From positions 55,596 to 119,595 of the forward strand of contig NZ_CANMCZ010000001.1 in assembly GCF_947496485.1 (NCBI RefSeq): a stretch of 64,000 nucleotides of DNA. Direction: 5' to 3'. The notes below the pieces were generated by a model. It had not been told where the DNA came from. It ran no database searches and saw nothing but the letters and a program-made list of their open reading frames with translations. Shown piece by piece: positions 1-64,000 of this stretch. This DNA comes from an uncultured Winogradskyella sp. Lineage in GTDB: Bacteria; Bacteroidota; Bacteroidia; Flavobacteriales; Flavobacteriaceae. Positions within the stretch are counted from its first letter, which is position 1; every line of letters begins with the position of its first letter. The translations under genes and the position numbers were made by a program.

Positions 1-858
1 GGTTCCAAAGTCAAAATACGCTTTGTTTGTAAATATATTTTCAATAAGGTGGTAATGTAAAAAATCTAAACTTCCCAATTCATTTTTATTTTGGTTACCA
101 GAGATATACTGGCAATGTGCCACATTTTCGGTTTCAAATATTGTAGTACCACCTACAATTACGCCATCTTTAAACACATTAAACTGTCTTATATTGTTTT
201 TAAAACGAGATTTTAATAATGTTATTTCTTCCAAACTATGTACAGGTTTTACATTATGTTTAGCTTCTAAATTTGGAATTAAAATTGTATTCCAAAAGAT
301 ATCAAAACTATTTGATTCTTCAACACTCAAGTTAGACTTAGCGGCCCTTTTAACACCTTCTTTTCTGCTATTTGAATACGATTTAAACTTAGTATTTACA
401 ACAGAATGCATATCGGTTCTTAATAATTCTGCTTTGACTTTAAATAACAAATAAGCCATTGGATTATTTGTTTGATTATGCAGATAGATGTTTGGGAGTT
501 CTTTCATAACCAAATTCTTTAGGCCATTATCATTTAAAAATTTTAAAATAGCCTTAAAGCTATTAATAGCTTCAGTTGATTTTAATTCCTTACTAAAAAG
601 CATTCCACCGTAAGTCAAACCTTGATGCGAATAAACAGTACCCTCTAATATGTTAGCAGGCAATACAACTATAAGCTTGTCATTCTTATAGATCATCAAT
701 GAAAAATCCTGAAATCTATCACTATGATAGTCCATAAAGTCTCTATGAAACAAAAAAGTGTCTTGATTGCTTTTTTGGACAAAGTCGTTCCAAACTTTAT
801 AATCGTCTTTACTATATTTTTTTACTCGAATAATAATTGCAGTCTTTAGTTTATCAAT
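1..858 (-). CDS. FemAB/GNAT-like N-acyltransferase (3' end runs off the left edge; start codon uncertain)
   Basis: Missing from the ORF track. My translation of the minus strand found no stop in the lines I translated (1-60 and 241-858): ...VWNDFVQKSNQDTFLFHRDFMDYHSDRF...YSHQGLTYGG...FWNTILIPNLEAKHNVKPV...YFDFGT, matching the flavobacterial 'methicillin resistance/GNAT' family found near surface-glycan loci. In-frame TAA at 861-859 bounds the 5' end. Confidence 0.8.
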   Translation of the reverse strand, partial: MDKLKTAIIIRVKKYSKDDYKVWNDFVQKSNQDTFLFHRDFMDYHSDRFQDFSLMIYKNDKLIVVLPANILEGTVYSHQGLTYGGMLFSKELKSTEAINSFKAILKFLNDNGLKNLVMKELPNIYLHNQTNNPMAYLLFKVKAELLRTDMHSVVNTKFKSYSNSRKEGVKRAAKSNLSVEESNSFDIFWNTILIPNLEAKHNVKPVHSLEEITLLKSRFKNNIRQFNVFKDGVIVGGTTIFETENVAHCQYISGNQNKNELGSLDFLHYHLIENIFTNKAYFDFGT

Positions 859-864
859 TTAAGC

Positions 865-2343
865 TTAATTAAGTATATCTCCTTGATCATTAATTAATTT
901 TTCTACACTTTTAAAGCCAAAAGAATTTAATCTTAGATTGTAGCTCGAATCATCTTCCAAGTGCTTTAGATATTTTTTATCCTTACTTAATGCAGAAAAT
1001 AAAACACGAAACAAGTTGACATTAGTTTTTAAGTCCTTATCGTAATCTTGTTCTAAATTACCATTCCATTTAATCGCAGCAATGTTAGAAAAAGTAGAGT
1101 TTATTAATTCAGTTTCAGTGTTAGAATACAAATCATTAAAACTTTTTAGACCTACCCAACCACCATGGTCTGCCAATATAATAATAATACTATTTTCGTC
1201 TTTATCAGTAATATAACTTATGGTACTTTTTAACCAAGTATTTACGTCTTCAATGCGTTCATTATACCTATTTCGTTCTTTAATAATAACATCATCTATC
1301 TTAGGAAACCCAACGTGATGTGGAAGTAATTTTTCAATAAAAAAGAATTTCGGGTTTTCATTTTGATGTTTCATAGCAAGTTTCAAATCAACAAATACAT
1401 CCCTTACCTCCTCATCTCCTTTGCTATAAAACGGAAAATCATCTAAAGCTATATTAAAATAATCAAATGCTTGCTGTTTTCTGTTTTGTTGAAAGTATTC
1501 ATCTTGAGCAATAAAATAGGTGGTATAGTTATTATTCTTAAAGATAGAAGCTACAGGATTAGAAGTTGAGATAACCTCTCTTGCATTAGCCATTTCAATT
1601 TCAGGAAAAAGCATATTGGCGAATTTATGTTGCTTCATTGCAAACAAAGACGCGTTTGAAGTTAAACTTGCAGGATAATTACTTCTAAAATTATCATAGA
1701 CTTTAAATTCATTTTGTTCTAACCATAGATATAAATCGCTTTTAAAATCATATGGTGATTTTTCTAAAGTACTCTGCGAAACATAACCATCTGGCTGGAT
1801 AAGGTAAATATTTGGTGACGATTTAAACTTTACATCCATAATGTCATCATCTTGCCTTGTCCAATATTCTGGTTTTACATCTTCATACAGATGAACAATC
1901 ACTCTGAAGAAGGATAAACTAGAAAAAAAGAAAAGAAATATGATTACCTTTTTGTAGTTCTTCTTTGGTCTTTTCCAAAAGAATAAGCCCAAGACTACTA
2001 ATCCTGTGATAAGAACAATTCGCTTTAATGGAGATACGAAAAAGGTATGCGACAAGAATACAAATACAGCGCATAATAAAACTATTAGAAGTAGATATTT
2101 TGTATTCTTCTTAAATTTTTGATTTTTTGCAAAAACTAAATACAATAACGTATAGATTAAGAATGATGAACCAATAAAAACCAGAGAAAAAAATAAAAGA
2201 TGGGACCAAGAGTTTACTGCCCAATAGTTGTTAGCATAATAAAAAAGCATAGGGGTTAATCCACTTATTAGTGCAGCCAGATATGGAGCGTGGTTTTCGC
2301 TATTAATAAAATTATCTATTTGCTTCTTTAATCTATTTACCAT
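865..2343 (-). CDS. Membrane-anchored sulfatase/LtaS-like (alkaline phosphatase superfamily) protein, paralog 3
   Basis: About 5 N-terminal TM helices, then SPNIYLIQPDGY, RSNYPASLTS and IIILADHGG motifs. Start placed at MVNRLK (2343) by analogy with MVNNLR of paralog 1. Confidence 0.8.
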   Translation of the reverse strand: MVNRLKKQIDNFINSENHAPYLAALISGLTPMLFYYANNYWAVNSWSHLLFFSLVFIGSSFLIYTLLYLVFAKNQKFKKNTKYLLLIVLLCAVFVFLSHTFFVSPLKRIVLITGLVVLGLFFWKRPKKNYKKVIIFLFFFSSLSFFRVIVHLYEDVKPEYWTRQDDDIMDVKFKSSPNIYLIQPDGYVSQSTLEKSPYDFKSDLYLWLEQNEFKVYDNFRSNYPASLTSNASLFAMKQHKFANMLFPEIEMANAREVISTSNPVASIFKNNNYTTYFIAQDEYFQQNRKQQAFDYFNIALDDFPFYSKGDEEVRDVFVDLKLAMKHQNENPKFFFIEKLLPHHVGFPKIDDVIIKERNRYNERIEDVNTWLKSTISYITDKDENSIIIILADHGGWVGLKSFNDLYSNTETELINSTFSNIAAIKWNGNLEQDYDKDLKTNVNLFRVLFSALSKDKKYLKHLEDDSSYNLRLNSFGFKSVEKLINDQGDILN

Positions 2344-2354
2344 TATTATCACTA

Positions 2355-3845
2355 CTATTCAATCTTATTAAATACTGCCAATCCAGACTCATCAATATAC
2401 TCATAAATACCTGTCGGAGCACCTTTTCTAATGATGATATAACTTTTATTGTCTTGTAGGTTATCCAAATATGATTCATCTTCGCTTAAATGCGAAAATA
2501 AGACCCTAAATAAGTTTACCGAGGTTTTAATCTCAGAATCAAAATTTGGTCTTGTATTATTTGGCCATTTTATAGCTAATATTGAAGAAAACATTGAGTT
2601 AATTAATATTGGATCTGTGACTTTAGTCTTACTCTCTATTGTGTAATTAAAACCTACAAAACCACCATGATCTGCTGCGATAATAATTAAACCGTTAGGA
2701 TCCTTTTCAGTAATAAAATTTACCAACTCCATTAACCATTCATTAGCTTGCCCAACTTGCTCTAAGTACTTAACCCTTTCTTTTTCTGCGGAGCTAGAAG
2801 CTTTATACTCTGTAGTAATATGACTGGGTAACATAGACTCAATAAAAAAGAAGTTAGAAGTATATTTATTTTCAATTATTGCCGCCTTCGTATCTTCTAT
2901 TAATTCTTTTTGCTTTGAAAAACCTCTAGAAATATACGACACTTCATCTAATGAAAAATTACAATAATCAAAGTCAATATTAGGTCTATTAGAAAGTAAA
3001 TAAGGCACTTGAAGCATTAAAAACGTTTTATAGTTATTGTGCTTCAAAATTCTTAAAACAGGATTGCTTTCAACAATTTCATTTCTTCTATTATGCCTTG
3101 GGTTAATACCAAGAGTTGTATTTCCGTAATAGTGATGTTTCATTGAAAACATAGAACTATTGGTGCTTAAGGTAGAGTAATAATTGCTACGATAATCATC
3201 ATAAGTTTTAAAACCTTTCGTTTTTAGAAAAACTTCAAACTCACTATTATCATAATTGTAAATTGAATCTTTAAATGTTGAAAAACTAGCATAACCATCT
3301 GGCTGTATCACATATATATTTGGACGTTTTTTAAAGACTACTTTTTCAATAGTATCTGGTTGTTCCATCCATTGCTTTGAATACACAACTTCTCTATAAA
3401 TATCTGGAATCAACTTTGGTAGTACCAAAAAAGCCAGAATAAACTGAATCACAACGATTTTTTTTATGTACTTAGCAAATAATATACCCAAACAAACACC
3501 TAAAACCAAAGACAAGACTAATTTAACTTTTTGAAATCCATATACACTTACTACTATAAATGCAAAGAAGCATACCAAGTTGATAACTGGTAATAAAAAT
3601 CTTCTTATGTTTTCTTTTGGATAAAAATGTTTAAATAAAAAATCTAAAATGAAATACGTTAATAATGGCAGTATGATGTATAAAGAAACTAGGAATAAAA
3701 ATTGCGTCTTTGAGTTTATTAATGCATAGTTCTTATCATAATAGTACATAAGCGCATATAAACTTGAAGCCACTATTGTAATTATGGGATATGCTTTGCT
3801 ATCATTCAAAAAAAGTCTTAGTTTCCTTTTTAAATATCCAAACAT
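2355..3845 (-). CDS. Membrane-anchored sulfatase/LtaS-like protein, paralog 2
   Basis: TM N-terminus; RPNIYVIQPDGY, RSNYYSTLST and IIIAADHGG motifs; clear homology to both flanking paralogs. Confidence 0.8.
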   Translation of the reverse strand: MFGYLKRKLRLFLNDSKAYPIITIVASSLYALMYYYDKNYALINSKTQFLFLVSLYIILPLLTYFILDFLFKHFYPKENIRRFLLPVINLVCFFAFIVVSVYGFQKVKLVLSLVLGVCLGILFAKYIKKIVVIQFILAFLVLPKLIPDIYREVVYSKQWMEQPDTIEKVVFKKRPNIYVIQPDGYASFSTFKDSIYNYDNSEFEVFLKTKGFKTYDDYRSNYYSTLSTNSSMFSMKHHYYGNTTLGINPRHNRRNEIVESNPVLRILKHNNYKTFLMLQVPYLLSNRPNIDFDYCNFSLDEVSYISRGFSKQKELIEDTKAAIIENKYTSNFFFIESMLPSHITTEYKASSSAEKERVKYLEQVGQANEWLMELVNFITEKDPNGLIIIAADHGGFVGFNYTIESKTKVTDPILINSMFSSILAIKWPNNTRPNFDSEIKTSVNLFRVLFSHLSEDESYLDNLQDNKSYIIIRKGAPTGIYEYIDESGLAVFNKIE

Positions 3846-3866
3846 TGACTTAGTATTAAAAATGCT

Positions 3867-5249
3867 TTATGATTTTTTCCTTAGCAGAAATATAACTCTT
3901 TTAGAACCTTCGATTTCCTTTTGTTCTAAAATTTCGAACTCATTAGAATATGCAGAAATGAAATTATCTAAATTGTAAAAACCGAAATGGTCTTTAAAAT
4001 CTGCTTTATTATTCAAAAGACGTTGTACCCAAGAATCTTCGCGTTTTGGAAATTCAATAATTAAATGTTTAGAAAAAGAACTAAAAAATTTAGCAGATTC
4101 GCTAAAAGGCACATTACCAGATAATGACATATGATGTATTACGGCTAGAGCGAGTGTTGCTTCTGGTGCAAAAGCTTCTATTCTATCTAAAAAAGAATCG
4201 CGCTCTTTATTATTTAATCCAATAGCTGCTGAAGGATTTAATACATCTAAAACAAAAGGAAGCATGTTTTGTTCCTTATTCAATTTCATTGTTTTATGAT
4301 TAAAATCAACAGCATTGTTATCAATATCGCAAACTAAAGCTGTTTTAACAGCACTATTTAGTTTTCTTACAAATGTACCGTCATTACCACCAATGTCAAT
4401 TAAACGCTCCGGTTGAATTGTATTAATCCATGTGTTTATAATCTCTGATTTTTTTATAAAAGCATCATCCGTATAGTTAGTCTTATCATAATAATTCCCC
4501 CATTCTGAATGTTCTTTTAGTTCTAATTTTTTAATATAATCGTATAAACTCTGAATGATATTAAGCTGACCTTTTTTTGATAATGAAGCCTCTTTAGCTT
4601 CACCTTTATAATCCTCGTTATGCTTATCTTCTAGCTTAGCTAAAAGGTGAATATTTGAATATAATATCGGGCTCAACTTTGTCTTAAATGGCAGCATAGA
4701 CCTAATCATCTTCACAGGAATACCATCAATAAAATTACTCAATAATTTTAAGGATTGTGCACCATGATAATGCGCCAATAATAAAGGTCCAAAAAAGTGA
4801 GTAATAAATTGTTTGTAAGCTCTCCACGGAGAATTTTCCAGATAAAAATCAAACGATAGTGTATCTATAAAAATAGCTTTCCCTTTATGAAATGTAACAT
4901 TGAAGGCTGTTGCATCTTTTAAAGAAAATCCTTTTTCTAAACTATATTTTTGAAGCTTTAGCGTTAGTAAAGCTGCTTCTTTATACATATTAAAACTCCA
5001 TTCGTAGGGATAGGTAACAAACGGAATTTTTTCGGCCTTTAAGATAATTTCCTGTTCAGAATTTGATACTTCTTCATGAGGAATCAACAAATCATTTTTA
5101 AACAAATTATTATAAAAACCACTTTTCGTAAGTGCATTATATTGGTTAAAGTAGATAGGATTAATAGTCCTTTTTATCTCACCATTGTCTACAAAAATGT
5201 AACCTGAAGGATCTCTAAAAGAGGAAGAATGAGCGTTTTTGGCCTGCAC
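3867..5249 (-). CDS. NoeA-like protein: kinase-like N-terminal domain plus class I SAM-dependent methyltransferase
   Basis: GTG start; SFRDPSG N-terminus, YPYEWSF, LKDATAFN...FIDTLSF, and SAM motif I LIDIGGNDG at about residues 283-291. The resemblance to Sinorhizobium NoeA is from recall. Confidence 0.75.
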   Translation of the reverse strand: MQAKNAHSSSFRDPSGYIFVDNGEIKRTINPIYFNQYNALTKSGFYNNLFKNDLLIPHEEVSNSEQEIILKAEKIPFVTYPYEWSFNMYKEAALLTLKLQKYSLEKGFSLKDATAFNVTFHKGKAIFIDTLSFDFYLENSPWRAYKQFITHFFGPLLLAHYHGAQSLKLLSNFIDGIPVKMIRSMLPFKTKLSPILYSNIHLLAKLEDKHNEDYKGEAKEASLSKKGQLNIIQSLYDYIKKLELKEHSEWGNYYDKTNYTDDAFIKKSEIINTWINTIQPERLIDIGGNDGTFVRKLNSAVKTALVCDIDNNAVDFNHKTMKLNKEQNMLPFVLDVLNPSAAIGLNNKERDSFLDRIEAFAPEATLALAVIHHMSLSGNVPFSESAKFFSSFSKHLIIEFPKREDSWVQRLLNNKADFKDHFGFYNLDNFISAYSNEFEILEQKEIEGSKRVIFLLRKKS

Positions 5250-5262
5250 TTATTTATTATTT

Positions 5263-6753
5263 TCAATCTGTTATGCTTTCAAAAATAACGTTATTATCTT
5301 TATCAATAGCTTTATAAACACCTAATGGTGCTCCTTTTTTAATCGCCAAATAGCTGGCATCTTCTTGTAAGTGTTCTAAATATGAAGCTTCATCAGATAA
5401 ATAGGAAAACAAATTCCTGAAAAAATTTACTGAACTTTTAAACTCTAGGCCTTTTGGTTCTTGTCCATTTGGCCATTTCACAGCCAGAGCAGTAGTAAAA
5501 ACAGATTTTATGAGCTCATCATCATCTTGCTTTATCTTTGCTTCATAAATACTATCCATCCCAACAAAACCTCCATGATCTCCCATAATGATAATTAAAC
5601 CATTGCCATCTTGTTTTTCAATAGTTTCAATCATCATTTTTAACCATTCATTTGCTAATTTAAGATTTTCTATATACTCTAATCGCTCACCCTCTTTGCC
5701 TAAATTATCATAACGCGATTGTGCAATATGCGCTGGAGATAATTTTTCAATGAAATAGAAATTCTTAGAATTAGAATTTAATTGCATTGCTGCTTTAATA
5801 TCTACTATCAAATCTCTCTCTATTTGAAATCCATCTGATAAATAAGGCATATCTGAGTATAAAATGTTATTGTAATCGTAATTCATCTCAGGACGACTAA
5901 CGATTAGATATTCATTTTCAAGAAGTAATGATGTGCTATAATTATTCTTTTTAAATATGTCTATTACAGGATTATTACCAGCTATAATACTTCTAGATTT
6001 ATAAGATTCTACGCGCTTTTGATCCATATAGTTGTAATAGTGATGTTGCATTGAAAACAAAGAACTATTGGAACTTATTGTAGAAAAATAATTACTCCTG
6101 TAATCATTGTATAAATTAAATCCTTTAGCCGATAGGTAGTTTTCAAATTCAGAATTATCAATCTTATAGTGCCCTTTTTTTAGTTCTGAAAAATTGGCAT
6201 AACCATCGGGTTGAATCAAATATATATTTGGTGTCATTTTAAATACAACGTTTTCTATATCATCAGGTTGTTGCATCCATTCTACCGATTGAAAAATCGA
6301 AGAATAAAGCTTAGGTGTCATAAGAAAGAAGGCAATAAATGCTAAAAACAACTGAAAAACCATAAGTTTTTTAATATGCTTACCAAGCAAAACACCAAGT
6401 AGGAGTGCTATCACCAAAACGATGGTAAAACTCAATATATTTAAACCTGAAGTACAGATAATAATCAGGAAACCAAACCAAAATATATTCAAAATCGGAA
6501 TAATGTATTTTTTAAAAGTTTTTAATGTATTGACTTTGCTGAAAATAAAGCGAAACAAGAAAATTGATAAAAACGGAATGCAAATGAAGGCAACAAGAAA
6601 AAATACAATATGCTTTAAAGAATTAGCGTGACCAAAATTTGAAGCATAATAATAGAAGATTGGATATAAACCGGCTGAAAGTGCAGTTATAAAAGGAAAA
6701 TCTTTATTTGATTTAATGAATTTTAAAATAAACATGCGTAAGTTATTAACCAT
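5263..6753 (-). CDS. Membrane-anchored sulfatase/LtaS-like protein, paralog 1
   Basis: TM N-terminus; TPNIYLIQPDGY, RSNYFSTISS and IIIMGDHGG motifs. Confidence 0.8.
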   Translation of the reverse strand: MVNNLRMFILKFIKSNKDFPFITALSAGLYPIFYYYASNFGHANSLKHIVFFLVAFICIPFLSIFLFRFIFSKVNTLKTFKKYIIPILNIFWFGFLIIICTSGLNILSFTIVLVIALLLGVLLGKHIKKLMVFQLFLAFIAFFLMTPKLYSSIFQSVEWMQQPDDIENVVFKMTPNIYLIQPDGYANFSELKKGHYKIDNSEFENYLSAKGFNLYNDYRSNYFSTISSNSSLFSMQHHYYNYMDQKRVESYKSRSIIAGNNPVIDIFKKNNYSTSLLLENEYLIVSRPEMNYDYNNILYSDMPYLSDGFQIERDLIVDIKAAMQLNSNSKNFYFIEKLSPAHIAQSRYDNLGKEGERLEYIENLKLANEWLKMMIETIEKQDGNGLIIIMGDHGGFVGMDSIYEAKIKQDDDELIKSVFTTALAVKWPNGQEPKGLEFKSSVNFFRNLFSYLSDEASYLEHLQEDASYLAIKKGAPLGVYKAIDKDNNVIFESITD

Positions 6754-6800
6754 GTTTTATTTCTAATTAATACTTGGAGAATAGTATGAGAAAACAATTA

Positions 6801-7010
6801 TTATGATTCCTTTGAGTTATTACTTTCAATATCAGAATCCTCAATATCAATATCATCAAAAACATCGTCTTCAATTGGTTTAGCCATACCTAAAAAAACT
6901 TTAATTTTGTACATTAAGTTTTTAGAGAAAAGCACAACTCCCGCTACTGCTGCTATAATAGCTTGAATAATCATAGCTCCTAAACCTGGATCAAAATATA
7001 GAAATGTCAT
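6801..7010 (-). CDS. Small single-TM membrane peptide with N-terminal Y-x-D-P-G motif and acidic tail (69 aa)
   Basis: MTFLYFDPGLGAMIIQAIIAAVAGVVLFSKNLMYKIK...DDVFDDIDIEDSDIES. Internal ATG at 7010 preferred; a TATCTTTA -7-like element lies at 7026-7033. Confidence 0.7.
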   Translation of the reverse strand: MTFLYFDPGLGAMIIQAIIAAVAGVVLFSKNLMYKIKVFLGMAKPIEDDVFDDIDIEDSDIESNNSKES

Positions 7011-7097
7011 CTCGTTTATTTTTTGTAAAGATATAAAATTAAAAAAAGGAAACACATTATGCGTTTCCTTTTAAAAACCTAAGAATAGGTTATAATA

Positions 7098-8897
7098 TTA
7101 TAGGCTCTTATTACGCTTACGATCTACTTCTTTCAAGTAAATCTTACGTAATCTTATATGATTTGGTGTTACCTCTACATATTCATCTTTCTGAATATAT
7201 TCCAAAGCTTCTTCTAAAGAAAATTTAATTGCAGGTACAATCTTAGCTTTGTCATCTGCACCAGAAGAACGTACATTACTTAACTTTTTAGTTTTAGTTA
7301 CGTTAACCGTCATGTCATCTCCACGAGAGTTTTCACCAATCACTTGTCCTTCATAAATATCTTCACCTGGATCTACAAAAAACTTTCCTCTATCTTGTAA
7401 TTTATCAATAGAATAAGGAATTGCTTGTCCGTTTTCCATAGACACTAAAGATCCGTTTTGACGTTCAGGTATTCCGCCTTTTAATGGCATATATTCTTTA
7501 AAACGGTGAGCCATAATAGCCTCACCAGCAGTAGCTGTTAATAATTGGTTTCTTAATCCAATAATACCTCGAGATGGAACTAAAAATTCACATACCATTC
7601 GTTCACCCTTGGCTTCCATACTTAGCATTTCGCCTTTACGCATCGTTACCATTTCAATGGCTTTACCAGAAACATGCTCAGGTAAATCAATAGTCATTTC
7701 TTCAAAAGGCTCACATTTTACACCATCAATTTCTTTAATAATTACTTGTGGCTGACCAATTTGAAGTTCGTAACCTTCACGACGCATCGTTTCTATTAAA
7801 ACCGATAAGTGTAATACGCCACGTCCAAATACCATAAATTTATCGGCACTATCCGTCTCTTCAACTCTCAGTGCTAAGTTCTTCTCTAATTCTTTAGTTA
7901 AACGATCTTTAATGTGACGAGAGGTTACATATTTTCCATCTTTTCCAAAGAAAGGAGAATCGTTAATTGTAAATAGCATACTCATCGTTGGCTCATCGAT
8001 AGCTATCGTTTTTAAACCCTGTGGATTTTCAAAATCGGCAACAGTATCACCAATTTCAAACCCTTCTAATCCAACAATAGCACAGATATCACCTGTTTGT
8101 ACTTCTTCCACTTTTAAACGCCCTAAACCTTCGAATGTATGTAATTCCTTAATTTTATTTTTAACAATAGAACCATCTCTTTTTACCAAAGAAATTTGTT
8201 GTCCTACTTTTAAGCTACCACGAGTTAAACGACCAATAGCAATACGACCAGTAAATGAAGAAAAATCTAAAGATGTAATTAACATCTGCGTTGTACCTTC
8301 TTCAATTTTAGGCTCAGGAATATGCTCAATAACCATGTCTAATAATGGTTCTACATTTTCAGTTTCATTTTTCCAATCGTCACTCATCCAGTTGTTCTTT
8401 GCAGAACCATAAACCGTTGGAAAGTCTAATTGCCATTCTTCTGCACCTAACTCAAACATTAAGTCAAAGACTTTTTCATGAACTTCATCTGGTGTACAGT
8501 TTTCTTTATCAACTTTATTGATAACTACACATGGTTTTAAACCTAAATCAATTGCTTTCTGCAGCACAAAACGTGTTTGAGGCATTGGTCCTTCAAAGGC
8601 ATCTACTAATAACAAAACACCATCTGCCATATTCAATACACGCTCAACCTCACCACCGAAATCGGCGTGACCAGGTGTATCAATAACATTAATCTTAGTA
8701 TCTTTATATACAACAGAAACATTTTTGGATGTAATAGTAATTCCTCTTTCGCGTTCCAAGTCGTTATTATCTAGAATTAAATCTCCTGTGTTCTCATTTT
8801 CACGAAATAACTGACAGTGGTACATAATCTTATCTACCAATGTTGTCTTACCGTGATCGACGTGTGCAATGATTGCAATATTTTTAATATTAGCCAT
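7098..8897 (-). CDS. typA: Translational GTPase TypA/BipA
   Basis: NIAIIAHVDHGKTTLVD, DTPGHADFGGEVERVL and NKVD motifs; start at MANIKN (8897). Confidence 0.98.
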   Translation of the reverse strand: MANIKNIAIIAHVDHGKTTLVDKIMYHCQLFRENENTGDLILDNNDLERERGITITSKNVSVVYKDTKINVIDTPGHADFGGEVERVLNMADGVLLLVDAFEGPMPQTRFVLQKAIDLGLKPCVVINKVDKENCTPDEVHEKVFDLMFELGAEEWQLDFPTVYGSAKNNWMSDDWKNETENVEPLLDMVIEHIPEPKIEEGTTQMLITSLDFSSFTGRIAIGRLTRGSLKVGQQISLVKRDGSIVKNKIKELHTFEGLGRLKVEEVQTGDICAIVGLEGFEIGDTVADFENPQGLKTIAIDEPTMSMLFTINDSPFFGKDGKYVTSRHIKDRLTKELEKNLALRVEETDSADKFMVFGRGVLHLSVLIETMRREGYELQIGQPQVIIKEIDGVKCEPFEEMTIDLPEHVSGKAIEMVTMRKGEMLSMEAKGERMVCEFLVPSRGIIGLRNQLLTATAGEAIMAHRFKEYMPLKGGIPERQNGSLVSMENGQAIPYSIDKLQDRGKFFVDPGEDIYEGQVIGENSRGDDMTVNVTKTKKLSNVRSSGADDKAKIVPAIKFSLEEALEYIQKDEYVEVTPNHIRLRKIYLKEVDRKRNKSL

Positions 8898-8920
8898 AAC
8901 TGATGCTGATTTTAAGCGCG

Positions 8921-8928
8921 CAAAGGTA
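8921..8928 (-). promoter_or_regulatory. Bacteroidetes -7 promoter element (TACCTTTG) for typA
   Basis: Matches TAnnTTTG, about 24 nt upstream of the ATG at 8897. Confidence 0.65.
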
Positions 8929-9106
8929 CATCTAATTATTCTCAATTCGTTAATTATATGTTATAATTTTATTTTTAAACAATTTGAGTTTGTATCTTTC
9001 GTTAAATATCTGATTAATAGTAAGTAAGCCTATCTTTCAAATCAATCGCTACTTCGGCTATTTACACCTTTAAAAAGGTAAATCTGAACCCTTAAATTAA
9101 AAACAG

Positions 9107-9466
9107 ATGCTAACAATTAGCAAGTACACAAAGTTTGTCCCATACCTCTATTTTTTATCTGTAATAACCTACTGGTTTTCTCATATAATGAAGAGCGAAG
9201 GTAGTTCTGCTTATCTTATCTTGTTGTTTGGCATTCCTTTTTTATGGCAATTGATAAAGCCAAGTAGAAAACTAAATTTCTCTTTGGGAATCATATTTGT
9301 TTGCCTTTCTTCGTATTTAATATTGGCTTATTTATCTGATTTATTTAACATTATTGACTGGTCAGAGTCTTCCAAACGCTTTCTTTTTTATGGAGGATTG
9401 CTTGTTGTTTGCAACTTTGTAATGTCGCTTTGGATTGTTAGAAATAGTATTAAAAAAGTGTTTTAA
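9107..9466 (+). CDS. Hypothetical 4-TM membrane protein
   Basis: 119 aa, four hydrophobic segments, no recognised motif. Confidence 0.7.
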   Translation: MLTISKYTKFVPYLYFLSVITYWFSHIMKSEGSSAYLILLFGIPFLWQLIKPSRKLNFSLGIIFVCLSSYLILAYLSDLFNIIDWSESSKRFLFYGGLLVVCNFVMSLWIVRNSIKKVF

Positions 9467-9471
9467 AAAGT

Positions 9472-9479
9472 TATCTTTG
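9472..9479 (+). promoter_or_regulatory. -7 promoter element TATCTTTG
   Basis: Matches TAnnTTTG upstream of the ORF at 9506. Confidence 0.55.
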
Positions 9480-9505
9480 CGCGATACTATTTAAGTAATA
9501 AAACA

Positions 9506-10045
9506 TTGAAAAAAATCGGTGATTTAAATTTAAAAAAGCTAAAAGTTTTTTTTTGCTTTTCATTATTTGCAACATTTTTTAGTTGCCCCTCAGATGATTG
9601 TACTAAAACAATAAGTATCCCTCAAGTATATTTCGTAGGAAATCAAAGTTATACATCTTATATAACCCAAGAAGTTCCATGTAATTTTCCAGAACCTTCA
9701 GATCCAGATGTTATTGGAATTCCATTTTTAGAGAACTTCACTTATCAGATATTAAGTTTCAATTATATTGCTCAAACATCAAATAATACTACAATTTTAC
9801 AATTTGAAATTCAGCTTAATAATAACAATGATTTCGATGTGTTTGGAGTTCCATATATTACAACAACAACTGGCGACATACAAGTTTCTACTGCTAACTA
9901 TGCTAATGACGCGTCAAATTCTTGTTCTGAAATCTCAGCAAATTCGAGCTGTATATTTTCATTTGATCAAGAGTATGTAATAGAATCTTCACCTCCTTCA
10001 GAAACATTTGAAATAATAAATGTAGAATATATAGAAATTGACTGA
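9506..10045 (+). CDS. Hypothetical exported/lipoprotein, beta-rich
   Basis: TTG start, hydrophobic leader ending FFSC (lipobox-like), several Cys residues. Confidence 0.6.
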   Translation: MKKIGDLNLKKLKVFFCFSLFATFFSCPSDDCTKTISIPQVYFVGNQSYTSYITQEVPCNFPEPSDPDVIGIPFLENFTYQILSFNYIAQTSNNTTILQFEIQLNNNNDFDVFGVPYITTTTGDIQVSTANYANDASNSCSEISANSSCIFSFDQEYVIESSPPSETFEIINVEYIEID

Positions 10046-10088
10046 ACCGATTAATACAACTAGCTCTAATCTACTTGCATAATAATAG

Positions 10089-10096
10089 TATCTTTG
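10089..10096 (+). promoter_or_regulatory. -7 promoter element TATCTTTG for kdsA
   Basis: TAnnTTTG about 25 nt upstream of the ATG at 10121. Confidence 0.6.
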
Positions 10097-10120
10097 AGCT
10101 GTAATCATCTTTACAGATTT

Positions 10121-10939
10121 ATGAAATTAAATAGTATTCCTAAACTAAAACATACAGAATCCGATAATTTCTTTCTGCTTTGTGGTCCTTGCGCCATTGA
10201 AGGGGAAGATATGGCACTTCGTATTGCGGAAAAAGTTATTTCTATAACGGATAAGTTACAAATTCCATATGTTTTTAAGGGTAGTTTTAAAAAAGCCAAT
10301 AGAAGTAGAATTGATAGTTTTACAGGCATCGGAAATGAAAAAGCCTTGAAAATTTTGAAAAAAGTATCTGAAACTTTTGACGTACCTACAGTTACTGATA
10401 TTCACGAAGTTTCAGATGCAGCAATGGCTGCAGAATATGTCGATGTTTTACAAATTCCTGCATTTTTAGTTCGCCAGACAGATTTGGTAGTTGCTGCAGC
10501 AAAAACAGGAAAAGTGGTCAACTTAAAAAAAGGCCAATTTATGAGTCCTGAAGCGATGAAACATGCCGTTAAAAAAGTCAAAGATGCAGGAAACGATAAA
10601 GCATGGATTACAGATAGAGGTACTATGTTTGGCTACCAAGATATGATTGTAGATTTTAGAGGTATTCCAACCATGCGGCAATATGCTCCAACAGTTTTAG
10701 ACGTAACGCACTCTTTGCAACAACCTAACCAAAGTGCAGGTGTTACAGGTGGTCGACCAGATATGATCGAAACTATTGCTAGAGCTGGAGTCGTAAATAA
10801 TGTGGATGGCTTGTTCATTGAAACCCATTTTGATCCTGCTAATGCTAAAAGTGATGGCGCTAATATGCTTCACTTAGATAATTTGGAGGCATTGTTGAGC
10901 AATTTGGTGGCTATAAGAAAGTTGGTTACTTCTTTTTAG
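10121..10939 (+). CDS. kdsA: 3-deoxy-8-phosphooctulonate (KDO8P) synthase
   Basis: GPCAIE, FKKANRS, QIPAFLVRQTDL, KKGQF, DVTHSLQQP and FIETH motifs; start MKLNS at 10121. Confidence 0.97.
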   Translation: MKLNSIPKLKHTESDNFFLLCGPCAIEGEDMALRIAEKVISITDKLQIPYVFKGSFKKANRSRIDSFTGIGNEKALKILKKVSETFDVPTVTDIHEVSDAAMAAEYVDVLQIPAFLVRQTDLVVAAAKTGKVVNLKKGQFMSPEAMKHAVKKVKDAGNDKAWITDRGTMFGYQDMIVDFRGIPTMRQYAPTVLDVTHSLQQPNQSAGVTGGRPDMIETIARAGVVNNVDGLFIETHFDPANAKSDGANMLHLDNLEALLSNLVAIRKLVTSF

Positions 10940-11312
10940 ACTTAGGTTTCAAAATTAATTTAAACGGATTAGTATTAATTTCCAACTGCTTTTCAAGGAC
11001 ATACACCACAACCTCATCATTAATATCTTCGACAGATTTATAGCGTAATGATCGAATTGATTTTCGGTTGGCATCCACAAAATGTTCTGTGAATTCATCC
11101 ATTTTATCAAAATGCCAAAAGGCTAAGTCCACGTAATCTTTAGATTGGTTCAAAAAGCATAGTGGAATACCATTACAATAATAAAAAGGAATACGCCATT
11201 TATATAAAAGCTCTGTATTTGGTGCAACAGCTTCTACTATAGCTTGTAATTGCAACAAGATAGACTTATAAGGCTCTGATTGTTTTAATATGTATGCTTC
11301 TGCAGGATTCAA
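10926..11312 (-). CDS. DUF1801 (YdhG-like) domain protein
   Basis: ELLYKWRIPFYY...CFLN...VDLAF pattern; 128 aa. Confidence 0.75.
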   Translation of the reverse strand: MNPAEAYILKQSEPYKSILLQLQAIVEAVAPNTELLYKWRIPFYYCNGIPLCFLNQSKDYVDLAFWHFDKMDEFTEHFVDANRKSIRSLRYKSVEDINDEVVVYVLEKQLEINTNPFKLILKPKSKKK

Positions 11313-11319
11313 AATTACT

Positions 11320-11673
11320 TTAGAAAAGTCTAATTAACCCAATTACAATTAATGCGATACCAATAATAGCTTTAAAAGGCATTAGTTTGGCAGAAAGCTT
11401 TCTCAAACTTGTTTCCATAGCTGGCACTTTCCCAAAAACATGAGTCAATAACAAAAGGCCACCTAAAATACTAGCAATACTAAATAGAACATTACCCCAA
11501 AAAGTAAGTATTGCTAAAACGACCAATGCACCTCCAATAACCGTTTGAAATGGTGCTAAAAATCCTGCAATTTTATTAAAGAAGTTACTTTCACCGTCCC
11601 ATTTATCTAGTGTGGCAAGACCAAGTAATAATCCACCCGCTATGTTAGCAATTATTAAAAGTAATGAAATCAT
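11320..11673 (-). CDS. Hypothetical membrane protein (4 TM, Gly-rich)
   Basis: 117 aa hydrophobic ORF. Confidence 0.7.
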   Translation of the reverse strand: MISLLLIIANIAGGLLLGLATLDKWDGESNFFNKIAGFLAPFQTVIGGALVVLAILTFWGNVLFSIASILGGLLLLTHVFGKVPAMETSLRKLSAKLMPFKAIIGIALIVIGLIRLF

Positions 11674-11753
11674 AATTCTATAGTGCTTTAATGTTAGTTT
11701 ATAAATTTAGTTAAATCTCTAAAATATATTTGTTGAAATGAAATATTTTATTT

Positions 11754-11772
11754 TACTTTGTATTTCAAAGTA
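11754..11772. promoter_or_regulatory. Palindromic operator TACTTTG-N5-CAAAGTA, copy 1
   Basis: TACTTTGtatttCAAAGTA ending 9 nt before the ATG at 11782; identical arms at 13881-13899. Confidence 0.75.
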
Positions 11773-11781
11773 CTTTTTATT

Positions 11782-12399
11782 ATGAGCAACGAAGATTATT
11801 TAAAAGACATCAGCGAGATTAAAAATTTAATGAATAAATCGTCTCGTTTTATTTCATTGAGTGGTTTATCAGGAGTTTTAGCAGGCATTTATGCTTTGAT
11901 TGGTGCAGCAATTGCGTATTGGTTAGTGAACTCTTATAGTGGTGGAACATTGTTCATTTTTCATGGTTGGGTATTTTGGACTTCAATGTTTGTGCTTCTT
12001 ATGGTAGCTCTGCTAAGCGCAGTAACTGGCATAATATTAACAACTCGTAAAGCAAAACAAAACGACGAAAAGATATGGGACAGTTCCTCTAAGCGCCTAC
12101 TCTTAAATTTTTTAATTCCTTTAATAGTTGGCGGTATTTATTGTCTTATAATTCTAGATCAAGGAAGATACGGTCAAACAGGAGGTTTAATGCTAATATT
12201 TTATGGTTTGGCATTGGTTAGTGCTTCAAAATACAGCATAGGTGATATTAAGTATTTAGGATATATTGAAATTGTATTGGGCCTTATAGCGAGTTATTAT
12301 CCAGGCTATGGATTTTGGCTTTGGATAATTGGTTTTGGAATTATGCATATTATTTATGGTACTTGGATGCATTTTAAATATGACGTAAAACAACAGTAA
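11782..12399 (+). CDS. Conserved Bacteroidota 6-TM membrane protein usually paired with a winged-helix regulator
   Basis: MSNEDYLKDISEIKNLMNKSSRFISLSGLSG N-terminus and GFGIMHIIYG C-terminus; start at 11782. Confidence 0.8.
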   Translation: MSNEDYLKDISEIKNLMNKSSRFISLSGLSGVLAGIYALIGAAIAYWLVNSYSGGTLFIFHGWVFWTSMFVLLMVALLSAVTGIILTTRKAKQNDEKIWDSSSKRLLLNFLIPLIVGGIYCLIILDQGRYGQTGGLMLIFYGLALVSASKYSIGDIKYLGYIEIVLGLIASYYPGYGFWLWIIGFGIMHIIYGTWMHFKYDVKQQ

Positions 12400-12400
12400 A

Positions 12401-12769
12401 ATGAATAAAAATTATACTATTTTTTTTATTATAGTTATAATGATTACTTTTTCATGTCACCATAGCGAAGGAAATTTTAATATTTCGAATGAAAGTGATT
12501 TTGATATTGATTCTTTATTCATCATACCAGACTCAAAAACAGATTATGTAAGCTTAAAAAAGAGTGAAAAAATTCATTATAAGACACAAATGAATGAGGC
12601 AAAATCAGATGGTAACTATTGAATTTATTTCAAAAAATCTAAATCTTTTGAATCTGTATTTCAAAAATTTGGATATTTCACTAATGGATATCAAATAGAG
12701 GATGTTATAAATATTAGAATTTTAAATGATACTATTATAGTTGATAGTAAATTTGATAATTCTTATTAA
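12401..12769 (+). pseudogene. Lipoprotein ORF interrupted by an in-frame TGA at 12620-12622
   Basis: Lipobox ITFSC. After the TGA the same frame stays open for 48 more codons (IYFKKSKSFESVFQKFGYFTNGYQIEDVINIRILNDTIIVDSKFDNSY) to TAA at 12767-12769. Confidence 0.65.
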
Positions 12770-12775
12770 AACAAG

Positions 12776-12797
12776 GAGATTCCTGCTTTCGCAGGAA
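12776..12797. repeat. REP-like GC hairpin GAGATTCCTGC-TTTC-GCAGGAA
   Basis: 7-bp stem ttcctgc/gcaggaa with a 4-nt loop; resembles the widespread ATTCCYGC-N4-GCRGGAAT REP class. Confidence 0.55.
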
Positions 12798-12802
12798 ATA
12801 AT

Positions 12803-13096
12803 ATGAGCATAATAACTAACATAAATAAACTCTTTGACCATAGGATTAGACTAGGTATTATGTCTATACTAATGGTAAACGAGTATGCAGATTTTAATAT
12901 GCTAAAAGAGTTGTTAGGAGCCACAGATGGTAATTTAGCGAGTCACACAAAAGCATTAGAAAAAGCTGAATATATTTTGGTTGAAAAGCAATTTATAGGC
13001 CGAAAACCAAATACAAGATATAGTGTTACAAAGCTTGGAAAAGCTGAATTTAAAAAACATATAGAAGCACTAGAAAAATTAATTAAGAAAGCATGA
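12803..13096 (+). CDS. Winged helix-turn-helix transcriptional regulator (ArsR/MarR-like, HTH_34 type)
   Basis: RIRLGIMSILM...DFNMLKELLGATDGNLASH...VEKQFIGRKPNTRY. Confidence 0.9.
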   Translation: MSIITNINKLFDHRIRLGIMSILMVNEYADFNMLKELLGATDGNLASHTKALEKAEYILVEKQFIGRKPNTRYSVTKLGKAEFKKHIEALEKLIKKA

Positions 13097-13857
13097 CAAA
13101 CTTCGTAGACAAAAATTCTATAGTCAGAGAAATTTGGGGTACAAGCGATACAATTCTGCTAGTATTTGCAGGTGCTTCAGCTGAATTTGCGCTCAACAAG
13201 TCTGTGGATTGGCTATACTTTACTGGCAAACTTCCTAAAGATCCTTTAGGAAGACTATTCTCAACAGTAAATTATGCTAAAGCTATAGTCTTTTCAGAAA
13301 AAGAAGCCGCTATAAAAGCTATTGATAATATAACAGCAATTCATGCTTCGGTTGAACGTAAACGAGGTCAATCCATACCAGATTGGGCTTACAAAGATGT
13401 TTTGTTTATGTTAATTGATTATTCTATTCGGTCGTATGAAATTCTAGAACGACCTTTATTAACTAAAGAAAAACAAGACGTTCTAAATGTATTTAATAAG
13501 GTAGGAAATAGAATGGGTTTAAAAAACTTGCCTCTCTCCTATTCAGAATTTGAAACCATCAGAGAAAAGCATTTAAAGGAAAACCTAAATAATGGCGAAC
13601 TCACAAAAGATCTCTACAAACAATACAGAAAGCATTTAGGTTTTTTTAGATATAAGTTGTTATTAGAATCTCAAATATTACTTGTGCCTAATACAGTAAA
13701 GCAACAGATGAAGTTTAGAAAAACGTCACTACTAAAACCCAATATTTGGTTATATAAAATATTTAGAAATTTAAATTTAGATTGGCTTGTTAAGGAAATG
13801 ATACTGCCAACAGCATACAAACAAGATATTAAACGATTGAACATAACATCTAATTAA
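13093..13857 (+). CDS. Oxygenase MpaB / DUF2236 family protein
   Basis: FAGASAEFAL, DPLGRLFSTV and ITAIHASVE...AYKDVL motifs; ATGA overlap with the regulator gene. Confidence 0.75.
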   Translation: MTNFVDKNSIVREIWGTSDTILLVFAGASAEFALNKSVDWLYFTGKLPKDPLGRLFSTVNYAKAIVFSEKEAAIKAIDNITAIHASVERKRGQSIPDWAYKDVLFMLIDYSIRSYEILERPLLTKEKQDVLNVFNKVGNRMGLKNLPLSYSEFETIREKHLKENLNNGELTKDLYKQYRKHLGFFRYKLLLESQILLVPNTVKQQMKFRKTSLLKPNIWLYKIFRNLNLDWLVKEMILPTAYKQDIKRLNITSN

Positions 13858-13880
13858 CAGAAACATTTTTTTTAATCATT

Positions 13881-13899
13881 TACTTTGAAAAACAAAGTA
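13881..13899. promoter_or_regulatory. Palindromic operator TACTTTG-N5-CAAAGTA, copy 2
   Basis: TACTTTGaaaaaCAAAGTA ending 17 nt before the ATG at 13917. Confidence 0.75.
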
Positions 13900-13916
13900 C
13901 TTTTAATAATTATTAT

Positions 13917-15302
13917 ATGAAACAACTATTATTATTTATCGGAGCCTTTTTATTTAGCACTCTATTCTACGACAAAAGTATCGGGCTTAATCTATTTTTA
14001 TTCAGTTTAGTTACACTAGTTGTTCTTTTTGTAAATAACCAAGACGACTTTAAGAATAAAAAAACGATCCTCTACTCTAGCTTATACCTCATAACTGGTA
14101 TAGCTGTTTTTTTTCATGATTCTTTAGTTGCTGTTATTGCTAATTTTGTATCCTTTTTTACTTTAATTGGATTACTATCTGAACATAAATCTTCAATTTA
14201 CATCAATTGGCTGAATGGATTATACACCACTATTGCTGGCGTATTCCATCGTAATTTTTCAGTGAATGAAATCACTCAAGAAGTAGAATCTAAAAAGCAA
14301 GTAGATTATATACATTTAACTAAGATTATATTAATTCCTACAATAATCGTAATAATATTTATTGGTCTTTATCAAAATGGGAACCCTTTATTTAGCAACT
14401 TAATCGAAAAGATAGATTTTAGTTTTATAAACTTTCAGTGGCTGCTTTTTGCTGGTTTGGGCTATTATTTGTTTACAAACATTCACAAACCCATAGAAGT
14501 TGAACCTGCAACAGAAATTGATTTAACAACTGGAAATGATCTATCTCAAACTAACCAATTTTCAATTCCGAAGTTAAAACAAGAAAACCAATTAGGCATT
14601 ATTCTCATTTCTCTTCTTAATGTGTTAATTGTAATTTTCTTGATAACAGATATAACCTTTATTGCCTCGAATATAGACATTAGAGCATCATTGTTTTCAG
14701 ATCAAGTACATAGTGGCATCAATGCTTTAATAGCTTCTATAGTAATTGCTATCATCATTTTATTATATGTATTTAGAGGTGATATCAATTTTTATAAAGA
14801 AAACAAAACGCTCAAAAAACTTGCTTTTACTTGGATTGTTCTCAACACAACTCTGGTGCTTAGTATAGCCGTAAAAGATTTTCAGTATATCTATTATTTT
14901 GGTCTTACTTATAAACGTATTGGTGTTTTAGTGTATTTAATACTTACAGTTACTGGTCTTATTACTACACTATTTAAAATCGATAAAGTAAAAAATATCT
15001 GGTATTTATTAAGGCTCAATACCAAAGCAGCTTTTATAGTTCTCATTTTGGCAAGTGCCATTAATTGGGATTACCACATTACCAACTACAATTTCAACTA
15101 TGCGAAGTCAATGGATTTTAACTACCTCATTGAACTGTCTAACAACAATACGTTCCTACTGAAAGAACAAGCTGAAACCAAAACTATGAGTCAAGATTCA
15201 GTGCAACGCATCGAAGAAAAATACAACAAATATGTCTATGAACTCAGAACCAATTCTTGGCAAGAATTACAGTACGATAATTTAAAACTAGAAACAAAAT
15301 AG
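13917..15302 (+). CDS. DUF4173/DUF4153 family polytopic membrane protein
   Basis: GNPLFSNL, QVHSGINALIASI and YGLT-like FGLTYKRIGV motifs; many TM segments. Confidence 0.8.
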   Translation: MKQLLLFIGAFLFSTLFYDKSIGLNLFLFSLVTLVVLFVNNQDDFKNKKTILYSSLYLITGIAVFFHDSLVAVIANFVSFFTLIGLLSEHKSSIYINWLNGLYTTIAGVFHRNFSVNEITQEVESKKQVDYIHLTKIILIPTIIVIIFIGLYQNGNPLFSNLIEKIDFSFINFQWLLFAGLGYYLFTNIHKPIEVEPATEIDLTTGNDLSQTNQFSIPKLKQENQLGIILISLLNVLIVIFLITDITFIASNIDIRASLFSDQVHSGINALIASIVIAIIILLYVFRGDINFYKENKTLKKLAFTWIVLNTTLVLSIAVKDFQYIYYFGLTYKRIGVLVYLILTVTGLITTLFKIDKVKNIWYLLRLNTKAAFIVLILASAINWDYHITNYNFNYAKSMDFNYLIELSNNNTFLLKEQAETKTMSQDSVQRIEEKYNKYVYELRTNSWQELQYDNLKLETK

Positions 15303-15303
15303 G

Positions 15304-15630
15304 ATGATTGCCTTAATATTATTTGCCTTCATTTTTATAGTACTAATGACCTTTATTATCATTAGACTGAGCATATCTTGCTTGTTTTGGGCCTCAACAA
15401 ACCCAAAAGACAAACTACATGTATTTAAGGTTTACTTCCCTTATTACATTATCGCTCTGTTTGTAATATGCCTCACATTTATTATAAAGTTTGACAAAAA
15501 TCTATTAGCTATTTACTATTTCTCTTCGGTTTATATCATAGCATTACTCATTTGGAGAAGTGAGTTAAAATCGAGTCTAAAAAAGATTAAAAATTTTGCC
15601 GTTGAACCAAATCATTCCAATATATCATGA
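15304..15630 (+). CDS. Hypothetical 3-TM membrane protein
   Basis: 108 aa hydrophobic ORF tightly packed within the operon. Confidence 0.55.
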   Translation: MIALILFAFIFIVLMTFIIIRLSISCLFWASTNPKDKLHVFKVYFPYYIIALFVICLTFIIKFDKNLLAIYYFSSVYIIALLIWRSELKSSLKKIKNFAVEPNHSNIS

Positions 15631-16148
15631 ACAACCTATTATTTCATAAAATAAAATCCTTGAGAAAGCAACTTATCATTTGGCTATTTGAACATTCGCA
15701 ACGCATATATACTTCCATGTTTAAAAAGCATGAATCTTGGAATATAACCAAAGTCGATTTGCTAAATCTATCTCAACCTACTTTCGGAAGACACCTTGGT
15801 GAATTCTTAGACAAAAATAACTTTGAGTTAATTCCAAAGGTTGAACGACACGATTGCTATCATGTGCTTTGCGGTTACAGCACCAGAGTTGAAGACGAAA
15901 TTGCCCTACAATGTCTCTGTTATGGTAATGGAAAACGCAGTCCCTATTTGTATGGAGCTATTATTCTTGGTGTTGCTATTCTTCCAGATTATTACAAATA
16001 CTATTATAGGTCATACAAAACAGGAAAACGAGCTCATCCGTTTCATCATTTCAACTACAAGAAACTTTTAAACGTATCTATAAAAGACTTTAGAGAAGCC
16101 ATTTTTCCAAAATCAGAATTATTAGAACTTAATCTATCCTATCTATGA
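15627..16148 (+). CDS. Coq4-like protein (HDxxH motif)
   Basis: ERHDCYHVLCGYSTRVEDEIALQ matches the Coq4 HDxxH...E metal-binding motif. Confidence 0.7.
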   Translation: MNNLLFHKIKSLRKQLIIWLFEHSQRIYTSMFKKHESWNITKVDLLNLSQPTFGRHLGEFLDKNNFELIPKVERHDCYHVLCGYSTRVEDEIALQCLCYGNGKRSPYLYGAIILGVAILPDYYKYYYRSYKTGKRAHPFHHFNYKKLLNVSIKDFREAIFPKSELLELNLSYL

Positions 16149-16768
16149 AAAAACTTAAAATCATTCTATTACTAACAATATTGACGGCATTTGGTGTTTT
16201 TATCACCTACCATTGGATGAGTTTTAAAACTAAAAACCTTGTTTATGATACTGTTAATGCTATTCCAAAGAATAAAGTAGGATTAGTATTAGGAACAGGT
16301 AAATATGCTTCTAACGGTAACGTTAATTTGTTTTACAAATACAGAATTGATGCTGCTGTAGAATTATACAAAGCAGGAAAAATAGAGTTTATCCTAGTAA
16401 GCGGAGATAATGGCAGAAAAGACTATGACGAGCCTACTGACTTTAAAAATGATTTAATAAAAAAAGGTATTCCTGAAGATAAGATTTACCTCGATTATGC
16501 AGGCTTTAGAACTTTAGATTCTATGGTTAGAGCAAAAGAAATTTTTAATCAGACTTCCATAACCGTCATTTCACAAAAATTTCATAACCAGCGTGCCATT
16601 TATATTGCTAGTCATTTTAATATTGATGCTGTTGGGTTTAATGCAAAAAATCCCAAAAGAGGAAGAATGCCACAAGCACGCGAATATTTAGCGCGCTCTA
16701 AAGCAAGTTTAGATTTAGTTTTTAATGTTCAACCCAAATTTTTAGGTAAACAAATTAACATACAATAA
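16145..16768 (+). CDS. sanA: SanA/YdcF (DUF218) family protein
   Basis: GLVLGT, ILVSGDN, DYAGFRTLDS, ISQKFHNQRA and REYLAR motifs. Confidence 0.9.
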   Translation: MKKLKIILLLTILTAFGVFITYHWMSFKTKNLVYDTVNAIPKNKVGLVLGTGKYASNGNVNLFYKYRIDAAVELYKAGKIEFILVSGDNGRKDYDEPTDFKNDLIKKGIPEDKIYLDYAGFRTLDSMVRAKEIFNQTSITVISQKFHNQRAIYIASHFNIDAVGFNAKNPKRGRMPQAREYLARSKASLDLVFNVQPKFLGKQINIQ

Positions 16769-16772
16769 ACCA

Positions 16773-17180
16773 ATGAAACTACAATTCAACAAAAACTATT
16801 TAGTGCTTGCGCATTCATTATTCTTAATAGAATTAGCAATCGCATTTATCATAAAAACAGGATTTATTCGCTACACTTTTGGCGATTATCTTGTTGTCAT
16901 TTTACTATACGCAATTATAAGAGGATGCTCTAGCCTGAGTGTGAGGGCCTCAGCTTTAGTCGTCCTCTTTATTGCTTATGGTATAGAACTACTCCAACTC
17001 ACACCATTCTTAAACTACCTCAATTTACAAGATAGTTTTACTGCTTCGCTAATTTTTGGGAACACTTTTCATTTCACTGATTTAGTAGCCTATACTTTAG
17101 GAATTGGCACTGTATTATTAGTTGAAACTATAATAATTAAATCTGAAGACAAACAAAAAATGAGATTATGGAATCAATAA
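16773..17180 (+). CDS. DUF2809 family membrane protein
   Basis: FIRYTFGDYLVV...IELLQ...GNTFHFTDLVAY pattern. Confidence 0.8.
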   Translation: MKLQFNKNYLVLAHSLFLIELAIAFIIKTGFIRYTFGDYLVVILLYAIIRGCSSLSVRASALVVLFIAYGIELLQLTPFLNYLNLQDSFTASLIFGNTFHFTDLVAYTLGIGTVLLVETIIIKSEDKQKMRLWNQ

Positions 17181-17824
17181 AAGCACTAATTCAAAATAAG
17201 TTTAAAACCTTATCACTCGTTACAATAGCATTAGCATTTAGTGTCATTGTGCTAATAGTACGAATGAAACTAAACAAATCCTTTTTCTTTCTGTTTCTAA
17301 TCTGGAATGTGTTCTTAGCAATAATTCCATACACTGTAACTATGTATCTCGATACAAAATCAAATCTTAGTAAAATTAAACTTGTGTTTTGGTTTCTAGT
17401 TTGGTTAGCATTTCTACCAAATGCTCCTTACATCGTTACAGACCTAATTCATATTAGAATCGGCAACGATTCTCTTTTATGGTTAGATGTATTAGTCGTT
17501 TTATCTTTTGCCCTAAGTGGGTTGTTTTTGTTTTACTTATCAATTCTAGATATGCAAAAATTAATCTCAGAAAACTTTAAGCGCATTCCTGTAGAATCAG
17601 TAACAATACTCGTTTTATTTTTATGTGGCTTTGGTGTATACTTGGGTCGTTTTTTACGTTACAATTCTTGGGAAATTATAAGTCAGCCACATATTTTAAT
17701 TTCAGATATCATTGATATTGTTATTGCCCCATTTCAAAATTTTGAAGCTTGGTTTTTTACTTTAGGCTTTGGTATGTTTCTAGTTGTTGGCTATTGGATG
17801 TTTAAAAATTTGAATAAATCGTAA
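17168..17824 (+). CDS. DUF1361 family membrane protein
   Basis: LIWNVFLAIIP, WLAFLPNAPYIVTDLIH and GVYLGRFLRYNSW motifs. Confidence 0.9.
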   Translation: MESIKALIQNKFKTLSLVTIALAFSVIVLIVRMKLNKSFFFLFLIWNVFLAIIPYTVTMYLDTKSNLSKIKLVFWFLVWLAFLPNAPYIVTDLIHIRIGNDSLLWLDVLVVLSFALSGLFLFYLSILDMQKLISENFKRIPVESVTILVLFLCGFGVYLGRFLRYNSWEIISQPHILISDIIDIVIAPFQNFEAWFFTLGFGMFLVVGYWMFKNLNKS

Positions 17825-17870
17825 CCAGTAACTTAATAAATCGTCTTACTTTTAAGTATAAATAAGAATT

Positions 17871-18761
17871 TTGCGATATCTAGTTCTAATAATCATATGG
17901 ATTCACTTTATTGGATGCTCTTCATCTAGTAATATTGAAAATGAAACCAGTTCGCACCTAAAATATTTTGGATTCGCTATAACAGATTGTGGAATCAACT
18001 ATACTAATCAGGTTGACAATTTTGTCAATTTAATTGATATGTGTCCTGAAGATTTGAGCAATCTTGAATCTAGAGTTTCAGCAAATACACTGAACAACAA
18101 TAAGGTTTTAATTCATTTACAAGGCTTATTTATAAATGCAATTGAAGACTCTAATTCGCCATCAGGATTTAGATATGAATTACTAAATAATTACGAAGAA
18201 TTATTTTCAACATGGACTCACAATAATCAGTTCTTAACTACAGAATCTGTTGCTGCTTTTGATTTTGCCGATGAGCCTGCTTGGAATCAAATGAGCATGA
18301 ATGATTTGGCAATAGTTGCTGCCCGAATAAAGCTAAGTTTCCCAGATATTCCTTTAATGGTTATTGAAGCACCAGATGTTATCAACCAACTCATTATTAC
18401 TAATGATATTGATTGGGTAGGATTTGATCGTTACGGAACTATAGACCCAAAAAATGACTCTGATTACCTTAGTCGATTAGAATTGATAAAGTCAAAACGT
18501 ACTAATAGCAATCAAAAGTTAGTTTTAATAATGGAGTCGCAATGGTTAGATTTTTATTCTGATGCTGGTTTTGAAGAATCTATTCTAATCGACATGGCAA
18601 ATAGTTACCATGAATTAGCACAATCTGAAGACGATGTTATTGCTTTGATTTCATATTTACTTCCCAGTGCATTTGATGCTCCAGACCAAAAAGGGTATTT
18701 TGATTTATTGCCAGAAGTGAAAACAGCAATTAGAACTATTGGAAATGAAATAGTCAACTAA
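17871..18761 (+). CDS. Hypothetical lipoprotein, possible glycoside-hydrolase-like TIM barrel
   Basis: TTG start, lipobox FIGC, FADEP and DWVGFDRY motifs typical of clan GH-A-like barrels. Confidence 0.6.
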   Translation: MRYLVLIIIWIHFIGCSSSSNIENETSSHLKYFGFAITDCGINYTNQVDNFVNLIDMCPEDLSNLESRVSANTLNNNKVLIHLQGLFINAIEDSNSPSGFRYELLNNYEELFSTWTHNNQFLTTESVAAFDFADEPAWNQMSMNDLAIVAARIKLSFPDIPLMVIEAPDVINQLIITNDIDWVGFDRYGTIDPKNDSDYLSRLELIKSKRTNSNQKLVLIMESQWLDFYSDAGFEESILIDMANSYHELAQSEDDVIALISYLLPSAFDAPDQKGYFDLLPEVKTAIRTIGNEIVN

Positions 18762-19552
18762 TCCCTATTCTTATCTTGAATTTTCCTCACAATTTTTGTC
18801 GTTCTATTTCTGGTCAACATTCTAGGGAGTATCGATAAAAACTTATTAAAAAGTCCAGGAATTGCAACTACTCTGCTATTGTGCATTGCTTTATAACCAT
18901 ATGCAGCTACTTGCTTAGGACAGGCCATGTTGAAGCCTATTTTATTATCTCCAACACCTTCGGAAACAACATCTTGAAATGACGTTTTTGTTGGTCCAGG
19001 ACACAATACTGTAACAGTCACACCTGTTCCTTTTAACTCATTTGATATGGCTTGAGAAAAGGACAAAAGATAAGACTTAGATGCATAATATAATGCCATT
19101 AATGGACCAGGTTGAAACGCTGCTAAAGAAGATAGATTCAAAATTTTACCAGAACCCCTTTTCACCATACCAGGAAGAATTAACTTAATTAAATGGGTAG
19201 TGGTTATAATATGTAAGTGTAACATCTCAGATTCACGCTTCCAATCTGTATCATGAAATGTCCCAAATAAACCAAATCCAGCATTATTTACAATGACATC
19301 TATATCAGTCGCATTTAGGTCATTATAAATTTCTTCTGCAATATTAATTAGACTTAAATCCTTAATTAACAACGTAATTTTGGTATGGTAGTTTTTTAAT
19401 ATTCTGATTTTCGCTTCTTGTAACTTCTCAGAATCAATATCGATTAAAATTAGGTTATAGCCATCCTTAGCTAACAATAAAGCGAGCTCAAATCCAAGTC
19501 CTGAAGCTGCTCCGGTTACTAAAGCAGTTTTTGATGTTTTATTTGTTTCCAT
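18758..19552 (-). CDS. Short-chain dehydrogenase/reductase (DltE-like)
   Basis: TGAASGLG, NNAGFG and YYASK motifs. Confidence 0.9.
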   Translation of the reverse strand: METNKTSKTALVTGAASGLGFELALLLAKDGYNLILIDIDSEKLQEAKIRILKNYHTKITLLIKDLSLINIAEEIYNDLNATDIDVIVNNAGFGLFGTFHDTDWKRESEMLHLHIITTTHLIKLILPGMVKRGSGKILNLSSLAAFQPGPLMALYYASKSYLLSFSQAISNELKGTGVTVTVLCPGPTKTSFQDVVSEGVGDNKIGFNMACPKQVAAYGYKAMHNSRVVAIPGLFNKFLSILPRMLTRNRTTKIVRKIQDKNRD

Positions 19553-20744
19553 CAACAAAATCCTGAAGGTAACTAAATCTTTTTGTTAGTTTACCATTCT
19601 CAGTAATCTTAGCGCGTTTTAAAACTCCGCTTTCATCATTATTAAAGAATGCAGGAAGAACATGCTCTAAGAATGTAGTCCCAAAACCTTCACTGGCATC
19701 TTTTGGTAATTCGCAAGGCAGATTATCTACTGCCATAACTGTGATTGCACCTTTTTTATCAAAAGCAACTTCTTTTTCAGTTTTAGAATCATAACCATAA
19801 AAGGGCTCTGCAATTGTTGAAGGACGAATAGTACTCGCCACAGGGCCATCTATATCACAAGAGATATCAGCCACTAAATTGATTCTAAAATCTGAATGTT
19901 TGGCATCTTCTCTGGTAAATAAATAAGGTGCATTATTACCATAAAAGTGACCAGCAATAAAGTAATCCGTTTCTTTGGCGTAAGGCATAAAATTACTTTC
20001 ATAACCTATTGGATCTTTATAAAATTCCCACTTATCGCCTACTTTACCATCTTTACGTTTGGCATATTCCATAACATCTGCCATAACATAAACAGGTTCA
20101 GTAAACTTTGATGTTAAATACAACGCGTCACTTATTTCCTTAATTCCTAAATGATCTAAAATTTCCTTAGCACCATGTGCTACCTTACCTGTACCTGTAA
20201 GCAAAACTTTAATATTTGGTATGGTAATTTTATCAAGTTCTGCCTTTACCGCATTTAAATCAGCAAGCGTTTCCACTTTTGGTAAGTTGAATATTCCGTC
20301 TCGTAATCCCAGAGCTCTAAACCCATTGTAAGCACCAACCAAACCAGCATAACGACCAAAACCAATTAAACGCATGTTGTCTTTACGAACTATAGTTTCG
20401 TGGTCATACATTTCTATATTCTTTTCTAGCATAGCTATTAAAAGCTTTCTATTATAAGGTTGTTCTTTAATAGTATGTGAAAAGTAGAAATACTTTTTAT
20501 TCGGAATTAAATCTTCGATCGGCACTTCCTTAACTCCAATCATAACATCTGCATCAGACACATCATCAGTGACTTCAAATCCTAACTCAGCATATGCTTC
20601 ATCAGAAAAAACCCTAATATCTGAAGATTCAACCACAAATTCAGCATCTGGAAATTGGGCTCTAGCTTCGGCTAAGGTTTCTGGCGAAAACACAACTCTT
20701 CTGTCTGGTGGGTTTTTACGTTCTTTTATGATGGCAAATTTCAT
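19539..20744 (-). CDS. AlaDH/PNT-fold NAD(P)-dependent oxidoreductase, saccharopine dehydrogenase / lysine-ketoglutarate reductase-like
   Basis: DRRVVFSP, GVKEVP, FSHTIKEQ, FGRYAG, DISCD and AVDNLPCELP motifs; start MKFAII at 20744. Confidence 0.85.
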   Translation of the reverse strand: MKFAIIKERKNPPDRRVVFSPETLAEARAQFPDAEFVVESSDIRVFSDEAYAELGFEVTDDVSDADVMIGVKEVPIEDLIPNKKYFYFSHTIKEQPYNRKLLIAMLEKNIEMYDHETIVRKDNMRLIGFGRYAGLVGAYNGFRALGLRDGIFNLPKVETLADLNAVKAELDKITIPNIKVLLTGTGKVAHGAKEILDHLGIKEISDALYLTSKFTEPVYVMADVMEYAKRKDGKVGDKWEFYKDPIGYESNFMPYAKETDYFIAGHFYGNNAPYLFTREDAKHSDFRINLVADISCDIDGPVASTIRPSTIAEPFYGYDSKTEKEVAFDKKGAITVMAVDNLPCELPKDASEGFGTTFLEHVLPAFFNNDESGVLKRAKITENGKLTKRFSYLQDFVDGNK

Positions 20745-20873
20745 ACAAATACTATTTAGCAACTGACAAAAGTGTCAATTTACAATATGGAATAATTTTT
20801 GCACGAAAATAACTGGATTTAAGAGGTTGCACAACTTTTTTTGTAACTTCGCTCTCCTTTTAATTTAAATTTT

Positions 20874-21267
20874 GGGGTCGACTGGTTTTGACAGCGAGAT
20901 TAGTTAAATGGTAAGCACGTCGTGTAATGGCATTGAAACACGTAAAAGGCTAGACCAAATTTTAAACGGCGAGAATAACTACGCTTTAGCTGCATAATCT
21001 GAATTATAGTAAGATTGGCCTAGGTACACATGGTGTACAAGCTAAATGTCTCCAGAAAGCCTTGGTTAATGGCGTTCTTTTTTGAGGCATCGTAAAAATT
21101 GACTAAGATAGTGTAGCGCTTTGATGCACTTTCGAGATTAAGAAGCTAAGTTTTAAGTAGGTTGTCTTTAACCAGCTTATAATCGAAAACCTAAGAATAG
21201 ACTAAACGTGTAGAAAGCTCTTTGGTTACTTGTTTGGACGAGAGTTCGATTCTCTCCGACTCCACAC
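20874..21267 (+). ncRNA. ssrA: tmRNA (transfer-messenger RNA)
   Basis: 5' GGGGTCGACTGGTTTTGACAG; tag ORF GENNYALAA* at 20968-20997; 3' T-loop GAGTTCGATTCTCTC followed by CGACTCCA pairing with the 5' end. Confidence 0.97.
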
Positions 21268-21270
21268 TAA

Positions 21271-21301
21271 AAAAACCTGATTTTAAATGAATCAGGTTTT
21301 T
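21271..21301. terminator. Bidirectional intrinsic terminator between ssrA and the DMT gene
   Basis: aaaaacctgatt...aatcaggttttt hairpin with A/T tracts on both sides. Confidence 0.8.
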
Positions 21302-21332
21302 GTATTTATATAAGTTACTCAATTTAGAACAA

Positions 21333-22148
21333 TCAATTTTTATACTTCTTAATAGTAATATTTAGTGTTAACCCAACCACTATGAGTAATATCCCAATTA
21401 AACTCCAAATCGTATAGATTTCCTTAAACCATAATAATCCAATTATTATAGTAAAAATAACTTCTAAGTATTTCAATGGGGCAACTTGATTGGTTTCTCC
21501 AACTTGCATTGCTTTGGTCATGTACAGCTGAGCAAAATATCCAAAGACACCCAAACTCATAAGCACTAGCCATTCTTTACCTATAGGGTTTACCCAACCA
21601 TTAATAGCCAAAAGCCCACCAATAATTGTAGAAATAACCATAAAATAATTAACCACTACTACGGGATGATCTTCGTTCCCAATTTTTCTTATTGTTATAT
21701 AGACTAAACCAGCAAATAAAGCAGATATTACAGCAAAAAGAATACCTTCTATCTGTACTTCCGTATCAAATCCTTTTAAAACTAAAACTCCTAAAAAAGC
21801 GATACTAAAGAACAACCATTGTATAGGTTTTACTTTTTCTTTTAAGAGGAATAATGCAAAAAAAGCTGCAAAAATCGGAGCAATATATCGAATAGAAACG
21901 GCTGTACCCATTGCTATATATTTTAATGACAGAAAGAATAAGGTCATAGAAATAAGCCCAAAAACACTACGCATTATTAATAAACTTCTTTTGTTTCCTA
22001 ATAAGGAAATCTTATTTTTTAATAAATATGGTATTGTAAAAAACAAAGATCCCACAGCTCTAAAAAACACTATTTGATAAACACTGAAGTTACTTAATGA
22101 CTTTACAAATACATTCAAAAATGTAAATGCAAGAGCACTAATTATCAT
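21333..22148 (-). CDS. DMT/EamA family transporter
   Basis: Two EamA repeats, about 10 TM segments; true start may lie a few codons upstream (LKKAIQYM). Confidence 0.9.
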   Translation of the reverse strand: MIISALAFTFLNVFVKSLSNFSVYQIVFFRAVGSLFFTIPYLLKNKISLLGNKRSLLIMRSVFGLISMTLFFLSLKYIAMGTAVSIRYIAPIFAAFFALFLLKEKVKPIQWLFFSIAFLGVLVLKGFDTEVQIEGILFAVISALFAGLVYITIRKIGNEDHPVVVVNYFMVISTIIGGLLAINGWVNPIGKEWLVLMSLGVFGYFAQLYMTKAMQVGETNQVAPLKYLEVIFTIIIGLLWFKEIYTIWSLIGILLIVVGLTLNITIKKYKN

Positions 22149-22341
22149 GTATTGTATCGCCTTTTTCAGAATAAGAATTGCTTTTTAGAATCAAGTGAAT
22201 TTAGAAAAGGCAATGTAAGGATAAAATCATACAAAATTATTAGAAAATAATACGATTACGACATAATTTAAATGCTATATTTAAAAACGGAACTGTTTTT
22301 GATTATTTTTATAAGATCAAAATTTTGAACTTAATTTAAAC

Positions 22342-24732
22342 ATGAAACCATTACATTTATTTTCACTGATTACCACTGTCCTATTCATAAATTTTGCTGA
22401 AGCTCAAAACATTACAGTTTCTAATATTGATGAATATAATGCTGCTCTATCCGAAGTTAATTCTGGAGGTACAATTATTTTAAAAAATGGCGAATGGAAG
22501 GACACCAAACTTTTAGCCCATGGAAATGGAACTAAAGAAAAACCAATTATTATTAAAGCAGAAACTGCTGGTGAAGTTATCTTATCTGGTGATTCTAGTT
22601 TAAGTATTTATGGTAGTCATGTTATAGTAAGTGGCCTTTGGTTTAAAGATGGAAAAACAACATCCAAACACGTTGTTCAGTTTAGGAAAAACTCGAAAGA
22701 ATTTGCTAACAACTGTAGATTTACAAACTCTACCATTTCTTACTTTAATGTTGCTGATGAAAGCATAAAAAATCACTGGGTAGATATTTGGGGCAAAAAT
22801 AATAGAGTAGATCATAATAATTTTACAGGAAAAGAATCTTCTGGCACTACACTGGTGGTTTGGTTAAAAGGTGAAGAGCATATAGAAAACAATCACCAAA
22901 TAGATCATAACTATTTTGGACCAAGACCAGATTTGGGCGAAAATGGTGGAGAAACGATTAGAATTGGCACAAGTGCTAACTCTATGAAATCTTCTAAAAC
23001 TATAGTAGAATATAATACCTTTAAAAAGTGTGATGGTGAAATAGAAATTATCTCTAACAAATCTGGAGATAATATCTTTAGAAACAACTTATTCGTTGAA
23101 AGCCAAGGAACATTAACTCTAAGACATGGTAATAATGCACTAGTCGAAAACAATGTATTCTTAGGTAATAATGTGTCGCGTACTGGAGGCATAAGAATCA
23201 TAAACGAAGGGCATATCGTTCGTAATAATTTATTAGTTGGATTAACTGGAAATGGTTATAGAGGACCAATAGTCATTATGAATGGAGTTCCGAATTCACC
23301 TTTGAATAGATATCACCAAGTTAAAAATGTTGATATTCAAAACAACACCATTATTAATTGTGGACCTATGACTTTTGGTGCTGGTAAAGACGACGAAAAA
23401 AGTTTAGCTCCTATCAATACTGTTTTTGCAAACAATATTATTACCAACACCAATTCTGGAAGAATCCTAGATGTTGTAGATAACATTGATGGTATTTCTT
23501 TTAGTGGCAACGTTGTTGACAGTAATGCCAATGTTGACCCTAAATATTTTACTCAGACATCTATTGATTGGAGTATTCTAAAATCACTTCCAATGCCAAC
23601 TGAAAATAATCCTGTGCTTAAAAGCGTAACCAAAACTGCAAAAAGTCCAACTATTGATATCACAGAATCTCAAAGAGATACTTATGTTGCCGGTGCGTTT
23701 AACCTCAACAATACCAAAATACCAAAAGCAATTTTAGCCAGAACTGGTCCTGGCTGGAAACCTAATATAATAGCTCCAATAACAAAACCGGAAGATTTGG
23801 TAATAGAACCAGGTACAGGTACTCTATCTAAAGCATTCAGTAAAGCAAAAGATGGAGATATTATTACATTAAAAGAAGGAACTTACATTTTAAATAAAAG
23901 CCTAAAGGTAAATAGTAAGATAACTGTTGTTGGTGCAGAAAATGGGAGTACAATAATTAAAATGCAAGAGGATATTGAAAAATCTTTTAGTTATTTTTTA
24001 AGAATTAACCAAGGAACATCACTAACCATTAAAAATGTAACTTTTGACGCCGCGCATAGCAGACCACCGAAGTACGCCATTGTATCTCCAGATAAATTAG
24101 AATCTGATCTTTACGAACTTAAGGTAGAAAACTGCACTTTTAAAAATTTCTCAACTAAAGATGGAGGTAGTATTTTTAAAGCATATAATGGTACAATGGC
24201 TAGTCTTTTAAGTTTTAAAAGTTGTGAATTTTTAGATAGTTATAGAGGTTTAAACCTGTCTTATGATAAAGATAATCTAGGAAAATATAATGCAGAAGAG
24301 ATTCTAATCAATAACTGTATCTTTAATAATATCGAAGAGTTTGCCGTAAACTATACGAGAACTATCCCAAATATTAATATTGAAGGTGGAAAAATCACTA
24401 TTACCAATAGCATATTCGACAAAGTCGCTAATGAAGAGAAAGGTCGCATTATTAGAACCAATGGAATTCACGAGGTAACCATAAAAAATTCAGTTTTTAT
24501 AAATAGCTATAAGGCACAAAACCCGATAAATTTGCAAGGTGTTAATGCTATTATTAAAAATTGTCTATTCGATGACAGTGGTTTTCCTAAATTAAGTAAA
24601 GGAGCTAAAGAGATGAATATGATTTATAAAAATCCTAAATGGGAAGATAAAGAGAAATATATTCCTAGTGAAAAATCACCTTTATTGAAAGAAAATAATG
24701 GAAATGAACAGATTGGATTGACACAAAGTTAA
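22342..24732 (+). CDS. PL6 polysaccharide (alginate) lyase, chondroitinase B-type beta-helix plus second beta-helix domain
   Basis: NRVDHN, NGGETIRIGTS, EIEIISNKS and GTLTLRHG motifs; signal peptide. Confidence 0.9.
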   Translation: MKPLHLFSLITTVLFINFAEAQNITVSNIDEYNAALSEVNSGGTIILKNGEWKDTKLLAHGNGTKEKPIIIKAETAGEVILSGDSSLSIYGSHVIVSGLWFKDGKTTSKHVVQFRKNSKEFANNCRFTNSTISYFNVADESIKNHWVDIWGKNNRVDHNNFTGKESSGTTLVVWLKGEEHIENNHQIDHNYFGPRPDLGENGGETIRIGTSANSMKSSKTIVEYNTFKKCDGEIEIISNKSGDNIFRNNLFVESQGTLTLRHGNNALVENNVFLGNNVSRTGGIRIINEGHIVRNNLLVGLTGNGYRGPIVIMNGVPNSPLNRYHQVKNVDIQNNTIINCGPMTFGAGKDDEKSLAPINTVFANNIITNTNSGRILDVVDNIDGISFSGNVVDSNANVDPKYFTQTSIDWSILKSLPMPTENNPVLKSVTKTAKSPTIDITESQRDTYVAGAFNLNNTKIPKAILARTGPGWKPNIIAPITKPEDLVIEPGTGTLSKAFSKAKDGDIITLKEGTYILNKSLKVNSKITVVGAENGSTIIKMQEDIEKSFSYFLRINQGTSLTIKNVTFDAAHSRPPKYAIVSPDKLESDLYELKVENCTFKNFSTKDGGSIFKAYNGTMASLLSFKSCEFLDSYRGLNLSYDKDNLGKYNAEEILINNCIFNNIEEFAVNYTRTIPNINIEGGKITITNSIFDKVANEEKGRIIRTNGIHEVTIKNSVFINSYKAQNPINLQGVNAIIKNCLFDDSGFPKLSKGAKEMNMIYKNPKWEDKEKYIPSEKSPLLKENNGNEQIGLTQS

Positions 24733-24758
24733 ACCTTAAGTCAATATCAATTCAATTA

Positions 24759-24792
24759 AAAAGGGCAACTTATTAAGATAAGTTGCCCTTTT
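24759..24792. terminator. Bidirectional intrinsic terminator
   Basis: aaaagggcaacttat-taag-ataagttgccctttt perfect stem between convergent genes. Confidence 0.85.
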
Positions 24793-24812
24793 ATGTAAAT
24801 TTTGAATTCTAA

Positions 24813-25736
24813 TTATTCAATAACAATTCGCTTAGTTACAGAATTATTTCCAGAGTTTACTTTAAGTAAATAAACACCTGATGCTATTTCTGAAACATTT
24901 ATTGAGTCGTTAATCAGACTGGAAGCAGCAAATACTCTTTTTCCAAGAATATTATATAATTCAACAGAATCAATTTGTGATAGATCTGATGATTTAATAG
25001 TAATATTTGATGTTGTAGGATTTGGATATACTTTAAAACTTGATGCAGAAAATTCTTCAGTTGAAAGAACACCTAAGTTAACTAAAGACAGATTATCCAT
25101 TCTAACTTCCGTATCTCCATTCATCCAACCTTTATCTTTACCAGGATCCCCATGCGCCGCTGCGTCGTAAGGTCCAACGGCTCTTACAAATATAGCTAGG
25201 CTTGTTTCGGCACCTGTGTTAAATGTTATAGTAGGTGACATAGGATTTAAATCTGAAGTGCTTCCCGCAGGAACTATAGTAGCATAAGCAAGCTGATTGG
25301 TAGCTGATTCTACCTCAGCGATATCATCGTAGCCAAATCCATCTTGAGCAGCTATATCTGGTGTTTCATATAAAGGTGTGTATCCATCTACGTATCCACT
25401 ACCTTTTAAAACTATCACTTCAATAAATTGAGTTGTTGTTGTAGTTGAACTATATCTAAAATCAATATCTAATGTATAGTCACTGTTTGCTTCAACAGCT
25501 ACCTCTTGATAGATACCGTCAGATTCAACGTTATCAAATTTTACTACATCGTTACTGCTTATAGAAGAAGACTCAGCTTGGTCTGCAATGTCTTTATTAA
25601 TCCAACCAGAACAAGAACAATCAGAACCTGAAGATTTAGGTATATTGTCAAAAACAGCATTGTGGACAACTGGTTGAACTTGGGCATATCCCAAAGCTGT
25701 TAAAAATAATAATGCAAATAGTAGTTTTGTTTTCAT
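24813..25736 (-). CDS. T9SS-secreted protein with a single CBM-like domain
   Basis: Signal peptide; C-terminal YPNP...ELYNILGK...ASGVYLLKV...KRIVIE (T9SS type A CTD); the core is homologous to the C-terminal domain of 60009-60992. Confidence 0.8.
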   Translation of the reverse strand: MKTKLLFALLFLTALGYAQVQPVVHNAVFDNIPKSSGSDCSCSGWINKDIADQAESSSISSNDVVKFDNVESDGIYQEVAVEANSDYTLDIDFRYSSTTTTTQFIEVIVLKGSGYVDGYTPLYETPDIAAQDGFGYDDIAEVESATNQLAYATIVPAGSTSDLNPMSPTITFNTGAETSLAIFVRAVGPYDAAAHGDPGKDKGWMNGDTEVRMDNLSLVNLGVLSTEEFSASSFKVYPNPTTSNITIKSSDLSQIDSVELYNILGKRVFAASSLINDSINVSEIASGVYLLKVNSGNNSVTKRIVIE

Positions 25737-25848
25737 AATTTTTTGTTTTTATATATTAATGATCAGTTAAATTTATTTTAATTTCTAGTTATAAATATTC
25801 TAAACAAGTATGTCAATTGTACAAACCTCAATAAATTGTGATAAAAAT

Positions 25849-25875
25849 TTGGTTTACCAATCTGGTTTACCAAAT
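25849..25875. promoter_or_regulatory. Tandem GntR/FadR-type operator (TGGTTTACCA-N3-TGGTTTACCA) overlapping a minus-strand -7 element
   Basis: Same architecture at 35666 and 49884; the minus strand reads TATATTTG directly into the operator. Confidence 0.75.
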
Positions 25876-25882
25876 ATAGTGA

Positions 25883-27049
25883 TTATTTCTTAATCCACAA
25901 CAGCGGAAACTTTATTGGCATATTTCTTATAATTTCTTGTTTTTCAGGAATTTCCGGAAGAGATCTCCAAAGTTCTAAATAACTTTCATCATTATAAGCC
26001 AAGGCACCAAATAAAACAGAGGTTTGTTTTGTTGGCCAATCTTCCCAATACATCACATCTTTTTGATATGGCCAATCATCCTTACTTTTTATATATTTAG
26101 TCATTAAATTTAGTCCTAAAACCAGACTCTTTCCATCTTCAGTTTCAAACTTAAATAAGTCATCGTTATTGGTCGACAAAATTTGTGCAAGTCCACAAAA
26201 AGCATCTAAGTTAAAAATAGAGTATCCATATGGTTTTGTTCTCGCCAATTCTTTGGGAAAACTTCCATCCTCACCCATTTGCTCTGGCAGTAAGGTGTTT
26301 TTAAAAAAGTTTTTGCACCATGTCAGTTGTTCTTCGTTTTCTGTAAGTTCTGCAAAAGCAGCAACCTGCATTGCCCAACATGTACTGTGATTGTTACCAT
26401 TATCACGCTCCTTTTTTCCGTAACTATGAGAAGTTAACCAACTCAAGTAGTCTTGAAACCATTCTTTAACCATTTTTAAATCAGAGTCTTGCATTAATCC
26501 TGAAGTCTCAACTACACGTATTGCTTTAGAAACTTCGATTAAATGAATTGTATCAATGATGCCAATACCTCTTCCTGTAACACGACCTTTTATAGCTTGT
26601 GCATACATTAAATTAGGGTTCATTTTAGTTTCATTGTTAACGAACCAAGCTCTTAAATGTGGAATTAAATCCTCAATATATTTATTGTTTTCTGTGACTA
26701 AATAAGCTGAAGCAAGAGATCCTGAAATTCTACTTAATCTTATCATAGCTATGCGATGCTCTGTAAAATTATCGGGATTAGTTAAACCGTCTTTTCTAAT
26801 GTAAGCACTATCTGGATGCTTGGGATTTGGCCACCAATAATCACCTTCAGAATAAAAATCATGAATTCCACCAGCACTTCTTTCAGAATAATAAGACGTT
26901 ACTGTTAAAGGTTTAAGATTAGAATAGTTTTTTGCTTCCTTAAGAATATATTTTCTTTCTAAGTCTAAAACAACTTGGAAATCCGTAGGCTGCTCTGTGC
27001 AGTTAAACACTGTACCTAAAAGAAAAATAATAAGCTTATAATGCCTCAT
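25883..27049 (-). CDS. Alginate_lyase (PF05426-like) family polysaccharide lyase, probably PL38; lipoprotein
   Basis: SEGDYWWPNP...YIRKDG, GIGIIDT, NNHSTCW and ELARTKPYGYSIFNL motifs; lipobox-like VFNC. Confidence 0.75.
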   Translation of the reverse strand: MRHYKLIIFLLGTVFNCTEQPTDFQVVLDLERKYILKEAKNYSNLKPLTVTSYYSERSAGGIHDFYSEGDYWWPNPKHPDSAYIRKDGLTNPDNFTEHRIAMIRLSRISGSLASAYLVTENNKYIEDLIPHLRAWFVNNETKMNPNLMYAQAIKGRVTGRGIGIIDTIHLIEVSKAIRVVETSGLMQDSDLKMVKEWFQDYLSWLTSHSYGKKERDNGNNHSTCWAMQVAAFAELTENEEQLTWCKNFFKNTLLPEQMGEDGSFPKELARTKPYGYSIFNLDAFCGLAQILSTNNDDLFKFETEDGKSLVLGLNLMTKYIKSKDDWPYQKDVMYWEDWPTKQTSVLFGALAYNDESYLELWRSLPEIPEKQEIIRNMPIKFPLLWIKK

Positions 27050-27060
27050 GAAAAAATAAA

Positions 27061-27103
27061 AAAATCTTCAAACTTCAGAAGTATACTTTCGTTTGAAGAT
27101 TTT
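27061..27103. terminator. Hairpin between the GH2 and PL38-like genes
   Basis: 13-bp arms aaaatcttcaaac/gtttgaagatttt with an inner aagtatactt palindrome; terminator or mRNA-stability element. Confidence 0.55.
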
Positions 27104-27122
27104 AAATCAAATTACTAATAAA

Positions 27123-29546
27123 CTACTCAATTGTTAAATATGTACCTTTAAAATTCTGATTTAATACCATCATTTTTATAGGTTGATCTGTTGCTATTCG
27201 CTTTACCTCAATAGAAGCTTTTCCATTTGCCATTTCAATAGACTCGCTACCAGTTGGAGTTCCTAAGCTTTTATATGTTTCACCGCCAGATAAACATTGA
27301 AAATAAACTCGTTTCTCATAATCTAAACAGCGTAATCCATTACTGTCGTGAGCTATTGCAGTTATAAGGTAATTCCCATTGTCCATTATCTTATATTCTA
27401 ACTTTAACCCTTTTGCCTTTTCATTTTTTGTGAATCGATAATTTACATCTAACTCATCCTTTACTTCATTTCCATCGTTTGTTTTACCAACAGACACTAA
27501 TGAGTTTTTACCTTCTTTAAAGTTGAGTGACCAATTTAATCCTGCGGCAGGAAATGCCTTAGTATCTCGCCTTTTAGTTCCAAGACTTTTCCCATTTAAA
27601 AATAATTCTACTTCACCACAATTACTGTAAACGCTTATATCTCTAGCCAAATCTTTTGGACCTTGACGTTCTGTCCAGGTATGTGATTCTATATAAGTAA
27701 AAGGATCTGTTGTGTTCCAATAACTTTTAAATACATAAAACGCATCTTTTGGATTGTTATCTCTATCTACCAAGCCTTTTTGATTCATATAAGGGATTGC
27801 ATTTTCTGGTCGTAATGGTGTACCAAAATCTTTAAAAGCCCATTGTGCATTACCTATAAAAGTTGAATCATTTTCTGAAATGCGCAAGTGCCAATCAAAT
27901 AAGTCAACAATATAATTCTCACTCCAATCGCCTATTTGTGCAATATTTGCTACATCTGTTTGTACAATCGCTTCTTCCCAACCATCAGCCTGTATTTTAC
28001 CTTCACCTGTAATAGGATTCTCGGTATGTCGTCCTAAATGACTCGACCCACCATATTCAGTATGTATAAAATGTTTATACTCTGCTTTATACTGATTAAT
28101 TGCTTTTTGATAACTTTTATAGCTTCCAGAATACCAACCAGACCAAATTGATGGTGAAAAAACATCAACTATATCAGCTCCTTCATAATACTTTCTAATC
28201 GCTGTTTTACGTGAATGATCTAACTCATGCGCATAGTCATTCAATTCTTTTAAATAGACATTAATATTCTCTCTATTATCACCTCCTTCAAAATCTGGTA
28301 GCCAATAAATTTCATTTCCTAAAGACCAAAAAATAATACTTGGATGATTATAATTTTGCTCAATAATTTCCTTGAGCATACCTTTAGTATTTTTCTTCCA
28401 TGCGTCATTTCCTAATCCACCTCGGCACCAAGGTAACTCATCCCAAACTAATAAGCCAAGTTCGTCACAAGCTTTATAAACTTCAGGATCTTGAGGATAA
28501 TGTGCTAATCGCACAAAATTAGTTCCCATATCTTTAATGAGTTCCATATCCGCTCTATGCTGTTCATTACTCATTGCTGCACCAACACCTGCATGCTCCT
28601 CGTGCCTGTGAGTTCCTCTTAATAATAATCGCTTACCGTTTAAGTAGAAGGCACCGTAATCTTTAAACTCGAACCATCTAAAACCTACTTTATCCGAAAT
28701 CTCATCTATTACAGCTTCTTTATCTAAAAGCTGAACATTTAACGTATAGAGGTTTGGATTATCAGTATCCCAAAGTTTAATATTCTCAATCCCATTGAAA
28801 CTAATTTCTAACTCTGAATCTGAAGCGTCGAAAGCTTGAGATCGTATCTCATTACCTTCACCATCAATCAATGTTGCCTTAATTCTTGAATCATCATTTA
28901 AATTATTGACGTCAAAAACTGCCAATAAATCTGAACTTTCGTTTGAAACATTTGGTGTCGTAATTTTTAAATTAGATAAATGCTGTGATGGTAAAGTTTC
29001 TAACCAAACATCTCTGGTGATACCTCCAAAAATAAAAAAGTCACTTTTTTGAGACGGAATAACTTCTGGATCATAGCCATTATCAGCACGCACTAAAATT
29101 TCATTCGATCCACTTGAAATTGCATTAGTAATATCAATCGTAAAACCGATGTAGCCACCAATATGACCACCAACTTTGTTGCCATTGACATAAACTTCAC
29201 ATGTAATATTGACACCTTCAAAATAAAGCTGATAGATTTGACCTGAAACTTTAAAAGGTATATCTAAAGTCTTTTTATACCAACTTCCTGATCGTCTGTA
29301 ACCTGGCTCTAAATCTGTTGCATCTAATGCATTCCATGTATGAGGCAAGTTTATATTTTGCCAATTGTCTTGATCTAATGCATCACTTATGTTTTCTGTA
29401 TTGTTTTCTAAATACAACCAGTCATTATTTATATTTGTTTTACTGCGTTCTTGACTTTTGTTTTCAGTCGTATTATTACAAGAGAACAGCAAGAAACTGA
29501 AGCTACATATAGCTACGAACTTAAAAAGTATAGATTTTGATATCAT
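27123..29546 (-). CDS. Glycoside hydrolase family 2 (beta-glucuronidase/beta-galactosidase type), lipoprotein
   Basis: LPHTWN, LYFEGVN, HIGGY, GFRWF, RLAHYPQ, NHPSIIFWSLGNE (acid/base) and TEYG (nucleophile) motifs; lipobox LFSC. Confidence 0.92.
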   Translation of the reverse strand: MISKSILFKFVAICSFSFLLFSCNNTTENKSQERSKTNINNDWLYLENNTENISDALDQDNWQNINLPHTWNALDATDLEPGYRRSGSWYKKTLDIPFKVSGQIYQLYFEGVNITCEVYVNGNKVGGHIGGYIGFTIDITNAISSGSNEILVRADNGYDPEVIPSQKSDFFIFGGITRDVWLETLPSQHLSNLKITTPNVSNESSDLLAVFDVNNLNDDSRIKATLIDGEGNEIRSQAFDASDSELEISFNGIENIKLWDTDNPNLYTLNVQLLDKEAVIDEISDKVGFRWFEFKDYGAFYLNGKRLLLRGTHRHEEHAGVGAAMSNEQHRADMELIKDMGTNFVRLAHYPQDPEVYKACDELGLLVWDELPWCRGGLGNDAWKKNTKGMLKEIIEQNYNHPSIIFWSLGNEIYWLPDFEGGDNRENINVYLKELNDYAHELDHSRKTAIRKYYEGADIVDVFSPSIWSGWYSGSYKSYQKAINQYKAEYKHFIHTEYGGSSHLGRHTENPITGEGKIQADGWEEAIVQTDVANIAQIGDWSENYIVDLFDWHLRISENDSTFIGNAQWAFKDFGTPLRPENAIPYMNQKGLVDRDNNPKDAFYVFKSYWNTTDPFTYIESHTWTERQGPKDLARDISVYSNCGEVELFLNGKSLGTKRRDTKAFPAAGLNWSLNFKEGKNSLVSVGKTNDGNEVKDELDVNYRFTKNEKAKGLKLEYKIMDNGNYLITAIAHDSNGLRCLDYEKRVYFQCLSGGETYKSLGTPTGSESIEMANGKASIEVKRIATDQPIKMMVLNQNFKGTYLTIE

Positions 29547-29549
29547 ATA

Positions 29550-30725
29550 TTATAAAGCGTTTAATCTCAGTAAAGTTTCTAAAAAATAATAGTCACCATA
29601 AACTATTGGTTCATCCATTTCATCTTTTTTAGGCCAATTACCTGTACTATGATCTAAAATAAATGGAGCTTCTACAGCAGCGTCTAATATATAAGCTTCA
29701 GACTGTAGACTATTGATGACCTTTTTACTATAATCTAAATATCTTTTGTCTCTTGTATACCCATAGAGTTCAACGAGTGCTGACGCCACAACTGTACCAG
29801 CAGATACATCTCTGACTGCGTTAGGTATTCCTGGATCTTCAAAGTCCCAATATGGAATGCCATCATCAGGTAAATTTTTGTGATTTAGAAAAAAGTTAGT
29901 ACTCGCAATAGCTCTGTCTAAATACTTTGTATTCTTAGTATAACGATATGCCATTGTATAACCATAAATTCCCCAACCTTGTCCCCTTGCCCAAGAAGAC
30001 TCATCATTATATCCTTGGTGTGTTACTTTCAATCTCGGTTGACCAGTAATGGTATCATAATCTACAACATGATAACAGCTATTGTCTGGTCGAAAATGGT
30101 TTTTTAATGTTGTATTAGCATGCGTAATTGCCAATTTATGAAAAGTACTATCTCCAGATATTTTAGTAGCTTCAAAAAGCAATTCTAAATTCATCATATT
30201 ATCTATAATGACAGGAAATTGCCAAATATCTCTATTGAAATCCCAAGAGCGAATACTACCAATATCTTCTTTAAAACGCGTACTTAATGTTTCAGCACTT
30301 TCTACTATTATTTTTTTATAGGCATCATTGTCTTCATGCTTCAATCCATTTCCAAAGCTACAAAATACTTTGAAGCCCATATCATGTGTACGATTATTGA
30401 ACTTTTCTTGCTCAATAAAAGCTGTCCATTCTTTAGCTTTATCCTTAAACGCTTCATCTCCTGTCAACTCATATATTTGCCACAGATTACCAGCAAAAAA
30501 ACCACTCGTCCAGTCCTTTGATGGTACTTTTTTAATCTCATTTTTTTTGTGAGAATAACTTCTTGGAAATGATAAAGAATCTGCTTGATAAGACATTAAT
30601 TTTGCATAGCGCTTTTGTAACTGTTTCTCTATTGATTCAGGTTCTTCATTAATAGACTTTGACTCATTTTTACAACTTATCAATAGTGTAAAAGCAAACA
30701 TTAGTATAAGGATATTTTTACTCAT
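29550..30725 (-). CDS. GH88 unsaturated glucuronyl hydrolase, lipoprotein
   Basis: DWTSGFFAG, HDMGF, VIIDNMMNL, WARGQGWGIYG, YWDF, RDVSA and YGDYYFLE motifs; start MSKNIL at 30725. Confidence 0.92.
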   Translation of the reverse strand: MSKNILILMFAFTLLISCKNESKSINEEPESIEKQLQKRYAKLMSYQADSLSFPRSYSHKKNEIKKVPSKDWTSGFFAGNLWQIYELTGDEAFKDKAKEWTAFIEQEKFNNRTHDMGFKVFCSFGNGLKHEDNDAYKKIIVESAETLSTRFKEDIGSIRSWDFNRDIWQFPVIIDNMMNLELLFEATKISGDSTFHKLAITHANTTLKNHFRPDNSCYHVVDYDTITGQPRLKVTHQGYNDESSWARGQGWGIYGYTMAYRYTKNTKYLDRAIASTNFFLNHKNLPDDGIPYWDFEDPGIPNAVRDVSAGTVVASALVELYGYTRDKRYLDYSKKVINSLQSEAYILDAAVEAPFILDHSTGNWPKKDEMDEPIVYGDYYFLETLLRLNAL

Positions 30726-30943
30726 AATTACATGTAACATCTTAAAGATTAGAATAAAAACAATTCAATAAAATAACTTAGGTTTTAATATTACAATACT
30801 CAACTGTTTTTAGAATACTAAAACTAGCAAAAAGCATTAAAGTATAAGTACAAATTAGGGTATATAAATATCCTAATTATTATTTCGATAGAAGGAATGA
30901 TAACATATTTCAAAGAAACAGAGATTCTTCCTTTATCAAAAAA

Positions 30944-30973
30944 AAAATCGACTCTATGACTAGAGTCGATTTT
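30944..30973 (-). terminator. Intrinsic terminator downstream of susD
   Basis: aaaatcgactcta-tgac-tagagtcgatttt stem next to a long A-tract (U-tract on the minus strand). Confidence 0.8.
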
Positions 30974-31012
30974 GATATTTATTATACTAGGTATTTAAAG
31001 CATAATTAAGAA

Positions 31013-32542
31013 TTAATATCCTGGATTATTAGGCATTAAATTTGGATTTCTTGCTAACTCATCTGCAGGTAATGGGTATAAATAATCTTGATCCTCAGAG
31101 AATCCAGGCTTAGCACCTTCTAAACCAGAAGCACCAAATACTTGTGGCCCGATTCTTCTTCTAGCGATGTCATACCATCTCTTAAACTCAAAAGCAAGTT
31201 CCCATTTACGCTCTTCTAAAACCATATCTCTGAAATCACTCTGAGATAAACCAGAAATATCTGCAGGAAACAAACCGGAAGTTACTCCATTACTATTTCT
31301 TGCTCTAGCTCTAACTCTATTTAAATAACCTTCTGCTTCCGTTGAGCCTGGGCTAACTTCATTCAATGCCTCTGCAGCTATTAGTAATACTTCTGCATAA
31401 CGTATCATAGAATAATTTTGTTGTGACCCTCTTCCATTTCCAGTAGCAGTTATACCTGTATTACGAGTGTATTTTGCAATATGTGGACGATTTACACCTC
31501 TACCACTTGCTCCACTTTCTTTAAACACTGTATAAGGCTGTGTAACTCCATTAAAGACTCCAGTAGTATCTAAACTAACAGCTTTTCTATAATCTCTGCC
31601 GTCCCATGTGTTGTAAACCTCTAGAGAAGGAACTGCAACAGACCAACCTCCACCAAGGTCATATTGTTCGTCATTTCTAAGACCAGTTAATGCTGCTTGA
31701 TAATCTCTACCTGTATCACCATCACTAAATCCATTAAAATCTAAAGCAAATATTGGCTCCAATGATCCGTCTATAGTGGTAGCATCGAATAAGTCTTGAA
31801 AATCAGCTTCTAAACCTAAGTTATAAGTACCTTCATTATCAATAACTCCTTTTGCCTCATTATAAGCACTTTGGTAATCACCAGTAGTTAAATACACTAG
31901 CGCTAAATATGAATGCGCTGCTGACTTGGCAGGTATAGATCTAGCTGCTTGCGTGTTAGGCAACCAAGTTTTAGCAAACTCTAAATCTGATATAATGTTT
32001 GTATATACATCAGCAGCAGAAGTTTTGCTGATTGAGCCTGCTGCATCAGCATCTGTTACTGGTTCATCTAAATAAGGAATAGCTCCAAATTGTCTTACTA
32101 AATGAAAGTATGCAAAAGCCCTAACAAAATAAGCTTGAGCTACAACTGGATTTTTCTGTTCATCAGGTGCACCTACCAAAGCAGATCCTGCAATAGCTTG
32201 ATTAGCAGCGGCTATAACTTGATAAACTCTTTGCCAATAACCCGAAATCATTCCATTATCGGTTGGGACATTAAATTCTTCGTGCTCAATTCTCCTTGTT
32301 GACGTTGTTGGATCACCTATAGATACCATATCACTTCGTAACATCAATGGCAATGACATTTTTCTTCCCCAGAAATCCTCTGTGGTCATATGTCCATAAG
32401 CTCCATTAACAGCGGTTTGAATATCTGCTACGCTGTTAAAAAATCCTTCAGGCGCTAGTAAACCTGATGGCTCCTCTTCTAAGTCTGAGCATCCCATTAT
32501 TGATACACCTATCAATAATAATAAAATTTTGTACGTTTTCAT
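31013..32542 (-). CDS. susD: SusD/RagB family glycan-binding lipoprotein
   Basis: Lipobox MGC; AYFVRAFAYFHLVRQFGAIP, IRYAEVLLIAAEA, ERKWELAFE and YLYPLP motifs. Confidence 0.95.
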   Translation of the reverse strand: MKTYKILLLLIGVSIMGCSDLEEEPSGLLAPEGFFNSVADIQTAVNGAYGHMTTEDFWGRKMSLPLMLRSDMVSIGDPTTSTRRIEHEEFNVPTDNGMISGYWQRVYQVIAAANQAIAGSALVGAPDEQKNPVVAQAYFVRAFAYFHLVRQFGAIPYLDEPVTDADAAGSISKTSAADVYTNIISDLEFAKTWLPNTQAARSIPAKSAAHSYLALVYLTTGDYQSAYNEAKGVIDNEGTYNLGLEADFQDLFDATTIDGSLEPIFALDFNGFSDGDTGRDYQAALTGLRNDEQYDLGGGWSVAVPSLEVYNTWDGRDYRKAVSLDTTGVFNGVTQPYTVFKESGASGRGVNRPHIAKYTRNTGITATGNGRGSQQNYSMIRYAEVLLIAAEALNEVSPGSTEAEGYLNRVRARARNSNGVTSGLFPADISGLSQSDFRDMVLEERKWELAFEFKRWYDIARRRIGPQVFGASGLEGAKPGFSEDQDYLYPLPADELARNPNLMPNNPGY

Positions 32543-32567
32543 GTTTTTTGTTTTTTCTTTAAATTTA

Positions 32568-35500
32568 TTAAAATCTTAGGTTAACTCCAAAATTAAAGGA
32601 TCTGACAGTTGGATAATTACCAAAATCGAAGCCTTGAGTTGTATTACTTTCTGAATTGCCTTGACCACCTGTTCCAAAATAACTTACTTCAGGATCTAAA
32701 CCAGAATAATCTGTTATTGTGAATAAGTTTTGTGCACTTACCGATATTCTAACACTCTCTAAACCTATCTTCCCTATAACGTCTTGAGGCAAGTTATAAC
32801 CAATGGCTATATTCTTTAATCTAATGTAACTTCCATCTTCTACGAAACGAGAAGAAATTTCTTTACCTCTAAGCTTAGCACGTGGAATATCTGTATTTGT
32901 ATTAGATGGTGTCCACGAGTTTAATACATCAGTTGTAGCATTAGAATCTCCATTAAACAACTGTACATTTGTAAGATTCATAATATCTCCACCTTGTACT
33001 CCTTGAAAAAAGATATTTAAATCAAAGTTTTTATAGGTAAAGTTATTTGTAAAACCAAATGTCCAACCTGGATTAGGATCCCCTATTATTTTTTTATCAT
33101 CGCCTGGAGAAATTACACCATCACCATCTAAATCCGTAAATAATTGATCACCTGCCTCTGCACCTGGTAAAATTCCTGTGCCTTCTGGTAACGAACCACC
33201 TTGGTAAACGCCTTGATATTCATAACCCCAAAAAACACCAACAGCTTCACCTTCTCTTAAAATATGGGTTTCATCTATATTAAAATAACCTGGAGACGCA
33301 TCAAGTATTATATCCTCACCATCTAACAATGTCACAAATTCATTTTTATTTGTAGACCAGTTTAAATCTGTAGTCCAAGTAAAATTCTCATTGCTTATGT
33401 TTCTTGTATTTAAATTTATTTCAAAACCTTTGTTATTCATCTCACCTACATTTTTTAAGCTAGGTAAAATACCAAAGTATTCTGGTTGAGACGTTTCTCT
33501 TATAATAAGATCTCTAGTATCTATATTATAATAATCTAATGACAATGAAACTTTATTATTAAGTAAACCAACATCTAAACCAATATTTGTTTGATAAGAT
33601 GTTTCCCATTTTAAATTAGGATTAGCTGCAACTTCTGGAAAAACAGCATTTACTGTTTGTCCGTTTAAGACAGCGTAAATATTATTGAATTGGGCTAAGG
33701 ACTCATATGCGCCAATAGCTTGATTACCTGTTAAACCATAACTAGCTCTAAATTTTAGATTAGAGATTTCTTCAATATTTTGCATGAAGTCTTCATTAGA
33801 TACTTTCCAACCAATTGCACCAGATGGAAATATAGCATACTTTTCATTTGCAGCAAAGTTAGAAGCACCATCTCGTCTTACAGTAGCAGTTAATAAGTAT
33901 TTATCATCCCAATCAAAATTTAATCTACCGAATTGTGATTGAATCTCTGATTCTACAAAGGAAGAAGACGGAAGTAACGGCACTGCACCACCACCTAAAT
34001 TATTAAATGAAAATGAATCTGATGTAAATCCTTGAGCACCTGCCGCAAAGCGTTGCGTATTTGTCTTCTGATAAGAATAACCTGCTAATAAGGTTAAGTT
34101 ACCTTTTCCAATTTCTCTGTTATAGGTTAAGTAATTCTCACTTAAAAGACTTGTTCTCTTAAAATTTTCAATTGCAGCGCTACCACCAATAGGTCCAGCA
34201 GTCTCAGTTAATGTTGAAGGTCTAAATAGACCAAAAGTCTCATTTCTGGTACTGTAACCAAAAGTCGTTTTAAAATTAAGACCTTCTAAAATATCATAAC
34301 TCGCATATAAGTTTGCTCTATAATCATCCCTTTTTGTTTGATTTACAGATTCAGTCGCAATGGCATAAGGATTGTCAACGTTATCTCCTACAGAGTTAAT
34401 TGTATTAATGCCGTTTTCATCTTGTATAGGTAAATCTGGTGCAAATCTAAACATCAATGAAATAACATCATCTCCACCTCCATTTGCAGTTTCACCTGTA
34501 GATTGTGTTGGTACACCATCCTGAGATCCTCTATTGGCAAATAGATTCATACCTAGTTTTAACTTGTCTGTAACTTGCGCATCAACATTTCCTAAGAAAG
34601 ATATTCTTTCAAATTCAGAATTTATAACAACTCCTTCTTGTTTAAAATAGTTGGTTGATGCATAAAAGTTAACATTTTCACTACCACCAGAAAAAGAAAA
34701 CTGATGATTTGAAACGCTACCGCCTCTATACAATAAATCTTGCCAATCCGTTTCGGCATTGCCTGGTGCATATCCAGGATTTAATGCAGTTTGATAAGTT
34801 GCAAATTGATCTGCGTTTAGTAAATCAAGTTCGTTTGCAGTATTTTGAGTAGAATAATTTGAATTAACCTCAACAGTTAATTTACCGCTTCTACCCTTTT
34901 TTGTAGTTACTAAAACAACACCATTTGAACCTCTAGATCCATAAATGGCCGTAGCAGAAGCATCTTTTAAAATCTCCATAGATGCGATGTCATTAGGTTG
35001 TGGCATCGTTGCACCTACAAAACCATCTACAACTATAAGGGGATTACTACTCGCGTTAATTGAAGTATTTCCTCTAATTTTAATATTGATTGGTGCACCA
35101 GGCTCACCACCATTATTAGATTGAACTACTACACCAGCAGCTCGCCCTTGAAGTGCTTGTTCTGCATTCAATAAAGGAAATGCATTTAGTTCTTTGGCTT
35201 TTACTGAAGAAACGGCTCCAGTTACATCACTTTTCTTTACTGATCCATAACCAACAACTACGATTTCATTAAGTTGATTAGTATCTTCTAGTAACGTTAC
35301 GTTAATAACAGATTGGCTTCCCACAGTTATTTCTTGTGGGACAAAACCAATATAACTGAAGACCAACACAGCCGTTCCATCTTCAACCTCGATACTATAA
35401 TTACCGTCAAAATCTGTAGTTGCACCTTGGGTTGTACCTTTAACCAGAATATTTGCACCTGGTAATGGCAATCCATTCGGACTACTCGAAACTTTACCAG

Positions 35501-35594
35501 TTACGGTTTGCTGAGCATTTAATGCTAAGCCGAATAAAAAGAATATCGAAAGTGATATCCATTTCACCTTTGCTTTTCTTAGTTGTTTTTGCAT
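32568..35594 (-). CDS. susC: SusC/RagA family TonB-dependent transporter
   Basis: CarboxypepD-like N-domain; VVVGYG, ILKDASATAIYGSRGSNGVVLVTT and NPNLKWET motifs; C-terminal Phe. Confidence 0.97.
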   Translation of the reverse strand: MQKQLRKAKVKWISLSIFFLFGLALNAQQTVTGKVSSSPNGLPLPGANILVKGTTQGATTDFDGNYSIEVEDGTAVLVFSYIGFVPQEITVGSQSVINVTLLEDTNQLNEIVVVGYGSVKKSDVTGAVSSVKAKELNAFPLLNAEQALQGRAAGVVVQSNNGGEPGAPINIKIRGNTSINASSNPLIVVDGFVGATMPQPNDIASMEILKDASATAIYGSRGSNGVVLVTTKKGRSGKLTVEVNSNYSTQNTANELDLLNADQFATYQTALNPGYAPGNAETDWQDLLYRGGSVSNHQFSFSGGSENVNFYASTNYFKQEGVVINSEFERISFLGNVDAQVTDKLKLGMNLFANRGSQDGVPTQSTGETANGGGDDVISLMFRFAPDLPIQDENGINTINSVGDNVDNPYAIATESVNQTKRDDYRANLYASYDILEGLNFKTTFGYSTRNETFGLFRPSTLTETAGPIGGSAAIENFKRTSLLSENYLTYNREIGKGNLTLLAGYSYQKTNTQRFAAGAQGFTSDSFSFNNLGGGAVPLLPSSSFVESEIQSQFGRLNFDWDDKYLLTATVRRDGASNFAANEKYAIFPSGAIGWKVSNEDFMQNIEEISNLKFRASYGLTGNQAIGAYESLAQFNNIYAVLNGQTVNAVFPEVAANPNLKWETSYQTNIGLDVGLLNNKVSLSLDYYNIDTRDLIIRETSQPEYFGILPSLKNVGEMNNKGFEINLNTRNISNENFTWTTDLNWSTNKNEFVTLLDGEDIILDASPGYFNIDETHILREGEAVGVFWGYEYQGVYQGGSLPEGTGILPGAEAGDQLFTDLDGDGVISPGDDKKIIGDPNPGWTFGFTNNFTYKNFDLNIFFQGVQGGDIMNLTNVQLFNGDSNATTDVLNSWTPSNTNTDIPRAKLRGKEISSRFVEDGSYIRLKNIAIGYNLPQDVIGKIGLESVRISVSAQNLFTITDYSGLDPEVSYFGTGGQGNSESNTTQGFDFGNYPTVRSFNFGVNLRF

Positions 35595-35665
35595 AAGATT
35601 GTTTTTTAATTAGTTTTTGATTTAGTGATTAATATTTAAAGTATTGATTTTTAGACGTTTAATAA

Positions 35666-35692
35666 TTGGTTAACCAAACTGGTTTACCAAAT
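35666..35692. promoter_or_regulatory. Tandem GntR/FadR-type operator overlapping the susC -7 element
   Basis: TGGTTAACCA-aac-TGGTTTACCA; the minus strand reads TATATTTG directly into it. Confidence 0.75.
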
Positions 35693-35933
35693 ATACTAAA
35701 AATTATGTTAATTTTAGTATTTACTTCTTTACATAGTGTTAAATTTTAAATGAAGTAAATAATAATCAAACCAAGTGTAACTATTACCGAAGCTAATATT
35801 ACTTCTAAATAAAACTTATTTGATTTGTTATTTTTCACATCCTAAATTTAACTTAAAACATCGTTGTAAAAATCCTAAAAAGGGGGTAAAAACATCCGAA
35901 AAAGCCTAATTGTAGTCCATTATATTTAAACTA

Positions 35934-38900
35934 CTAATAATCTGAAGAGAATCTATTAGTATATTGGGTTGGAGTCTCACCAAATTTCTTTTGAAAACAT
36001 TTACTGAAGTATTTGGGATTTCTAAAACCAACCTTATAACTGACTTCAGAAATATTGATTTTTCCTTGTTCAAGAATCTGAGCTGCACGCTTCATTCTAA
36101 AATGCATAATAAATTCATTAGGAGTAAAATTTGTCCAAGCTTTTACTTTCGTAAATAGCATAGTTCGGCTAACTCCCAAGTCCGTGCAGAAATACTGAAC
36201 ATCAAATTCCTCATTACCGATATTATCCTCAACAATTTGAAGTGCTTTTTTATAAAGCTTCTCATCTAAAGAGGAGATCATAATTTCATTGGGTTGCAAT
36301 GGATCTTCTGACGTATATTTTTGTTTTAGACGAGAAGTAGATTCTAATAAGTTTTTAATTCTTAATTTAAACTCATTGACATCAAAAGGTTTGCTGATAT
36401 AATCATCTGCGCCACTTTCTAGACCTTCTAGCTTATATATTAAAGATGTCCTCGATGTTAATAAAATAATGGGTATATGACTTGTCTTAATATCTCCTTT
36501 AATTGCCGAGCACAATTCTGTGCCAACCATTACTGGCATAATAACATCACTCACAATTAAATTTGGAGATTCTTTTTGTGCAATTTTTAAAGCCAGTTTA
36601 CCATTCTGTGCTTCTAAAATGTTATAATTCTCCTCCAATATGCTTCGCATAAACTTTCGGAGTGGATTATGGTCTTCAACTAATAATATGGTTTGTTTGT
36701 CTCCAGAAAGTGGTTGCACAGCAATATCGTCTTCTATGATCTGATTGGGTGTATCTAACTGTTTTACATATTGTGAGATATCATCACTAAACTTAAAATC
36801 CCTAATTATTTCATCTTTTTTCAAATGAGCACAACCTAAGGGAAGTACTACTGAAAAAATAGATCCTTCTCCACTTTCGTTATTTCTAACGTCAATTTTT
36901 CCTTTATGCAAATCGACAATATTCTTTGCTATGGACAGTCCTATTCCTGTACCTTTGCTATAATTATCATCAGGTTGATTATTTGTAGCAACTTCAAAAA
37001 ATCTATCAAAAATCTTTTCGTGATACTCTTTAGCAATTCCAACTCCAGAGTCTTCAACTTGTATTATGATTTCTTCATTTTCTTTTTTCACCTTAATTGT
37101 AATTTTACCACCATGAGGAGTGTATCTAAACGCATTTGAGATTAAATTATAAAAAACACGCTCTAGTTTATAGCGATCGTAATACACAAGTATTTCATCA
37201 TCGGAAGTATGAAAACTATAATCGTAACCTCTATCCTTAGCATACTCACTAAAGGACAAATAAATTTCCTTTAAAAACTTCACAAAATTACCTTCAGCAG
37301 ATTCGAGCTTTAATAAATTATTTTCAAGCTTTCTAAAATCCATTAAACGGTTAATAAGTTGTAGTAGTTGATTAGCACTACTTTCTATAATCATTAATTT
37401 TTTATACATCTTACTGCTACCCTTATAGTCCTCTAGGATCTGATGTAATGGCCCAGTGATTAAGGTTAGAGGTGTTCTAAACTCATGAGAAATATTAGTA
37501 AAAAATTCTAATTTTGCTTTGTTAGCCTCCTTGGTTCGTTCTACTTCTAGGTGCTCTAACTCTAATTGTGTTTGTAGTTTTGTTCTAGATTTTAGAATAT
37601 GCATTAAAAAATATAAAGCGCCTAAAATAAGGACTCCATAAATTAAAAATGCCCACCAACTCCTCCAAGGTGCTGGTGCTACTTTTATGATTAATTGAGT
37701 AGGATTTTCATTCCATATACCATCACTGTTAGCTCCTTTTACCTCAAATACATAATCACCTGCATTTTGTATAGTATACGATGCATTATTTTCAGTAGTC
37801 TCAACCCAATCATCCTCGAGTCCCTTTAATCTGTACTTATACCTATTGTTATTAGAGTTAATAAAATTTGGGACCGCAAATGCAACGCTAAAGTTACCTT
37901 GATTATAAGCAAGTTCTAGATCTTCTGTGAAAGTGATTGTTTCTTTTAAAACTGAATTTTTATTATTTAAATCAACTGATTTTTGTTTTATTTTAAAATC
38001 TGTAATGATGACTTGTGGTGCGTAATCATTAATATAGAGTTGTTGAGGATTGAAAAAAGTCACACCAGATGGACCACCAAAATAAAACTTAGAATTTTCG
38101 ACTTTAAGGCTAGAATTATCATTAAACTCATTACTTACCAAACCTTCTTTTTGATCGTAGATGATACTCTTATTCGTTTCTGGGTTAAATTTAACTAAGC
38201 CTTGATTTGTTGATATCCAAAGATTATTGCTTTTGTCTTCAAGGATACTGTGCACTGAAGATACTATAGTTTCATTAGCAATTAAATCTACTGATTGAAA
38301 TTTAGAATCTATTAACTTATATAAGCCTTTAGCCTTTGTACCAACCCAAATGGTTTGGTCATTAGCTTCATAAATTGATAAAACATCGTCTCCTGCTTCA
38401 ATGTTTTTCTCATAAAAATAGGTTGTGATATTACCTTCTGGATTTACTTTATTCAACCCATGCTCTGTGCCAACCCAAATATTTTCTTTTGAATCTATCT
38501 CAATGGTTCTAACCAAATTACTCGATAATGAATTCGAGACTTGCTCATTAAAACTGTAAGCATCAAATGTTTTATTAATAAGACTATATTGTACCAATCC
38601 CTTTCCAAAAGTACCTAACCAAATATTAGAATTTGCATCTTCTTTTATAGCATAAATGCCTACATCACTTAAATAGTCCATCAGTTCTGGTGAAAGTATA
38701 GATGTATTAAACTTATTTATTTTGGGATTGTATAATACAAGTCCAGAGTCGAAAGTACCAATCCAAAGATTATCATTTTTAGATATATGCAGCGATTTTA
38801 TATTATCGTTTAAAAGTTGTGGTGAATTATTTTCATTAATATAACTGTAAGAGTTATTGTTTTTGTTAAGTCTGGTTATTCCACCTCCTTCGGTTCCAAA

Positions 38901-40004
38901 GTAGATATAGTCTTTATAATTTTCTATTGAACTTACTACATTATAGCTTAATCCTGAACCATCAGGGTTTTGAATAATATTTACAAAATTTTTATTTGAT
39001 ACGTCCCAAACATTAATACCACCATAATACGTCCCTATCCAAATTGAGCCTTTTTTATCTTTAAATATAGATTTTATTGAATTTTTACTTAGACTCTTTG
39101 AATCTTTAATATTTGTTGTTAAAACGGTTTCATTTTTCTTCTTGTCAACAATTACAAGGCCACTGTAAGTACCTATCCAAAGTTTTTGGTCGTCATCATA
39201 TTGTAATTGTCTGGCGTTAATTTTACTTTGTACATCTTTATCATTAGATAAATAACTTTCTATTTCTTTCGTCTTTGTATGATACACCAAAACACTATGA
39301 CCTCTTGTTGCAAGTAGTAAGTTTCCGCCTAAGCTCTCAACTATATCCTGAATGTATAATTCTTTAGTATTTGAGACAACTTCAAAATTTAGCTGATTAA
39401 AGTCTAAAACTTTAATCAATCCATTCGATGTACCTATATAAACTGAATTATTTTTAGTCTCGAGGATGGATAAAACTTGGTTTCCTGAAAAATCATTTTC
39501 GTTTAGCTTATTTAAAAAGCTTTTGAAAGAATCAGAGCTTTTATCATATACTGAAATGCCATTAGATGTTCCTACCCAAATAGCTCCATTAGACAATTCT
39601 TCTATGGTCCAAATTGTATTGTTGACTAACGATGATTGGTCATTACTATGAAAATATCGTGTAAATGCGTTTGTCTTAGGATTATATTTATTTAATCCAT
39701 TGTAGGTACCAATCCAAATGTAACCTTCACTATCTTGCTTTATGGATAAAATATCATTGTTACTAATGGAATTTGGCTTATCCACTGAATTTCTATAAAC
39801 AGTGAATTTTGTACCATCGTACTTATTTAGCCCATCTCTGGTACCAATCCAAATCTGACCTAAATTGTCTTGTTCTATGACAATTGCTGAACTTTGAGAT
39901 AATCCATCTGTTGTAGATATATGTGTAAATGGATAGTTTTGAGTTTGTGAAAAACCAATAGTACTAAAGGTAAAAAGAAGCAATAAAATTTTAAGTTTAT
40001 TCAT
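35934..40004 (-). CDS. Hybrid two-component system sensor kinase/response regulator (HTCS, AraC output)
   Basis: Beta-propeller repeats (IWIGT), Y_Y_Y domain, TM, HisKA (FFTNISHEFRTPL), HATPase (GTGIGL), receiver (LIVSDVIMP) and AraC HTH (VGFRNPKYFSKCF). Confidence 0.96.
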   Translation of the reverse strand: MNKLKILLLLFTFSTIGFSQTQNYPFTHISTTDGLSQSSAIVIEQDNLGQIWIGTRDGLNKYDGTKFTVYRNSVDKPNSISNNDILSIKQDSEGYIWIGTYNGLNKYNPKTNAFTRYFHSNDQSSLVNNTIWTIEELSNGAIWVGTSNGISVYDKSSDSFKSFLNKLNENDFSGNQVLSILETKNNSVYIGTSNGLIKVLDFNQLNFEVVSNTKELYIQDIVESLGGNLLLATRGHSVLVYHTKTKEIESYLSNDKDVQSKINARQLQYDDDQKLWIGTYSGLVIVDKKKNETVLTTNIKDSKSLSKNSIKSIFKDKKGSIWIGTYYGGINVWDVSNKNFVNIIQNPDGSGLSYNVVSSIENYKDYIYFGTEGGGITRLNKNNNSYSYINENNSPQLLNDNIKSLHISKNDNLWIGTFDSGLVLYNPKINKFNTSILSPELMDYLSDVGIYAIKEDANSNIWLGTFGKGLVQYSLINKTFDAYSFNEQVSNSLSSNLVRTIEIDSKENIWVGTEHGLNKVNPEGNITTYFYEKNIEAGDDVLSIYEANDQTIWVGTKAKGLYKLIDSKFQSVDLIANETIVSSVHSILEDKSNNLWISTNQGLVKFNPETNKSIIYDQKEGLVSNEFNDNSSLKVENSKFYFGGPSGVTFFNPQQLYINDYAPQVIITDFKIKQKSVDLNNKNSVLKETITFTEDLELAYNQGNFSVAFAVPNFINSNNNRYKYRLKGLEDDWVETTENNASYTIQNAGDYVFEVKGANSDGIWNENPTQLIIKVAPAPWRSWWAFLIYGVLILGALYFLMHILKSRTKLQTQLELEHLEVERTKEANKAKLEFFTNISHEFRTPLTLITGPLHQILEDYKGSSKMYKKLMIIESSANQLLQLINRLMDFRKLENNLLKLESAEGNFVKFLKEIYLSFSEYAKDRGYDYSFHTSDDEILVYYDRYKLERVFYNLISNAFRYTPHGGKITIKVKKENEEIIIQVEDSGVGIAKEYHEKIFDRFFEVATNNQPDDNYSKGTGIGLSIAKNIVDLHKGKIDVRNNESGEGSIFSVVLPLGCAHLKKDEIIRDFKFSDDISQYVKQLDTPNQIIEDDIAVQPLSGDKQTILLVEDHNPLRKFMRSILEENYNILEAQNGKLALKIAQKESPNLIVSDVIMPVMVGTELCSAIKGDIKTSHIPIILLTSRTSLIYKLEGLESGADDYISKPFDVNEFKLRIKNLLESTSRLKQKYTSEDPLQPNEIMISSLDEKLYKKALQIVEDNIGNEEFDVQYFCTDLGVSRTMLFTKVKAWTNFTPNEFIMHFRMKRAAQILEQGKINISEVSYKVGFRNPKYFSKCFQKKFGETPTQYTNRFSSDY

Positions 40005-40053
40005 TAAATCACCTTGAATGGTTTATGACTAAATATAATAAAAGATTGATTAC

Positions 40054-41712
40054 TTATTTCTTTAAGCGCTGTTTTAATTGATACCTGTATAAAGATGGGA
40101 TCTCTTCTATGGATTGATTTATAAATTCAATATGAGTCTTAGGTTCGTAAGAGACTTCAAATTTATGATTTCCTGAAACACCGACAACTCTGGCAAAAGG
40201 TCCATCTTTCATTCCGTTCAATATTATAGGCTTTTCAGAATTTAACCTATCTAATAAATTGACTTCAATATTCCAAAACGTACTAAATGCACCATGAGAA
40301 GGTTTCCAATAACCTGCTCCTCCTCCTGCAAATAATGGATAACTATAATCATCATTTGGTGATAAATGTACCTTTATATTATCAAACAAATTTTGATGGT
40401 TAGCACCAGAATGTTGATCTAAAATAGGATCTACAAAAACCTCACAATCTAAATACACACTCTTAGTGGCTAACGTGTTGAAACTTAAAGGATGTTCAGC
40501 TTTATTATAAACCTTAATCCCTTGGGCTAAAACATTGTAAGTACCTTGCATCATTACCGTATAATGTGCAAAATTTTCACCTTTGGTAACGACATCCTTC
40601 ACAGTAACATTGGCAATCTCTTCAGTAATAACACCACTATCTGCGTTTTCGATAACTACATTATTTACCCAACTGTTAAAAACTCGTGTCAGGTAAATTG
40701 CATTGAATCCCTGTTCTACATGGTGTGCAACTCTTGGAGCTTTTGGAAATGTAATTTTAAAATGTTCTATCCCTACTTCTTTTAGATGCTTCCACTCTAC
40801 TAATTGTGCTTTATAATTAGGTTTTATGTCTATTGTTAATGGAGCGTTTATAGTAATTTTATTTCCTTTAATTTTTATTATCTCAACCTGTTGCTTAACT
40901 AATGGCAAATCGGGAAAATTCCAATGGTGAGAACCTATTTTTACAGCTTCATTTTTATAAAGTTCTGAGATGATACTACCCTTCTCACCATCTTTATTAA
41001 ATAACTGTAATTCCACTACATCACCAACATTTAAATCCTTAATATTTAGAGCTTCAACAGTGAATTCTCCACGTTTTCCCGAGACAACATTGGCTAAAAC
41101 ATTATAAGGTTGCTCATATTTTTGAAGATAAGGCTTTACTCTAGTGTTAGGCGCTTTGGTCCAAATAAAACCTCCAGACCATGCGTATTGAGAAAATGGT
41201 AAATCGATGTTATTGTCTTTTTCGCGTTGTCTTTTATCAAATTCAATTAAGTACTCTCTAAGTTCTTGCAATACTTCTGGATCATCAGCGTACATTAATG
41301 GTCTAGGACAATAAATTTCTGTACCTTTTTCACCTGTTCCTGTACCTCGCAACACAAAATTATCGCGTTCTAAATACAAAATATCACTAAGAATAATTCG
41401 TCCTTGCGGCAATTGCAAGGTTATCTTACCCTCTAATTTAGACACTTCTTGTATTGCTTTTTTTAAAGCTTTCGAATCATCTAAACCATCATTAGCAACT
41501 ACTCCATAATCTGTAGCATTAATTATTCTACCTACAGACATCGGAATTTCAACTTCACTATTATGGTAACCTGCAAAACTAAAATCAGGTAAATAACTAG
41601 AATCTTCTATTGAATTTGCAGTTAATATTTTTGGTGTTTTTTGTGCATAAAGACAGTGATGCATATTAGCAAACAAAAGCAAAACGACAAACGTTTTTTT
41701 ACTTAGAGTCAT
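40054..41712 (-). CDS. Secreted beta-helix (pectate lyase superfamily-like) protein of unknown specificity
   Basis: Signal peptide from MTLSKK (41712); LPDFSFAGY, DYGVVANDGLDDSKA, VLRGTG and HSGANHQNLFDN motifs. Confidence 0.75.
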   Translation of the reverse strand: MTLSKKTFVVLLLFANMHHCLYAQKTPKILTANSIEDSSYLPDFSFAGYHNSEVEIPMSVGRIINATDYGVVANDGLDDSKALKKAIQEVSKLEGKITLQLPQGRIILSDILYLERDNFVLRGTGTGEKGTEIYCPRPLMYADDPEVLQELREYLIEFDKRQREKDNNIDLPFSQYAWSGGFIWTKAPNTRVKPYLQKYEQPYNVLANVVSGKRGEFTVEALNIKDLNVGDVVELQLFNKDGEKGSIISELYKNEAVKIGSHHWNFPDLPLVKQQVEIIKIKGNKITINAPLTIDIKPNYKAQLVEWKHLKEVGIEHFKITFPKAPRVAHHVEQGFNAIYLTRVFNSWVNNVVIENADSGVITEEIANVTVKDVVTKGENFAHYTVMMQGTYNVLAQGIKVYNKAEHPLSFNTLATKSVYLDCEVFVDPILDQHSGANHQNLFDNIKVHLSPNDDYSYPLFAGGGAGYWKPSHGAFSTFWNIEVNLLDRLNSEKPIILNGMKDGPFARVVGVSGNHKFEVSYEPKTHIEFINQSIEEIPSLYRYQLKQRLKK

Positions 41713-42000
41713 AAAGTTATAATTATGAGATATTAAGTAAATATATAAAGTATAAGAGTAAACATAGTACAAAAGAAGGGGCATAATAGTCCTATTCAAA
41801 AAAGTTTAGGCGTAATATTGATTAATATAAATTCTTTATTATTATGTTTATTCTTATCTTATATACTCATTCTTAAAGGTATTTTTTGGCAAGAAAATAT
41901 ATCAAAGAAAAACATAACAGAACAGGATACTAAATATCTATTTATTGCTAATCTTAGCACTATAACAGAATTTTAAAAAAGACTAACAACTAAACTATAA

Positions 42001-42828
42001 ATGAATAAAACTATTGTATTAACTGGAGCAGGAGGTGTATTATGCAGCACGCTTGCAGAAGCTTTAGCCAAAGAAGGGCATAATATTGCCGTATTAGATT
42101 TAAGAAAAGAAGCTGCAGATAAAGTTGCTAAAACTATTAACAATAATGGTGGTAGTGCCATTGGTGTTGAAGCAAATGTATTAGAAAAAGCATCCTTGAT
42201 TAAATCAAAAAAAGTCGTCAATGATGCCTTTGGAAAAGTTGATATCTTAGTCAATGGTGCCGGTGGAAATCATCCTTTAGGCACAACATCAAATCCATTT
42301 TTTCAACTTGAAGATTTGGAAAATAAAACAGAAGGGTTTAAAACGTTTTTCGATTTAGATCCAAAAGGTATTGAGTTTACATTTAACTTAAATTTTCTAG
42401 GGACTTTGATCCCAACACAAGTATATGGTGAAGATATGGTTGGTCGTGAAGGTTGCAGTGTGTTAAACATTTCTTCAATGAATGCCTTTACACCTTTAAC
42501 TAAAATACCTGCTTATAGTGGAGCAAAAGCAGCAGTATCTAACTTCACCCAATGGTTAGCAGTACATTTTTCAAAGGTTGGTATTAGAGTAAATGCATTA
42601 GCACCTGGTTTTTTCTTAACAGATCAAAATCGTACATTATTGACCAATGCGGATGGAAGTTTAACACAACGTGGACAGCAAATTATAGACCAAACACCAA
42701 TGGGTCGCTATGGTGAACCAGAGGATTTAGTCGGTACAACACTTTGGTTATGTAGTGATGCTTCAAAATTTGTAACCGGAGTTGTAGTTCCTATCGATGG
42801 TGGATTTGCCGCTTATAGTGGAGTTTAA
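42001..42828 (+). CDS. uxuB: D-mannonate oxidoreductase (fructuronate reductase), SDR type
   Basis: TGAGGVLC, NGAGGNHP, PLTKIPAYSGAKAA motifs; directly upstream of uxuA. Confidence 0.8.
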   Translation: MNKTIVLTGAGGVLCSTLAEALAKEGHNIAVLDLRKEAADKVAKTINNNGGSAIGVEANVLEKASLIKSKKVVNDAFGKVDILVNGAGGNHPLGTTSNPFFQLEDLENKTEGFKTFFDLDPKGIEFTFNLNFLGTLIPTQVYGEDMVGREGCSVLNISSMNAFTPLTKIPAYSGAKAAVSNFTQWLAVHFSKVGIRVNALAPGFFLTDQNRTLLTNADGSLTQRGQQIIDQTPMGRYGEPEDLVGTTLWLCSDASKFVTGVVVPIDGGFAAYSGV

Positions 42829-42838
42829 AAACGAATAA

Positions 42839-44026
42839 ATGAATTTACAATTAGAACAAACTTGGAGATGGTATGGTCCTAACGACCCAGTCTCACTATT
42901 AGATATAAAACAATCTGGTGCTACTGGCATTGTCTCTGCATTACATCATATTCCCAATGGAGAGGTCTGGACGATAGATGATATTAAAAAGCGTAAATCT
43001 GAAATAGAAAGCGTTGGTCTAACCTGGTCTGTGGTAGAAAGTGTGCCTATACACGAAAATATAAAGACAAGAACTGGTCAGTTTGAAACCTATATTAAGA
43101 ATTATAAACAAACACTACTTAATTTAGGTGCATGCGGAATTGATATCGTATGTTACAACTTTATGCCAGTTTTGGATTGGACGCGTACAAATCTCGATTA
43201 TGAAGTAGATGATAAATCAACAGCACTTCGTTTTGAAGCTGCTGCTTTTGCTGCTTTCGAATTATTTTTATTGAAACGTCCAGGAGCAGAACATGATTAT
43301 ACTGATGCACAAAAAGAAAACGCAAAACGTTATTTAGAAAATGCATCCGATGACGATCAAAAAACCTTGGTCAGAAATATCATCGCTGGTTTACCTGGTG
43401 CTGAAGAGGGTTATACGCTTGAAGAATTTAATACCATTCTAGCAACTTACAATAGCATTGGACCAAAAGAACTGAAAGCAAATCTGTTTTCTTTTCTGTC
43501 TGAAATTATTCCTGCAGCCGAAAAAGCTGGAGTTTTAATGTGCATTCATCCAGACGATCCGCCTTTTCCAATTTTAGGATTGCCAAGAGTAGTTAGCACT
43601 GAACAAGATATTGTCGATTTATACGATGCTGTTAAAAGTCCTAATAACGGACTCACATTCTGTACAGGCTCATTTGGAGTGCGAGCAGATAACGATTTAG
43701 CAGGCATGGTAGCACGCTTAGGAGACCGTATTCATTTTATACATTTAAGAGCTACCAAACGTGATGCAGCAGGTAACTTTCATGAAGCCGATCATCTCGA
43801 AGGAGATGTAGATATGTATGCCGTGATGAAAGCCTTAATTTTAGAACAGCAAAAACGCGCTACATCTGGTCGTAAAGATTTACGCATGCCATTTAGACCA
43901 GATCATGGTCATAAAATGCTCGATGATTTAAAAAAGAAAACAAATCCTGGCTATTCAGGAATAGGACGTTTACGAGGACTTGCCGAATTACGAGGTTTAG
44001 AACTAGGTATTAGACGTTCATTATAA
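42839..44026 (+). CDS. uxuA: Mannonate dehydratase
   Basis: [38 protein letters not shown] and RPDHG motifs. Confidence 0.97.
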
Positions 44027-44041
44027 AAAAAAATAGGAATT

Positions 44042-44122
44042 ACACCCCTAAAGTCCCCTCAAGGGGACAATCCTAAAAATAAACTTGGGGAAATTGTCCC
44101 CTTGAGGGGACTTTAGGGGTGT
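44042..44122. repeat. REP doublet (REPIN-like): perfect 30-bp inverted repeat with 21-nt spacer
   Basis: acacccctaaagtcccctcaaggggacaat (44042-44071) and its exact reverse complement (44093-44122); each arm has an internal GTCCCCT-CA-AGGGGAC palindrome. Confidence 0.85.
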
Positions 44123-44157
44123 TTATTGTAAAACAATTAAAGATAAAATAACAAAAT

Positions 44158-44997
44158 ATGTCAACAACATTCGAAACAAGATATGCCTCAAGTCCAAAGG
44201 CAGTAAAACAATACGACACAAAACAATTAAGAGATGAATTCTTAATTAATGACCTGATGCAAAATGGAAAGATAAAATGGGTTTACACTCATTACGATCG
44301 TTACATGGCTGGTGGTGCTGTACCCACATCAGATTTAAAACTAGAAACCATAGATCCTCTTAAAGCAGATTACTTTTTAGAGCGTAGAGAACTTGGAATT
44401 ATCAATGTTGGTGGTGATGGAAGTATTTCAGTAGATGGTGAAACGTTTAAAATCAATCATAAAGATGCTTTATATATTGGTAAAGGTGCTAAAAATGTAA
44501 CTTTTAAAAGTGATGATGCTAGCAATCCTGCTAAATTCTATATGAATTCTGCACCAGCACATAAAACCTTTCCAACTAAAAAAACCAGTTTAGCAGAAGC
44601 TAATAAAATTGAATTAGGTAGTTTAGAAACGGCCAATCATAGAACGGTTAGTCAAATGATTATTGGTGGCATTGTTACTACGTGTCAATTGCAAATGGGA
44701 ATGACGGAATTAAAAACTGGTAGTGTTTGGAACACAATGCCAGCTCACGTGCACGATCGTAGAATGGAAATCTATTTCTATTTAGATGTACCAGAAGAGC
44801 AAGCCGTTTGTCATTTTATGGGACAACCACAAGAAACACGTCATATCTGGATGCATAATCACCAAGCTGTAATCTCACCACCTTGGTCTATTCACTCTGG
44901 TTCTGGGACTTCAAACTATACCTTTATTTGGGGAATGGCAGGTGAGAATTTAGATTACAACGATATGGATGTTGCAAAAATCACAGATTTAAGATAA
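44158..44997 (+). CDS. kduI: 5-dehydro-4-deoxy-D-glucuronate isomerase
   Basis: YTHYDR, FLERRELG, CQLQMGMT, WNTMPAHVHDRRME and WSIHSG motifs. Confidence 0.97.
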   Translation: MSTTFETRYASSPKAVKQYDTKQLRDEFLINDLMQNGKIKWVYTHYDRYMAGGAVPTSDLKLETIDPLKADYFLERRELGIINVGGDGSISVDGETFKINHKDALYIGKGAKNVTFKSDDASNPAKFYMNSAPAHKTFPTKKTSLAEANKIELGSLETANHRTVSQMIIGGIVTTCQLQMGMTELKTGSVWNTMPAHVHDRRMEIYFYLDVPEEQAVCHFMGQPQETRHIWMHNHQAVISPPWSIHSGSGTSNYTFIWGMAGENLDYNDMDVAKITDLR

Positions 44998-44998
44998 G

Positions 44999-45793
44999 AT
45001 GTCACAAGAACTATTTAATATAAAAGGAAAAGTAGCACTAGTTACTGGCAGCACTCACGGATTGGGTATGGCGATGGCGATGGGCTTAGGTAAAGCTGGT
45101 GCAACTATAGTTGTTAATGGTAATTCCTCGCAAGAAAAAATCGATAAGGCTGTTGCTGAATATAAAAAAGAAGGTATCAATGCTGTTGGTTATAAATTTA
45201 ATGTTGCAAAAGAAAGTGACGTTATTGAAGCTATAAAAAAGATTGAAACTGAAGTCGGAAACATCGATATTCTGGTTAATAACGCAGGAATTATTAAGCG
45301 TACTCCTTTAGCTGAAATGGAAGTTGAAGATTTTAAACAAGTCTTAGATATCGATTTGGTAAGCCCATTTATTGTTTCAAAACATGTTGTAAAAGGCATG
45401 TTGGAACGTAAAGCCGGTAAAATTATTAACATCTGTTCTATGATGAGTCAGTTAGGTCGTAATACTGTTGGAGCTTATGCTGCGGCAAAAGGCGGTTTGG
45501 TAATGTTGACTAAAAATATGGCAACAGAATGGGCAAGATTCAACATTCAGGTGAATGGTATTGGTCCTGGTTATTTTGCCACATCCCAAACGGCTCCTAT
45601 TAGAGTTGATGGTCATCCATTTAATGATTTTATTGTCAATAGAACTCCTGCTGCAAAATGGGGAGACCCTAATGATTTAGCTGGTGCAGCAATATTTTTA
45701 AGTTCAAAAGCTAGTGACTTTGTTAACGGTCATATTTTATATGTGGATGGTGGTATTTTAGCTACTATAGGTAAACCTTCAAACGAATTGTAA
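44999..45793 (+). CDS. kduD: 2-deoxy-D-gluconate 3-dehydrogenase / gluconate 5-dehydrogenase (SDR)
   Basis: TGSTHGLG, NNAGIIKR, YAAAKGG and GPGYFAT motifs; coupled to kduI. An IdnO-like annotation is also possible. Confidence 0.8.
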   Translation: MSQELFNIKGKVALVTGSTHGLGMAMAMGLGKAGATIVVNGNSSQEKIDKAVAEYKKEGINAVGYKFNVAKESDVIEAIKKIETEVGNIDILVNNAGIIKRTPLAEMEVEDFKQVLDIDLVSPFIVSKHVVKGMLERKAGKIINICSMMSQLGRNTVGAYAAAKGGLVMLTKNMATEWARFNIQVNGIGPGYFATSQTAPIRVDGHPFNDFIVNRTPAAKWGDPNDLAGAAIFLSSKASDFVNGHILYVDGGILATIGKPSNEL

Positions 45794-45794
45794 C

Positions 45795-46952
45795 ATGAAA
45801 AAAAGTATCTTTCTTGTTTTAGTTTTATGTTGTTTTGCTTGTACTAAGACATCTTCAGAAGTGTTATCCTTAACAGTTAAAAACACATTAGATATAGACA
45901 GAGCTTTTGAAACTGTTGAAGTTGATATTACTGATATTGAACTTAAAGGGCAATCCTTAGAAGTTATAAATTCTGAAACCGATGAAGTCCTTGTTTCTCA
46001 AATTGTAGATAACGCGATACTCTTTCAACCAAAAATTTCGGCAAACTCAGAAGCTACTTTCAAAATAAACCTAATTCAATCTGAAGAACAACCTGATAGC
46101 ACATTAATAAGGTGCTACTCGCGTTTTGTACCAGAGCGAACAGATGATTACGCTTGGGAAAATAATAGAGTCGCATTCAGAACTTTCGGTCCTGTCGCTC
46201 AACAAATGAAAGAAGACGGTGTCAAAGGAGGTACCTTAACAAGTGGAATGGATGCTTGGTTAAAACGCGTAGAGTACCCAATTATTAACAAATGGTATGC
46301 AAAAGATGCCATCGAAAAAGGGGCTTACCACAAAGATACAGGTGAAGGATTAGACAACTTCCATGTTGGAGTTAGTCGTGGTGTTGGAGGTATAGCTGTA
46401 AAAACAGATTCTACATATGCGGTTTCTAAAAATTTTATTAATTACAAGACCATTACCAATGGCCCAATTAGAACGAGTTTCATATTAGAATATGCAAACT
46501 GGACAGCCAATGAAAAGGAAATTAGAGAAAAAAAACATATCATGCTCGATTATGGTCAAAACCTGAGTCGACATATTGTTGATATAAAAGGAACTGATAA
46601 AGTTTCTGTCGGTTTAACACTTCACAAAAATGATGGTGAAGTAACAACAAATACAGCTGAAGGTTGGATGAGCTATTGGGAACCATTCGATGATTCAGAA
46701 TTAGGTCAAGGAGTCGTGCATGCTAATCCGCAAAGTATCATTGGTTTTGATAACTATGTTACCGATAAAAAGGACGAGAGTAATTTGTATGTACAATCTA
46801 ACGTATCGGGAGTCATCGATTATTATGCTGGTTTCGGTTGGAAAAAAAGTGGACAATTTGAAACCAAAGACGATTGGAATAATTATTTAAGCCGATTTTC
46901 AAAATGCCTAAATCATCCATTAGAAGTAAAAGTTATAACACCGTCCAAATAG
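45795..46952 (+). CDS. DUF4861 family lipoprotein
   Basis: Lipobox CFAC; RFVPERTDDYAWENNRVAFRTFGP, DAWLKR, YHKDTGEGLD and YYAGFGW motifs. Confidence 0.8.
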   Translation: MKKSIFLVLVLCCFACTKTSSEVLSLTVKNTLDIDRAFETVEVDITDIELKGQSLEVINSETDEVLVSQIVDNAILFQPKISANSEATFKINLIQSEEQPDSTLIRCYSRFVPERTDDYAWENNRVAFRTFGPVAQQMKEDGVKGGTLTSGMDAWLKRVEYPIINKWYAKDAIEKGAYHKDTGEGLDNFHVGVSRGVGGIAVKTDSTYAVSKNFINYKTITNGPIRTSFILEYANWTANEKEIREKKHIMLDYGQNLSRHIVDIKGTDKVSVGLTLHKNDGEVTTNTAEGWMSYWEPFDDSELGQGVVHANPQSIIGFDNYVTDKKDESNLYVQSNVSGVIDYYAGFGWKKSGQFETKDDWNNYLSRFSKCLNHPLEVKVITPSK

Positions 46953-46953
46953 T

Positions 46954-47943
46954 ATGAAACACAGCTCTATAAAATCAATTTTGCTTCTTTTTAGTCTTCT
47001 CATGTGTATGGCTTCATGTAAAGATGACACTGGTCCCAAGGTAATGTACCTTGGTCATACTTTACCTCAAACACATCCTGTACATAAAGGGATTGTAGAA
47101 TTTCAAAAGGCATTAGAAAAAAAATCTAATGGGACGTTAAAAGTGAAGATATTTCCTGATGCGCAGTTAGGATCAGAACGCGAGGTTTTAGAACTATTGC
47201 AAATTGGTTCTGTAGCTGCCACCAAAGTAAGTGCTGCAACCTTGTCTAATTTTGTGCCAGAATACCACCTTTTAGGCATTCCGTATTTATTTAGAGATAA
47301 ACAACATCAGTTTGATGTTTTAGAAGGAGATATTGGTAAATCGATTTTAGAAAAAGGTTCTAAATTTTGGCTACGTGGCTTGTGTTATTACGATGCCGGA
47401 AGTAGAAGTTTTTATACTAGTAATAAAGCTATTAGAACACCCCAAGATTTAGAAGGTCTTAAAATTAGAGTGATGAACAATCAAATGGCTATAAATATGG
47501 TGAATTCCATGGGAGGATCCGCAACACCTCTTGCCTATGGAGAATTATATACAGCGATTCAACAAGGTGTTGTTGATGGCGCTGAAAATAATCCACCATC
47601 ATTTGTGTCTTCAAATCATTATGAAATTAGTAAATATTACACCTTAGACCAACATTCTTCGGTGCCAGATGTTCTTTTAATTGGAACAAAGTTTTGGGAT
47701 AAATTATCAGAGGAAGAAAAAATATGGGTGCAAGAAGCTGCAGACGAATCTGCTCAGGCTCAAAAGAAGTTTTGGAGTGATTCTGTAGACGAATCTATGA
47801 AAATCGCTAAAGCTGCTGGCGTGGAAATAATCATTCCAGAAAAATCCTTGTTTGCCGAAAAGTCGAAATCTGTTGTTGAGGAATTTGTTAAGGAATTTCC
47901 GGAAATGGAACCCATTGTAAATCAAATTAAAAATAAAGAATAA
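46954..47943 (+). CDS. dctP: TRAP transporter substrate-binding protein (uronate-type DctP)
   Basis: HPVH, QLGSEREVLE, GLKIRVM and YTAIQQGVVDGAENN motifs. Confidence 0.93.
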   Translation: MKHSSIKSILLLFSLLMCMASCKDDTGPKVMYLGHTLPQTHPVHKGIVEFQKALEKKSNGTLKVKIFPDAQLGSEREVLELLQIGSVAATKVSAATLSNFVPEYHLLGIPYLFRDKQHQFDVLEGDIGKSILEKGSKFWLRGLCYYDAGSRSFYTSNKAIRTPQDLEGLKIRVMNNQMAINMVNSMGGSATPLAYGELYTAIQQGVVDGAENNPPSFVSSNHYEISKYYTLDQHSSVPDVLLIGTKFWDKLSEEEKIWVQEAADESAQAQKKFWSDSVDESMKIAKAAGVEIIIPEKSLFAEKSKSVVEEFVKEFPEMEPIVNQIKNKE

Positions 47944-48434
47944 TGAATAAATCTGATCTTATTTTTAATAAAGTATGCCGAATTCTCGAATGGTTTATGA
48001 TCGTGATTTTTGCGCTTTTAGTTCTGGATGTTTTGTTCCAGGTGTTTTCAAGATATCTTTTAGGTACATCCTTTACATGGACCGAAGAATTTGCGCGATT
48101 CGCATTAATTTGGATGACCATTTTAGGAGCTGCCTATCTCAGTGGCAAAAAAGAACATTTATCAATGGATTTTTTATATCAAAAATTCTCTGAGTCTAAT
48201 AAAAGAAAAGCTTCTATTCTTATTGAGGTATTGATATTTCTATTTGCACTTATCGTCATGGTTATTGGCGGATTAAATTTAGTATACACAACCTTACATT
48301 TAGAACAACTTTCTGGTACGTTAAGAATTCCTTTAGGCTATGTATATGCTGTTATGCCATTCAGTGGTTTTCTAATCATGTGCTTTTCGATATATCACAT
48401 TTCAAAAATTTATAACAACAAAAACAATAATTAA
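47943..48434 (+). CDS. dctQ: TRAP transporter small permease DctQ
   Basis: QVFSRY...WTEEFARF...HLSMD motifs; 4 TM segments. Confidence 0.93.
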   Translation: MNKSDLIFNKVCRILEWFMIVIFALLVLDVLFQVFSRYLLGTSFTWTEEFARFALIWMTILGAAYLSGKKEHLSMDFLYQKFSESNKRKASILIEVLIFLFALIVMVIGGLNLVYTTLHLEQLSGTLRIPLGYVYAVMPFSGFLIMCFSIYHISKIYNNKNNN

Positions 48435-48436
48435 TT

Positions 48437-49741
48437 ATGAGCATAGAAGTTATAAGTATTATCGTTTTGTTTGTGAGTTTCTTTACGCTCTTGTTACTCA
48501 AAGTACCTGTAGCTTATAGTATCGGTATAGCAACAACATTAAGTCTATTACTAAATATTGATAAATTACCTGGTTTAACAACTATTGCCCAGCGAATGAC
48601 CACAGGTATTGATAGTTTTGCATTGTTGGCTATTCCCTTCTTTATTCTGGCAGGTGATATTATGAAACGCGGAGGTATTGCCACACGACTCATCAATTTC
48701 GCTAAATCTTTAGTATCAAGTCTTCCAGGTGGATTAGCTTATGTAAATATTTTAGCATCGATGTTATTTGGTGCCATTTCTGGTTCTGCGCTTGCGGCCG
48801 CGTCTGCAATTGGCAGTATAATGACGGATAGAATGGAAGAAGAAGGTTACCCAAGAACCTTAAGTGCGTCCGTAAATATTACAGCTTCAACTACTGGTTT
48901 ATTAATTCCACCGAGTAACATTTTAATTGTTTATGCCTTAGCAAGTGGAGGAACAGCCTCTGTAGCCGCTTTGTTTATTGCAGGTTATCTTCCTGGAATA
49001 CTATTAGGTTTTGCTATTATGGGTTATGTGGCTTTTATAGCTATTAGTAAAGGTTATGCAAAAGGTAAACGTGCGACATTGCGTGAAGTTTGGACATTTT
49101 TCAGAAAGGCTTTTTTTAGTTTATTATTATTAGTTATTGTCGTTGGTGGTATTGTCGCAGGAATTTTTACAGCTACGGAAGCTTCAGTAATCGCTGTTTT
49201 ATATGCAGCAGTATTATCATTGGCTTATGGTGATATGAAAGTAAAAGATTTTTCAGGAGTATTATTATCTAGTGCTAAAACCACAGCTGTTGTTATGTTT
49301 TTGATTTGTACATCTATGGCAATGTCATGGTTGTTTTCGTTTGAAGGCATTCCTGAAATGATAAGCACCTTTCTATTAGAATCGTTAAATAATAAATTCG
49401 CGATCTTTTTAGCAATTAATCTTATCCTATTGGTTATTGGAACATTTATGGACATGACTCCTGCTGTTTTAATTTTTACACCAATTTTTCTACCTGTAGT
49501 AACCGCTTTAGGAATGGATCCTGTACACTTTGGGATTGTGATTGTACTGAATTTATGTATTGGGATTTGTACACCTCCCGTAGGAACACTACTCTTTGTA
49601 GGTAGTGGTGTTGCAAAAGTTTCGGTCACGCAGGTTATAAAACCATTGTTGCCGTTTTTGTTAATTATGGTAGTTGTATTAATGCTAATCAGTTTTATTC
49701 CAGAAATTTCAATGTTTTTACCAAGATTGTTTGGATTGTAA
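48437..49741 (+). CDS. dctM: TRAP transporter large permease DctM
   Basis: AIPFFILAG, FGAISGSA, LIPPS, GIFTATEA and TPPVG motifs. Confidence 0.95.
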   Translation: MSIEVISIIVLFVSFFTLLLLKVPVAYSIGIATTLSLLLNIDKLPGLTTIAQRMTTGIDSFALLAIPFFILAGDIMKRGGIATRLINFAKSLVSSLPGGLAYVNILASMLFGAISGSALAAASAIGSIMTDRMEEEGYPRTLSASVNITASTTGLLIPPSNILIVYALASGGTASVAALFIAGYLPGILLGFAIMGYVAFIAISKGYAKGKRATLREVWTFFRKAFFSLLLLVIVVGGIVAGIFTATEASVIAVLYAAVLSLAYGDMKVKDFSGVLLSSAKTTAVVMFLICTSMAMSWLFSFEGIPEMISTFLLESLNNKFAIFLAINLILLVIGTFMDMTPAVLIFTPIFLPVVTALGMDPVHFGIVIVLNLCIGICTPPVGTLLFVGSGVAKVSVTQVIKPLLPFLLIMVVVLMLISFIPEISMFLPRLFGL

Positions 49742-49772
49742 CATCGAATAGTTTGGATTGTAACATCGAATA
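49729..49772. repeat. Tandem 22-bp duplication spanning the dctM stop codon
   Basis: GTTTGGATTGTAACATCGAATA twice (49729-49750, 49751-49772) followed by GTTT. Confidence 0.9.
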
Positions 49773-49883
49773 GTTTTATTAGTCAACACCCGTATTCTTG
49801 AACTGACAATTTGCAAGGCAAAACTGTTTGATTTGGTATAGTTTTGGTAATACTATTTTCAGATTTAAAAAATATACTATATA

Positions 49884-49909
49884 TTGGTAAACCAATCTGG
49901 TTAACCAAT
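49884..49909. promoter_or_regulatory. Tandem GntR/FadR-type operator, third copy
   Basis: TGGTAAACCA-atc-TGGTTAACCA, ending 15 nt before the ATG at 49925. Confidence 0.75.
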
Positions 49910-49924
49910 ATTAATTTTGCCTCT

Positions 49925-50986
49925 ATGAAAACTTTACACATTTTATTAATATTATGTTTTACTGTACAATTATCATTTGCACAAGTAATACTTAACGCAA
50001 ATGAACCAGGAAATACTTATGAAGATATTAATGCTGTATTAGCACCTGGACATGATGTTGTAGAAGTACCAGATTGTTCACACAGTAGTTTTGGGCGTCA
50101 TATCGATGAAGTTTTTGATAAAGAATTAAACACTTATGTTTTCCGGTTTATTGCACATAAAACCCCAGATAATGATCGCTGTAAAAAATTTGACAGACAG
50201 CGTATTGAAATAAAAACCTACGGAAAATCGCCTGAAAACACTAAAGGATTAGAAGGCGAGACTGTTGAATACAAATGGAAGTTTAAACTACCACGTAATT
50301 TTAAAGTTTCAAAAAACTTTACACACCTCCATCAAATAAAATCCGTTGGCAGTGTATATTCATCAAGACCTATTATTTCGTTAACTGCTAGAAAAGGGAC
50401 ACCAGACCGATTAGAACTACGTTACGCACCTGAGCATGATCAGAGTACAATAGGAACTATAGAATTAGATTTACTAAAAGGGCATTGGGTAGAAGTTACC
50501 GAAGTTATTCATTATTCAAATCAAGGAAGTTATTCTATCGAAATTAAAAAGGTTTCGAATGGGTCTAATGTATTTGAATACTCAAATGATAGCATAGATA
50601 TGTGGCAAGATGGCTCAGATTTTATGCGTCCAAAATGGGGAATTTATAGAAGTTTAAAACGTCCAGAAGATATAAAAGATGAAATGGTGTTATTTAACAG
50701 TTTTAGCATTGATGAAATTCCGATACTCACCCTTGAATACTTAGAAAGCAAAGCGGATAAAAAACAACTCGTTCCTGATTCTAAAAAGCGCACTGTAAAT
50801 TTCAAAAGCTCAAGAGCAGATGATTACGATTCTATAGAACTCTATGATGGTACTGGTAAAAAAGTCTCAACAAAAAAAATACTTAAAAAGTATAAATTAG
50901 ATTTGTCAGCATTAAGCGCTGGCAACTATTATCTTGTATTTACTAAAAATAAAAGAACAGTAAAAATTTTAAAATGCTCAACTTAG
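49925..50986 (+). CDS. Secreted beta-jelly-roll polysaccharide lyase-like protein (Polysacc_lyase / heparin lyase I-like fold) with degenerate T9SS CTD
   Basis: Signal peptide MKTLH...SFA; DRQRIEIK, YKWKFKLP, FTHLHQIK and RPKWGIYR motifs; C-terminus LYDGTGKKV...LSAGNYYL...KILK. Confidence 0.65.
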   Translation: MKTLHILLILCFTVQLSFAQVILNANEPGNTYEDINAVLAPGHDVVEVPDCSHSSFGRHIDEVFDKELNTYVFRFIAHKTPDNDRCKKFDRQRIEIKTYGKSPENTKGLEGETVEYKWKFKLPRNFKVSKNFTHLHQIKSVGSVYSSRPIISLTARKGTPDRLELRYAPEHDQSTIGTIELDLLKGHWVEVTEVIHYSNQGSYSIEIKKVSNGSNVFEYSNDSIDMWQDGSDFMRPKWGIYRSLKRPEDIKDEMVLFNSFSIDEIPILTLEYLESKADKKQLVPDSKKRTVNFKSSRADDYDSIELYDGTGKKVSTKKILKKYKLDLSALSAGNYYLVFTKNKRTVKILKCST

Positions 50987-50990
50987 TAGT

Positions 50991-51962
50991 TTACTTGATA
51001 AAGGCATCTATAATTTGCATTCCTTTTATACCTTCTTCAATAGGACATGGATTTTCACCTTTTTCTAAAAAATAATTTACAGTAGATTGAATTATAGGTT
51101 GCTGAATATGCTTAGGATGTTCATACTTTAAGATCTCTTTTTTACCATCAGATTCTAAAACAATTTCATTTCCGAAAAAAGGAAATCTTATCGACCCTTT
51201 TGTTCCTGAAATAGAACATTCGTCTTTCTGCTCTGTCTCATCAGCAATAAAATTCCAATTGCCTATACAAGATATTCCATTTTCAAAATTTAAAACCCCA
51301 CTAATCTTAGTCGCGACATTTGGTTGTGAACCTTCTGCTGAAGAGTTCCCTGAAAAATCTTTAACCTCACCAAACCAATATAACAATAAGTCTAATTGAT
51401 GTGGTGCCAAATCATTGAAATAACCACCACCAGAAATAACAGGATTTATGCGCCAATTCGATTCAGAATCTGCTATAAAAGCTGCTTTTCGAGATTGAAA
51501 CATTTTCACTTCAACCGAATTAATATCACCAAGAGCATTCTCATCGATGATACGTTTCACCTCTAAAAACATTGGTAACCTTCGTCTGTAATGCGCTACT
51601 GTTAACTTAGATGTACTTTTTTTTAGAGCTTCACTAAGTAAAATTGCTTCATCAGAATTAAGCGTCATAGGTTTTTCTATGTAAACATTTTTATTTACAG
51701 CTAAGACTTGAAGTGCATAGTGTAAATGCGTGGATGGTGGTGTTGCAATGTAAACAGCATTAATCTCAGGGTGGTTAATTATAGAATCTGCAGTATCATG
51801 ATATTCTGGAACATTATGGCGCTCTGCATAATCTTTAGCTTTCGTTTTATCCCTTCGCATTACGGCTAATAATGACGAATTTTCAGCTAAATTAAATGCT
51901 GGACCACTTTTTACCTCAGTAACATTTCCACAGCCTATAATTCCCCAAACTACGTCTTTCAT
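50991..51962 (-). CDS. Gfo/Idh/MocA family oxidoreductase
   Basis: WGIIGCG, AVYIATPP, YIEKPM and GGYFNDLAPHQLD motifs. Confidence 0.92.
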   Translation of the reverse strand: MKDVVWGIIGCGNVTEVKSGPAFNLAENSSLLAVMRRDKTKAKDYAERHNVPEYHDTADSIINHPEINAVYIATPPSTHLHYALQVLAVNKNVYIEKPMTLNSDEAILLSEALKKSTSKLTVAHYRRRLPMFLEVKRIIDENALGDINSVEVKMFQSRKAAFIADSESNWRINPVISGGGYFNDLAPHQLDLLLYWFGEVKDFSGNSSAEGSQPNVATKISGVLNFENGISCIGNWNFIADETEQKDECSISGTKGSIRFPFFGNEIVLESDGKKEILKYEHPKHIQQPIIQSTVNYFLEKGENPCPIEEGIKGMQIIDAFIK

Positions 51963-51972
51963 TTTTTAGTAC

Positions 51973-53376
51973 TTATTTAAATTTAAAGTAATTCTTAGCG
52001 TTAAAATAACAGATATCACTTACTATTTTCCCTAGATGTTTTTCGTCATTTGGCAACTCACCATTTGCTACATCATTACCTATGAGATTACAAAGAATTC
52101 TTCTAAAATACTCGTGTCTTGGAAACGATAAAAAACTGCGAGAATCTGTTAGCATACCAACAAAACAACTTAGCAAACCTTGGTTAGAAAGTGTATTTAT
52201 TTGCTTTTCCATACCATCTTTTTGATCTAAAAACCACCAAGCAGAACCAAATTGCACTTTTCCTCTAATTGTACCATCATTAAAGTTTCCAACCATTGTA
52301 GCAAAGACTTCATTATCTGAAGGATTCAAATTATATACAATAGTTTTTGCTAATTGATTGGTACTATCTAAAGTGTTTAAAAAACCACTTAAACCTCTTG
52401 CCTGAGAAAAATCTCCAATAGAATCAAATCCTGTATCTGGTCCTAAATCACTTAAAAGTCGTTTGTTATTATTTCTAATGGCACCTAAGTGTAATTGCTG
52501 TGTCCAACCTTTAGCATGATACATTTTCCCCAAATGAATCATAGTTTCGGCTTTAAAAAACTGAACTTCTTCCACTGAAAGTGATTCGTTATGTTTTACT
52601 TTTTTGAAAAGCATTTCAATATCGAAAGTGTCATTTTCATAATGATATAATTGCTCTAAACCGTGATCTGCTAATCGTCCACCAACATTATGAAAGAAGT
52701 CGACTCTAGTTTGTAAAGCATCAATTAAGTCTTTGTAATTATTTATTTGTTTGCCTGATGCGCTTTCTAGTTTATCCAGATAACCATTATATTCATTTAC
52801 ATCTTCAACTGCAAAAGCTTTATCTGGTCTGAAAGTTGGCAATGTTTTTACTCTAGAATTATCTTTCTCAATTACAATATGATATTCTAAGTTATCTATC
52901 GGGTCATCTGTAGTGCACAGAGACTCAACATTCATTAGTTGTAATAACCCATTTGCAAAATACGATTTTTGCTTCAAAAGTAATGATGTCTTATCCCAAA
53001 TAGCTTCTGCTGTTTCGGGAGATAACAATTCTGTAATTCCGAAATAATTCTTTAATTCTAAATGTGTCCAATGGTACAATGGATTTCGAATGGTTAATGG
53101 TACAACTTCCGCCCATTTTAAAAATTTATCTTTATCTGAGGCGTCGCCAGTTATAAAATTTTCGTTAATACCATAAGCTCTCATAGCTCTCCATTTGTAA
53201 TGATCGCCAGCTAGCCAGACTTGTGTTATATTTTCGAACTGTCTATTTTCGGCAATTTCCTTTGGTGACAAGTGATTATGATAATCTATAATTGGAAGCT
53301 GCTTAGCATAGTTATGATAAAGCGATTTTGCAATATCTGTTTGAAGTAAAAAATCTTCTGTGATAAAAGTATTCAT
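51973..53376 (-). CDS. uxaC: Glucuronate (uronate) isomerase
   Basis: IIDYHNHL, DHYKWRAMR, NPLYHWTHLEL, WWFLDQ and TDSRSFLSFPRHEYFRR motifs. Confidence 0.97.
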   Translation of the reverse strand: MNTFITEDFLLQTDIAKSLYHNYAKQLPIIDYHNHLSPKEIAENRQFENITQVWLAGDHYKWRAMRAYGINENFITGDASDKDKFLKWAEVVPLTIRNPLYHWTHLELKNYFGITELLSPETAEAIWDKTSLLLKQKSYFANGLLQLMNVESLCTTDDPIDNLEYHIVIEKDNSRVKTLPTFRPDKAFAVEDVNEYNGYLDKLESASGKQINNYKDLIDALQTRVDFFHNVGGRLADHGLEQLYHYENDTFDIEMLFKKVKHNESLSVEEVQFFKAETMIHLGKMYHAKGWTQQLHLGAIRNNNKRLLSDLGPDTGFDSIGDFSQARGLSGFLNTLDSTNQLAKTIVYNLNPSDNEVFATMVGNFNDGTIRGKVQFGSAWWFLDQKDGMEKQINTLSNQGLLSCFVGMLTDSRSFLSFPRHEYFRRILCNLIGNDVANGELPNDEKHLGKIVSDICYFNAKNYFKFK

Positions 53377-53479
53377 AGGCACTAATTTACATAGTAAATA
53401 TAGATACTCCTACATTAAAATTTGCTTTTTGAAAGTATAAATAGGTCTAAAAAAATGCTTTTGTGGTCTATTACATAGA

Positions 53480-53995
53480 CTATTCTTGTAATAGTTTATT
53501 TAAACTATTGAGAGAAAGCATTTCTATTTCTTCTAAAGAGTGACCCCTTTCAATATTTACAACTTCTATAGGAATTTGATGATTAGAATAATTATAGGTC
53601 TGTTTCTTCTTTTTTGAAATCACTATTATTCCATCTGTAGACCCATCACTTAAACTTTTTATATAATTTAATTCCTTCTTATTGGAATTGAATGATTGAT
53701 AAAACAAAATTCGATATCCAACACTTTCAGCAGTTTTTTGCAGATGACATAATGCATGGCTATAACACATCTGAGTAACTTCTGGCAATATGATTGCAAT
53801 AGACTTTGTTTTCTGTGCTCTAAGTGAAACAGCATAATTATTTGGCACATAATTATGCTGTTTGGCTATAGTTTTAATTGCTTCTCTAGTAGCCTTGCTA
53901 ATTTCTAGCTTATTGTTTAAAGCCTTTGATACCGTAGATATAGAATATCCAGATAAAAATGAAATTTCTTTTATGGTTACTGTAGAGGATTTCAA
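53480..53995 (-). CDS. Half-length LacI-family regulator (HTH plus N-terminal sub-domain only)
   Basis: VTIKEIS..SGYSISTVSKALN HTH, YVPNNYAVSL hinge, DGIIV; ends at 171 aa; starts 3 nt after the eda stop. Confidence 0.75.
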   Translation of the reverse strand: MKSSTVTIKEISFLSGYSISTVSKALNNKLEISKATREAIKTIAKQHNYVPNNYAVSLRAQKTKSIAIILPEVTQMCYSHALCHLQKTAESVGYRILFYQSFNSNKKELNYIKSLSDGSTDGIIVISKKKKQTYNYSNHQIPIEVVNIERGHSLEEIEMLSLNSLNKLLQE

Positions 53996-53998
53996 AGG

Positions 53999-54667
53999 TT
54001 ATGCTCTTAAATCTTTAATTATTGCCAATGCATTTTTTGTGTCAGACTCAATTTTTGCTAAGTCATAGTTACCATCTGCGCCTTTAGCGATTAGTTTAGA
54101 ACCCATACCAACACAAGTTACACCAGCTTTAAACCAACCTTCTAAGTTCTCTTTAGTAGGAGATACACCACCTGTTGGCATAATGCTCGTCCATGGTTGA
54201 GGACCTCTAATTGCCTTAACAAAATCAGGACCGTAAATACCACCTGGGAATAATTTAACAACCTCACATCCTAGCTCTTCAGCTCTGCAAATTTCTGTTA
54301 AAGAACCACAACCTGGTGACCAAGCTACTTTACGCCTATTACAAACTATGGCAATATCTTCTCTTAGAACCGGTGTTACGATAAAATTAGCACCTAATGC
54401 CATAAAACGAGAAGCTGAAGCTGCATCTGTAACTGAACCAACTCCCATAATCATTCCTGGTAATTCTTTAAGTACCCATTTATTGAGCTCACCAAAAACT
54501 TCATGAGCAAAATCACCCCTAGCAGTAAATTCTAGTAAACGTGCACCACCATCATAAGTAGCTTTTATTACTTTTTTACTTATTTCTATATCTGAATTAT
54601 AAAACAATGGAACCATTCCGGTTTGTTTCATAACATTTGCGACTTCTATTCTTGAAAAATTTGCCAT
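53999..54667 (-). CDS. eda: KDPG/KHG aldolase
   Basis: LEFTAR, GVGSV, VKLFPG and MPTGGV motifs. Confidence 0.93.
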   Translation of the reverse strand: MANFSRIEVANVMKQTGMVPLFYNSDIEISKKVIKATYDGGARLLEFTARGDFAHEVFGELNKWVLKELPGMIMGVGSVTDAASASRFMALGANFIVTPVLREDIAIVCNRRKVAWSPGCGSLTEICRAEELGCEVVKLFPGGIYGPDFVKAIRGPQPWTSIMPTGGVSPTKENLEGWFKAGVTCVGMGSKLIAKGADGNYDLAKIESDTKNALAIIKDLRA

Positions 54668-54670
54668 AAT

Positions 54671-55717
54671 CTATCTTGCTACACGTCCTGAGGCATCACC
54701 ACCCATTAATTTTTCTACTTCTGAAACAGTCACTAAGTTGGCATCACCTTTAATAGTGTGTTTTAAACATGATGCTGCTACAGCAAAATCAAGTGCATTC
54801 TGATCATCTTCTGGATATTTTAATAATCCATAGATTAATCCACCCATAAAAGAATCTCCACCGCCAACTCTATCTACAATGTCGGTAATTTGATACTGAC
54901 GTGTTTCATACATCTTGTTACCATCGTATAGTACACCGGCCCATGTGTTGTGAGATGCTGAGATAGAACCTCTTAAAGTTGTAATCACTTTTTTAGCTCT
55001 TGGAAACTTTTCCATCATTTGCTTGCAAACCGATAAGAAAGCTTCAGCTTTAACATCATGTCCATGCTTGTGCACGTCTAATCCTTCTGGATGAATACCA
55101 AAATGCTTCTCTGCATCTTCTTCGTTTCCTAAAACAATATCACAATAAGACGTTAATTCAGTCATTATTTTTTCTCTATGCTTTTCATCACAGAATGTCC
55201 AGAGTTTAGCTCTGTAATTTAAATCAGTAGAAATAGTAACTCCCATTTCGCTAGCAACTTTTACTGCTTCCAAACATGCATCTGCCGCACCTTGAGAAAT
55301 TGCGGGTGTAATACCTGTCCAATGAAACCAAGCTACGTCTTTAAAAACAGCTTTCCAATCCACCATACCTGGCTTTATATCTGAAATTGCAGAATGCGCT
55401 CTATCATATACGACTTTACTTCCTCTACTTACAGCACCAGTTTCTAAAAAATAAATTCCTAAACGCTCACCTCCATAAATAATCTTATCTACGCCAACAC
55501 CTCTTTTTCTCATTTCCATCATTGCACATTGTCCGATATCATTATTTGGTAAACGTGTAACAAAGTCCACGGGCACACCATAATTGGCTAATGATACAGC
55601 TACGTTAGACTCTCCACCACCATATACAACATCAAAGCTCGTTGTTTGGGAGAATCTTAAAAATCCAGGAGGTGCTAATCTTAGCATAATCTCTCCAAAA
55701 GTGACTACTTTTTTCAT
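54671..55717 (-). CDS. kdgK: 2-dehydro-3-deoxygluconokinase (PfkB family)
   Basis: FGEIMLRL, GGGESNVA, HWTGITPA, DLNYR and DRVGGGDSF motifs. Confidence 0.95.
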   Translation of the reverse strand: MKKVVTFGEIMLRLAPPGFLRFSQTTSFDVVYGGGESNVAVSLANYGVPVDFVTRLPNNDIGQCAMMEMRKRGVGVDKIIYGGERLGIYFLETGAVSRGSKVVYDRAHSAISDIKPGMVDWKAVFKDVAWFHWTGITPAISQGAADACLEAVKVASEMGVTISTDLNYRAKLWTFCDEKHREKIMTELTSYCDIVLGNEEDAEKHFGIHPEGLDVHKHGHDVKAEAFLSVCKQMMEKFPRAKKVITTLRGSISASHNTWAGVLYDGNKMYETRQYQITDIVDRVGGGDSFMGGLIYGLLKYPEDDQNALDFAVAASCLKHTIKGDANLVTVSEVEKLMGGDASGRVAR

Positions 55718-55753
55718 TCTGAATATTGGTTTTATTAGTTATTAAAATGTTGT

Positions 55754-55773
55754 TTGCTTAATCGATTAAGCAA
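55754..55773. promoter_or_regulatory. LacI-type operator, perfect palindrome TTGCTTAATCGATTAAGCAA
   Basis: 20-bp perfect palindrome with a central CG, between divergent kdgK and lacI genes. Confidence 0.8.
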
Positions 55774-55832
55774 TTAGTATAAAAATAAATCAAAACGATG
55801 TTGGCTTTGATTCTTATAGTTAAAACATTACA

Positions 55833-55854
55833 TTTGCTTAAACGATTAAGCAAA
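55833..55854. promoter_or_regulatory. Second LacI-type operator TTTGCTTAAACGATTAAGCAAA overlapping divergent -7 elements
   Basis: One mismatch to the first copy; TACATTTG (+, 55829-55836) and TATATTTG (-, from 55858) overlap its ends. Confidence 0.8.
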
Positions 55855-55869
55855 TATATAAAAACTTAA

Positions 55870-56886
55870 GTGAATAAAAAAAGAATAACCATAAAAGACA
55901 TTGCAAATGTGCTGAATATTTCACCTGCTGCTGTTTCAAAAGCAATGCATGATGATTCTCGCATTAGTACAAAAACAAAAGAAGCCGTTAGACGTGTCGC
56001 AAAAGAGCTAAACTATCAACCTAACCATTTAGCAAGTGCTTTAAGAAAAGGAAAAAGTAATTTAGTTGGCGTTATTGTACCTAGAACAAATAGTAATTTC
56101 TTTTCTTCTGTCATTGAGAACATGGAAGCTGTTTTAAACAAAGCTGGTTATAATATTATTATCACCCAATCTAATGAGTCTTTTGACAAAGAATGTAAAA
56201 ATATAGACACTTTATTATATACTCAAGTAGATGGTATAATAGCATCAATGGCAAATGAAACTGTTGACTTGTCTCATTATGAAAAAATAAAGTCTAAAGG
56301 TATTCCTCTAATACTTTTCGATAGAGGTGAAAATGATCTCAATGTGGATTATGTAGGCATTAATGATTATGACAGTAGTCATATCATTGTTGAACATTTG
56401 GTTGAAAAGGGTTGTAAACGTATTGCACACATTGGCGGTTATAGACGAACTCGAATTTTTAATAATAGAATTAGAGGCTATGTTGATGCTTTGAAGAAAA
56501 ACAAATTACCAATTGATGATAGCCTTATTATTGAAAGTTCGCTAACCCTTGAAGATGGCAGACGCGAAATGGAAAGACTACTTAGCTTAGATAATAAACC
56601 AGACGCTGTATATGTTGCCAGTGATTATGCTGCGCTTGGAGCCTTACAAGTTTTAAACGAAAGTAAAATAAATGTTCCTAAAGAAATAAAGTTAGTAGGT
56701 TTTGGTAATGAACCTTTTACCTCATTGGTGAGTCCTTCCATTACTAGCATTGCTCAACATAGTAAAGATATTGGTCGTCTCGCAGCAGAGACATTTTTGA
56801 AACGCATTGCACAACCTGAACTAAAACAAAGCCTAAATAAAATTATTCTTGAAGCGCAATTGATAGTTAGAGATTCTTCAAGTTAA
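55870..56886 (+). CDS. LacI family transcriptional regulator (full length)
   Basis: GTG start; ITIKDIANVLNISPAAVSKAM HTH, YQPNHLASAL hinge, sugar-binding domain. Confidence 0.95.
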   Translation: MNKKRITIKDIANVLNISPAAVSKAMHDDSRISTKTKEAVRRVAKELNYQPNHLASALRKGKSNLVGVIVPRTNSNFFSSVIENMEAVLNKAGYNIIITQSNESFDKECKNIDTLLYTQVDGIIASMANETVDLSHYEKIKSKGIPLILFDRGENDLNVDYVGINDYDSSHIIVEHLVEKGCKRIAHIGGYRRTRIFNNRIRGYVDALKKNKLPIDDSLIIESSLTLEDGRREMERLLSLDNKPDAVYVASDYAALGALQVLNESKINVPKEIKLVGFGNEPFTSLVSPSITSIAQHSKDIGRLAAETFLKRIAQPELKQSLNKIILEAQLIVRDSSS

Positions 56887-56985
56887 TTCTAATCAATAAA
56901 AAAAGTGGTCAAATTTTCATTTAACCACTATTCTCGCTAAAAATCAAAAATTTAGCTTAAAGCTAATTCTTAATATTATAAATGT

Positions 56986-57750
56986 TTATATTCCTAACGC
57001 TTGTCCACCACCTATTTGGATCGTTTCTGCCGTTATGAATGCCGCATCTTTGCTCGCTAAAAACGAAATAACACCAGCTACATCTTCAGGTTGACCTAAT
57101 CTTCCTAACATAATATTATTTGCCCATGACTTAAATACTTCTGGTTTTGTTGCCTTAATTTGAGCATGAAATGGTGTATCAATTGTACCAGGTGATACAG
57201 CATTAACTCTAATACCATATTCTGCCAAATCTTTTGCTAAGGCCCTAGTTATGGCGTGTACACCAGCTTTAGATGTTCCGTAGATACCAGCACCAGGTCC
57301 ACCAGCAGTCCATCCTGCATTAGATGTATAATTAATTATTGATGGGTGTTCTCCTTTTTTCAAATAAGGTATAGCAGCTCTTGATGCAAAGAATACTGAA
57401 TCTAGATTAAGCGCCATTACGAATCTGTAAAATTCTGTTGTCATTTCTTCGAACCTAGATCTTCCACCTAATCCACCAGCATTATTTACTAGTACATCAA
57501 TACGTCCGTATTTGTCACCTATCTTCTTAATGTTAGAAGTTACTTGTTCTTCATTTGTAACATCAAAACCGTAATATTCAGCTGATATACCATGTTCAGA
57601 AAGCTCTTTTACTCTATCAGCTCCTTTATCATCTTCTATACCGTTTAAGACTACTGTGTATCCATCTTGACCTAATCGTTTTGCAACTTCAAACCCTATA
57701 CCACCTGTAGCACCTGTAACTATAGCTACTTTTCTTTTGTTTTCACTCAT
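56986..57750 (-). CDS. SDR oxidoreductase, probable DEH (4-deoxy-L-erythro-5-hexoseulose uronate) reductase of alginate catabolism
   Basis: TGATGGIG, NNAGGL, YGTSKAG and PGTIDTPFH motifs; last gene after GntR-MFS, as in flavobacterial alginate PULs. Confidence 0.75.
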   Translation of the reverse strand: MSENKRKVAIVTGATGGIGFEVAKRLGQDGYTVVLNGIEDDKGADRVKELSEHGISAEYYGFDVTNEEQVTSNIKKIGDKYGRIDVLVNNAGGLGGRSRFEEMTTEFYRFVMALNLDSVFFASRAAIPYLKKGEHPSIINYTSNAGWTAGGPGAGIYGTSKAGVHAITRALAKDLAEYGIRVNAVSPGTIDTPFHAQIKATKPEVFKSWANNIMLGRLGQPEDVAGVISFLASKDAAFITAETIQIGGGQALGI

Positions 57751-57804
57751 TTGATTTAATTCTTAAAATTATTCTTGTTTTATCTTATTTGTAATCGAAT
57801 TTAA

Positions 57805-59121
57805 TTACCCTTTAGGTTTTAGCGGTTCAATTTTTGGACATAAAAACCAAACGGCTAAAAGTGCAATTATTGCTAAAACTCCGCCTATTATAAAAGCTGG
57901 TGTATAATTTCCGCCAGTTGTTATTAATGTAACTAACGCAGTAAGTCCTGCAGCACCTAGTTTTGCGGCCATTCCAGCAAAGCCTGACAATGTACCAACT
58001 ATTTTTCCGCTGAAGAGATCACTTGGTAAGGTTTGTATATTGCCGATTGCAACTTGAAATCCAAAAAGTAAAACTGCCATAATAATTACAGCATTAATAG
58101 CAGTCCCTGGTGCCTTTAAAAGGAAAAAGCATGGAATCATCAACGCAACACCTAAAGTAATCGTCATTTTTCGTGTTTTATCAACAGACCAACCCGCTTT
58201 TATTCTATTTTTAGCAAGTAAACCACCAAATATAGCACCAATCATTGCACCAACATAAGGTACCCACGCCGAGAATGCAATTTGCTTAACGTCCATACCA
58301 AAAACTTCTGATAAGTAGAGAGGAATCCAAACTATAAATAGCCACCAAATAGGATCTATTGCGGCAGAGGCTATAACAACTCCCCAACTCTCTTTGTGTT
58401 TAAATAATTCTCCTGTTGTTGGTGTATACCCTTCATCATAAGTTCCATCTTCATTAATATCTTGATTTCTCTGTCCGGAGAGTATATACTTTCTTTCATC
58501 AACTGTTAACCAAGGGTGCGTTTTTGGTGGACTCTTTACTACATAGAACCAAGGTATTAACCATAAAAAACCAAGAACAGCGACTACAATAAAGATCGCC
58601 TTCCAATCAAAATAATACGATAACAACCCAATTACGGGATATGCCACTATACCTCCAATAGCTGCTCCTGAATTAAATATTCCTTGTGCTAATGCTCTCT
58701 CTGTAGTTGGAAACCATTCTGCATTAGCTTTAGCAGCACCAGGCCAGTTACCAGCTTCAGCAATCCCTAATATTGACCTGAAGATTGAAAAACTTAACAG
58801 TCCTTGCGCAAATGCATGTAACATTGTTGCAATAGACCATACTCCAATAGATAATGCAAAACCGAGTCTGGTTCCTATCCAATCGAAAATTTTACCAAAA
58901 AGTGCTTGACCGCCAGCGTAAGACAATATAAATACTGTAGATATGGTACCATAAATGGCTTTATGTCCATCTTTATCCATATCGGGAAATAAATCATTAG
59001 CAATATCGGGCCACAAAGCTCCAAAAGCTTGTCTGTCTATGTAATTGATAATTGCAGCTAAAGCCACAAGACCTACTACCCACCAGCGCAAACCATTAAC
59101 TTTTTTACTTATTTCCTTCAT
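57805..59121 (-). CDS. MFS hexuronate transporter (ExuT-like)
   Basis: LRWWVVGLV...INYIDRQ, EAGNWPG, EWFP..ER and DPIWW motifs. Confidence 0.9.
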   Translation of the reverse strand: MKEISKKVNGLRWWVVGLVALAAIINYIDRQAFGALWPDIANDLFPDMDKDGHKAIYGTISTVFILSYAGGQALFGKIFDWIGTRLGFALSIGVWSIATMLHAFAQGLLSFSIFRSILGIAEAGNWPGAAKANAEWFPTTERALAQGIFNSGAAIGGIVAYPVIGLLSYYFDWKAIFIVVAVLGFLWLIPWFYVVKSPPKTHPWLTVDERKYILSGQRNQDINEDGTYDEGYTPTTGELFKHKESWGVVIASAAIDPIWWLFIVWIPLYLSEVFGMDVKQIAFSAWVPYVGAMIGAIFGGLLAKNRIKAGWSVDKTRKMTITLGVALMIPCFFLLKAPGTAINAVIIMAVLLFGFQVAIGNIQTLPSDLFSGKIVGTLSGFAGMAAKLGAAGLTALVTLITTGGNYTPAFIIGGVLAIIALLAVWFLCPKIEPLKPKG

Positions 59122-59131
59122 TTAAACTTAT

Positions 59132-59845
59132 TTAAGATGATTTTTTAATATTATAACAATACTGATATAACACACTAAAGTGTTCTTTCATTTTTTGTTT
59201 AGCCAATTTTGGATTTTGGCTTTCTATGGCATTGTATATTTCATTGTGCTCTTCAATACCTTTATGTGCAAGGTCATTATCGCAAACATGATATTTTTCG
59301 AAATTAGTAATGATCTCTGGAGTAATTATAAGCATAAAAGTATTCATTGTACTATTTCCACTAGCTTTTGCTATAGCCAAATGAAATAATAAATCTTCTT
59401 GGACTGCATCCTCACCAGCCAATACCTTTTTTGTATACGCGTCAAGGGCTTCTTTTATTATTTTTAAATCTTCATCGGTTCTTCTAAGCGATGCTAATCG
59501 AACTGTTTTAAGTTCTAACAAGATTCTAGTCTCAACCAAAGATTTAAAGTCAGGATCTTCTAGACTAAGAATATCGTCAATCATTCCATTCATAGCAATA
59601 ACTCCAATATTAGCTACAAAAGTTCCGCTTTGGGGAATAGAATCTAATAATCCATAAAATTCTAATTTTTGAATTGCCTGTCTGACATTGCTTCTGGTTA
59701 CACCAAATTTTTCGGATAACATTCTTTCTGAAGGCAATTTATCACCTGGTTCAAGGTTTTTATAGTTTATTAAATCTCTTATTTTTGAAATTATAGTATG
59801 CTGCGAATCTATGTCATCTATTTTTGCTAAAATCTCTAACTTCAT
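59132..59845 (-). CDS. GntR (FadR subfamily) transcriptional regulator, AusR-like position
   Basis: PGDKLPSERMLSEKFGVTRSNVRQAI HTH; FCD domain DLLFHLAIAKASGN. Confidence 0.92.
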   Translation of the reverse strand: MKLEILAKIDDIDSQHTIISKIRDLINYKNLEPGDKLPSERMLSEKFGVTRSNVRQAIQKLEFYGLLDSIPQSGTFVANIGVIAMNGMIDDILSLEDPDFKSLVETRILLELKTVRLASLRRTDEDLKIIKEALDAYTKKVLAGEDAVQEDLLFHLAIAKASGNSTMNTFMLIITPEIITNFEKYHVCDNDLAHKGIEEHNEIYNAIESQNPKLAKQKMKEHFSVLYQYCYNIKKSS

Positions 59846-60008
59846 ATCTTATCTTTTACAAATTATTTACCAAATTTAACACTATTAACTTATATAAATA
59901 ATGTCAAATATTAATAAAAGGAGAACTATCTATTAGTGCTTAAAGAATTCTACGTATACAACTAATCAACAGTAGAATTCAATAAGCGACTAACTCAAAT
60001 AAACTATT

Positions 60009-60992
60009 TTAATTTTCTACAGCTGTAATAATTACATAAGCAGATCGTATTTCTTCATTACCACTATTATAACCATAATTCCCTGAAGAATCCCCACCTA
60101 TACCTCGCATAAATAATACTACACTATCATTGGCCCCAGAATTGAAACTAAATACTACGTTATTATAGTCATCATTACCTGGATTATCCAAAACCTGAAT
60201 TTTAAGATTATTATCTGCGTTCTCAACTTGCGCAATAGATCTATATCCCCAATAACCAGTTGAAGAGTTTCCTTGTGGCATAACAGCTGTATCTGTATAA
60301 TATACAGGAGTATACCCAGCTTCGTAACCACTACCTGCTAATACTCTTATTTCAAGAGAACTTGGCATAGTACCATCAGTAGTGCTATGTCTTATTGAAG
60401 TTTCAACAAGATAATCAGCATTTGGTACAACTTCAAATTCTTGGTAAATATGATCTGGTTCATTATTATCAAACTTTACAACATCAAGACCGCTAGCTGT
60501 ACTTGACTCACCTTGTTCACCTAGATCTCTATTGATCCAACCTGAACATGCACAATCAGAACCTGACGATTTAGGTAACTTTACGAACTCACCATTTACA
60601 ATTACTGGGTCTGGAACTGCCGGAGCTTCTGGTTCTACGACCACAACCTCTTGAGTTGAAGTACTAGATACGCCCAAATTATCAGTAGCTGTTAGTGAAA
60701 CTGTATATGTACCTTCACCTGGAAACATATTGGTCGGCTCAAAGTCTGTAGAAGTATTACCATCCCCAAAATTCCAACTGTACATTGTAGCACTAGTTGA
60801 TCCATTGGTGAATTGATATAATGTCCACTCTTCAAATTCGAAGCCTTCACCTTGTATTGCTGAAAAACTCGCAACAGGCGGTGTTTCATCAGGTATTGAA
60901 TTTGCTTCTGGCAATTGGTATTTTTCTAAATCATCACAGGATACTGTGAAAATTAATAATACTGCAATCATTTTATAAATTATGTTTTTCAT
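60009..60992 (-). CDS. PKD-domain plus CBM-like surface lipoprotein (SusE/F-like position)
   Basis: Lipobox TVSC; PKD motif YSWNFGDG...GTYTVSLTATD; C-terminal domain shared with 24813-25736. Confidence 0.85.
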   Translation of the reverse strand: MKNIIYKMIAVLLIFTVSCDDLEKYQLPEANSIPDETPPVASFSAIQGEGFEFEEWTLYQFTNGSTSATMYSWNFGDGNTSTDFEPTNMFPGEGTYTVSLTATDNLGVSSTSTQEVVVVEPEAPAVPDPVIVNGEFVKLPKSSGSDCACSGWINRDLGEQGESSTASGLDVVKFDNNEPDHIYQEFEVVPNADYLVETSIRHSTTDGTMPSSLEIRVLAGSGYEAGYTPVYYTDTAVMPQGNSSTGYWGYRSIAQVENADNNLKIQVLDNPGNDDYNNVVFSFNSGANDSVVLFMRGIGGDSSGNYGYNSGNEEIRSAYVIITAVEN

Positions 60993-61028
60993 AATTTCTA
61001 TTTATTAAATTAATTTTTCTTTGAATTT

Positions 61029-62462
61029 TTAGTATCCTGGATTTTGATTTAAAAGTCCATTACTTAAACCTATTTCGCTTTGAGGAAATGGTAATAATAA
61101 ATCATTAGAACTAAAATTTGTTCCATTAGCCAAGGCAAATGCTCCTAATACTTCAATAGCTTTACCAAATCTTACTAAATCATACAATCTTTGATTTTCA
61201 AAAGCAAGCTCTATTCTTCTTTCTAATAATAATTCATCTTTGGTAATATTGGTAACTGCATCTGTTAAGCCAGCTCTATCTCTAACTGCTTGGAAAGAAC
61301 TTAATGCCGAAGCAGCATTTGTCTCTTGTCCACCAGCCATTATAGCTTCCACATGCATTAATAATACGTCTGAGTATCTAAGCACTATCCAGTCGTTACC
61401 AGCCAGTCTAGCATCAAATGTAAATGTTTTACCATCTGCTCCACCTGGATCACCGTCTGGCAAATATTTAGTTACCTGTGTTTGAGTTGGTTGTATTAAG
61501 TCTTCACGCATAGACACTCCAGTTCTTATATCTCCAGCACTTTCACTTTCTAGCATTACAGCTTTTGCATCATCTGTAACGTAATTTACACCCACTGTTC
61601 TGCCTACTCCGTTAAGCCATTCTGCAGAAAAATTTTGACTATCAGCAGCTTGTCCAGATTGATAACCTATTGCAAATATTACTTCGCTGTTATCTTCATT
61701 AAAAAATACATCTTCGTAATTAGGTTCTAACATATAACCGCTATTCATAACATCTTCTAAAAGGTTTTGTGCATCCAAATAGTTTTGCCCTCGTGTCAAA
61801 TAAACTTTAGCTAATAAGGCTTGCGCTGCTGCTTTTGAAGCTCTGTTTCTACCATTGCTATTATCTAAGTTTTCAACACCAGCTAAAAGATCGCTAACAA
61901 TTAGGTCATAAATATCAGCAGTTGGTCTTCTTGTATAAGATATGTCAGTATCATCTATACCAATAACTCTATCCACAAGAGGTAAATCTCCATATAACCT
62001 TACAAGGTTGAAGTAAACATAAGCACGAATAAATTTAGCCTCCGCTTCAAATTTAGGTCTGTTTTCATCAGACGCGACACCTAGATTAGCCAATACTGTA
62101 TTTGCTCTAAAAATAACATTAAAGAAACTTCTGTAATGATCTGCTACCAAACCGTTTGTTGGCTGTACATTAAAATCATCAAACTGTGCTGCTTCACCTT
62201 CTCCACTTTTAGATCTTGTATTATCACTACGCATCTCAGTAACGTAGAATTCTATCTGTGTTGCATGGTTTGAGTTAGAACTAGTATCATTAGCCCCTTG
62301 TAAACCATCATACATATTAGCGATTGCAGCAAGAAGTTGATCCTCATTGGTAAAGAAATCTGCACTACTTACTACCGATGTTGGTGCTGGTTCTAAAAAA
62401 TCTTCACATGTAAAAAAGATTGTGAATAAGAAAAGAAATTTTATATACTTTATATTTTTCAT
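61029..62462 (-). CDS. susD: SusD/RagB family lipoprotein (alginate-type PUL)
   Basis: AKFIRAYVYFNLVRLYGDLP, LRYSDVLLM, ERRIELAFENQRLYDLVR motifs. Confidence 0.95.
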   Translation of the reverse strand: MKNIKYIKFLFLFTIFFTCEDFLEPAPTSVVSSADFFTNEDQLLAAIANMYDGLQGANDTSSNSNHATQIEFYVTEMRSDNTRSKSGEGEAAQFDDFNVQPTNGLVADHYRSFFNVIFRANTVLANLGVASDENRPKFEAEAKFIRAYVYFNLVRLYGDLPLVDRVIGIDDTDISYTRRPTADIYDLIVSDLLAGVENLDNSNGRNRASKAAAQALLAKVYLTRGQNYLDAQNLLEDVMNSGYMLEPNYEDVFFNEDNSEVIFAIGYQSGQAADSQNFSAEWLNGVGRTVGVNYVTDDAKAVMLESESAGDIRTGVSMREDLIQPTQTQVTKYLPDGDPGGADGKTFTFDARLAGNDWIVLRYSDVLLMHVEAIMAGGQETNAASALSSFQAVRDRAGLTDAVTNITKDELLLERRIELAFENQRLYDLVRFGKAIEVLGAFALANGTNFSSNDLLLPFPQSEIGLSNGLLNQNPGY

Positions 62463-62480
62463 AATTCCTGTTTTTTCTTG

Positions 62481-64000
62481 TTAAAAATTAACGTTAAGTC
62501 CTAACGATATAGTTTGATTAATCGGTGATCCTACACGCTGATATCCATAATTTATAGGACTTGTATCATTAATAGATTCTGGATTTAAACCTGTATAGTC
62601 ATCTGCCCAAATGTAGATTAAATTCTGTCCTGTAACATAAACTCTCGCGTTTGTTATAAATAAATCTGAAAGCAGACTTTCTGGGAAATTAAATCCTAAA
62701 CTTACTGTACGCAATGATATATAAGAAGCATCTTTTATGATGTCGTCTGTAAATATTTTTTCTTTAATGAACCCAGTATTTCCAATTAATCCATCAGCTA
62801 CTGCAGCATCTCCATCTGCAACAGAAGAAGAACCGAAGTGACGGAATATATATTGATCGCCAATATTTCTAATTTCTGCTCCATGACTTCCTTGAAATAA
62901 GAAGCTCATATCAAAATTACCAATTTTAAACTCATTAGTGATACTCCAAACTAAATCTGGATATGGATTACCAAGGATAGTTTTATCGTCATCATCAATG
63001 ACACCATCTCCATTGAGATCTTTTACGAAAACCTCTCTGTTGGTTTGTCCAATACGTTCCCAAGGTCTGGCAATGTATTCTGCAGGTATATCTCTATCTA
63101 CGACCCATCCATAAAAAGACGAAATCGGATTACCAACCAAATTGATCCATTCTGCAGCACGTTTTGTATCTACATTTGTTATTAAACCATTTGACTCAGC
63201 AAAATCTAGTAACTCATTTTCATTTCTCGCAGCTATAAATGTAGTGTTCCACTGAAAGTTAGGTTTTGCTATATTTTTTGTTCTTAGTTCAAATTCCCAT
63301 CCCCTGTTTTCTACTTTACCTCTATTTGCCAAAGCATTTGGAAAACCAGTTGTAACTGAAACAGGAACATCTAATAGTAAATCTTCACTTGTACGTCTAT
63401 AATAATCTACAGATCCTGAAATTCTGTTATTAAATAACCCAAAATCAATAGCTGGATTAAACTCTACTGATTTCTCCCAACCTAATTCACTATTAGCAAT
63501 ATTCAAAGGATTAAAACCATTGACAATAGAATTGTTAAAAACTGCTGAAGATGCACCAATTAAAGATAAATAAGGGTAACTGTTAATTTGGTTTCTAAAA
63601 TCACCTGAACCGATATCGAAATCATTATTACCAGTAACACCATAACTAAACCTCAACTTAAGAAAGTTTAAGACTTTGCTATCATCCAGAAACTCTTCAT
63701 TTGTCATTATCCAACCTGCAGATGCTGCCGGGAAAAACCCCCATTTAGAATCTTTACCAAAGGCTGAATACCCATCTCGTCTTGCGCTTAGAGATAATAA
63801 ATATTTATCATCATAAGCATAGTTAACACGTCCAAAATAAGATAATAATCTTTCTTTATACTCTTCTGAAGTTGCCTCAGAAATCGTATTCGCAGCACTT
63901 AAAGTTTGAACCAAATCAGAGGTATAACCTATACCAGTCGCTGCTTCTACTTCGTAATCCCACTTTTCTGCTGAAAAACCTGCAACAACATTTAAATCAT
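62481..64000 (-). CDS. susC: SusC-like TonB-dependent transporter, C-terminal part (starts beyond the right edge)
   Basis: YFGRVNYAYDDKYLL, LGWEKS, GNPYPD and C-terminal LGLNVNF; the ORF-track start at 63914 appears to be internal. Confidence 0.93.
   Translation of the reverse strand, partial: DLNVVAGFSAEKWDYEVEAATGIGYTSDLVQTLSAANTISEATSEEYKERLLSYFGRVNYAYDDKYLLSLSARRDGYSAFGKDSKWGFFPAASAGWIMTNEEFLDDSKVLNFLKLRFSYGVTGNNDFDIGSGDFRNQINSYPYLSLIGASSAVFNNSIVNGFNPLNIANSELGWEKSVEFNPAIDFGLFNNRISGSVDYYRRTSEDLLLDVPVSVTTGFPNALANRGKVENRGWEFELRTKNIAKPNFQWNTTFIAARNENELLDFAESNGLITNVDTKRAAEWINLVGNPISSFYGWVVDRDIPAEYIARPWERIGQTNREVFVKDLNGDGVIDDDDKTILGNPYPDLVWSITNEFKIGNFDMSFLFQGSHGAEIRNIGDQYIFRHFGSSSVADGDAAVADGLIGNTGFIKEKIFTDDIIKDASYISLRTVSLGFNFPESLLSDLFITNARVYVTGQNLIYIWADDYTGLNPESINDTSPINYGYQRVGSPINQTISLGLNVNF

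Follow-up and report, generated by a model that had tools for sequence, protein, structure and literature searches.

An open reading frame on the minus strand of the window (the whole stretch of 64,000 nt that was analysed, from an uncultured Winogradskyella sp.) encodes a protein of 460 amino acids in which the first recognizable methyltransferase motif begins near residue 283, and the question raised by this locus is what the preceding half of the protein is and what the two halves would do together. A sequence-only reading had proposed that the N-terminal half hides a protein-kinase-like (PKL) domain and that the whole is a bifunctional enzyme resembling WbdD with the domain order reversed. 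WbdD is the bifunctional kinase/phosphate methyltransferase that caps the E. coli O9a O-antigen (PMC3482155).

Predicted fold of the N-terminal half

The sequence elements from which the proposal had been built were located in the translated reading frame exactly where they had been placed: GFSLKDATAFN occupies residues 107–117, with D112 and N117 confirmed, FIDTLSF occupies residues 127–133, with D at residue 129, and the SAM-binding motif expected to start near residue 283 was found as LIDIGGNDG at 283–291 (nucleotide coordinates verified). The spacings between D112, N117 and D129 are 5 and 12 residues, and in the model these residues are placed relative to the strands as they are in kinases. 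The amphipathic helix said to precede these elements (EAALLTLKLQKYSLEKG, residues 91–107) was recovered as a modelled helix, 86–105, lying directly ahead of the strand-loop-strand unit with D112 and N117. Because the pattern D-x4-N-x10-13-D arose in 31% of composition-preserving shuffles of the 460-aa protein, the bare motif is weak evidence; it was also present in 11 of the 43 open reading frames of at least 200 aa in the window, and it is by conservation, not by mere occurrence, that the motif becomes meaningful.

Conservation at D112, N117 and D129, on which the kinase assignment had been made to depend, was scored in 126 diverse full-length representatives with pairwise identities below 50% and amounted to 99%, 100% and 100%, respectively. 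All three residues were invariant in alignment A3 of the N-domain (45 sequences), and S. meliloti NoeA, at 30% identity, retains the R, D, N and D equivalents. In the same 126 representatives, comparable values were obtained for R27 (100%), E83 (99%), W84 (99%), S132 (99%), Q147 (99%) and G176 (100%), followed by K111 (95%) and I128 (96%), and the methyltransferase residues D285, G287, N289, G291, D308, D310, H372 and H373 were conserved to 92–97%. No conserved Lys was found at the β3 (VAIK) position, the equivalent strand bearing the invariant R27, and no invariant Glu, as a candidate for the αC residue, was found in helices 31–42 and 45–51; E83 (99%) sits in the YPYEW hinge. The conserved N-terminal loop SFRDPSG is a possible analogue of the Gly-rich loop.

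For structure prediction, a full-length AlphaFold2 model was built with 102 diverse sequences (pLDDT 95.8, pTM 0.94), and these values indicate confident, fixed packing of the kinase-like and methyltransferase halves. When this model was submitted to Foldseek, the top 50 matches were all class I methyltransferases with no kinase among them, and a separate model of residues 1–245 (pLDDT 95.3, pTM 0.92) was needed because the full-length search was swamped in this way. Against the PDB, the 1–245 model gave 106 matches at E ≤ 1e-3, and the top 50 consisted entirely of protein kinases and of small-molecule kinases with the kinase fold; the best match was the CMGC kinase 9av6 (E = 3.9e-5), and others were PknG, CK2alpha, the amicoumacin kinase AmiN, ROCK1, KSR1, VRK3 and IRAK4. 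No fold other than PKL, the outcome that had been named beforehand as counting against the assignment, appeared among these 50. The alignments covered the whole 245-aa query, with modest TM-scores (0.34–0.48) and large rmsd.

The N-lobe of the model comprises strands 16–21 and 24–29 (the latter with R27), helices 31–42 and 45–51, and strands 58–63 and 68–72. These are followed by the conserved YPYEW hinge segment and the long helix 86–105, and then by strand 108–110, K111-D112…N117, strands 118–121 and 124–127, D129, strand 133–135 and helix 145–162. This order of elements is that of the PKL core, which runs from a hairpin and a helix through two strands, the hinge and a long helix to strand-D-x4-N-strand, strand-D-strand and a further long helix. 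D112 would be the equivalent of PKA D166, an assignment resting on the topology of the model and on the published one. According to the predicted model, which is the sole source of the bilobal fold, the N-domain is a compact, divergent kinase-like domain, and the claim that the N-terminal half is protein-kinase-like is supported by the fold model together with the near-invariant D112, N117 and D129.

The domain had been called hidden, and the term is apt, as Pfam, NCBIfam and PDB sequence and profile searches all miss the kinase-like half. Scans of the whole protein with Pfam and NCBIfam gave only sub-threshold methyltransferase matches (residues ~278–430) and none in residues 1–250, and no model covering the kinase-like half was found in either collection. 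With phmmer against PDB sequences, only spermidine-synthase-like matches to motif I and no kinase were returned, and a profile of 45 N-domain sequences searched against the PDB detected no kinase. The same 45 sequences compared with Pfam at E ≤ 10 yielded no credible family, the lone weak matches being RIO1 (0.01, one member) and Kinase-PolyVal (0.11, one member). A match of ribosomal protein L15 to the N-domain in the PDB sequence search (E = 1.7) was discarded as spurious.

Table. Features of the kinase-methyltransferase gene and its operon in the window, in the direction of transcription
Feature	Position	Strand	Basis and remarks
Terminator-like hairpin after typA/bipA, upstream operon boundary	7044..7072	-	13-pair stem, then T run
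Small membrane protein with one TM pass (69 aa, start at internal ATG; motif YFDPGLGAM)	6801..7010	-	First operon gene; one hydrophobic segment
NoeB-like paralog 1, multi-pass TM anchor and alkaline-phosphatase/sulfatase-fold domain	5263..6753	-	Pfam Sulfatase 29.2 bits (cut-off 25); BLAST cluster with S. meliloti NoeB
NoeA-like/Lani_1194-family gene	3867..5249	-	Kinase-like domain and class I SAM methyltransferase, 460 aa, GTG start
Atypical protein-kinase-like domain, residues 1 to ~215 (predicted)	4605..5249	-	N-domain model; Foldseek top 50 all kinase-fold
SFRDPSG (residues 10–16), conserved N-terminal loop	5202..5222	-	S10, D13, G16 at least 90% conserved
R27, in the second long strand of the N-lobe, proposed to replace β3 Lys (PKA K72)	5169..5171	-	100% conserved; aligns with R38 of the Legionella ortholog
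Helix 86–105, αE-like position ahead of catalytic loop	4935..4994	-	DSSP of models; αE equivalence proposed from element order
KDATAFN (K111, D112, N117), putative catalytic-loop equivalent	4899..4919	-	Between strands 108–110 and 118–121
FIDTLSF, D129 as putative DFG-Asp equivalent, S132	4851..4871	-	Between strands 124–127 and 133–135
Class I SAM-dependent methyltransferase domain, residues ~245–460	3870..4517	-	Weak Pfam methyltransferase matches 278–430; Foldseek; profile search
SAM-binding motif I LIDIGGNDG (283–291)	4377..4403	-	D285, G287, N289, G291 conserved 95–97%
H372-H373, aligned with WbdD H132/H133	4131..4136	-	Each 95% conserved
NoeB-like paralog 2	2355..3845	-	43% identical to paralog 1; cluster 1
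NoeB-like paralog 3	865..2352	-	37% identical to paralog 1; Pfam Sulfatase 30.5 bits

The methyltransferase half and the NoeA/Lani_1194 family

The methyltransferase half is real, as had been stated, with a conserved motif I and structural matches to class I methyltransferases: the top Foldseek matches of the full-length model were Hen1, NodS, RmtB and WbdD, the last via its methyltransferase domain. When a profile of the family was searched against PDB sequences, the best match was the methyltransferase domain of WbdD (E = 2e-4), and phosphoethanolamine N-methyltransferases were weakly matched as well. At the aligned histidine pair, either of the WbdD mutations H132A and H133A abolishes methyltransferase activity (PMC3482155). 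NodS and RebM, which are not phosphate methylators, carry HH or YY at the same position, and the HH pair is therefore no proof of phosphate methylation. R203 and Y16 of WbdD lie outside the region aligned with the family profile.

The homology to S. meliloti NoeA (30% identity, E = 1e-61) extends over residues 8–458, and the 471-aa L. bozemanae ortholog of Lani_1194 is 41% identical over the full length (E = 3e-118); because of this full-length identity and the alignment of R27 with R38, the window protein is taken as a plain member of the NoeA/Lani_1194 family. Its closest relatives are found in Winogradskyella species (81–87% identity). More than 5,000 matches were obtained in a family search with the window protein, and the family is large, as an exhaustive search with the N-domain (residues 1–250) gave 3,601 clusters at 50% identity from many phyla. 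Homologs are labelled 'class I SAM-dependent methyltransferase', 'nodulation protein NoeA' or 'PrmA' in the databases. The PKL fold and the membership in the NoeA/Lani_1194 family are together held with high confidence.

Both the kinase-like assignment and the comparison with WbdD were already published for this family in 2022, when Lani_1194/NoeA was described by Krysinska et al. as a novel kinase-methyltransferase family and likened to WbdD (PMC9758233). In that work, R38 was assigned as the equivalent of PKA K72, i.e. an Arg for the β3 Lys; the equivalents of D166, N171 and D184 were conserved in the Lani_1194 family, an αC Glu could not be identified, and the family was placed at the outer edge of the kinase sequence space. 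The methyltransferase was retained in 94% of ~2,000 Lani_1194 homologs, and Flavobacteriales were the second most populous order among them (PMC9758233). The assignment of a kinase-like fold is thus real and ordinary for this family, and the result for the window rediscovers a published prediction and does not define a new kind of system. Biochemical data or later experiments on any family member were not found in the searchable literature. The genetics of 1995 showed noeA and noeB to be host-range nodulation genes, and these are the sole functional data found for the family.

Operon and conservation of the neighbourhood

The gene is the third of five in a minus-strand operon with the order small TM protein, NoeB-like 1, kinase-methyltransferase, NoeB-like 2 and NoeB-like 3. 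Gaps among the four large genes are 2–21 nt, and the small ORF is separated from NoeB-like 1 by 47 nt. An 84-aa reading of the small ORF (6801..7055) was rejected and the protein shortened to 69 aa because homologs start at the internal Met and the longer 5′ end runs into the typA terminator hairpin. No Pfam match was obtained for this membrane protein (6801..7010), which is the probable counterpart of Lani_1193. The neighbours conserved around Lani_1194 are the small hypothetical protein Lani_1193 and Lani_1195/NoeB, which has an alkaline-phosphatase fold (HHpred EptA 3.2e-27; PMC9758233).

The Pfam Sulfatase threshold was passed by two of the three NoeB-like paralogs in the window, and the NoeB-like proteins have conserved D183, T225, D392 and H393 and, ahead of them, hydrophobic segments across residues 43–154. 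These residues correspond to the metal site and Thr nucleophile of LtaS and EptA, a pattern of phospho-group transferases acting outside the membrane; the donors of EptA- and LtaS-type enzymes are phospholipid head groups. By direct BLAST, a flanking paralog and S. meliloti NoeB were not significantly similar (E = 6.5); their kinship surfaced only through transitive clustering, HMM and common Pfam Sulfatase matches. The 460-aa kinase-methyltransferase has no hydrophobic segment and is therefore presumably cytoplasmic.

Gene neighbourhoods were compared in 82 loci, comprising 80 genome loci, S. meliloti pSymA and the window; the 80 loci came from Flavobacteriaceae, Chloroflexota, Aminicenantes, Melainabacteria, CPR, an archaeon and Legionella. 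The NoeB-like family, true NoeB included, was represented at 55 loci by BLAST clustering and at 60 of the 82 with an HMM. Among the loci with intact flanks, 48 of 66 had a NoeB-like gene, which was nearly always located directly downstream on the same strand (gaps −10 to +27 nt). At 56 of the 82 loci, a small single-pass protein of 65–80 aa with the motif Y(L/F)DPG(L/T)G(A/S)M was encoded on the upstream side of the kinase-methyltransferase gene, directly next to it at 50. NoeB was absent from the Anaerolineae loci, so that the partnership of NoeA and NoeB is not universal. Downstream of these genes, relatives from the Flavobacteriaceae encode an uncharacterized protein of 305 aa and then three polysaccharide proteins, namely a DegT aminotransferase, a Wzx-like flippase and a GT2; a counterpart of the 305-aa protein lies at the left edge of the window.

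The recurrent ORF clusters c2, c7 and c13 were set aside as antisense artefacts of genomes with high GC content, and a match of Acyl_transf_3 to the TM region of ORF 865-2352 (21.6 bits, cut-off 31) was dismissed as a membrane-composition match. A scan for sigma-70 promoters gave 46 sites with 41 expected and was uninformative; Bacteroidota use other promoter types.

Proposed function and comparison with known systems

Fold, conserved residues, family membership and operon conservation were computed; the catalytic activity, the order of the reactions, the substrate and the product are what we infer here. The protein would be a soluble two-domain enzyme in which the kinase-like domain (residues 1 to ~215) is packed against the class I methyltransferase (~245–460). 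D112 would serve as the catalytic base and N117 and D129 as Mg2+ ligands, and R27 would take the place of the β3 lysine. As the most likely mechanism, the kinase-like domain would phosphorylate a hydroxyl group of a precursor glycan or glycolipid at the expense of ATP, and the methyltransferase would methylate the same substrate with SAM. A WbdD-like order, in which the substrate is phosphorylated and the phosphate is then methylated, is suggested by the profile match to WbdD (E = 2e-4) and the alignment of the HH pair. The leading candidate for the product would be a methyl-phosphate ester as made by WbdD, a proposal regarded as doubtful because the HH pair is not unique to phosphate methyltransferases. 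The enzyme would act with the small single-pass membrane protein and with one or more of the LtaS/EptA-type NoeB-like enzymes, and because of the conserved operon with membrane proteins it probably decorates a cell-envelope or secreted glycoconjugate. Taken as a whole, a bifunctional kinase-methyltransferase of the NoeA/Lani_1194 family with membrane partners is the best explanation and a likely one; that its kinase-like domain is an active phosphotransferase is favoured with distinctly less assurance.

It is very improbable that D-x4-N…D is a coincidental pattern and the N-terminal half an extension of the methyltransferase unrelated to kinases: the yield of the pattern in shuffled sequences (31%) and the failure of Pfam, NCBIfam and the PDB sequence search to detect a kinase family would fit an accident of this kind, which is contradicted by the residue conservation and the kinase-fold Foldseek matches. 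A kinase fold could also serve without phosphotransfer, as a pseudokinase that binds substrate or nucleotide or regulates the methyltransferase, or it could carry out other ATP chemistry such as the AMPylation or glutamylation known from some atypical enzymes with this fold. The Arg in place of the β3 Lys, the αC Glu that was not identified, the compact domain (~215 aa) with its low TM-scores against canonical kinases and the position of the family at the edge of the kinase sequence space are all in line with this. Against it, pseudokinases usually lack the catalytic Asp, whereas D112 is kept in 99% of the representatives alongside N117 and D129, and an Arg may still contact the ATP phosphates. 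A domain devoid of phosphotransfer is considered unlikely.

More weight is given to the case that both domains are active and the analogy with WbdD is wrong, either because different atoms are modified, for instance by O- or N-methylation of a sugar and phosphorylation elsewhere, or because NoeA builds a phospho-alcohol or lipid donor for transfer by NoeB-like enzymes outside the membrane; this is a serious possibility, though short of probable. Among the structural neighbours of the methyltransferase are the N-methyltransferase NodS and the 2′-O-methyltransferase Hen1, with phosphoethanolamine N-methyltransferases as weak matches, and in the NoeB-like proteins a TM anchor precedes a metal site and Thr nucleophile of the LtaS/EptA kind. 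NoeA and NoeB would probably be placed on opposite faces of the membrane, since NoeA has no TM segment. In favour of the WbdD-like order, on the other hand, WbdD is the protein that the methyltransferase profile matches best in sequence, including the essential HH pair, and the tight fusion and inter-domain packing (pTM 0.94) speak for two successive steps on a single substrate, though neither observation settles the matter.

On a broader and rather unlikely reading, the three-part module of small membrane protein, cytoplasmic kinase-methyltransferase and LtaS/EptA-like membrane transferase would be a widespread system, present in bacteria, in CPR lineages and in some archaea, that installs a phospho-ester, possibly methyl-phosphate, on envelope or secreted glycoconjugates. 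NoeA would make or prime this group on the cytoplasmic side, and the acceptor specificity outside the membrane would be set by the NoeB paralogs (1–4 per genome). If true, this would explain the long-sought biochemical role of the S. meliloti host-range genes noeA and noeB; the founding member, NoeA, has been known as a host-range determinant since 1995. Should the kinase activity and the product be confirmed, a new pathway of glycoconjugate modification would be named and thousands of annotations corrected.

Like WbdD (E. coli O9a; PDB 4azs), the protein joins a domain of kinase fold to a class I SAM methyltransferase on one polypeptide. The reversed domain order predicted from the sequence was confirmed: the kinase-like domain is N-terminal and the methyltransferase C-terminal in the 460-aa protein, whereas WbdD consists of methyltransferase, kinase and a C-terminal coiled coil. 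The coiled coil is absent from the 460-aa model, which ends in methyltransferase strands at residue 460. The WbdD kinase domain has no detectable sequence kinship with the N-domain, WbdD was outside the structural top 50 of the latter, and in the N-domain Arg takes the place of the β3 Lys. The partners differ too, being Wzm/Wzt and mannosyltransferases for WbdD and NoeB-like enzymes and a small TM protein for the 460-aa protein; in the operon and the genes just upstream of it, typA and a DAHP_synth_1-family gene, there is no setting of the wzm/wzt type. Lcin_0519, which represents a second Legionella family of kinase-methyltransferases, is likewise a fusion of kinase fold and methyltransferase and a predicted modifier of envelope glycans; by its description it is set apart by the way its domains are oriented relative to each other, by a coiled coil in many cases, and by neighbours of the Wzm/Wzt/GT type (PMC9758233).

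Compared with the known members of the NoeA/Lani_1194 family, the window gene differs in its setting: it is chromosomal in a marine flavobacterium, whereas NoeA is encoded on a symbiosis plasmid (the nodL-noeA-noeB operon of pSymA) and Lani_1194 is a predicted effector. Unlike the NoeA and Lani_1194 loci, its operon has three NoeB-like paralogs, one of which is inserted between the small ORF and the kinase-methyltransferase gene, and no acyltransferase of the NodL or OafA type was found in it. Common to the family are the architecture, with an N-terminal kinase-like domain, a C-terminal class I methyltransferase, Arg for Lys and the conserved D/N/D residues, and the neighbours, namely an upstream gene for a small membrane protein and a downstream one for a NoeB-like protein of alkaline-phosphatase fold.

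NoeB-like copies and the small membrane protein

In the window the kinase-methyltransferase gene (NoeA-like) is flanked by three NoeB-like paralogs in tandem. The same layout, with one copy upstream and two downstream, was found in Winogradskyella luteola; copy number in relatives was 1–4 among the compared loci, with four in Rasiella (L020). This multiplicity, three in the window and one to four in relatives, suggests that the NoeB-like copies diversified in acceptor specificity.

Features of the window, with further members of the small membrane protein family (L, compared genome locus)
Feature	Position	Strand	Remark
Partial ORF off left edge	1-858	-	homologous to a 305-aa Flavobacteriaceae protein
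NoeB-like paralogs (membrane, sulfatase fold)	865-2352, 2355-3845, 5263-6753	-	37-43% identity
Small single-pass membrane protein	6801-7010	-	family with N-terminal Y(L/F)DPG(L/T)G(A/S)M
Further members	L001:4718-4966; L075:5763-5978
Terminator-like hairpin, 13-bp stem	7044-7072	-	after typA/bipA
typA/bipA, translational GTPase	7098-8945	-	strong Pfam matches
DAHP_synth_1-family protein, 281 aa	10094-10939	+	family assignment

The small membrane proteins combine the N-terminal motif with an acidic C-terminal tail, and Pfam holds no model for the family. Their gene lies immediately upstream of the NoeA-like gene, often overlapping it, in 56/82 loci (80 loci, S. meliloti pSymA and the window), and the protein may serve as a membrane anchor for the soluble NoeA-like enzyme. 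The 84-aa ORF from the mechanical call has a 5′ extension that is overlapped by the typA/bipA hairpin, which argues for the shorter, 69-aa start.

Neighbouring genes

The partial ORF was without Pfam match; in 16 Flavobacteriaceae loci its 305-aa homolog is conserved and lies ahead of genes for a DegT/DnrJ/EryC1 aminotransferase, a Wzx-like Polysacc_synt flippase and a GT2 glycosyltransferase, so that what adjoins the NoeA/NoeB module looks like a surface-glycan cluster. The size of the DAHP_synth_1-family protein fits KDO-8-phosphate synthase (KdsA). In 18 loci its gene keeps synteny with the module, probably as a consequence of lineage and not of a functional connection.

NoeA-like genes in other lineages

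In five Anaerolineae/Chloroflexota loci (L031, L032, L041, L044 and L047) the NoeA-like gene lacks a NoeB-like neighbour and lies in a different, conserved context: upstream is topoisomerase I, downstream a ~335-aa protein whose N-terminal region is hydrophobic. A second role of the family, independent of NoeB, is possible. Full-length homologs with ~40% identity were found in an archaeal Methanobacteriota MAG (L054) and in two CPR MAGs, Woesebacteria (L067) and Woykebacteria (L070). Each has a Sulfatase-fold neighbour. The NoeA/NoeB module spans domain boundaries, occurring in Bacteria and Archaea.

Follow-up and report, generated by a model that had tools for sequence, protein, structure and literature searches.

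In Zobellia galactanivorans DsijT, alginate utilisation is controlled by AusR (ZGAL_2617), a GntR-type regulator of the FadR subfamily (Dudek et al. 2020, PMC7641319). The AusR operators follow the pattern [TKGTN2-3ACMA], come in pairs that are 3 bases apart and overlap a TAnnTTTG box (PMC7641319). They occur in one to three copies at distant loci and are bound by AusR in EMSA, with modest in vitro affinities (KD 0.6-1.6 uM in Zobellia). Unsaturated alginate trisaccharides are the effectors, and uronate monomers have no effect (PMC7641319). For AraR of Bacillus subtilis, the same paper describes that paired operators at enzyme promoters lead to strong cooperative repression and that the gene for the regulator itself, with its single or weak operator, is mildly repressed (PMC7641319). 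The operator comparison with Zobellia that is presented below is based on the main text of that paper.

The window analysed here is a stretch of 64,000 nucleotides from an uncultured Winogradskyella sp., and two further groups of regulators are relevant to it. UxuR and ExuR of Enterobacteria are hexuronate repressors that also belong to the FadR subfamily of GntR proteins. They bind TTGGT-N2-ACCAA-type palindromes before uronate catabolic genes; their signals are metabolites at the level of the monomers, the catabolism of which they control. In Bacteroides thetaiotaomicron, Schwalm et al. reportedly described in 2016 that the chondroitin sulfate PUL is under layered control, with a local hybrid two-component system (HTCS) and further signals. 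To our knowledge, very little is known in marine flavobacteria about how different PULs are coordinated when the cells encounter entire cell walls of algae instead of purified polysaccharides.

A sequence-only reading of the window had pointed out three double palindromes with a 13-bp period. Scanning the window located the exact motif TGGTWWACCA-N3-TGGTWWACCA (TGGTWWACCANNNTGGTWWACCA) at 25850-25872, 35667-35689 and 49885-49907, so the palindromes are real and the coordinates of that reading were one base too low. When up to three mismatches were tolerated, the number of double sites in the window remained at three, compared to 0.06 expected from shuffled sequences. In the whole genome (4.11 Mb), six exact double sites were found where base composition predicts 7e-5, and a seventh, near-exact site carries two changes, both in W positions. 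These expected counts for window and genome rule out a chance origin. Genomic double sites with three or four mismatches (n = 47) were regarded as noise: they are scattered, 45 of the 47 lie within long ORFs, and an alginate-related gene was not found downstream of any of them in the whole genome. The sites share a 23-bp core with a mean pairwise identity of 0.87, together with a few conserved flanking bases. Their outer flanks show an identity of 0.32-0.38, which is background. Because this background level is reached past about 10 nt, the sites are not copies of a repeated mobile element, and a mobile repeat or promoter cassette was ruled out.

All seven double sites are intergenic, and each is fused to a -7 box that is oriented with transcription. 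The operator form across the seven sites is TGGTNNACCA-N3-TGGTNNACCA. Comparison with the published AusR motif, as the sequence-only reading had proposed, gave agreement in the paired [TKGTN2-3ACMA] pattern, the 3-base spacing and the overlap with TAnnTTTG. At four of the seven sites the -7 box is an exact TAnnTTTG that overlaps the operator by 2 nt, and at the other three it deviates once each (TATATTGG at two sites, TATAATTG at one). The -7 element that had been described as abutting two of the palindromes is present as TATATTTG with a 2-nt overlap at the first two window sites, and the third has TATATTGG.

Each of the window sites precedes the gene to which it had been assigned before. Site S1 (25850..25872; TGGTAAACCA-GAT-TGGTAAACCA on the minus strand), with its -7 box TATATTTG at 25878..25871 on the same strand, lies 4 nt past the stop codon (25883-25885) of a PL38-like gene and 113 nt upstream of the ATG of its target. 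This target (24813..25736, minus strand) encodes a T9SS-secreted CBM-like protein. Its N-terminal ~200 amino acids share 43% identity with the C-terminal domain of the PKD lipoprotein of the alginate PUL (60009-60992), and it is probably a uronan-binding module. Site S2 (35667..35689; TGGTAAACCA-GTT-TGGTTAACCA on the minus strand) is separated by 72 nt from the ATG of an HTCS-linked susC at 35594. Its -7 box TATATTTG (35695..35688, minus strand) overlaps the operator by 2 nt, and box and operator, referred to here as promoter P2, match the consensus exactly. Site S3 (49885..49907, plus strand; TGGTAAACCA-ATC-TGGTTAACCA) is preceded by the box TATATTGG (49880-49887, plus strand) and followed after 17 nt by the ATG at 49925 of a jelly-roll lyase-like gene (49925..50986, plus strand), the product of which is secreted (T9SS tail) and matches Pfam PF14099 (Polysacc_lyase). 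Orthologs of this gene in two other genera (G063 and G215) likewise carry a double operator, 15-36 nt upstream. A search of solved structures with this protein and with the N-terminal part of the 24813-25736 protein gave no useful match.

The whole-genome scan places the four remaining sites outside the window, where they precede the alginate susC, a PL17-kdgF operon, a PL7-PL6-kdgK-PL7 operon and a lone PL6-CBM32 gene. The sequence-only reading had named the lack of a site before the alginate operon as a refutation, but such a site is present: just beyond the window, the alginate susC, the PL17 gene and the PL7/PL6 operon each have one upstream. The genes downstream of the seven sites are all alginate-related or else belong to, or lie beside, the second PUL of the window (PUL2, see below). 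The S5 operon of this set contains a gluconokinase/6PGD fusion. The seven promoters would be expected to respond to alginate, and the list includes three uncharacterised secreted proteins, namely the CBM-like module, the PF14099 lyase-like protein and PL6-CBM32.

The GntR protein encoded at 59132..59845 (minus strand), a predicted AusR ortholog of the FadR subfamily, combines a GntR winged helix-turn-helix with an FCD domain (PF00392, 1.6e-17; PF07729, 1.5e-23), and its best PDB relatives are GntR proteins of the same subfamily. No second protein with an FCD domain is encoded in this 99.99%-complete genome; the three further proteins with a GntR-type HTH have 353-503 amino acids. The closest named relatives of the regulator come from Winogradskyella (91% identity) and Psychroserpens (86-87%), and the relatives returned by a scan for related loci all showed at least 79% identity. 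The surrounding gene order, PL17-cupin-susC-susD-PKD-GntR-MFS-SDR and further on kdgK-kdgA, agrees with the alginate utilisation system of Zobellia (AUS, PMC7641319). In a comparison of 20 genera, each of the 17 that have an AusR ortholog (65-82% identity) also has double operators, and the three that lack the ortholog have none (Fisher p = 0.0009). Given that it is the sole FCD-domain GntR, the AusR-like gene order and this co-occurrence, the GntR protein is almost certainly the binder of the double palindromes. The genome-wide FCD search and the co-occurrence leave it as the only credible binder of these FadR-subfamily operators, as the sequence-only reading had supposed. The promoter of the regulator gene itself (59863..59878, minus strand) consists of the -7 box TAAATTTG and, in fusion with it, the degenerate operator TGGTAAAtaA, and autoregulation is expected to be weak or absent. 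Overall, we consider it likely that the double palindromes are operators of this AusR-type repressor, which would control a regulon of seven promoters, with P2 joining the HTCS-linked PUL2 to it.

PUL2 is an operon on the minus strand (25883..35594) that comprises susC (32568-35594), susD (31013-32542), a GH88 gene for an unsaturated-glucuronyl-hydrolase-like enzyme (29550-30740), a GH2 gene for a beta-glucuronidase-like enzyme (27123-29546) and the PL38-like lyase gene (25883-27049). The nearest matches of the GH88 protein are unsaturated glucuronyl hydrolases (3wiw, 2.4e-89), and those of the GH2 protein are beta-glucuronidases (6d7j, 2.7e-184). The genes uxaC, uxuAB and kduID, which represent the glucuronate and DKI pathways, are found near the operon. 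By enzyme similarity, PUL2 would be a glucuronan-type PUL with a GlcA polymer as candidate substrate. It is adjoined at susC/susD by an intact HTCS gene (35934..40004, minus strand) with all domains present, namely the Reg_prop and Y_Y_Y domains of a propeller sensor, HisKA, HATPase_c, Response_reg and an AraC-type HTH (HTH_18). Upstream of P2, the conserved element GGATGTTTTTACCCCCTTTTTAGGATTTTTAC (35866..35897, minus strand) is followed by a -7-like box, TAAATTTA (35850..35843). The element is conserved at the orthologous loci with a linked HTCS in about 11 other genera, and on the basis of conservation and position we propose that it marks an HTCS-dependent promoter, P1. Between P1 and P2 lies a small ORF (35746..35838, minus strand) with a GTG start, which encodes 30 amino acids forming a single hydrophobic helix; orthologs of this peptide occupy the same position in eight other genera. 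No terminator was found between P1 and susC. The susC for which two inputs had been suggested carries a putative promoter region of the HTCS type as well as a promoter/operator of the AusR type, and the combination is kept in a clade of four genera.

HTCS orthologs (52-69% identity) adjoin the orthologous susC in 12 other genera, and operators fused to TATATTTG precede it in 10 other genera. Both occur together at the susC locus in the genome studied here and in G052, G215 and G063. These four dual loci form one SusC clade (support 98/97), within which the SusC proteins differ by 20-26%. HTCS without operators is found at the orthologous susC in about ten genera (nine counted), and three genomes with HTCS-susCD-GH88 lack AusR, operators and PL7 lyases alike. 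G161 has kept susCD-GH88 with four operators and no HTCS, and in G292, G288 and G018 a GntR gene directly adjoins a PUL2-type susCD pair. The PUL2 family therefore includes loci with HTCS only, with HTCS and AusR, and with AusR only, some of the last with a GntR gene beside susCD. Among the four dual genomes, the operator lies on differing sides of P1 and the small ORF, so that the regulatory logic may differ from one to another. From this distribution, conserved dual control of PUL2 by HTCS and AusR seems plausible. A further account, which we regard as evenly balanced between right and wrong, is that an AusR promoter/operator was recruited before an ancestrally HTCS-only GlcA-polymer PUL. 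The result would be a two-promoter gate at which an alginate signal primes or licenses the use of a second uronan, and the relatives would show every stage of regulator turnover. Searches of the literature did not turn up any description of AusR and an HTCS acting jointly on a locus, and the public sequencing runs found are metagenomic, genomic or unclassified, with none from RNA.

We weighed three other explanations of these data. That the palindromes are bound by the LacI-family protein encoded at 55870 or by the AraC-type output domain of the HTCS would be suggested by the proximity of both genes and by their control of uronate or PUL genes. AraC-type domains, however, usually bind direct repeats and not 10-bp palindromes. 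The LacI protein has a distinct palindrome of its own, TGCTTAAnCGATTAAGCA, which occurs twice in the divergent promoter region between kdgK/kdgA and the LacI gene (55755-55772 and 55835-55852) and has no other exact copy in the genome; it is predicted to be the site of a separate regulator, not of AusR. Furthermore, the double sites are found in genomes and at loci that have no HTCS ortholog but not in genomes that lack AusR, and their sequence fits the consensus of the FadR subfamily as well as the operator published for AusR (PMC7641319). LacI was rejected because of its own palindrome and the HTCS on motif type and distribution across genomes, which leaves such a binder as highly improbable.

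The other two explanations accept the sites as AusR operators and concern PUL2. It might be a second alginate locus, in which case there would be a single alginate regulon without cross-regulation. The nearest solved relatives of the PL38-like lyase are annotated as alginate lyases (3nfv; 8bdq, BoPL38), and BoPL38 is reported to degrade alginate. Moreover, PUL2-type susCD pairs stand beside a GntR gene in three genera, and the S1 gene is a paralog of the PKD protein of the alginate PUL. On the other hand, we know of no role in alginate breakdown for a GH88 unsaturated glucuronyl hydrolase or a GH2 beta-glucuronidase, to which the PUL2 enzymes are closest. The presence of uxaC, uxuAB and kduID alongside PUL2 and the occurrence of HTCS-susCD-GH88 in genomes that lack AusR, operators and PL7 lyases also speak against this explanation, and we consider it unlikely. 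Alternatively, only one control of PUL2 may work, either because P2 took over and HTCS and P1 are relics or because the operator is too weak compared to HTCS activation. The P1 box TAAATTTA is one base from consensus, and the relatives have resolved to GntR-only or HTCS-only states, which suggests that the dual state can be transitional. Yet no domain is missing from the intact HTCS gene, conservation is seen for the P1 element as well as for the small ORF, P2 matches the consensus exactly, and the dual state has been kept in four genera despite the divergence of their SusC proteins. A single working control therefore appears doubtful.

In the mechanism that we favour, with AusR acting at P2 and the HTCS at P1, one repressor dimer would bind each 10-bp palindrome TGGTWWACCA, and with a distance of 13 bp from centre to centre two dimers could be held cooperatively. 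The palindrome nearer to the promoter shares its first two bases with the end of the flavobacterial -7 box (TAnnTTTG, then G) and covers the start-site region, so that a bound repressor should keep RNA polymerase out. If the regulator behaves like AusR of Zobellia, it would be released by unsaturated alginate oligosaccharides that basal lyases produce. Transcription of PUL2 would then start at P2 in response to the alginate signal and at P1 in response to the signal of its own HTCS. The repressor at P2 would also stand in the path of transcripts from P1, possibly as a roadblock; because of the varying operator position, this effect would apply only to the genome studied here and to G063. The sequence-only reading had assumed integration through a shared metabolite such as DEH, KDG or GlcA. 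This assumption is not supported. The effectors published for AusR are trisaccharides, with no effect of uronate monomers, and the KDG-level genes kdgK and kdgA here carry the LacI-type palindrome instead.

Such a wiring could matter, as a repressor that senses alginate fragments and a sensor kinase for another uronic-acid polymer would act on one susC through two promoters. If true, a PUL-local repressor has extended its regulon to a neighbouring PUL, and the loci would illustrate regulator replacement during the evolution of marine flavobacterial PULs. The single-control variants in related genera offer natural comparisons for the dual layout.

Compared to UxuR and ExuR, the GntR sites here lie on lyase and PUL promoters, whereas kdgK/kdgA have a LacI-type site. 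AraR has a GntR-type N-terminal DNA-binding domain and differs from the present regulator in effector domain, phylum and promoter type. The layered control in Bacteroides resembles PUL2 in that an HTCS-controlled PUL has a second regulatory input. In contrast to that case, the second input here would come from a repressor that is local to a neighbouring PUL with a different target polysaccharide and acts through its own promoter/operator between the HTCS gene and susC. The closest likeness is to Zobellia AusR and is drawn from domains, gene order and operators, the present system being known from its sequence. Both regulators are encoded inside the alginate PUL between the genes for the PKD protein and the MFS transporter. 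In both organisms the operators are TKGT-N2-3-ACMA pairs, 3 bases apart and over the -7 box, the regulator's own promoter has only a degenerate site, and distant loci are under control or predicted to be so, among them genes for lone secreted lyases and for a gluconokinase. Since this operator layout has already been published for AusR (PMC7641319), the core of the sequence-only reading is not new, and the operator design is a rediscovery that adds nothing beyond Zobellia AusR except another genus. However, the Zobellia regulon is limited to alginate genes and gntK1, whereas the predicted regulon here also takes in the HTCS-linked susC with its GH88, GH2 and PL38-like genes, the PF14099 gene and a secreted CBM-like protein that stands alone. 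Only one aspect is new, namely the position of predicted AusR operators in front of a putatively HTCS-controlled PUL for a candidate GlcA polymer.

A pattern search for TGGTWWACCA-N3-TGGTWWACCA gave three exact matches in the window, at 25850 (S1), 35667 (S2) and 49885 (S3); allowing up to three mismatches, no match beyond these three double sites was found there (0.06 expected). The host genome (4.11 Mb, 33% G+C), in which the window spans C1:55596-119595, carries six exact double sites, versus 7e-5 predicted from base composition, and a seventh, TGGTTGACCAGATTGGTCAACCA, that deviates in the central W positions only. Double matches with 3-4 mismatches are scattered through the genome, 45 of 47 within long open reading frames. 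Oriented toward their target genes, the seven sites (S1-S7) are very uniform and read -7 box, TGGTaAACCA, three bases, TGGTwAACCAAtt. The -7 box is TATATTTG in three cases, TATATTGG in two, and TACATTTG and TATAATTG in one each. Across the 23-bp core the sites share an identity of 0.87, which drops to background (0.32-0.38) past about 10 bases on both sides. They are therefore short functional sites, and their background-level outer flanks rule out copies of a repeat element.

The sequence-only reading had placed distant genes, among them the HTCS-linked susC, under one regulator, and had named the lack of a site before the alginate operon as a refutation; this refutation fails, since sites are present there. 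S7 (C1:121290) lies 131 nt before the alginate susC, and the predicted regulon also takes in other alginate genes: S4 (C1:124213) precedes PL17 and a cupin (KdgF-like) gene, S5 (C1:136040) an operon of PL7, PL6, kdgK, PL7, an outer-membrane protein, a gluconokinase/6PGD fusion, Nramp, PL7 and SDR, and S6 (C1:1195466) a solitary, T9SS-tailed PL6-Big2-CBM32 protein. S2 stands before susC 32568-35594(-), followed by susD, GH88, GH2 and a PL38-like lyase (25883-27049(-)), the cluster called PUL2 here. The S1 target (24813-25736) is a T9SS-secreted protein whose first ~200 residues match, at 43% identity, the C-terminal domain of the PKD lipoprotein from the alginate PUL. S3 precedes a jelly-roll protein (49925-50986) with a T9SS tail and a PF14099 polysaccharide-lyase match, and its orthologs in two other genera are also preceded by an operator site. 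A second copy of this lyase-like gene, at C7:135949-136734 (58% identity, three stop codons), is a pseudogene paralog. Upstream of the S3 promoter region, directly after the TRAP gene dctM, a direct tandem duplication of ~21 bp (gtaacatcgaatagttt...) was seen at 49737-49778.

Dudek et al. (PMC7641319) described, before alginate genes of Zobellia galactanivorans and 12 further flavobacteria, a motif that joins a -7 box (TAnnTTTG) to FadR-subfamily operators (TKGTN2-3ACMA). The operators occur as pairs 'separated by three bases', or in one or three copies, and several distant loci carry the motif (PMC7641319). It belongs to AusR, the alginate repressor and a FadR-subfamily GntR, which when purified shows cooperative, operator-dependent binding and whose deletion leads to derepression (PMC7641319). 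The GntR at 59132-59845(-), already named as the binder from sequence alone, combines a GntR HTH with an FCD domain and is the only FCD protein of the genome (assembly 99.99% complete); the three other GntR-HTH proteins (353-503 aa) lack this domain and therefore belong to other subfamilies. Its gene lies in the order susC-susD-PKD-GntR-MFS-SDR, then kdgK and kdgA, which is the Zobellia arrangement. The closest named relatives are from Winogradskyella (91%) and Psychroserpens (86-87%), with hundreds more in Flavobacteriaceae. In 20 genomes of different genera, chosen solely because they have a susC orthologous to that at S2, AusR orthologs (65-82% identity) were found in 17, all of which have several double sites, versus none of the other three (Fisher p = 0.0009), apart from two one-mismatch matches in one of them (G251) whose half-sites are not palindromes. 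We conclude that the double sites are AusR operators. This supports the sequence-only reading on the binder, on the control of distant genes by a single regulator and on the site before the HTCS-linked susC. The promoter of the GntR gene itself has only a degenerate site, TAAATTTGGTAAAtaA, which fits the weaker autoregulation in Zobellia.

A LacI-family regulator nearby (KdgR-like, 55870-56886) was rejected as binder of the double sites, as it has its own palindrome, TGCTTAAnCGATTAAGCA, unrelated to the AusR-type site. The only exact genomic copies, at 55755-55772 and 55835-55852, occupy the promoter region between the divergent kdgK and LacI genes and are therefore probably the operator of this regulator. 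Between kdgA and uxaC, a truncated LacI-family ORF of 171 aa (53480-53995(-)) retains an HTH and the start of a sugar-binding domain; a second uronate regulator has probably decayed here to a pseudogene.

Aligning the regions upstream of 19 orthologous susC genes (60-80% identity) revealed three regulatory states. Nine genera have HTCS only: the HTCS end is followed by a conserved element (GGATGTTTTTACCCCCTTTTTAGGATTTTTAC, 35897-35866 on the minus strand in this genome), a -7 box, a leader ORF and susC, and the operator is absent; six of the nine have a hydrophobic leader ORF of 30-32 aa. Seven genera have AusR only, with 2-4 tandem operators of 13-bp period fused to TATATTTG and no adjoining HTCS ortholog; a GntR gene directly follows susCD in three of them, and GH88 is kept in one (G161). 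Four genera, namely this genome, G052, G215 and G063, have both, with an abutting HTCS ortholog (60-69% identity; 35934-40004(-) here) and operators between HTCS and susC. These four loci form one clade (98/97 support) in a maximum-likelihood SusC tree, midpoint-rooted for drawing only, within a larger clade containing the AusR-only loci; most HTCS-only loci are basal. The operator follows the leader ORF in this genome and G063, which has an apparent remnant of a second leader ORF, and in G052 and G215 it stands ahead of the conserved element. Both parts have thus been retained through rearrangement of the region.

Between the HTCS gene and susC, a conserved gene (35746-35838(-)) encodes a 30-aa single-helix microprotein (VKNNKSNKFYLEVILASVIVTLGLIIIYFI). 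Similar peptides (MKNxKxNKxYxE..IIYxS) occur at the same location in eight other genera. The microprotein could act as a leader peptide, or work in the membrane as a small partner to SusCD or the HTCS system. The intergenic stretch 35843-35897(-) holds two TTTTTAC-containing half-repeats ~21 bp apart and then a -7-like box, and it recurs at the orthologous loci linked to an HTCS. The AraC-type output domain of the HTCS may bind there.

The PUL2 enzymes are nearest to unsaturated glucuronyl hydrolases (GH88; 3wiw, 2.4e-89), gut beta-glucuronidases (GH2; 6d7j, 2.7e-184) and PL38-type enzymes (the lyase; 3nfv, 8bdq/BoPL38), and the PL38 family was founded on a glucuronan lyase. Neighbours are uxaC, uxuB, uxuA, kduI, kduD and a TRAP transporter. 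The HTCS-susC-susD-GH88 block is kept in many genera, including the three genomes without AusR, operators or PL7 lyase. Gene content and conservation indicate that PUL2 probably did not arise as an alginate locus; by similarity, its substrate is most likely a polymer with a high content of beta-linked glucuronic acid. Between uxuA and kduI (44027-44157) lies a long, perfect, G+C-rich inverted repeat (cacccctaaagtcccctcaaggggacaat ... attgtccccttgaggggactttaggggtg), unusual in this AT-rich genome, which could be of the REP type or serve as a strong terminator.

Site identity, the seven-promoter regulon and the conserved coexistence of two promoter regions at PUL2 are established by sequence comparison. 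By analogy to Zobellia, two AusR dimers would bind cooperatively and occlude the -7 box and start site, and unsaturated alginate oligosaccharides would release them. The position of the promoter region with the conserved element (P1) suggests that it is HTCS-dependent. The AusR-type promoter at S2 (P2), judging by where it lies, would make PUL2 expression dependent on alginate and independent of the HTCS, and AusR bound there, ~150 nt downstream of P1, may hinder P1 transcripts; no terminator is predicted between P1 and P2 in this genome. The integration through a shared metabolite (DEH, KDG, GlcA) suggested by the sequence-only reading found no support. The published effectors are oligosaccharides, the unsaturated trisaccharides dMM and dMG, and not glucose, gluconate, mannuronate or guluronate, the last two being the only uronate monomers tested, not DEH, KDG or GlcA (PMC7641319); KDG-level genes here have the LacI-type site instead.

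The operator design is already published (PMC7641319), and the operators are AusR operators rediscovered in another genus. In the literature searched, we found no report of an AusR regulon extended to an HTCS-linked, glucuronan-type PUL, nor of the series from HTCS-only through dual to AusR-only loci across genera. The proposed extension to PUL2 is of moderate interest for the field of PUL regulation. In the stretch 22149-24732, the PL6 gene adjoining PUL2 (22342-24732(+), chondroitinase-B fold) has no AusR operator upstream; it could encode a basal, constitutively expressed 'sentry' lyase, comparable to AlyA1 and AlyA7 of the Zobellia model. A gluconokinase/6-phosphogluconate dehydrogenase fusion (C1:127508-129394; L001 7913-9799) lies within the predicted AusR-controlled PL7-PL6 operon and parallels the gluconokinase gene gntK1 of the Zobellia AusR regulon.

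Follow-up and report, generated by a model that had tools for sequence, protein, structure and literature searches.

Which polysaccharide does the gene cluster at 25883-55717 serve to degrade, in the 64,000-nt stretch of DNA from an uncultured Winogradskyella sp. analysed here (the window)? From sequence comparison, we put at about even the chance that it is a Sus-like PUL for an unsulfated polyglucuronate, either a polymer of the beta-1,4-glucuronan type or a glycan containing stretches of 4-linked glucuronic acid (GlcA), set in a uronate island where the PUL and an alginate system lie side by side and share a route through KDG.

Organisation of the locus

The core of the PUL comprises the following features.

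25883..27049, minus strand: PL38-family polysaccharide lyase, predicted lipoprotein (Cys17)
27123..29546, minus strand: putative GH2 exo-beta-glucuronidase, predicted lipoprotein, of the GUS class with DUF4982 and a second C-terminal domain
29550..30740, minus strand: putative GH88 unsaturated glucuronyl hydrolase, predicted lipoprotein
30944..30973, minus strand: perfect hairpin of 13 bp with a T-run behind it, in the gap from susD to the GH88 gene
31013..32542, minus strand: SusD-like glycan-binding lipoprotein (PF07980, PF14322; SusD_RagB, SusD-like_3)
32568..35594, minus strand: SusC-like TonB-dependent transporter (CarbopepD_reg_2, Plug and TonB barrel domains)
35934..40004, minus strand: HTCS, a hybrid two-component sensor/regulator (Reg_prop, Y_Y_Y, HisKA, HATPase_c, Response_reg and HTH_18 domains)

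The susC and susD genes lie side by side, and the six protein-coding genes are all on the minus strand, so that the CAZymes are co-oriented with the regulator. The hairpin may possibly act as a terminator or attenuator within the operon. No RNA runs holding the sequence turned up. Every gene that a first-pass annotation had named between 25883 and 55717 was recovered in place: these six, those for a beta-helix and a jelly-roll protein, uxaC-uxuB-uxuA, kduI-kduD, the TRAP genes and kdgK-eda. Its genes were correct, but of their context it had passed over a flanking PL6 gene, a T9SS protein, LacI-family genes and an alginate-type locus.

Pfam scans of essentially all window ORFs of at least 120-150 aa revealed no rhamnosidase, PL8, hexosaminidase (GH20 included), nagA/nagB or formylglycine-type PUL sulfatase, as the first-pass annotation had stated, nor any glycosidase beyond the PUL's own. 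PF00884 gave just two weak matches (30 bits) in the window, both to membrane proteins about 20 kb away. Since neither PUL nor window holds another glycosidase, a sulfatase or a HexNAc gene, the residue exposed after GH88 action must suit a beta-glucuronidase.

The lyase and the two glycosidases

The PL38 assignment is based on PF05426 (263 bits) and on sequence matches to the PDB entries 3nfv (181 bits, E 2.9e-52) and 8bdq (122 bits, E 2.6e-34). The latter is BoPL38, to which the window protein is about 30% identical. Residues Y71, E214, H221, R270 and Y276 align with BoPL38 Y91, E236, H243, R292 and Y298 and are invariant across 22 orthologues; the Tyr (syn base/acid), His, Arg and Glu of the catalytic site are thus common to both proteins, whereas BoPL38 H297 is replaced by G275. 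As judged against BoPL38 and 3nfv, the protein shares with characterised PL38 enzymes the Pfam family and, in all probability, the chemistry, namely beta-elimination at a 4-linked uronate.

That chemistry has been directed at several polymers. CUL-I (Brevundimonas sp. SH203) and TpPL38A (Trichoderma parareesei) are glucuronan lyases, which bears out the earlier statement that the family includes this activity; BoPL38 (Bacteroides ovatus CP926) and Aly38A are alginate lyases; and RiPL38 degrades HA and CS (PMC13027841). A gut Bacteroides able to grow on beta-1,4-glucuronan has been reported along with putative PL38 lyases and a cellouronate lyase that has been characterised (PMC12423752), and the PL38 lyases with known activity also include the cellouronate lyase of Bacteroides luhongzhouii. 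In the literature searched, none of these enzymes is placed in a marine flavobacterial PUL and, as the first-pass annotation had supposed, we came across no marine flavobacterial PUL for glucuronan that has been characterised.

The best PDB matches of the GH2 protein are two beta-glucuronidases from gut Bacteroidales, PmGUS (6d7j, 618 bits) and BuGUS-3 (6d1p, 596 bits), which belong to the same GH2 class, with DUF4982 and a second C-terminal domain, and share the extended GUS rubric. That rubric comprises the catalytic Glu pair, an N-x-K-G motif that binds the carboxylate, and either Tyr or Trp at the position of EcGUS Y468 (bioRxiv 10.64898/2026.06.20.733316). Alignment to PmGUS places E412, E497, W468 and N588-Q-K590-G591 at the corresponding positions, which supports the previously suggested role of the window protein as a GlcA-releasing enzyme. 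PmGUS and BuGUS-3 have been studied with drug and model glucuronides, and the literature examined gives no natural polysaccharide substrate for PmGUS. PmGUS, the nearest characterised GH2, is very slow on pNP-GlcA, an observation that counts against a glucuronan reading.

The GH88 protein matches 3wiw, the enzyme of the heparin degrader Pedobacter heparinus (303 bits, E 2.4e-89), and 1vd5 (179 bits, E 1.1e-51), and its nearest relative is a 1,4-specific unsaturated glucuronyl hydrolase. The catalytic Asp pair of the Bacillus UGL 1vd5, D88 and D149, has D120 and D180 as its counterparts in the alignment, so that both are retained. All three enzymes look active from their sequences, and by homology all the CAZymes of the PUL would act on GlcA.

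Transport, sensing and candidate secreted lyases

Three further features would complete the apparatus for depolymerisation and uptake.

40054..41712, minus strand: right-handed beta-helix protein with SPI signal peptide (552 aa from the likely start)
46954..49741, plus strand: TRAP transporter DctP, DctQ and DctM (PF03480, PF04290, PF06808)
[quoted passage not shown]

The AF2 model of the first protein is a beta-helix (pLDDT 79), for which the top Foldseek matches are phage capsule depolymerases/lyases at a TM of about 0.4. Membership of PL29 was considered and rejected: against the NCBIfam model for the BT3328 family, NF058554, the protein scores 87 bits over 364 residues (E 7e-25), the cutoff being 1100, and is instead a distant relative. 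It is a candidate endo-lyase, distantly related to PL29. Its one sequence relative of known function is this hyaluronan endo-lyase family, which counts against a glucuronan reading. The gene adjoins that for the HTCS in four other loci (L003, L010, L013 and L014), and a paralogous family, 26% identical to it, occurs in ten further PL38 loci.

The jelly-roll protein combines a match to PF14099 above threshold (33.7 bits, GA 29.9) with a modelled beta-jelly-roll fold (AF2 pLDDT 87), as expected of a lyase of this type; searched against PDB sequences it gave nothing at E <=1. Its best fold match in Foldseek is the PL20 glucuronan lyase 2zzj, within a set in which the E-values for PL20, PL13, PL36, PL14 and PL7 differ by no more than about three orders of magnitude. 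The likeness of fold fits alginate or heparin lyase families as well as PL20. The TRAP transporter would import monomeric uronates.

Uronate catabolism

The genes for uronate catabolism and their neighbours are as follows.

42001..42828, plus strand: SDR-type D-mannonate oxidoreductase, UxuB function (NCBIfam PRK08277, 418 bits, cutoff 281)
42839..44026, plus strand: UxuA, D-mannonate dehydratase (PF03786, 423 bits)
44158..44997, plus strand: KduI, 5-keto-4-deoxyuronate isomerase (PF04962, 105 bits)
44999..45793, plus strand: KduD-type SDR (PRK07097, 449 bits, above cutoff)
45795..46952, plus strand: DUF4861/BT3233-family lipoprotein (PF16153, 263 bits; NF058564, 382 bits, above cutoff)
50991..51962, minus strand: GFO/IDH/MocA oxidoreductase, downstream of uxaC (sub-threshold NCBIfam matches only)
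51973..53382, minus strand: UxaC, glucuronate isomerase (PF02614, 708 bits)
53480..53995, minus strand: truncated LacI-family gene (HTH and the start of the sugar-binding domain)
53999..54667, minus strand: Eda, KDPG aldolase (PF01081, 104 bits)
54671..55717, minus strand: KdgK-type PfkB kinase (PF00294, 106 bits)
55870..56886, plus strand: LacI-family regulator, beyond the range first annotated

By homology, the two-branch route to KDG proposed earlier is complete, with UxaC, UxuB and UxuA (the Ashwell branch) on one side and KduI and KduD on the other, followed by KdgK and Eda. The KduD role is assigned from context, because the gene adjoins kduI: the NCBIfam name of the better-scoring model is gluconate 5-dehydrogenase, and the TIGR01832 kduD model gives 240 bits, under its cutoff. 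The DUF4861/BT3233 family is linked to the use of lyase-degraded uronate glycans, and in B. thetaiotaomicron BT3233 is a fitness factor for GAG use, with mutants impaired in growth on CS, HA and heparin (PMC8121099). The intact LacI-family gene probably encodes the regulator of the hexuronate genes. At the locus, the GlcA branch is present and the galacturonate genes uxaA and uxaB are absent, which argues against pectin.

The target polysaccharide

The order beta-helix, HTCS, (SusCD), GH88, GH2, PL38 recurs in other species of marine and freshwater Flavobacteriaceae, and its HTCS-GH88-GH2-PL38 part is also kept in some gut Bacteroidales (Dysgonomonas, Parabacteroides, Bacteroides). Genes are fused in some of these loci, GH88 to GH2 in three (L029, L031, L058) and GH2 to PL38 in two (L049, L055). 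The clustering is thus not due to chance, the GH88-GH2-PL38 order being kept in many species, and the fusions imply that the three enzymes work together.

The earlier proposal of an unsulfated GlcA polymer is favoured by the CAZyme content, by the presence of both catabolic branches and by the absence of sulfatase, rhamnosidase and HexNAc genes. Further support comes from the GUS rubric residues of the GH2, the resemblance of the GH88 to a 1,4-specific UGL, the lack of uxaA and uxaB, the conservation and fusions of the module, the PL20 glucuronan lyase as best fold match of the jelly-roll protein, and the two characterised glucuronan lyases in PL38. The proposal is weakened by the alginate neighbourhood, which recurs around the trio in marine Flavobacteriaceae, by the occurrence of PL38 relatives in other kinds of PUL, by the range of substrates in the PL38 family, and by the links of the beta-helix protein to PL29 and of DUF4861 to GAG use. 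PL38 alone leaves the substrate unfixed, because other lineages have members of the same clade beside genes for fucosidases, sulfatases and PL8 lyases.

These relatives lend some weight to an unlikely alternative, in which the target is a GlcA-containing heteropolysaccharide (for example the uronate backbone or side chains of a bacterial EPS or of a glycan from brown algae or diatoms), PL38, GH88 and GH2 treating the GlcA part only while the remaining sugars fall to enzymes whose genes lie elsewhere in the genome. Relatives with 50-55% identity occupy GH2-GH95-GH31-PL38-GH29-GH88 loci (21 of the 74 related loci); others accompany PL8, heparinase II/III-like proteins or sulfatases; and in Flavobacterium faecale a 59%-identical protein has GH43, PL14, sulfatase and two GH2 genes around it. 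Taken together, the close relatives in such PULs are 50-59% identical. In freshwater versions of the module itself, sulfatases lie directly downstream. The lyase therefore either copes with heteroglycans or acts on them, and since relatives so close occupy mixed-enzyme PULs it is not diagnostic of a homopolymeric glucuronan. Against a heteropolysaccharide, the marine loci of the same type (the window, L001, L002, L005 and L084) contain no debranching glycosidase and have their own SusCD and HTCS, the usual mark of a self-sufficient PUL, and the window lacks genes for the catabolism of fucose, rhamnose, xylose or HexNAc.

An unsulfated GAG-like polymer (hyaluronan, heparosan or unsulfated chondroitin) is a distinctly improbable target. 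It would be cut by the lyases to unsaturated disaccharides that GH88 then splits, the HexNAc being catabolised through genes elsewhere. The activity of RiPL38, the distant kinship of the beta-helix protein to the BT3328 hyaluronan endo-lyases, the origin of the nearest solved GH88 and the phenotype of BT3233 mutants all point this way. However, a beta-glucuronidase coupled, and sometimes fused, to GH88 has little role if alternate residues are HexNAc; the absence of GH20, nagA/nagB and sulfatase genes from the window extends to the scanned, unassigned neighbour genes of five loci with the same arrangement, among which no hexosaminidase was seen; and DUF4861, KduI and KduD would fit any other source of 4,5-unsaturated uronate equally well.

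The surroundings of the PUL suggest a further candidate, alginate.

22342..24732, plus strand: two-domain PL6 alginate lyase, AlyGC-like (PF14592, 383 bits; AlyGC 5gkd, 436 bits)
24813..25736, minus strand: secreted protein with T9SS C-terminal sorting domain (PF18962 only, 60 bits)
56986..64000, minus strand: alginate-type utilisation locus, made up of the next six genes
56986-57750, minus strand: SDR, candidate DEH reductase
57805-59121, minus strand: MFS
59132-59845, minus strand: GntR
60009-60992, minus strand: PKD protein
61029-62462, minus strand: SusD
62481 to the window end, minus strand: SusC

The architecture of 56986..64000 matches that of published alginate utilisation loci (PMC12323373). 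The PL6 enzyme probably belongs to this alginate system and lies outside the GlcA PUL; it is a conserved neighbour at L002, L003, L005, L083 and L084. The T9SS protein is encoded 146 bp downstream of PL38, and at an analogous position in L084; its N-terminal domain of about 235 aa has no match in the PDB or NCBIfam and no known relative. The first-pass annotation had noted that DEH, the product from alginate, needs a different reductase. This enzyme is probably the SDR at 56986-57750, and kdgK-eda would therefore be shared rather than private to the PUL.

Might the PUL then be an accessory branch of the alginate system, with PL38 as an alginate lyase and with GH88 and GH2 dealing with oligosaccharides derived from alginate or with a contaminant found alongside it? 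The PL6 gene directly upstream and the complete alginate-type locus directly downstream favour this, as do the two alginate lyases among characterised PL38s, and in other marine Flavobacteriaceae (Polaribacter haliotis, Sungkyunkwania) the PL38-GH88-GH2 trio is flanked by genes for PL7 and PL6 alginate lyases. We nevertheless rate its probability as low. We know of no demonstrated activity of GH88 or GUS-type GH2 enzymes on mannuronate- or guluronate-derived residues; the SusCD and HTCS of the PUL are separate from the GntR-controlled alginate SusCD; the freshwater and gut copies of the module have no alginate genes close by; the window PL38 resembles the alginate-active BoPL38 only modestly and lacks its H297; and DEH requires neither KduI, KduD, UxaC nor UxuB. 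In a very improbable variant, the trio would serve as a side-route by which alginate, or another polyuronide of brown algae, is broken down hydrolytically, which would mean that GH88 acts on unsaturated mannuronate/guluronate oligosaccharide ends and that the GUS-like GH2 is a beta-mannuronidase, activities neither of which, to our knowledge, is known in its family.

Proposed degradation pathway

For an unsulfated polyglucuronate, homology and gene context together suggest the following sequence of events. Secreted or surface lyases (the T9SS jelly-roll protein, the PL29-like beta-helix protein, or both) would generate unsaturated GlcA oligosaccharides, to be imported by SusC/SusD and sensed by the HTCS. 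In the periplasm the lipoprotein PL38 would trim these oligomers by beta-elimination, the lipoprotein GH88 would take off the unsaturated non-reducing-end residue, and the GH2 beta-glucuronidase would remove saturated GlcA once it became terminal. After monomer import through the TRAP system, the unsaturated product would be converted into KDG by KduI and then KduD, probably helped by the DUF4861 protein, and GlcA by UxaC, the SDR-type UxuB and UxuA in turn. KdgK and Eda would finally yield pyruvate and glyceraldehyde-3-phosphate, and probably do the same for the adjoining alginate locus.

Comparison with known systems

The proposed strategy of lyase plus GH88 is that of the GAG PULs of B. thetaiotaomicron (PL8, the PL29 enzyme BT3328 and GH88) together with BT3233, and there is kinship at the level of individual proteins: BT3328-family proteins are distant homologues of the beta-helix protein, and the DUF4861 protein belongs to the BT3233 family. 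Unlike those PULs, the one in the window has no sulfatase, PL8 or HexNAc-related genes and has a beta-glucuronidase instead. With alginate loci of the Zobellia galactanivorans type the relationship is one of physical adjacency, in that the alginate genes (PL6, GntR, MFS, SDR, PKD and SusCD) lie next door and KdgK and Eda appear to be shared. The PUL differs from such loci in having its own SusCD and HTCS, together with GH88, GH2, KduI, KduD, UxaC and UxuAB, enzymes for which alginate utilisation has no need.

Organisation of the region

Every gene listed in the first-pass annotation, which had read the region as a candidate β-glucuronan PUL with a complete two-branch catabolic route, is present in the window, and the features concerned are as follows.

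Features of the PUL and of the adjoining catabolic genes
25883-27049, minus strand: PF05426 (PL38-like) lyase, 388 aa
27123-29546, minus strand: GUS-type GH2, 807 aa
29550-30740, minus strand: GH88, 396 aa
within 25883-41712, minus strand: SusD, SusC and HTCS
40054-41712, minus strand: β-helix protein, 552 aa (P0121)
within 42001-50986, plus strand: SDR with the NCBIfam name D-mannonate oxidoreductase, 418 bits against a cutoff of 281
within 42001-50986, plus strand: UxuA, KduI, KduD-type SDR, DUF4861 protein and TRAP DctPQM
49925-50986, plus strand: PF14099 jelly-roll protein with a T9SS tail, 353 aa (P0241)
after 50986, minus strand, in this order: GFO-family oxidoreductase, UxaC, truncated LacI, Eda and KdgK

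The mechanical ORFs of the β-helix and jelly-roll genes begin too early, and the database gene calls P0121 and P0241 place the starts at 41712 and 49925 respectively, the latter being the start originally proposed. The G+C content of the window is about 32%, and the nearest proteins to those it encodes are from Winogradskyella, with 86-89% identity to Winogradskyella sp. R77965. Lipoprotein-type signal peptides are found on the PL38, GH2, GH88 and DUF4861 proteins and an SPI-type signal on the β-helix protein, while T9SS sorting domains are borne by the jelly-roll protein and by a 307-aa protein encoded at 24813-25736 (minus strand). The N-terminal domain of this last protein (~235 aa) matched nothing in Pfam, NCBIfam or the PDB; in Sungkyunkwania a T9SS protein with an LTD domain (locus L084, 11386-12459) occupies the equivalent position after PL38.

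The 273-bp gap between susD and the GH88 gene contains a perfect inverted repeat of 13 bp with a T-run behind it (30944-30973), which could serve as an internal terminator or attenuator that keeps enzyme transcripts below those of susCD. A scan for sigma-70 promoters gave matches at chance level only, as expected in Bacteroidota, and the public sequencing runs that hold part of the region are of DNA or metagenomes only. Between uxaC and eda, the 171-aa LacI-family ORF (53480-53995, minus strand) encodes the HTH and, of the sugar-binding domain, the first ~70 residues only. It is probably what remains of a truncated gene, though it could also be a protein that does no more than bind DNA; it has a full-length paralogue at 55870-56886. 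The GFO/IDH/MocA oxidoreductase directly downstream of uxaC (50991-51962, minus strand) matched no functional model above threshold.

Active sites of the PL38, GH2 and GH88 enzymes

Compared with solved structures, the window PL38 enzyme scores 181 bits against 3nfv and 122 bits against BoPL38. In BoPL38 the catalytic bases are Y298 and H243, assisted by R292, E236 and Y91, and H297 is important to the alginate Michaelis complex (bioRxiv 10.1101/2024.12.11.627697). The five catalytic residues align with identical residues of the window enzyme (Y276, H221, R270, E214 and Y71, respectively), which are unvaried across 22 orthologues; the position of H297 is occupied by Gly. The GH2 enzyme is about 50% identical to the Parabacteroides merdae GUS (618 bits) and shows all the features of the extended GUS rubric: the acid/base E412, the nucleophile E497, the N-x-K-G carboxylate-binding motif (N588 to G591) and a Trp at the position of EcGUS Y468. 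The GH88 enzyme, in which both catalytic Asp residues are kept, scores about 179 bits against Bacillus UGL and 303 bits against the Pedobacter heparinus enzyme 3wiw, which is specific for 1,4-linked unsaturated disaccharides.

Further lyase candidates

The model of the β-helix protein is a right-handed β-helix of confident fold (pLDDT 79), for which a fold search returned only generic phage capsule depolymerases and lyases at a TM of ~0.4, so that assignment to a family by fold is not possible. Its sole informative sequence relative is the NCBIfam BT3328 hyaluronic acid endo-lyase family (E 7e-25, far below the equivalog cutoff), BT3328 being the founder of PL29; judged by sequence, the protein is a distant relative of that family, not a member. 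A second β-helix family, which shares 26% identity with the window protein (E 4e-17) and matches the BT3328 model weakly, occurs in ten more PL38 loci.

For the jelly-roll protein (model pLDDT 87) a sequence search of the PDB gave no match, and the fold search alone was informative. Its best match is the PL20 glucuronan lyase 2zzj; the E-values of heparinase I and of the PL36, PL14 and PL7 alginate lyases differ from that match by no more than about three orders of magnitude. The modelled fold points to a lyase of this clan and does not fix the substrate.

Conservation of the module in other genomes

Scanning one genome per species by alignment gave at least 597 loci encoding a PL38 relative. 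The best 80 of these (all at least 49% identical) were compared with the window proteins by tblastn, and all their ORFs were also clustered de novo. The order β-helix, HTCS, (SusC, SusD), GH88, GH2, PL38, here called type A, recurs in Flavobacteriaceae of both marine (Algibacter, Jejuia, Salegentibacter, Sungkyunkwania and MAGs) and freshwater origin; HTCS, GH88, GH2 and PL38 are also found together in Dysgonomonas, Parabacteroides goldsteinii and one Bacteroides MAG. Beside PL38, GH88 and GH2 form a single polypeptide of 1174-1179 aa in three genomes (L029 10296-13820, L031 4767-8306 and L058 2905-6429), and GH2 and PL38 are likewise joined in two (L055 7463-11092 and L049 6071-9535; 1154-1209 aa). 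The MAGs with these fusion ORFs carry the labels Bacteroidetes, Caldisericaceae, Melioribacteraceae, Cytophagia and Puia; fusion of this kind argues strongly that the trio of PL38, GH2 and GH88 acts on one substrate.

Variants of the arrangement were also seen. In four freshwater Flavobacteriaceae MAGs (L010, L012, L013 and L014) the β-helix, HTCS, GH88, GH2 and PL38 genes lie without SusCD between them, and in L013 a second β-helix family member and PL6-like genes are among those that follow. The Dysgonomonas sp. 520 locus (L068), which has HTCS, GH88, GH2 and PL38, also encodes a BD-FAE/acetyl-esterase-type protein (13078-15441) between a PL6-like gene and a second PL38 copy. Naturally occurring glucuronan and alginate of bacterial origin both carry O-acetyl groups.

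The likely substrate and its alternatives

All four CAZymes of the PUL itself have predicted activities confined to glucuronic acid residues. Once the lyase had cut and GH88 had acted, the next non-reducing residue would fall to the β-glucuronidase, the sole remaining exo-enzyme. Because that residue must suit a β-glucuronidase, consecutive GlcA residues fit, whereas the alternating GlcA-HexNAc of glycosaminoglycans and GlcA-Rha3S of ulvan do not. The catabolic genes are in keeping with this: they include a GlcA branch and an unsaturated-uronate branch, and the galacturonate branch (UxaA, UxaB) was not found in the window. The DUF4861 protein is a member of the BT3233 family, on which B. thetaiotaomicron depends for growth on three lyase-degraded glycosaminoglycans (PMC8121099); it would suit the handling of a 4,5-unsaturated uronate next to KduI/KduD. 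Our preferred reading, to which we give about an even chance and for which we infer the mechanistic steps just described, is that the substrate is an unsulfated β-1,4-glucuronan-type polymer.

It is unlikely that the PUL instead serves a heteroglycan that contains GlcA, with the enzymes for its other parts encoded at other sites; the company that PL38 keeps in other genomes makes the reading less simple. Among 74 loci, 21, mostly from Chitinophagaceae and Sphingobacteriaceae, show the order GH2, GH95, GH31, PL38, GH29, GH88, PL6-like, which hints at a fucosylated glycan whose backbone contains GlcA, and 12 have PL8 and/or heparinase II/III-like genes. This soil-type core is kept in L024, L026, L032, L034, L059, L063 and other loci of Chitinophagaceae, Pedobacter and Mucilaginibacter. 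One to three sulfatases follow the module in freshwater type A loci, a sulfatase adjoins the PL38 relative of Polaribacter filamentus, and that of Flavobacterium faecale lies amid GH43, PL14, sulfatases and two GH2 genes. Identity to the window PL38 (51-69% for type A, 49-55% for the fucosidase type) separates these context classes poorly, so the PL38 clade is best seen as a general 4-linked GlcA lyase used in several PUL types, and the substrate of a given PL38-bearing PUL must be read from its other enzymes.

An unsulfated glycosaminoglycan-like polymer is decidedly unlikely. The β-helix protein has its distant kinship with a hyaluronic acid lyase family. Among the unassigned neighbours scanned in five type A loci were extra GH88 copies and an esterase but no hexosaminidase, and one of these loci has a PL8.

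The setting of the PUL raises the question of alginate. Directly upstream lies a 796-aa PL6 (22342-24732, plus strand), closest among solved proteins to the alginate lyase AlyGC (436 bits), and directly downstream (56986-64000) a standard flavobacterial alginate locus of SDR, MFS, GntR, PKD protein, SusD and SusC. This locus runs past the window end, and its lyases other than the PL6 must lie beyond 64000. The trio is repeatedly found among alginate lyase genes in marine Flavobacteriaceae: in Polaribacter haliotis PL7, GntR and SDR lie to one side of it and PL6 to the other, the Sungkyunkwania order is PL38, T9SS protein, PL7, PL6, and PL6 stands beside the trio in three further loci (L002, L003 and L005). 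Set against the Gly at the H297 position and the GUS-type GH2, an accessory role in alginate use is nevertheless improbable. A further reading of the trio, as a hydrolytic side-route for alginate-type polyuronides, is highly improbable. If the glucuronan prediction is true, placement beside alginate genes would suggest that both polyuronides are met together in nature.

The first-pass annotation had noted that alginate-derived DEH uses a different reductase; a candidate SDR was indeed found, but next door, in the adjoining alginate locus. Both branches of the proposed two-branch route are present, yet the route is not private, as KdgK and Eda, placed between the two systems, are probably common to both, and the region is more aptly seen as a uronate island in which three inputs feed KDG.

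A pectin PUL was rejected, there being no PL1, PL9, PL10, GH28, GH105, CE8, UxaA or UxaB, and so, for the window, was an ulvan PUL, there being no sulfatases, rhamnosidases or PL24, PL25, PL28 or PL40-like genes. Four tandem genes of ~460-496 aa at 865-6753 (minus strand) include two with weak PF00884 matches (~30 bits; 865-2352 and 5263-6753), one of them also with a weak membrane acyltransferase-like N-terminal match; these membrane proteins, 20 kb from the PUL, were rejected as PUL sulfatases, and the four look like membrane-anchored alkaline-phosphatase-superfamily proteins.

Comparison with known systems

Sources of β-1,4-glucuronan include green-algal walls, fungal walls and bacterial exopolysaccharides. 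If the substrate assignment is true, the compact module (PL29-like β-helix protein, PL38, GUS-type GH2 and GH88 with their own SusCD and HTCS) would mark the turnover of polyglucuronate in metagenomes from marine, freshwater, soil and gut sources, and a first function would be provided for the uncharacterised β-helix family. The PmGUS/BuGUS-3 class of gut β-glucuronidases, known chiefly from drug metabolism, would likewise gain a natural polysaccharide substrate.

Of the PL38 enzymes with a characterised activity, two are alginate lyases, two are glucuronan lyases and one is an HA/CS lyase (PMC13027841; PMC11890756). Growth of the gut bacterium Bacteroides luhongzhouii on β-1,4-glucuronan was reported in 2025, in a paper whose title refers to a characterised cellouronate lyase and whose abstract mentions several putative PL38 lyases (PMC12423752), and 'beta-glucuronan' figures in a comparative study of 2026 as one of the predicted substrates of brown-alga-associated Flavobacteriaceae (PMC12961874). 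In line with the earlier impression, full-text searches on glucuronan and PUL, PL38 and GH88, and glucuronan lyase and Flavobacteria gave no marine flavobacterial glucuronan PUL that has been characterised, and no characterised Bacteroidota PUL for β-1,4-glucuronan was found in the searchable literature. The enzyme families and the architecture of the PUL are all known already; what is new is the conserved module and the substrate proposed for it.
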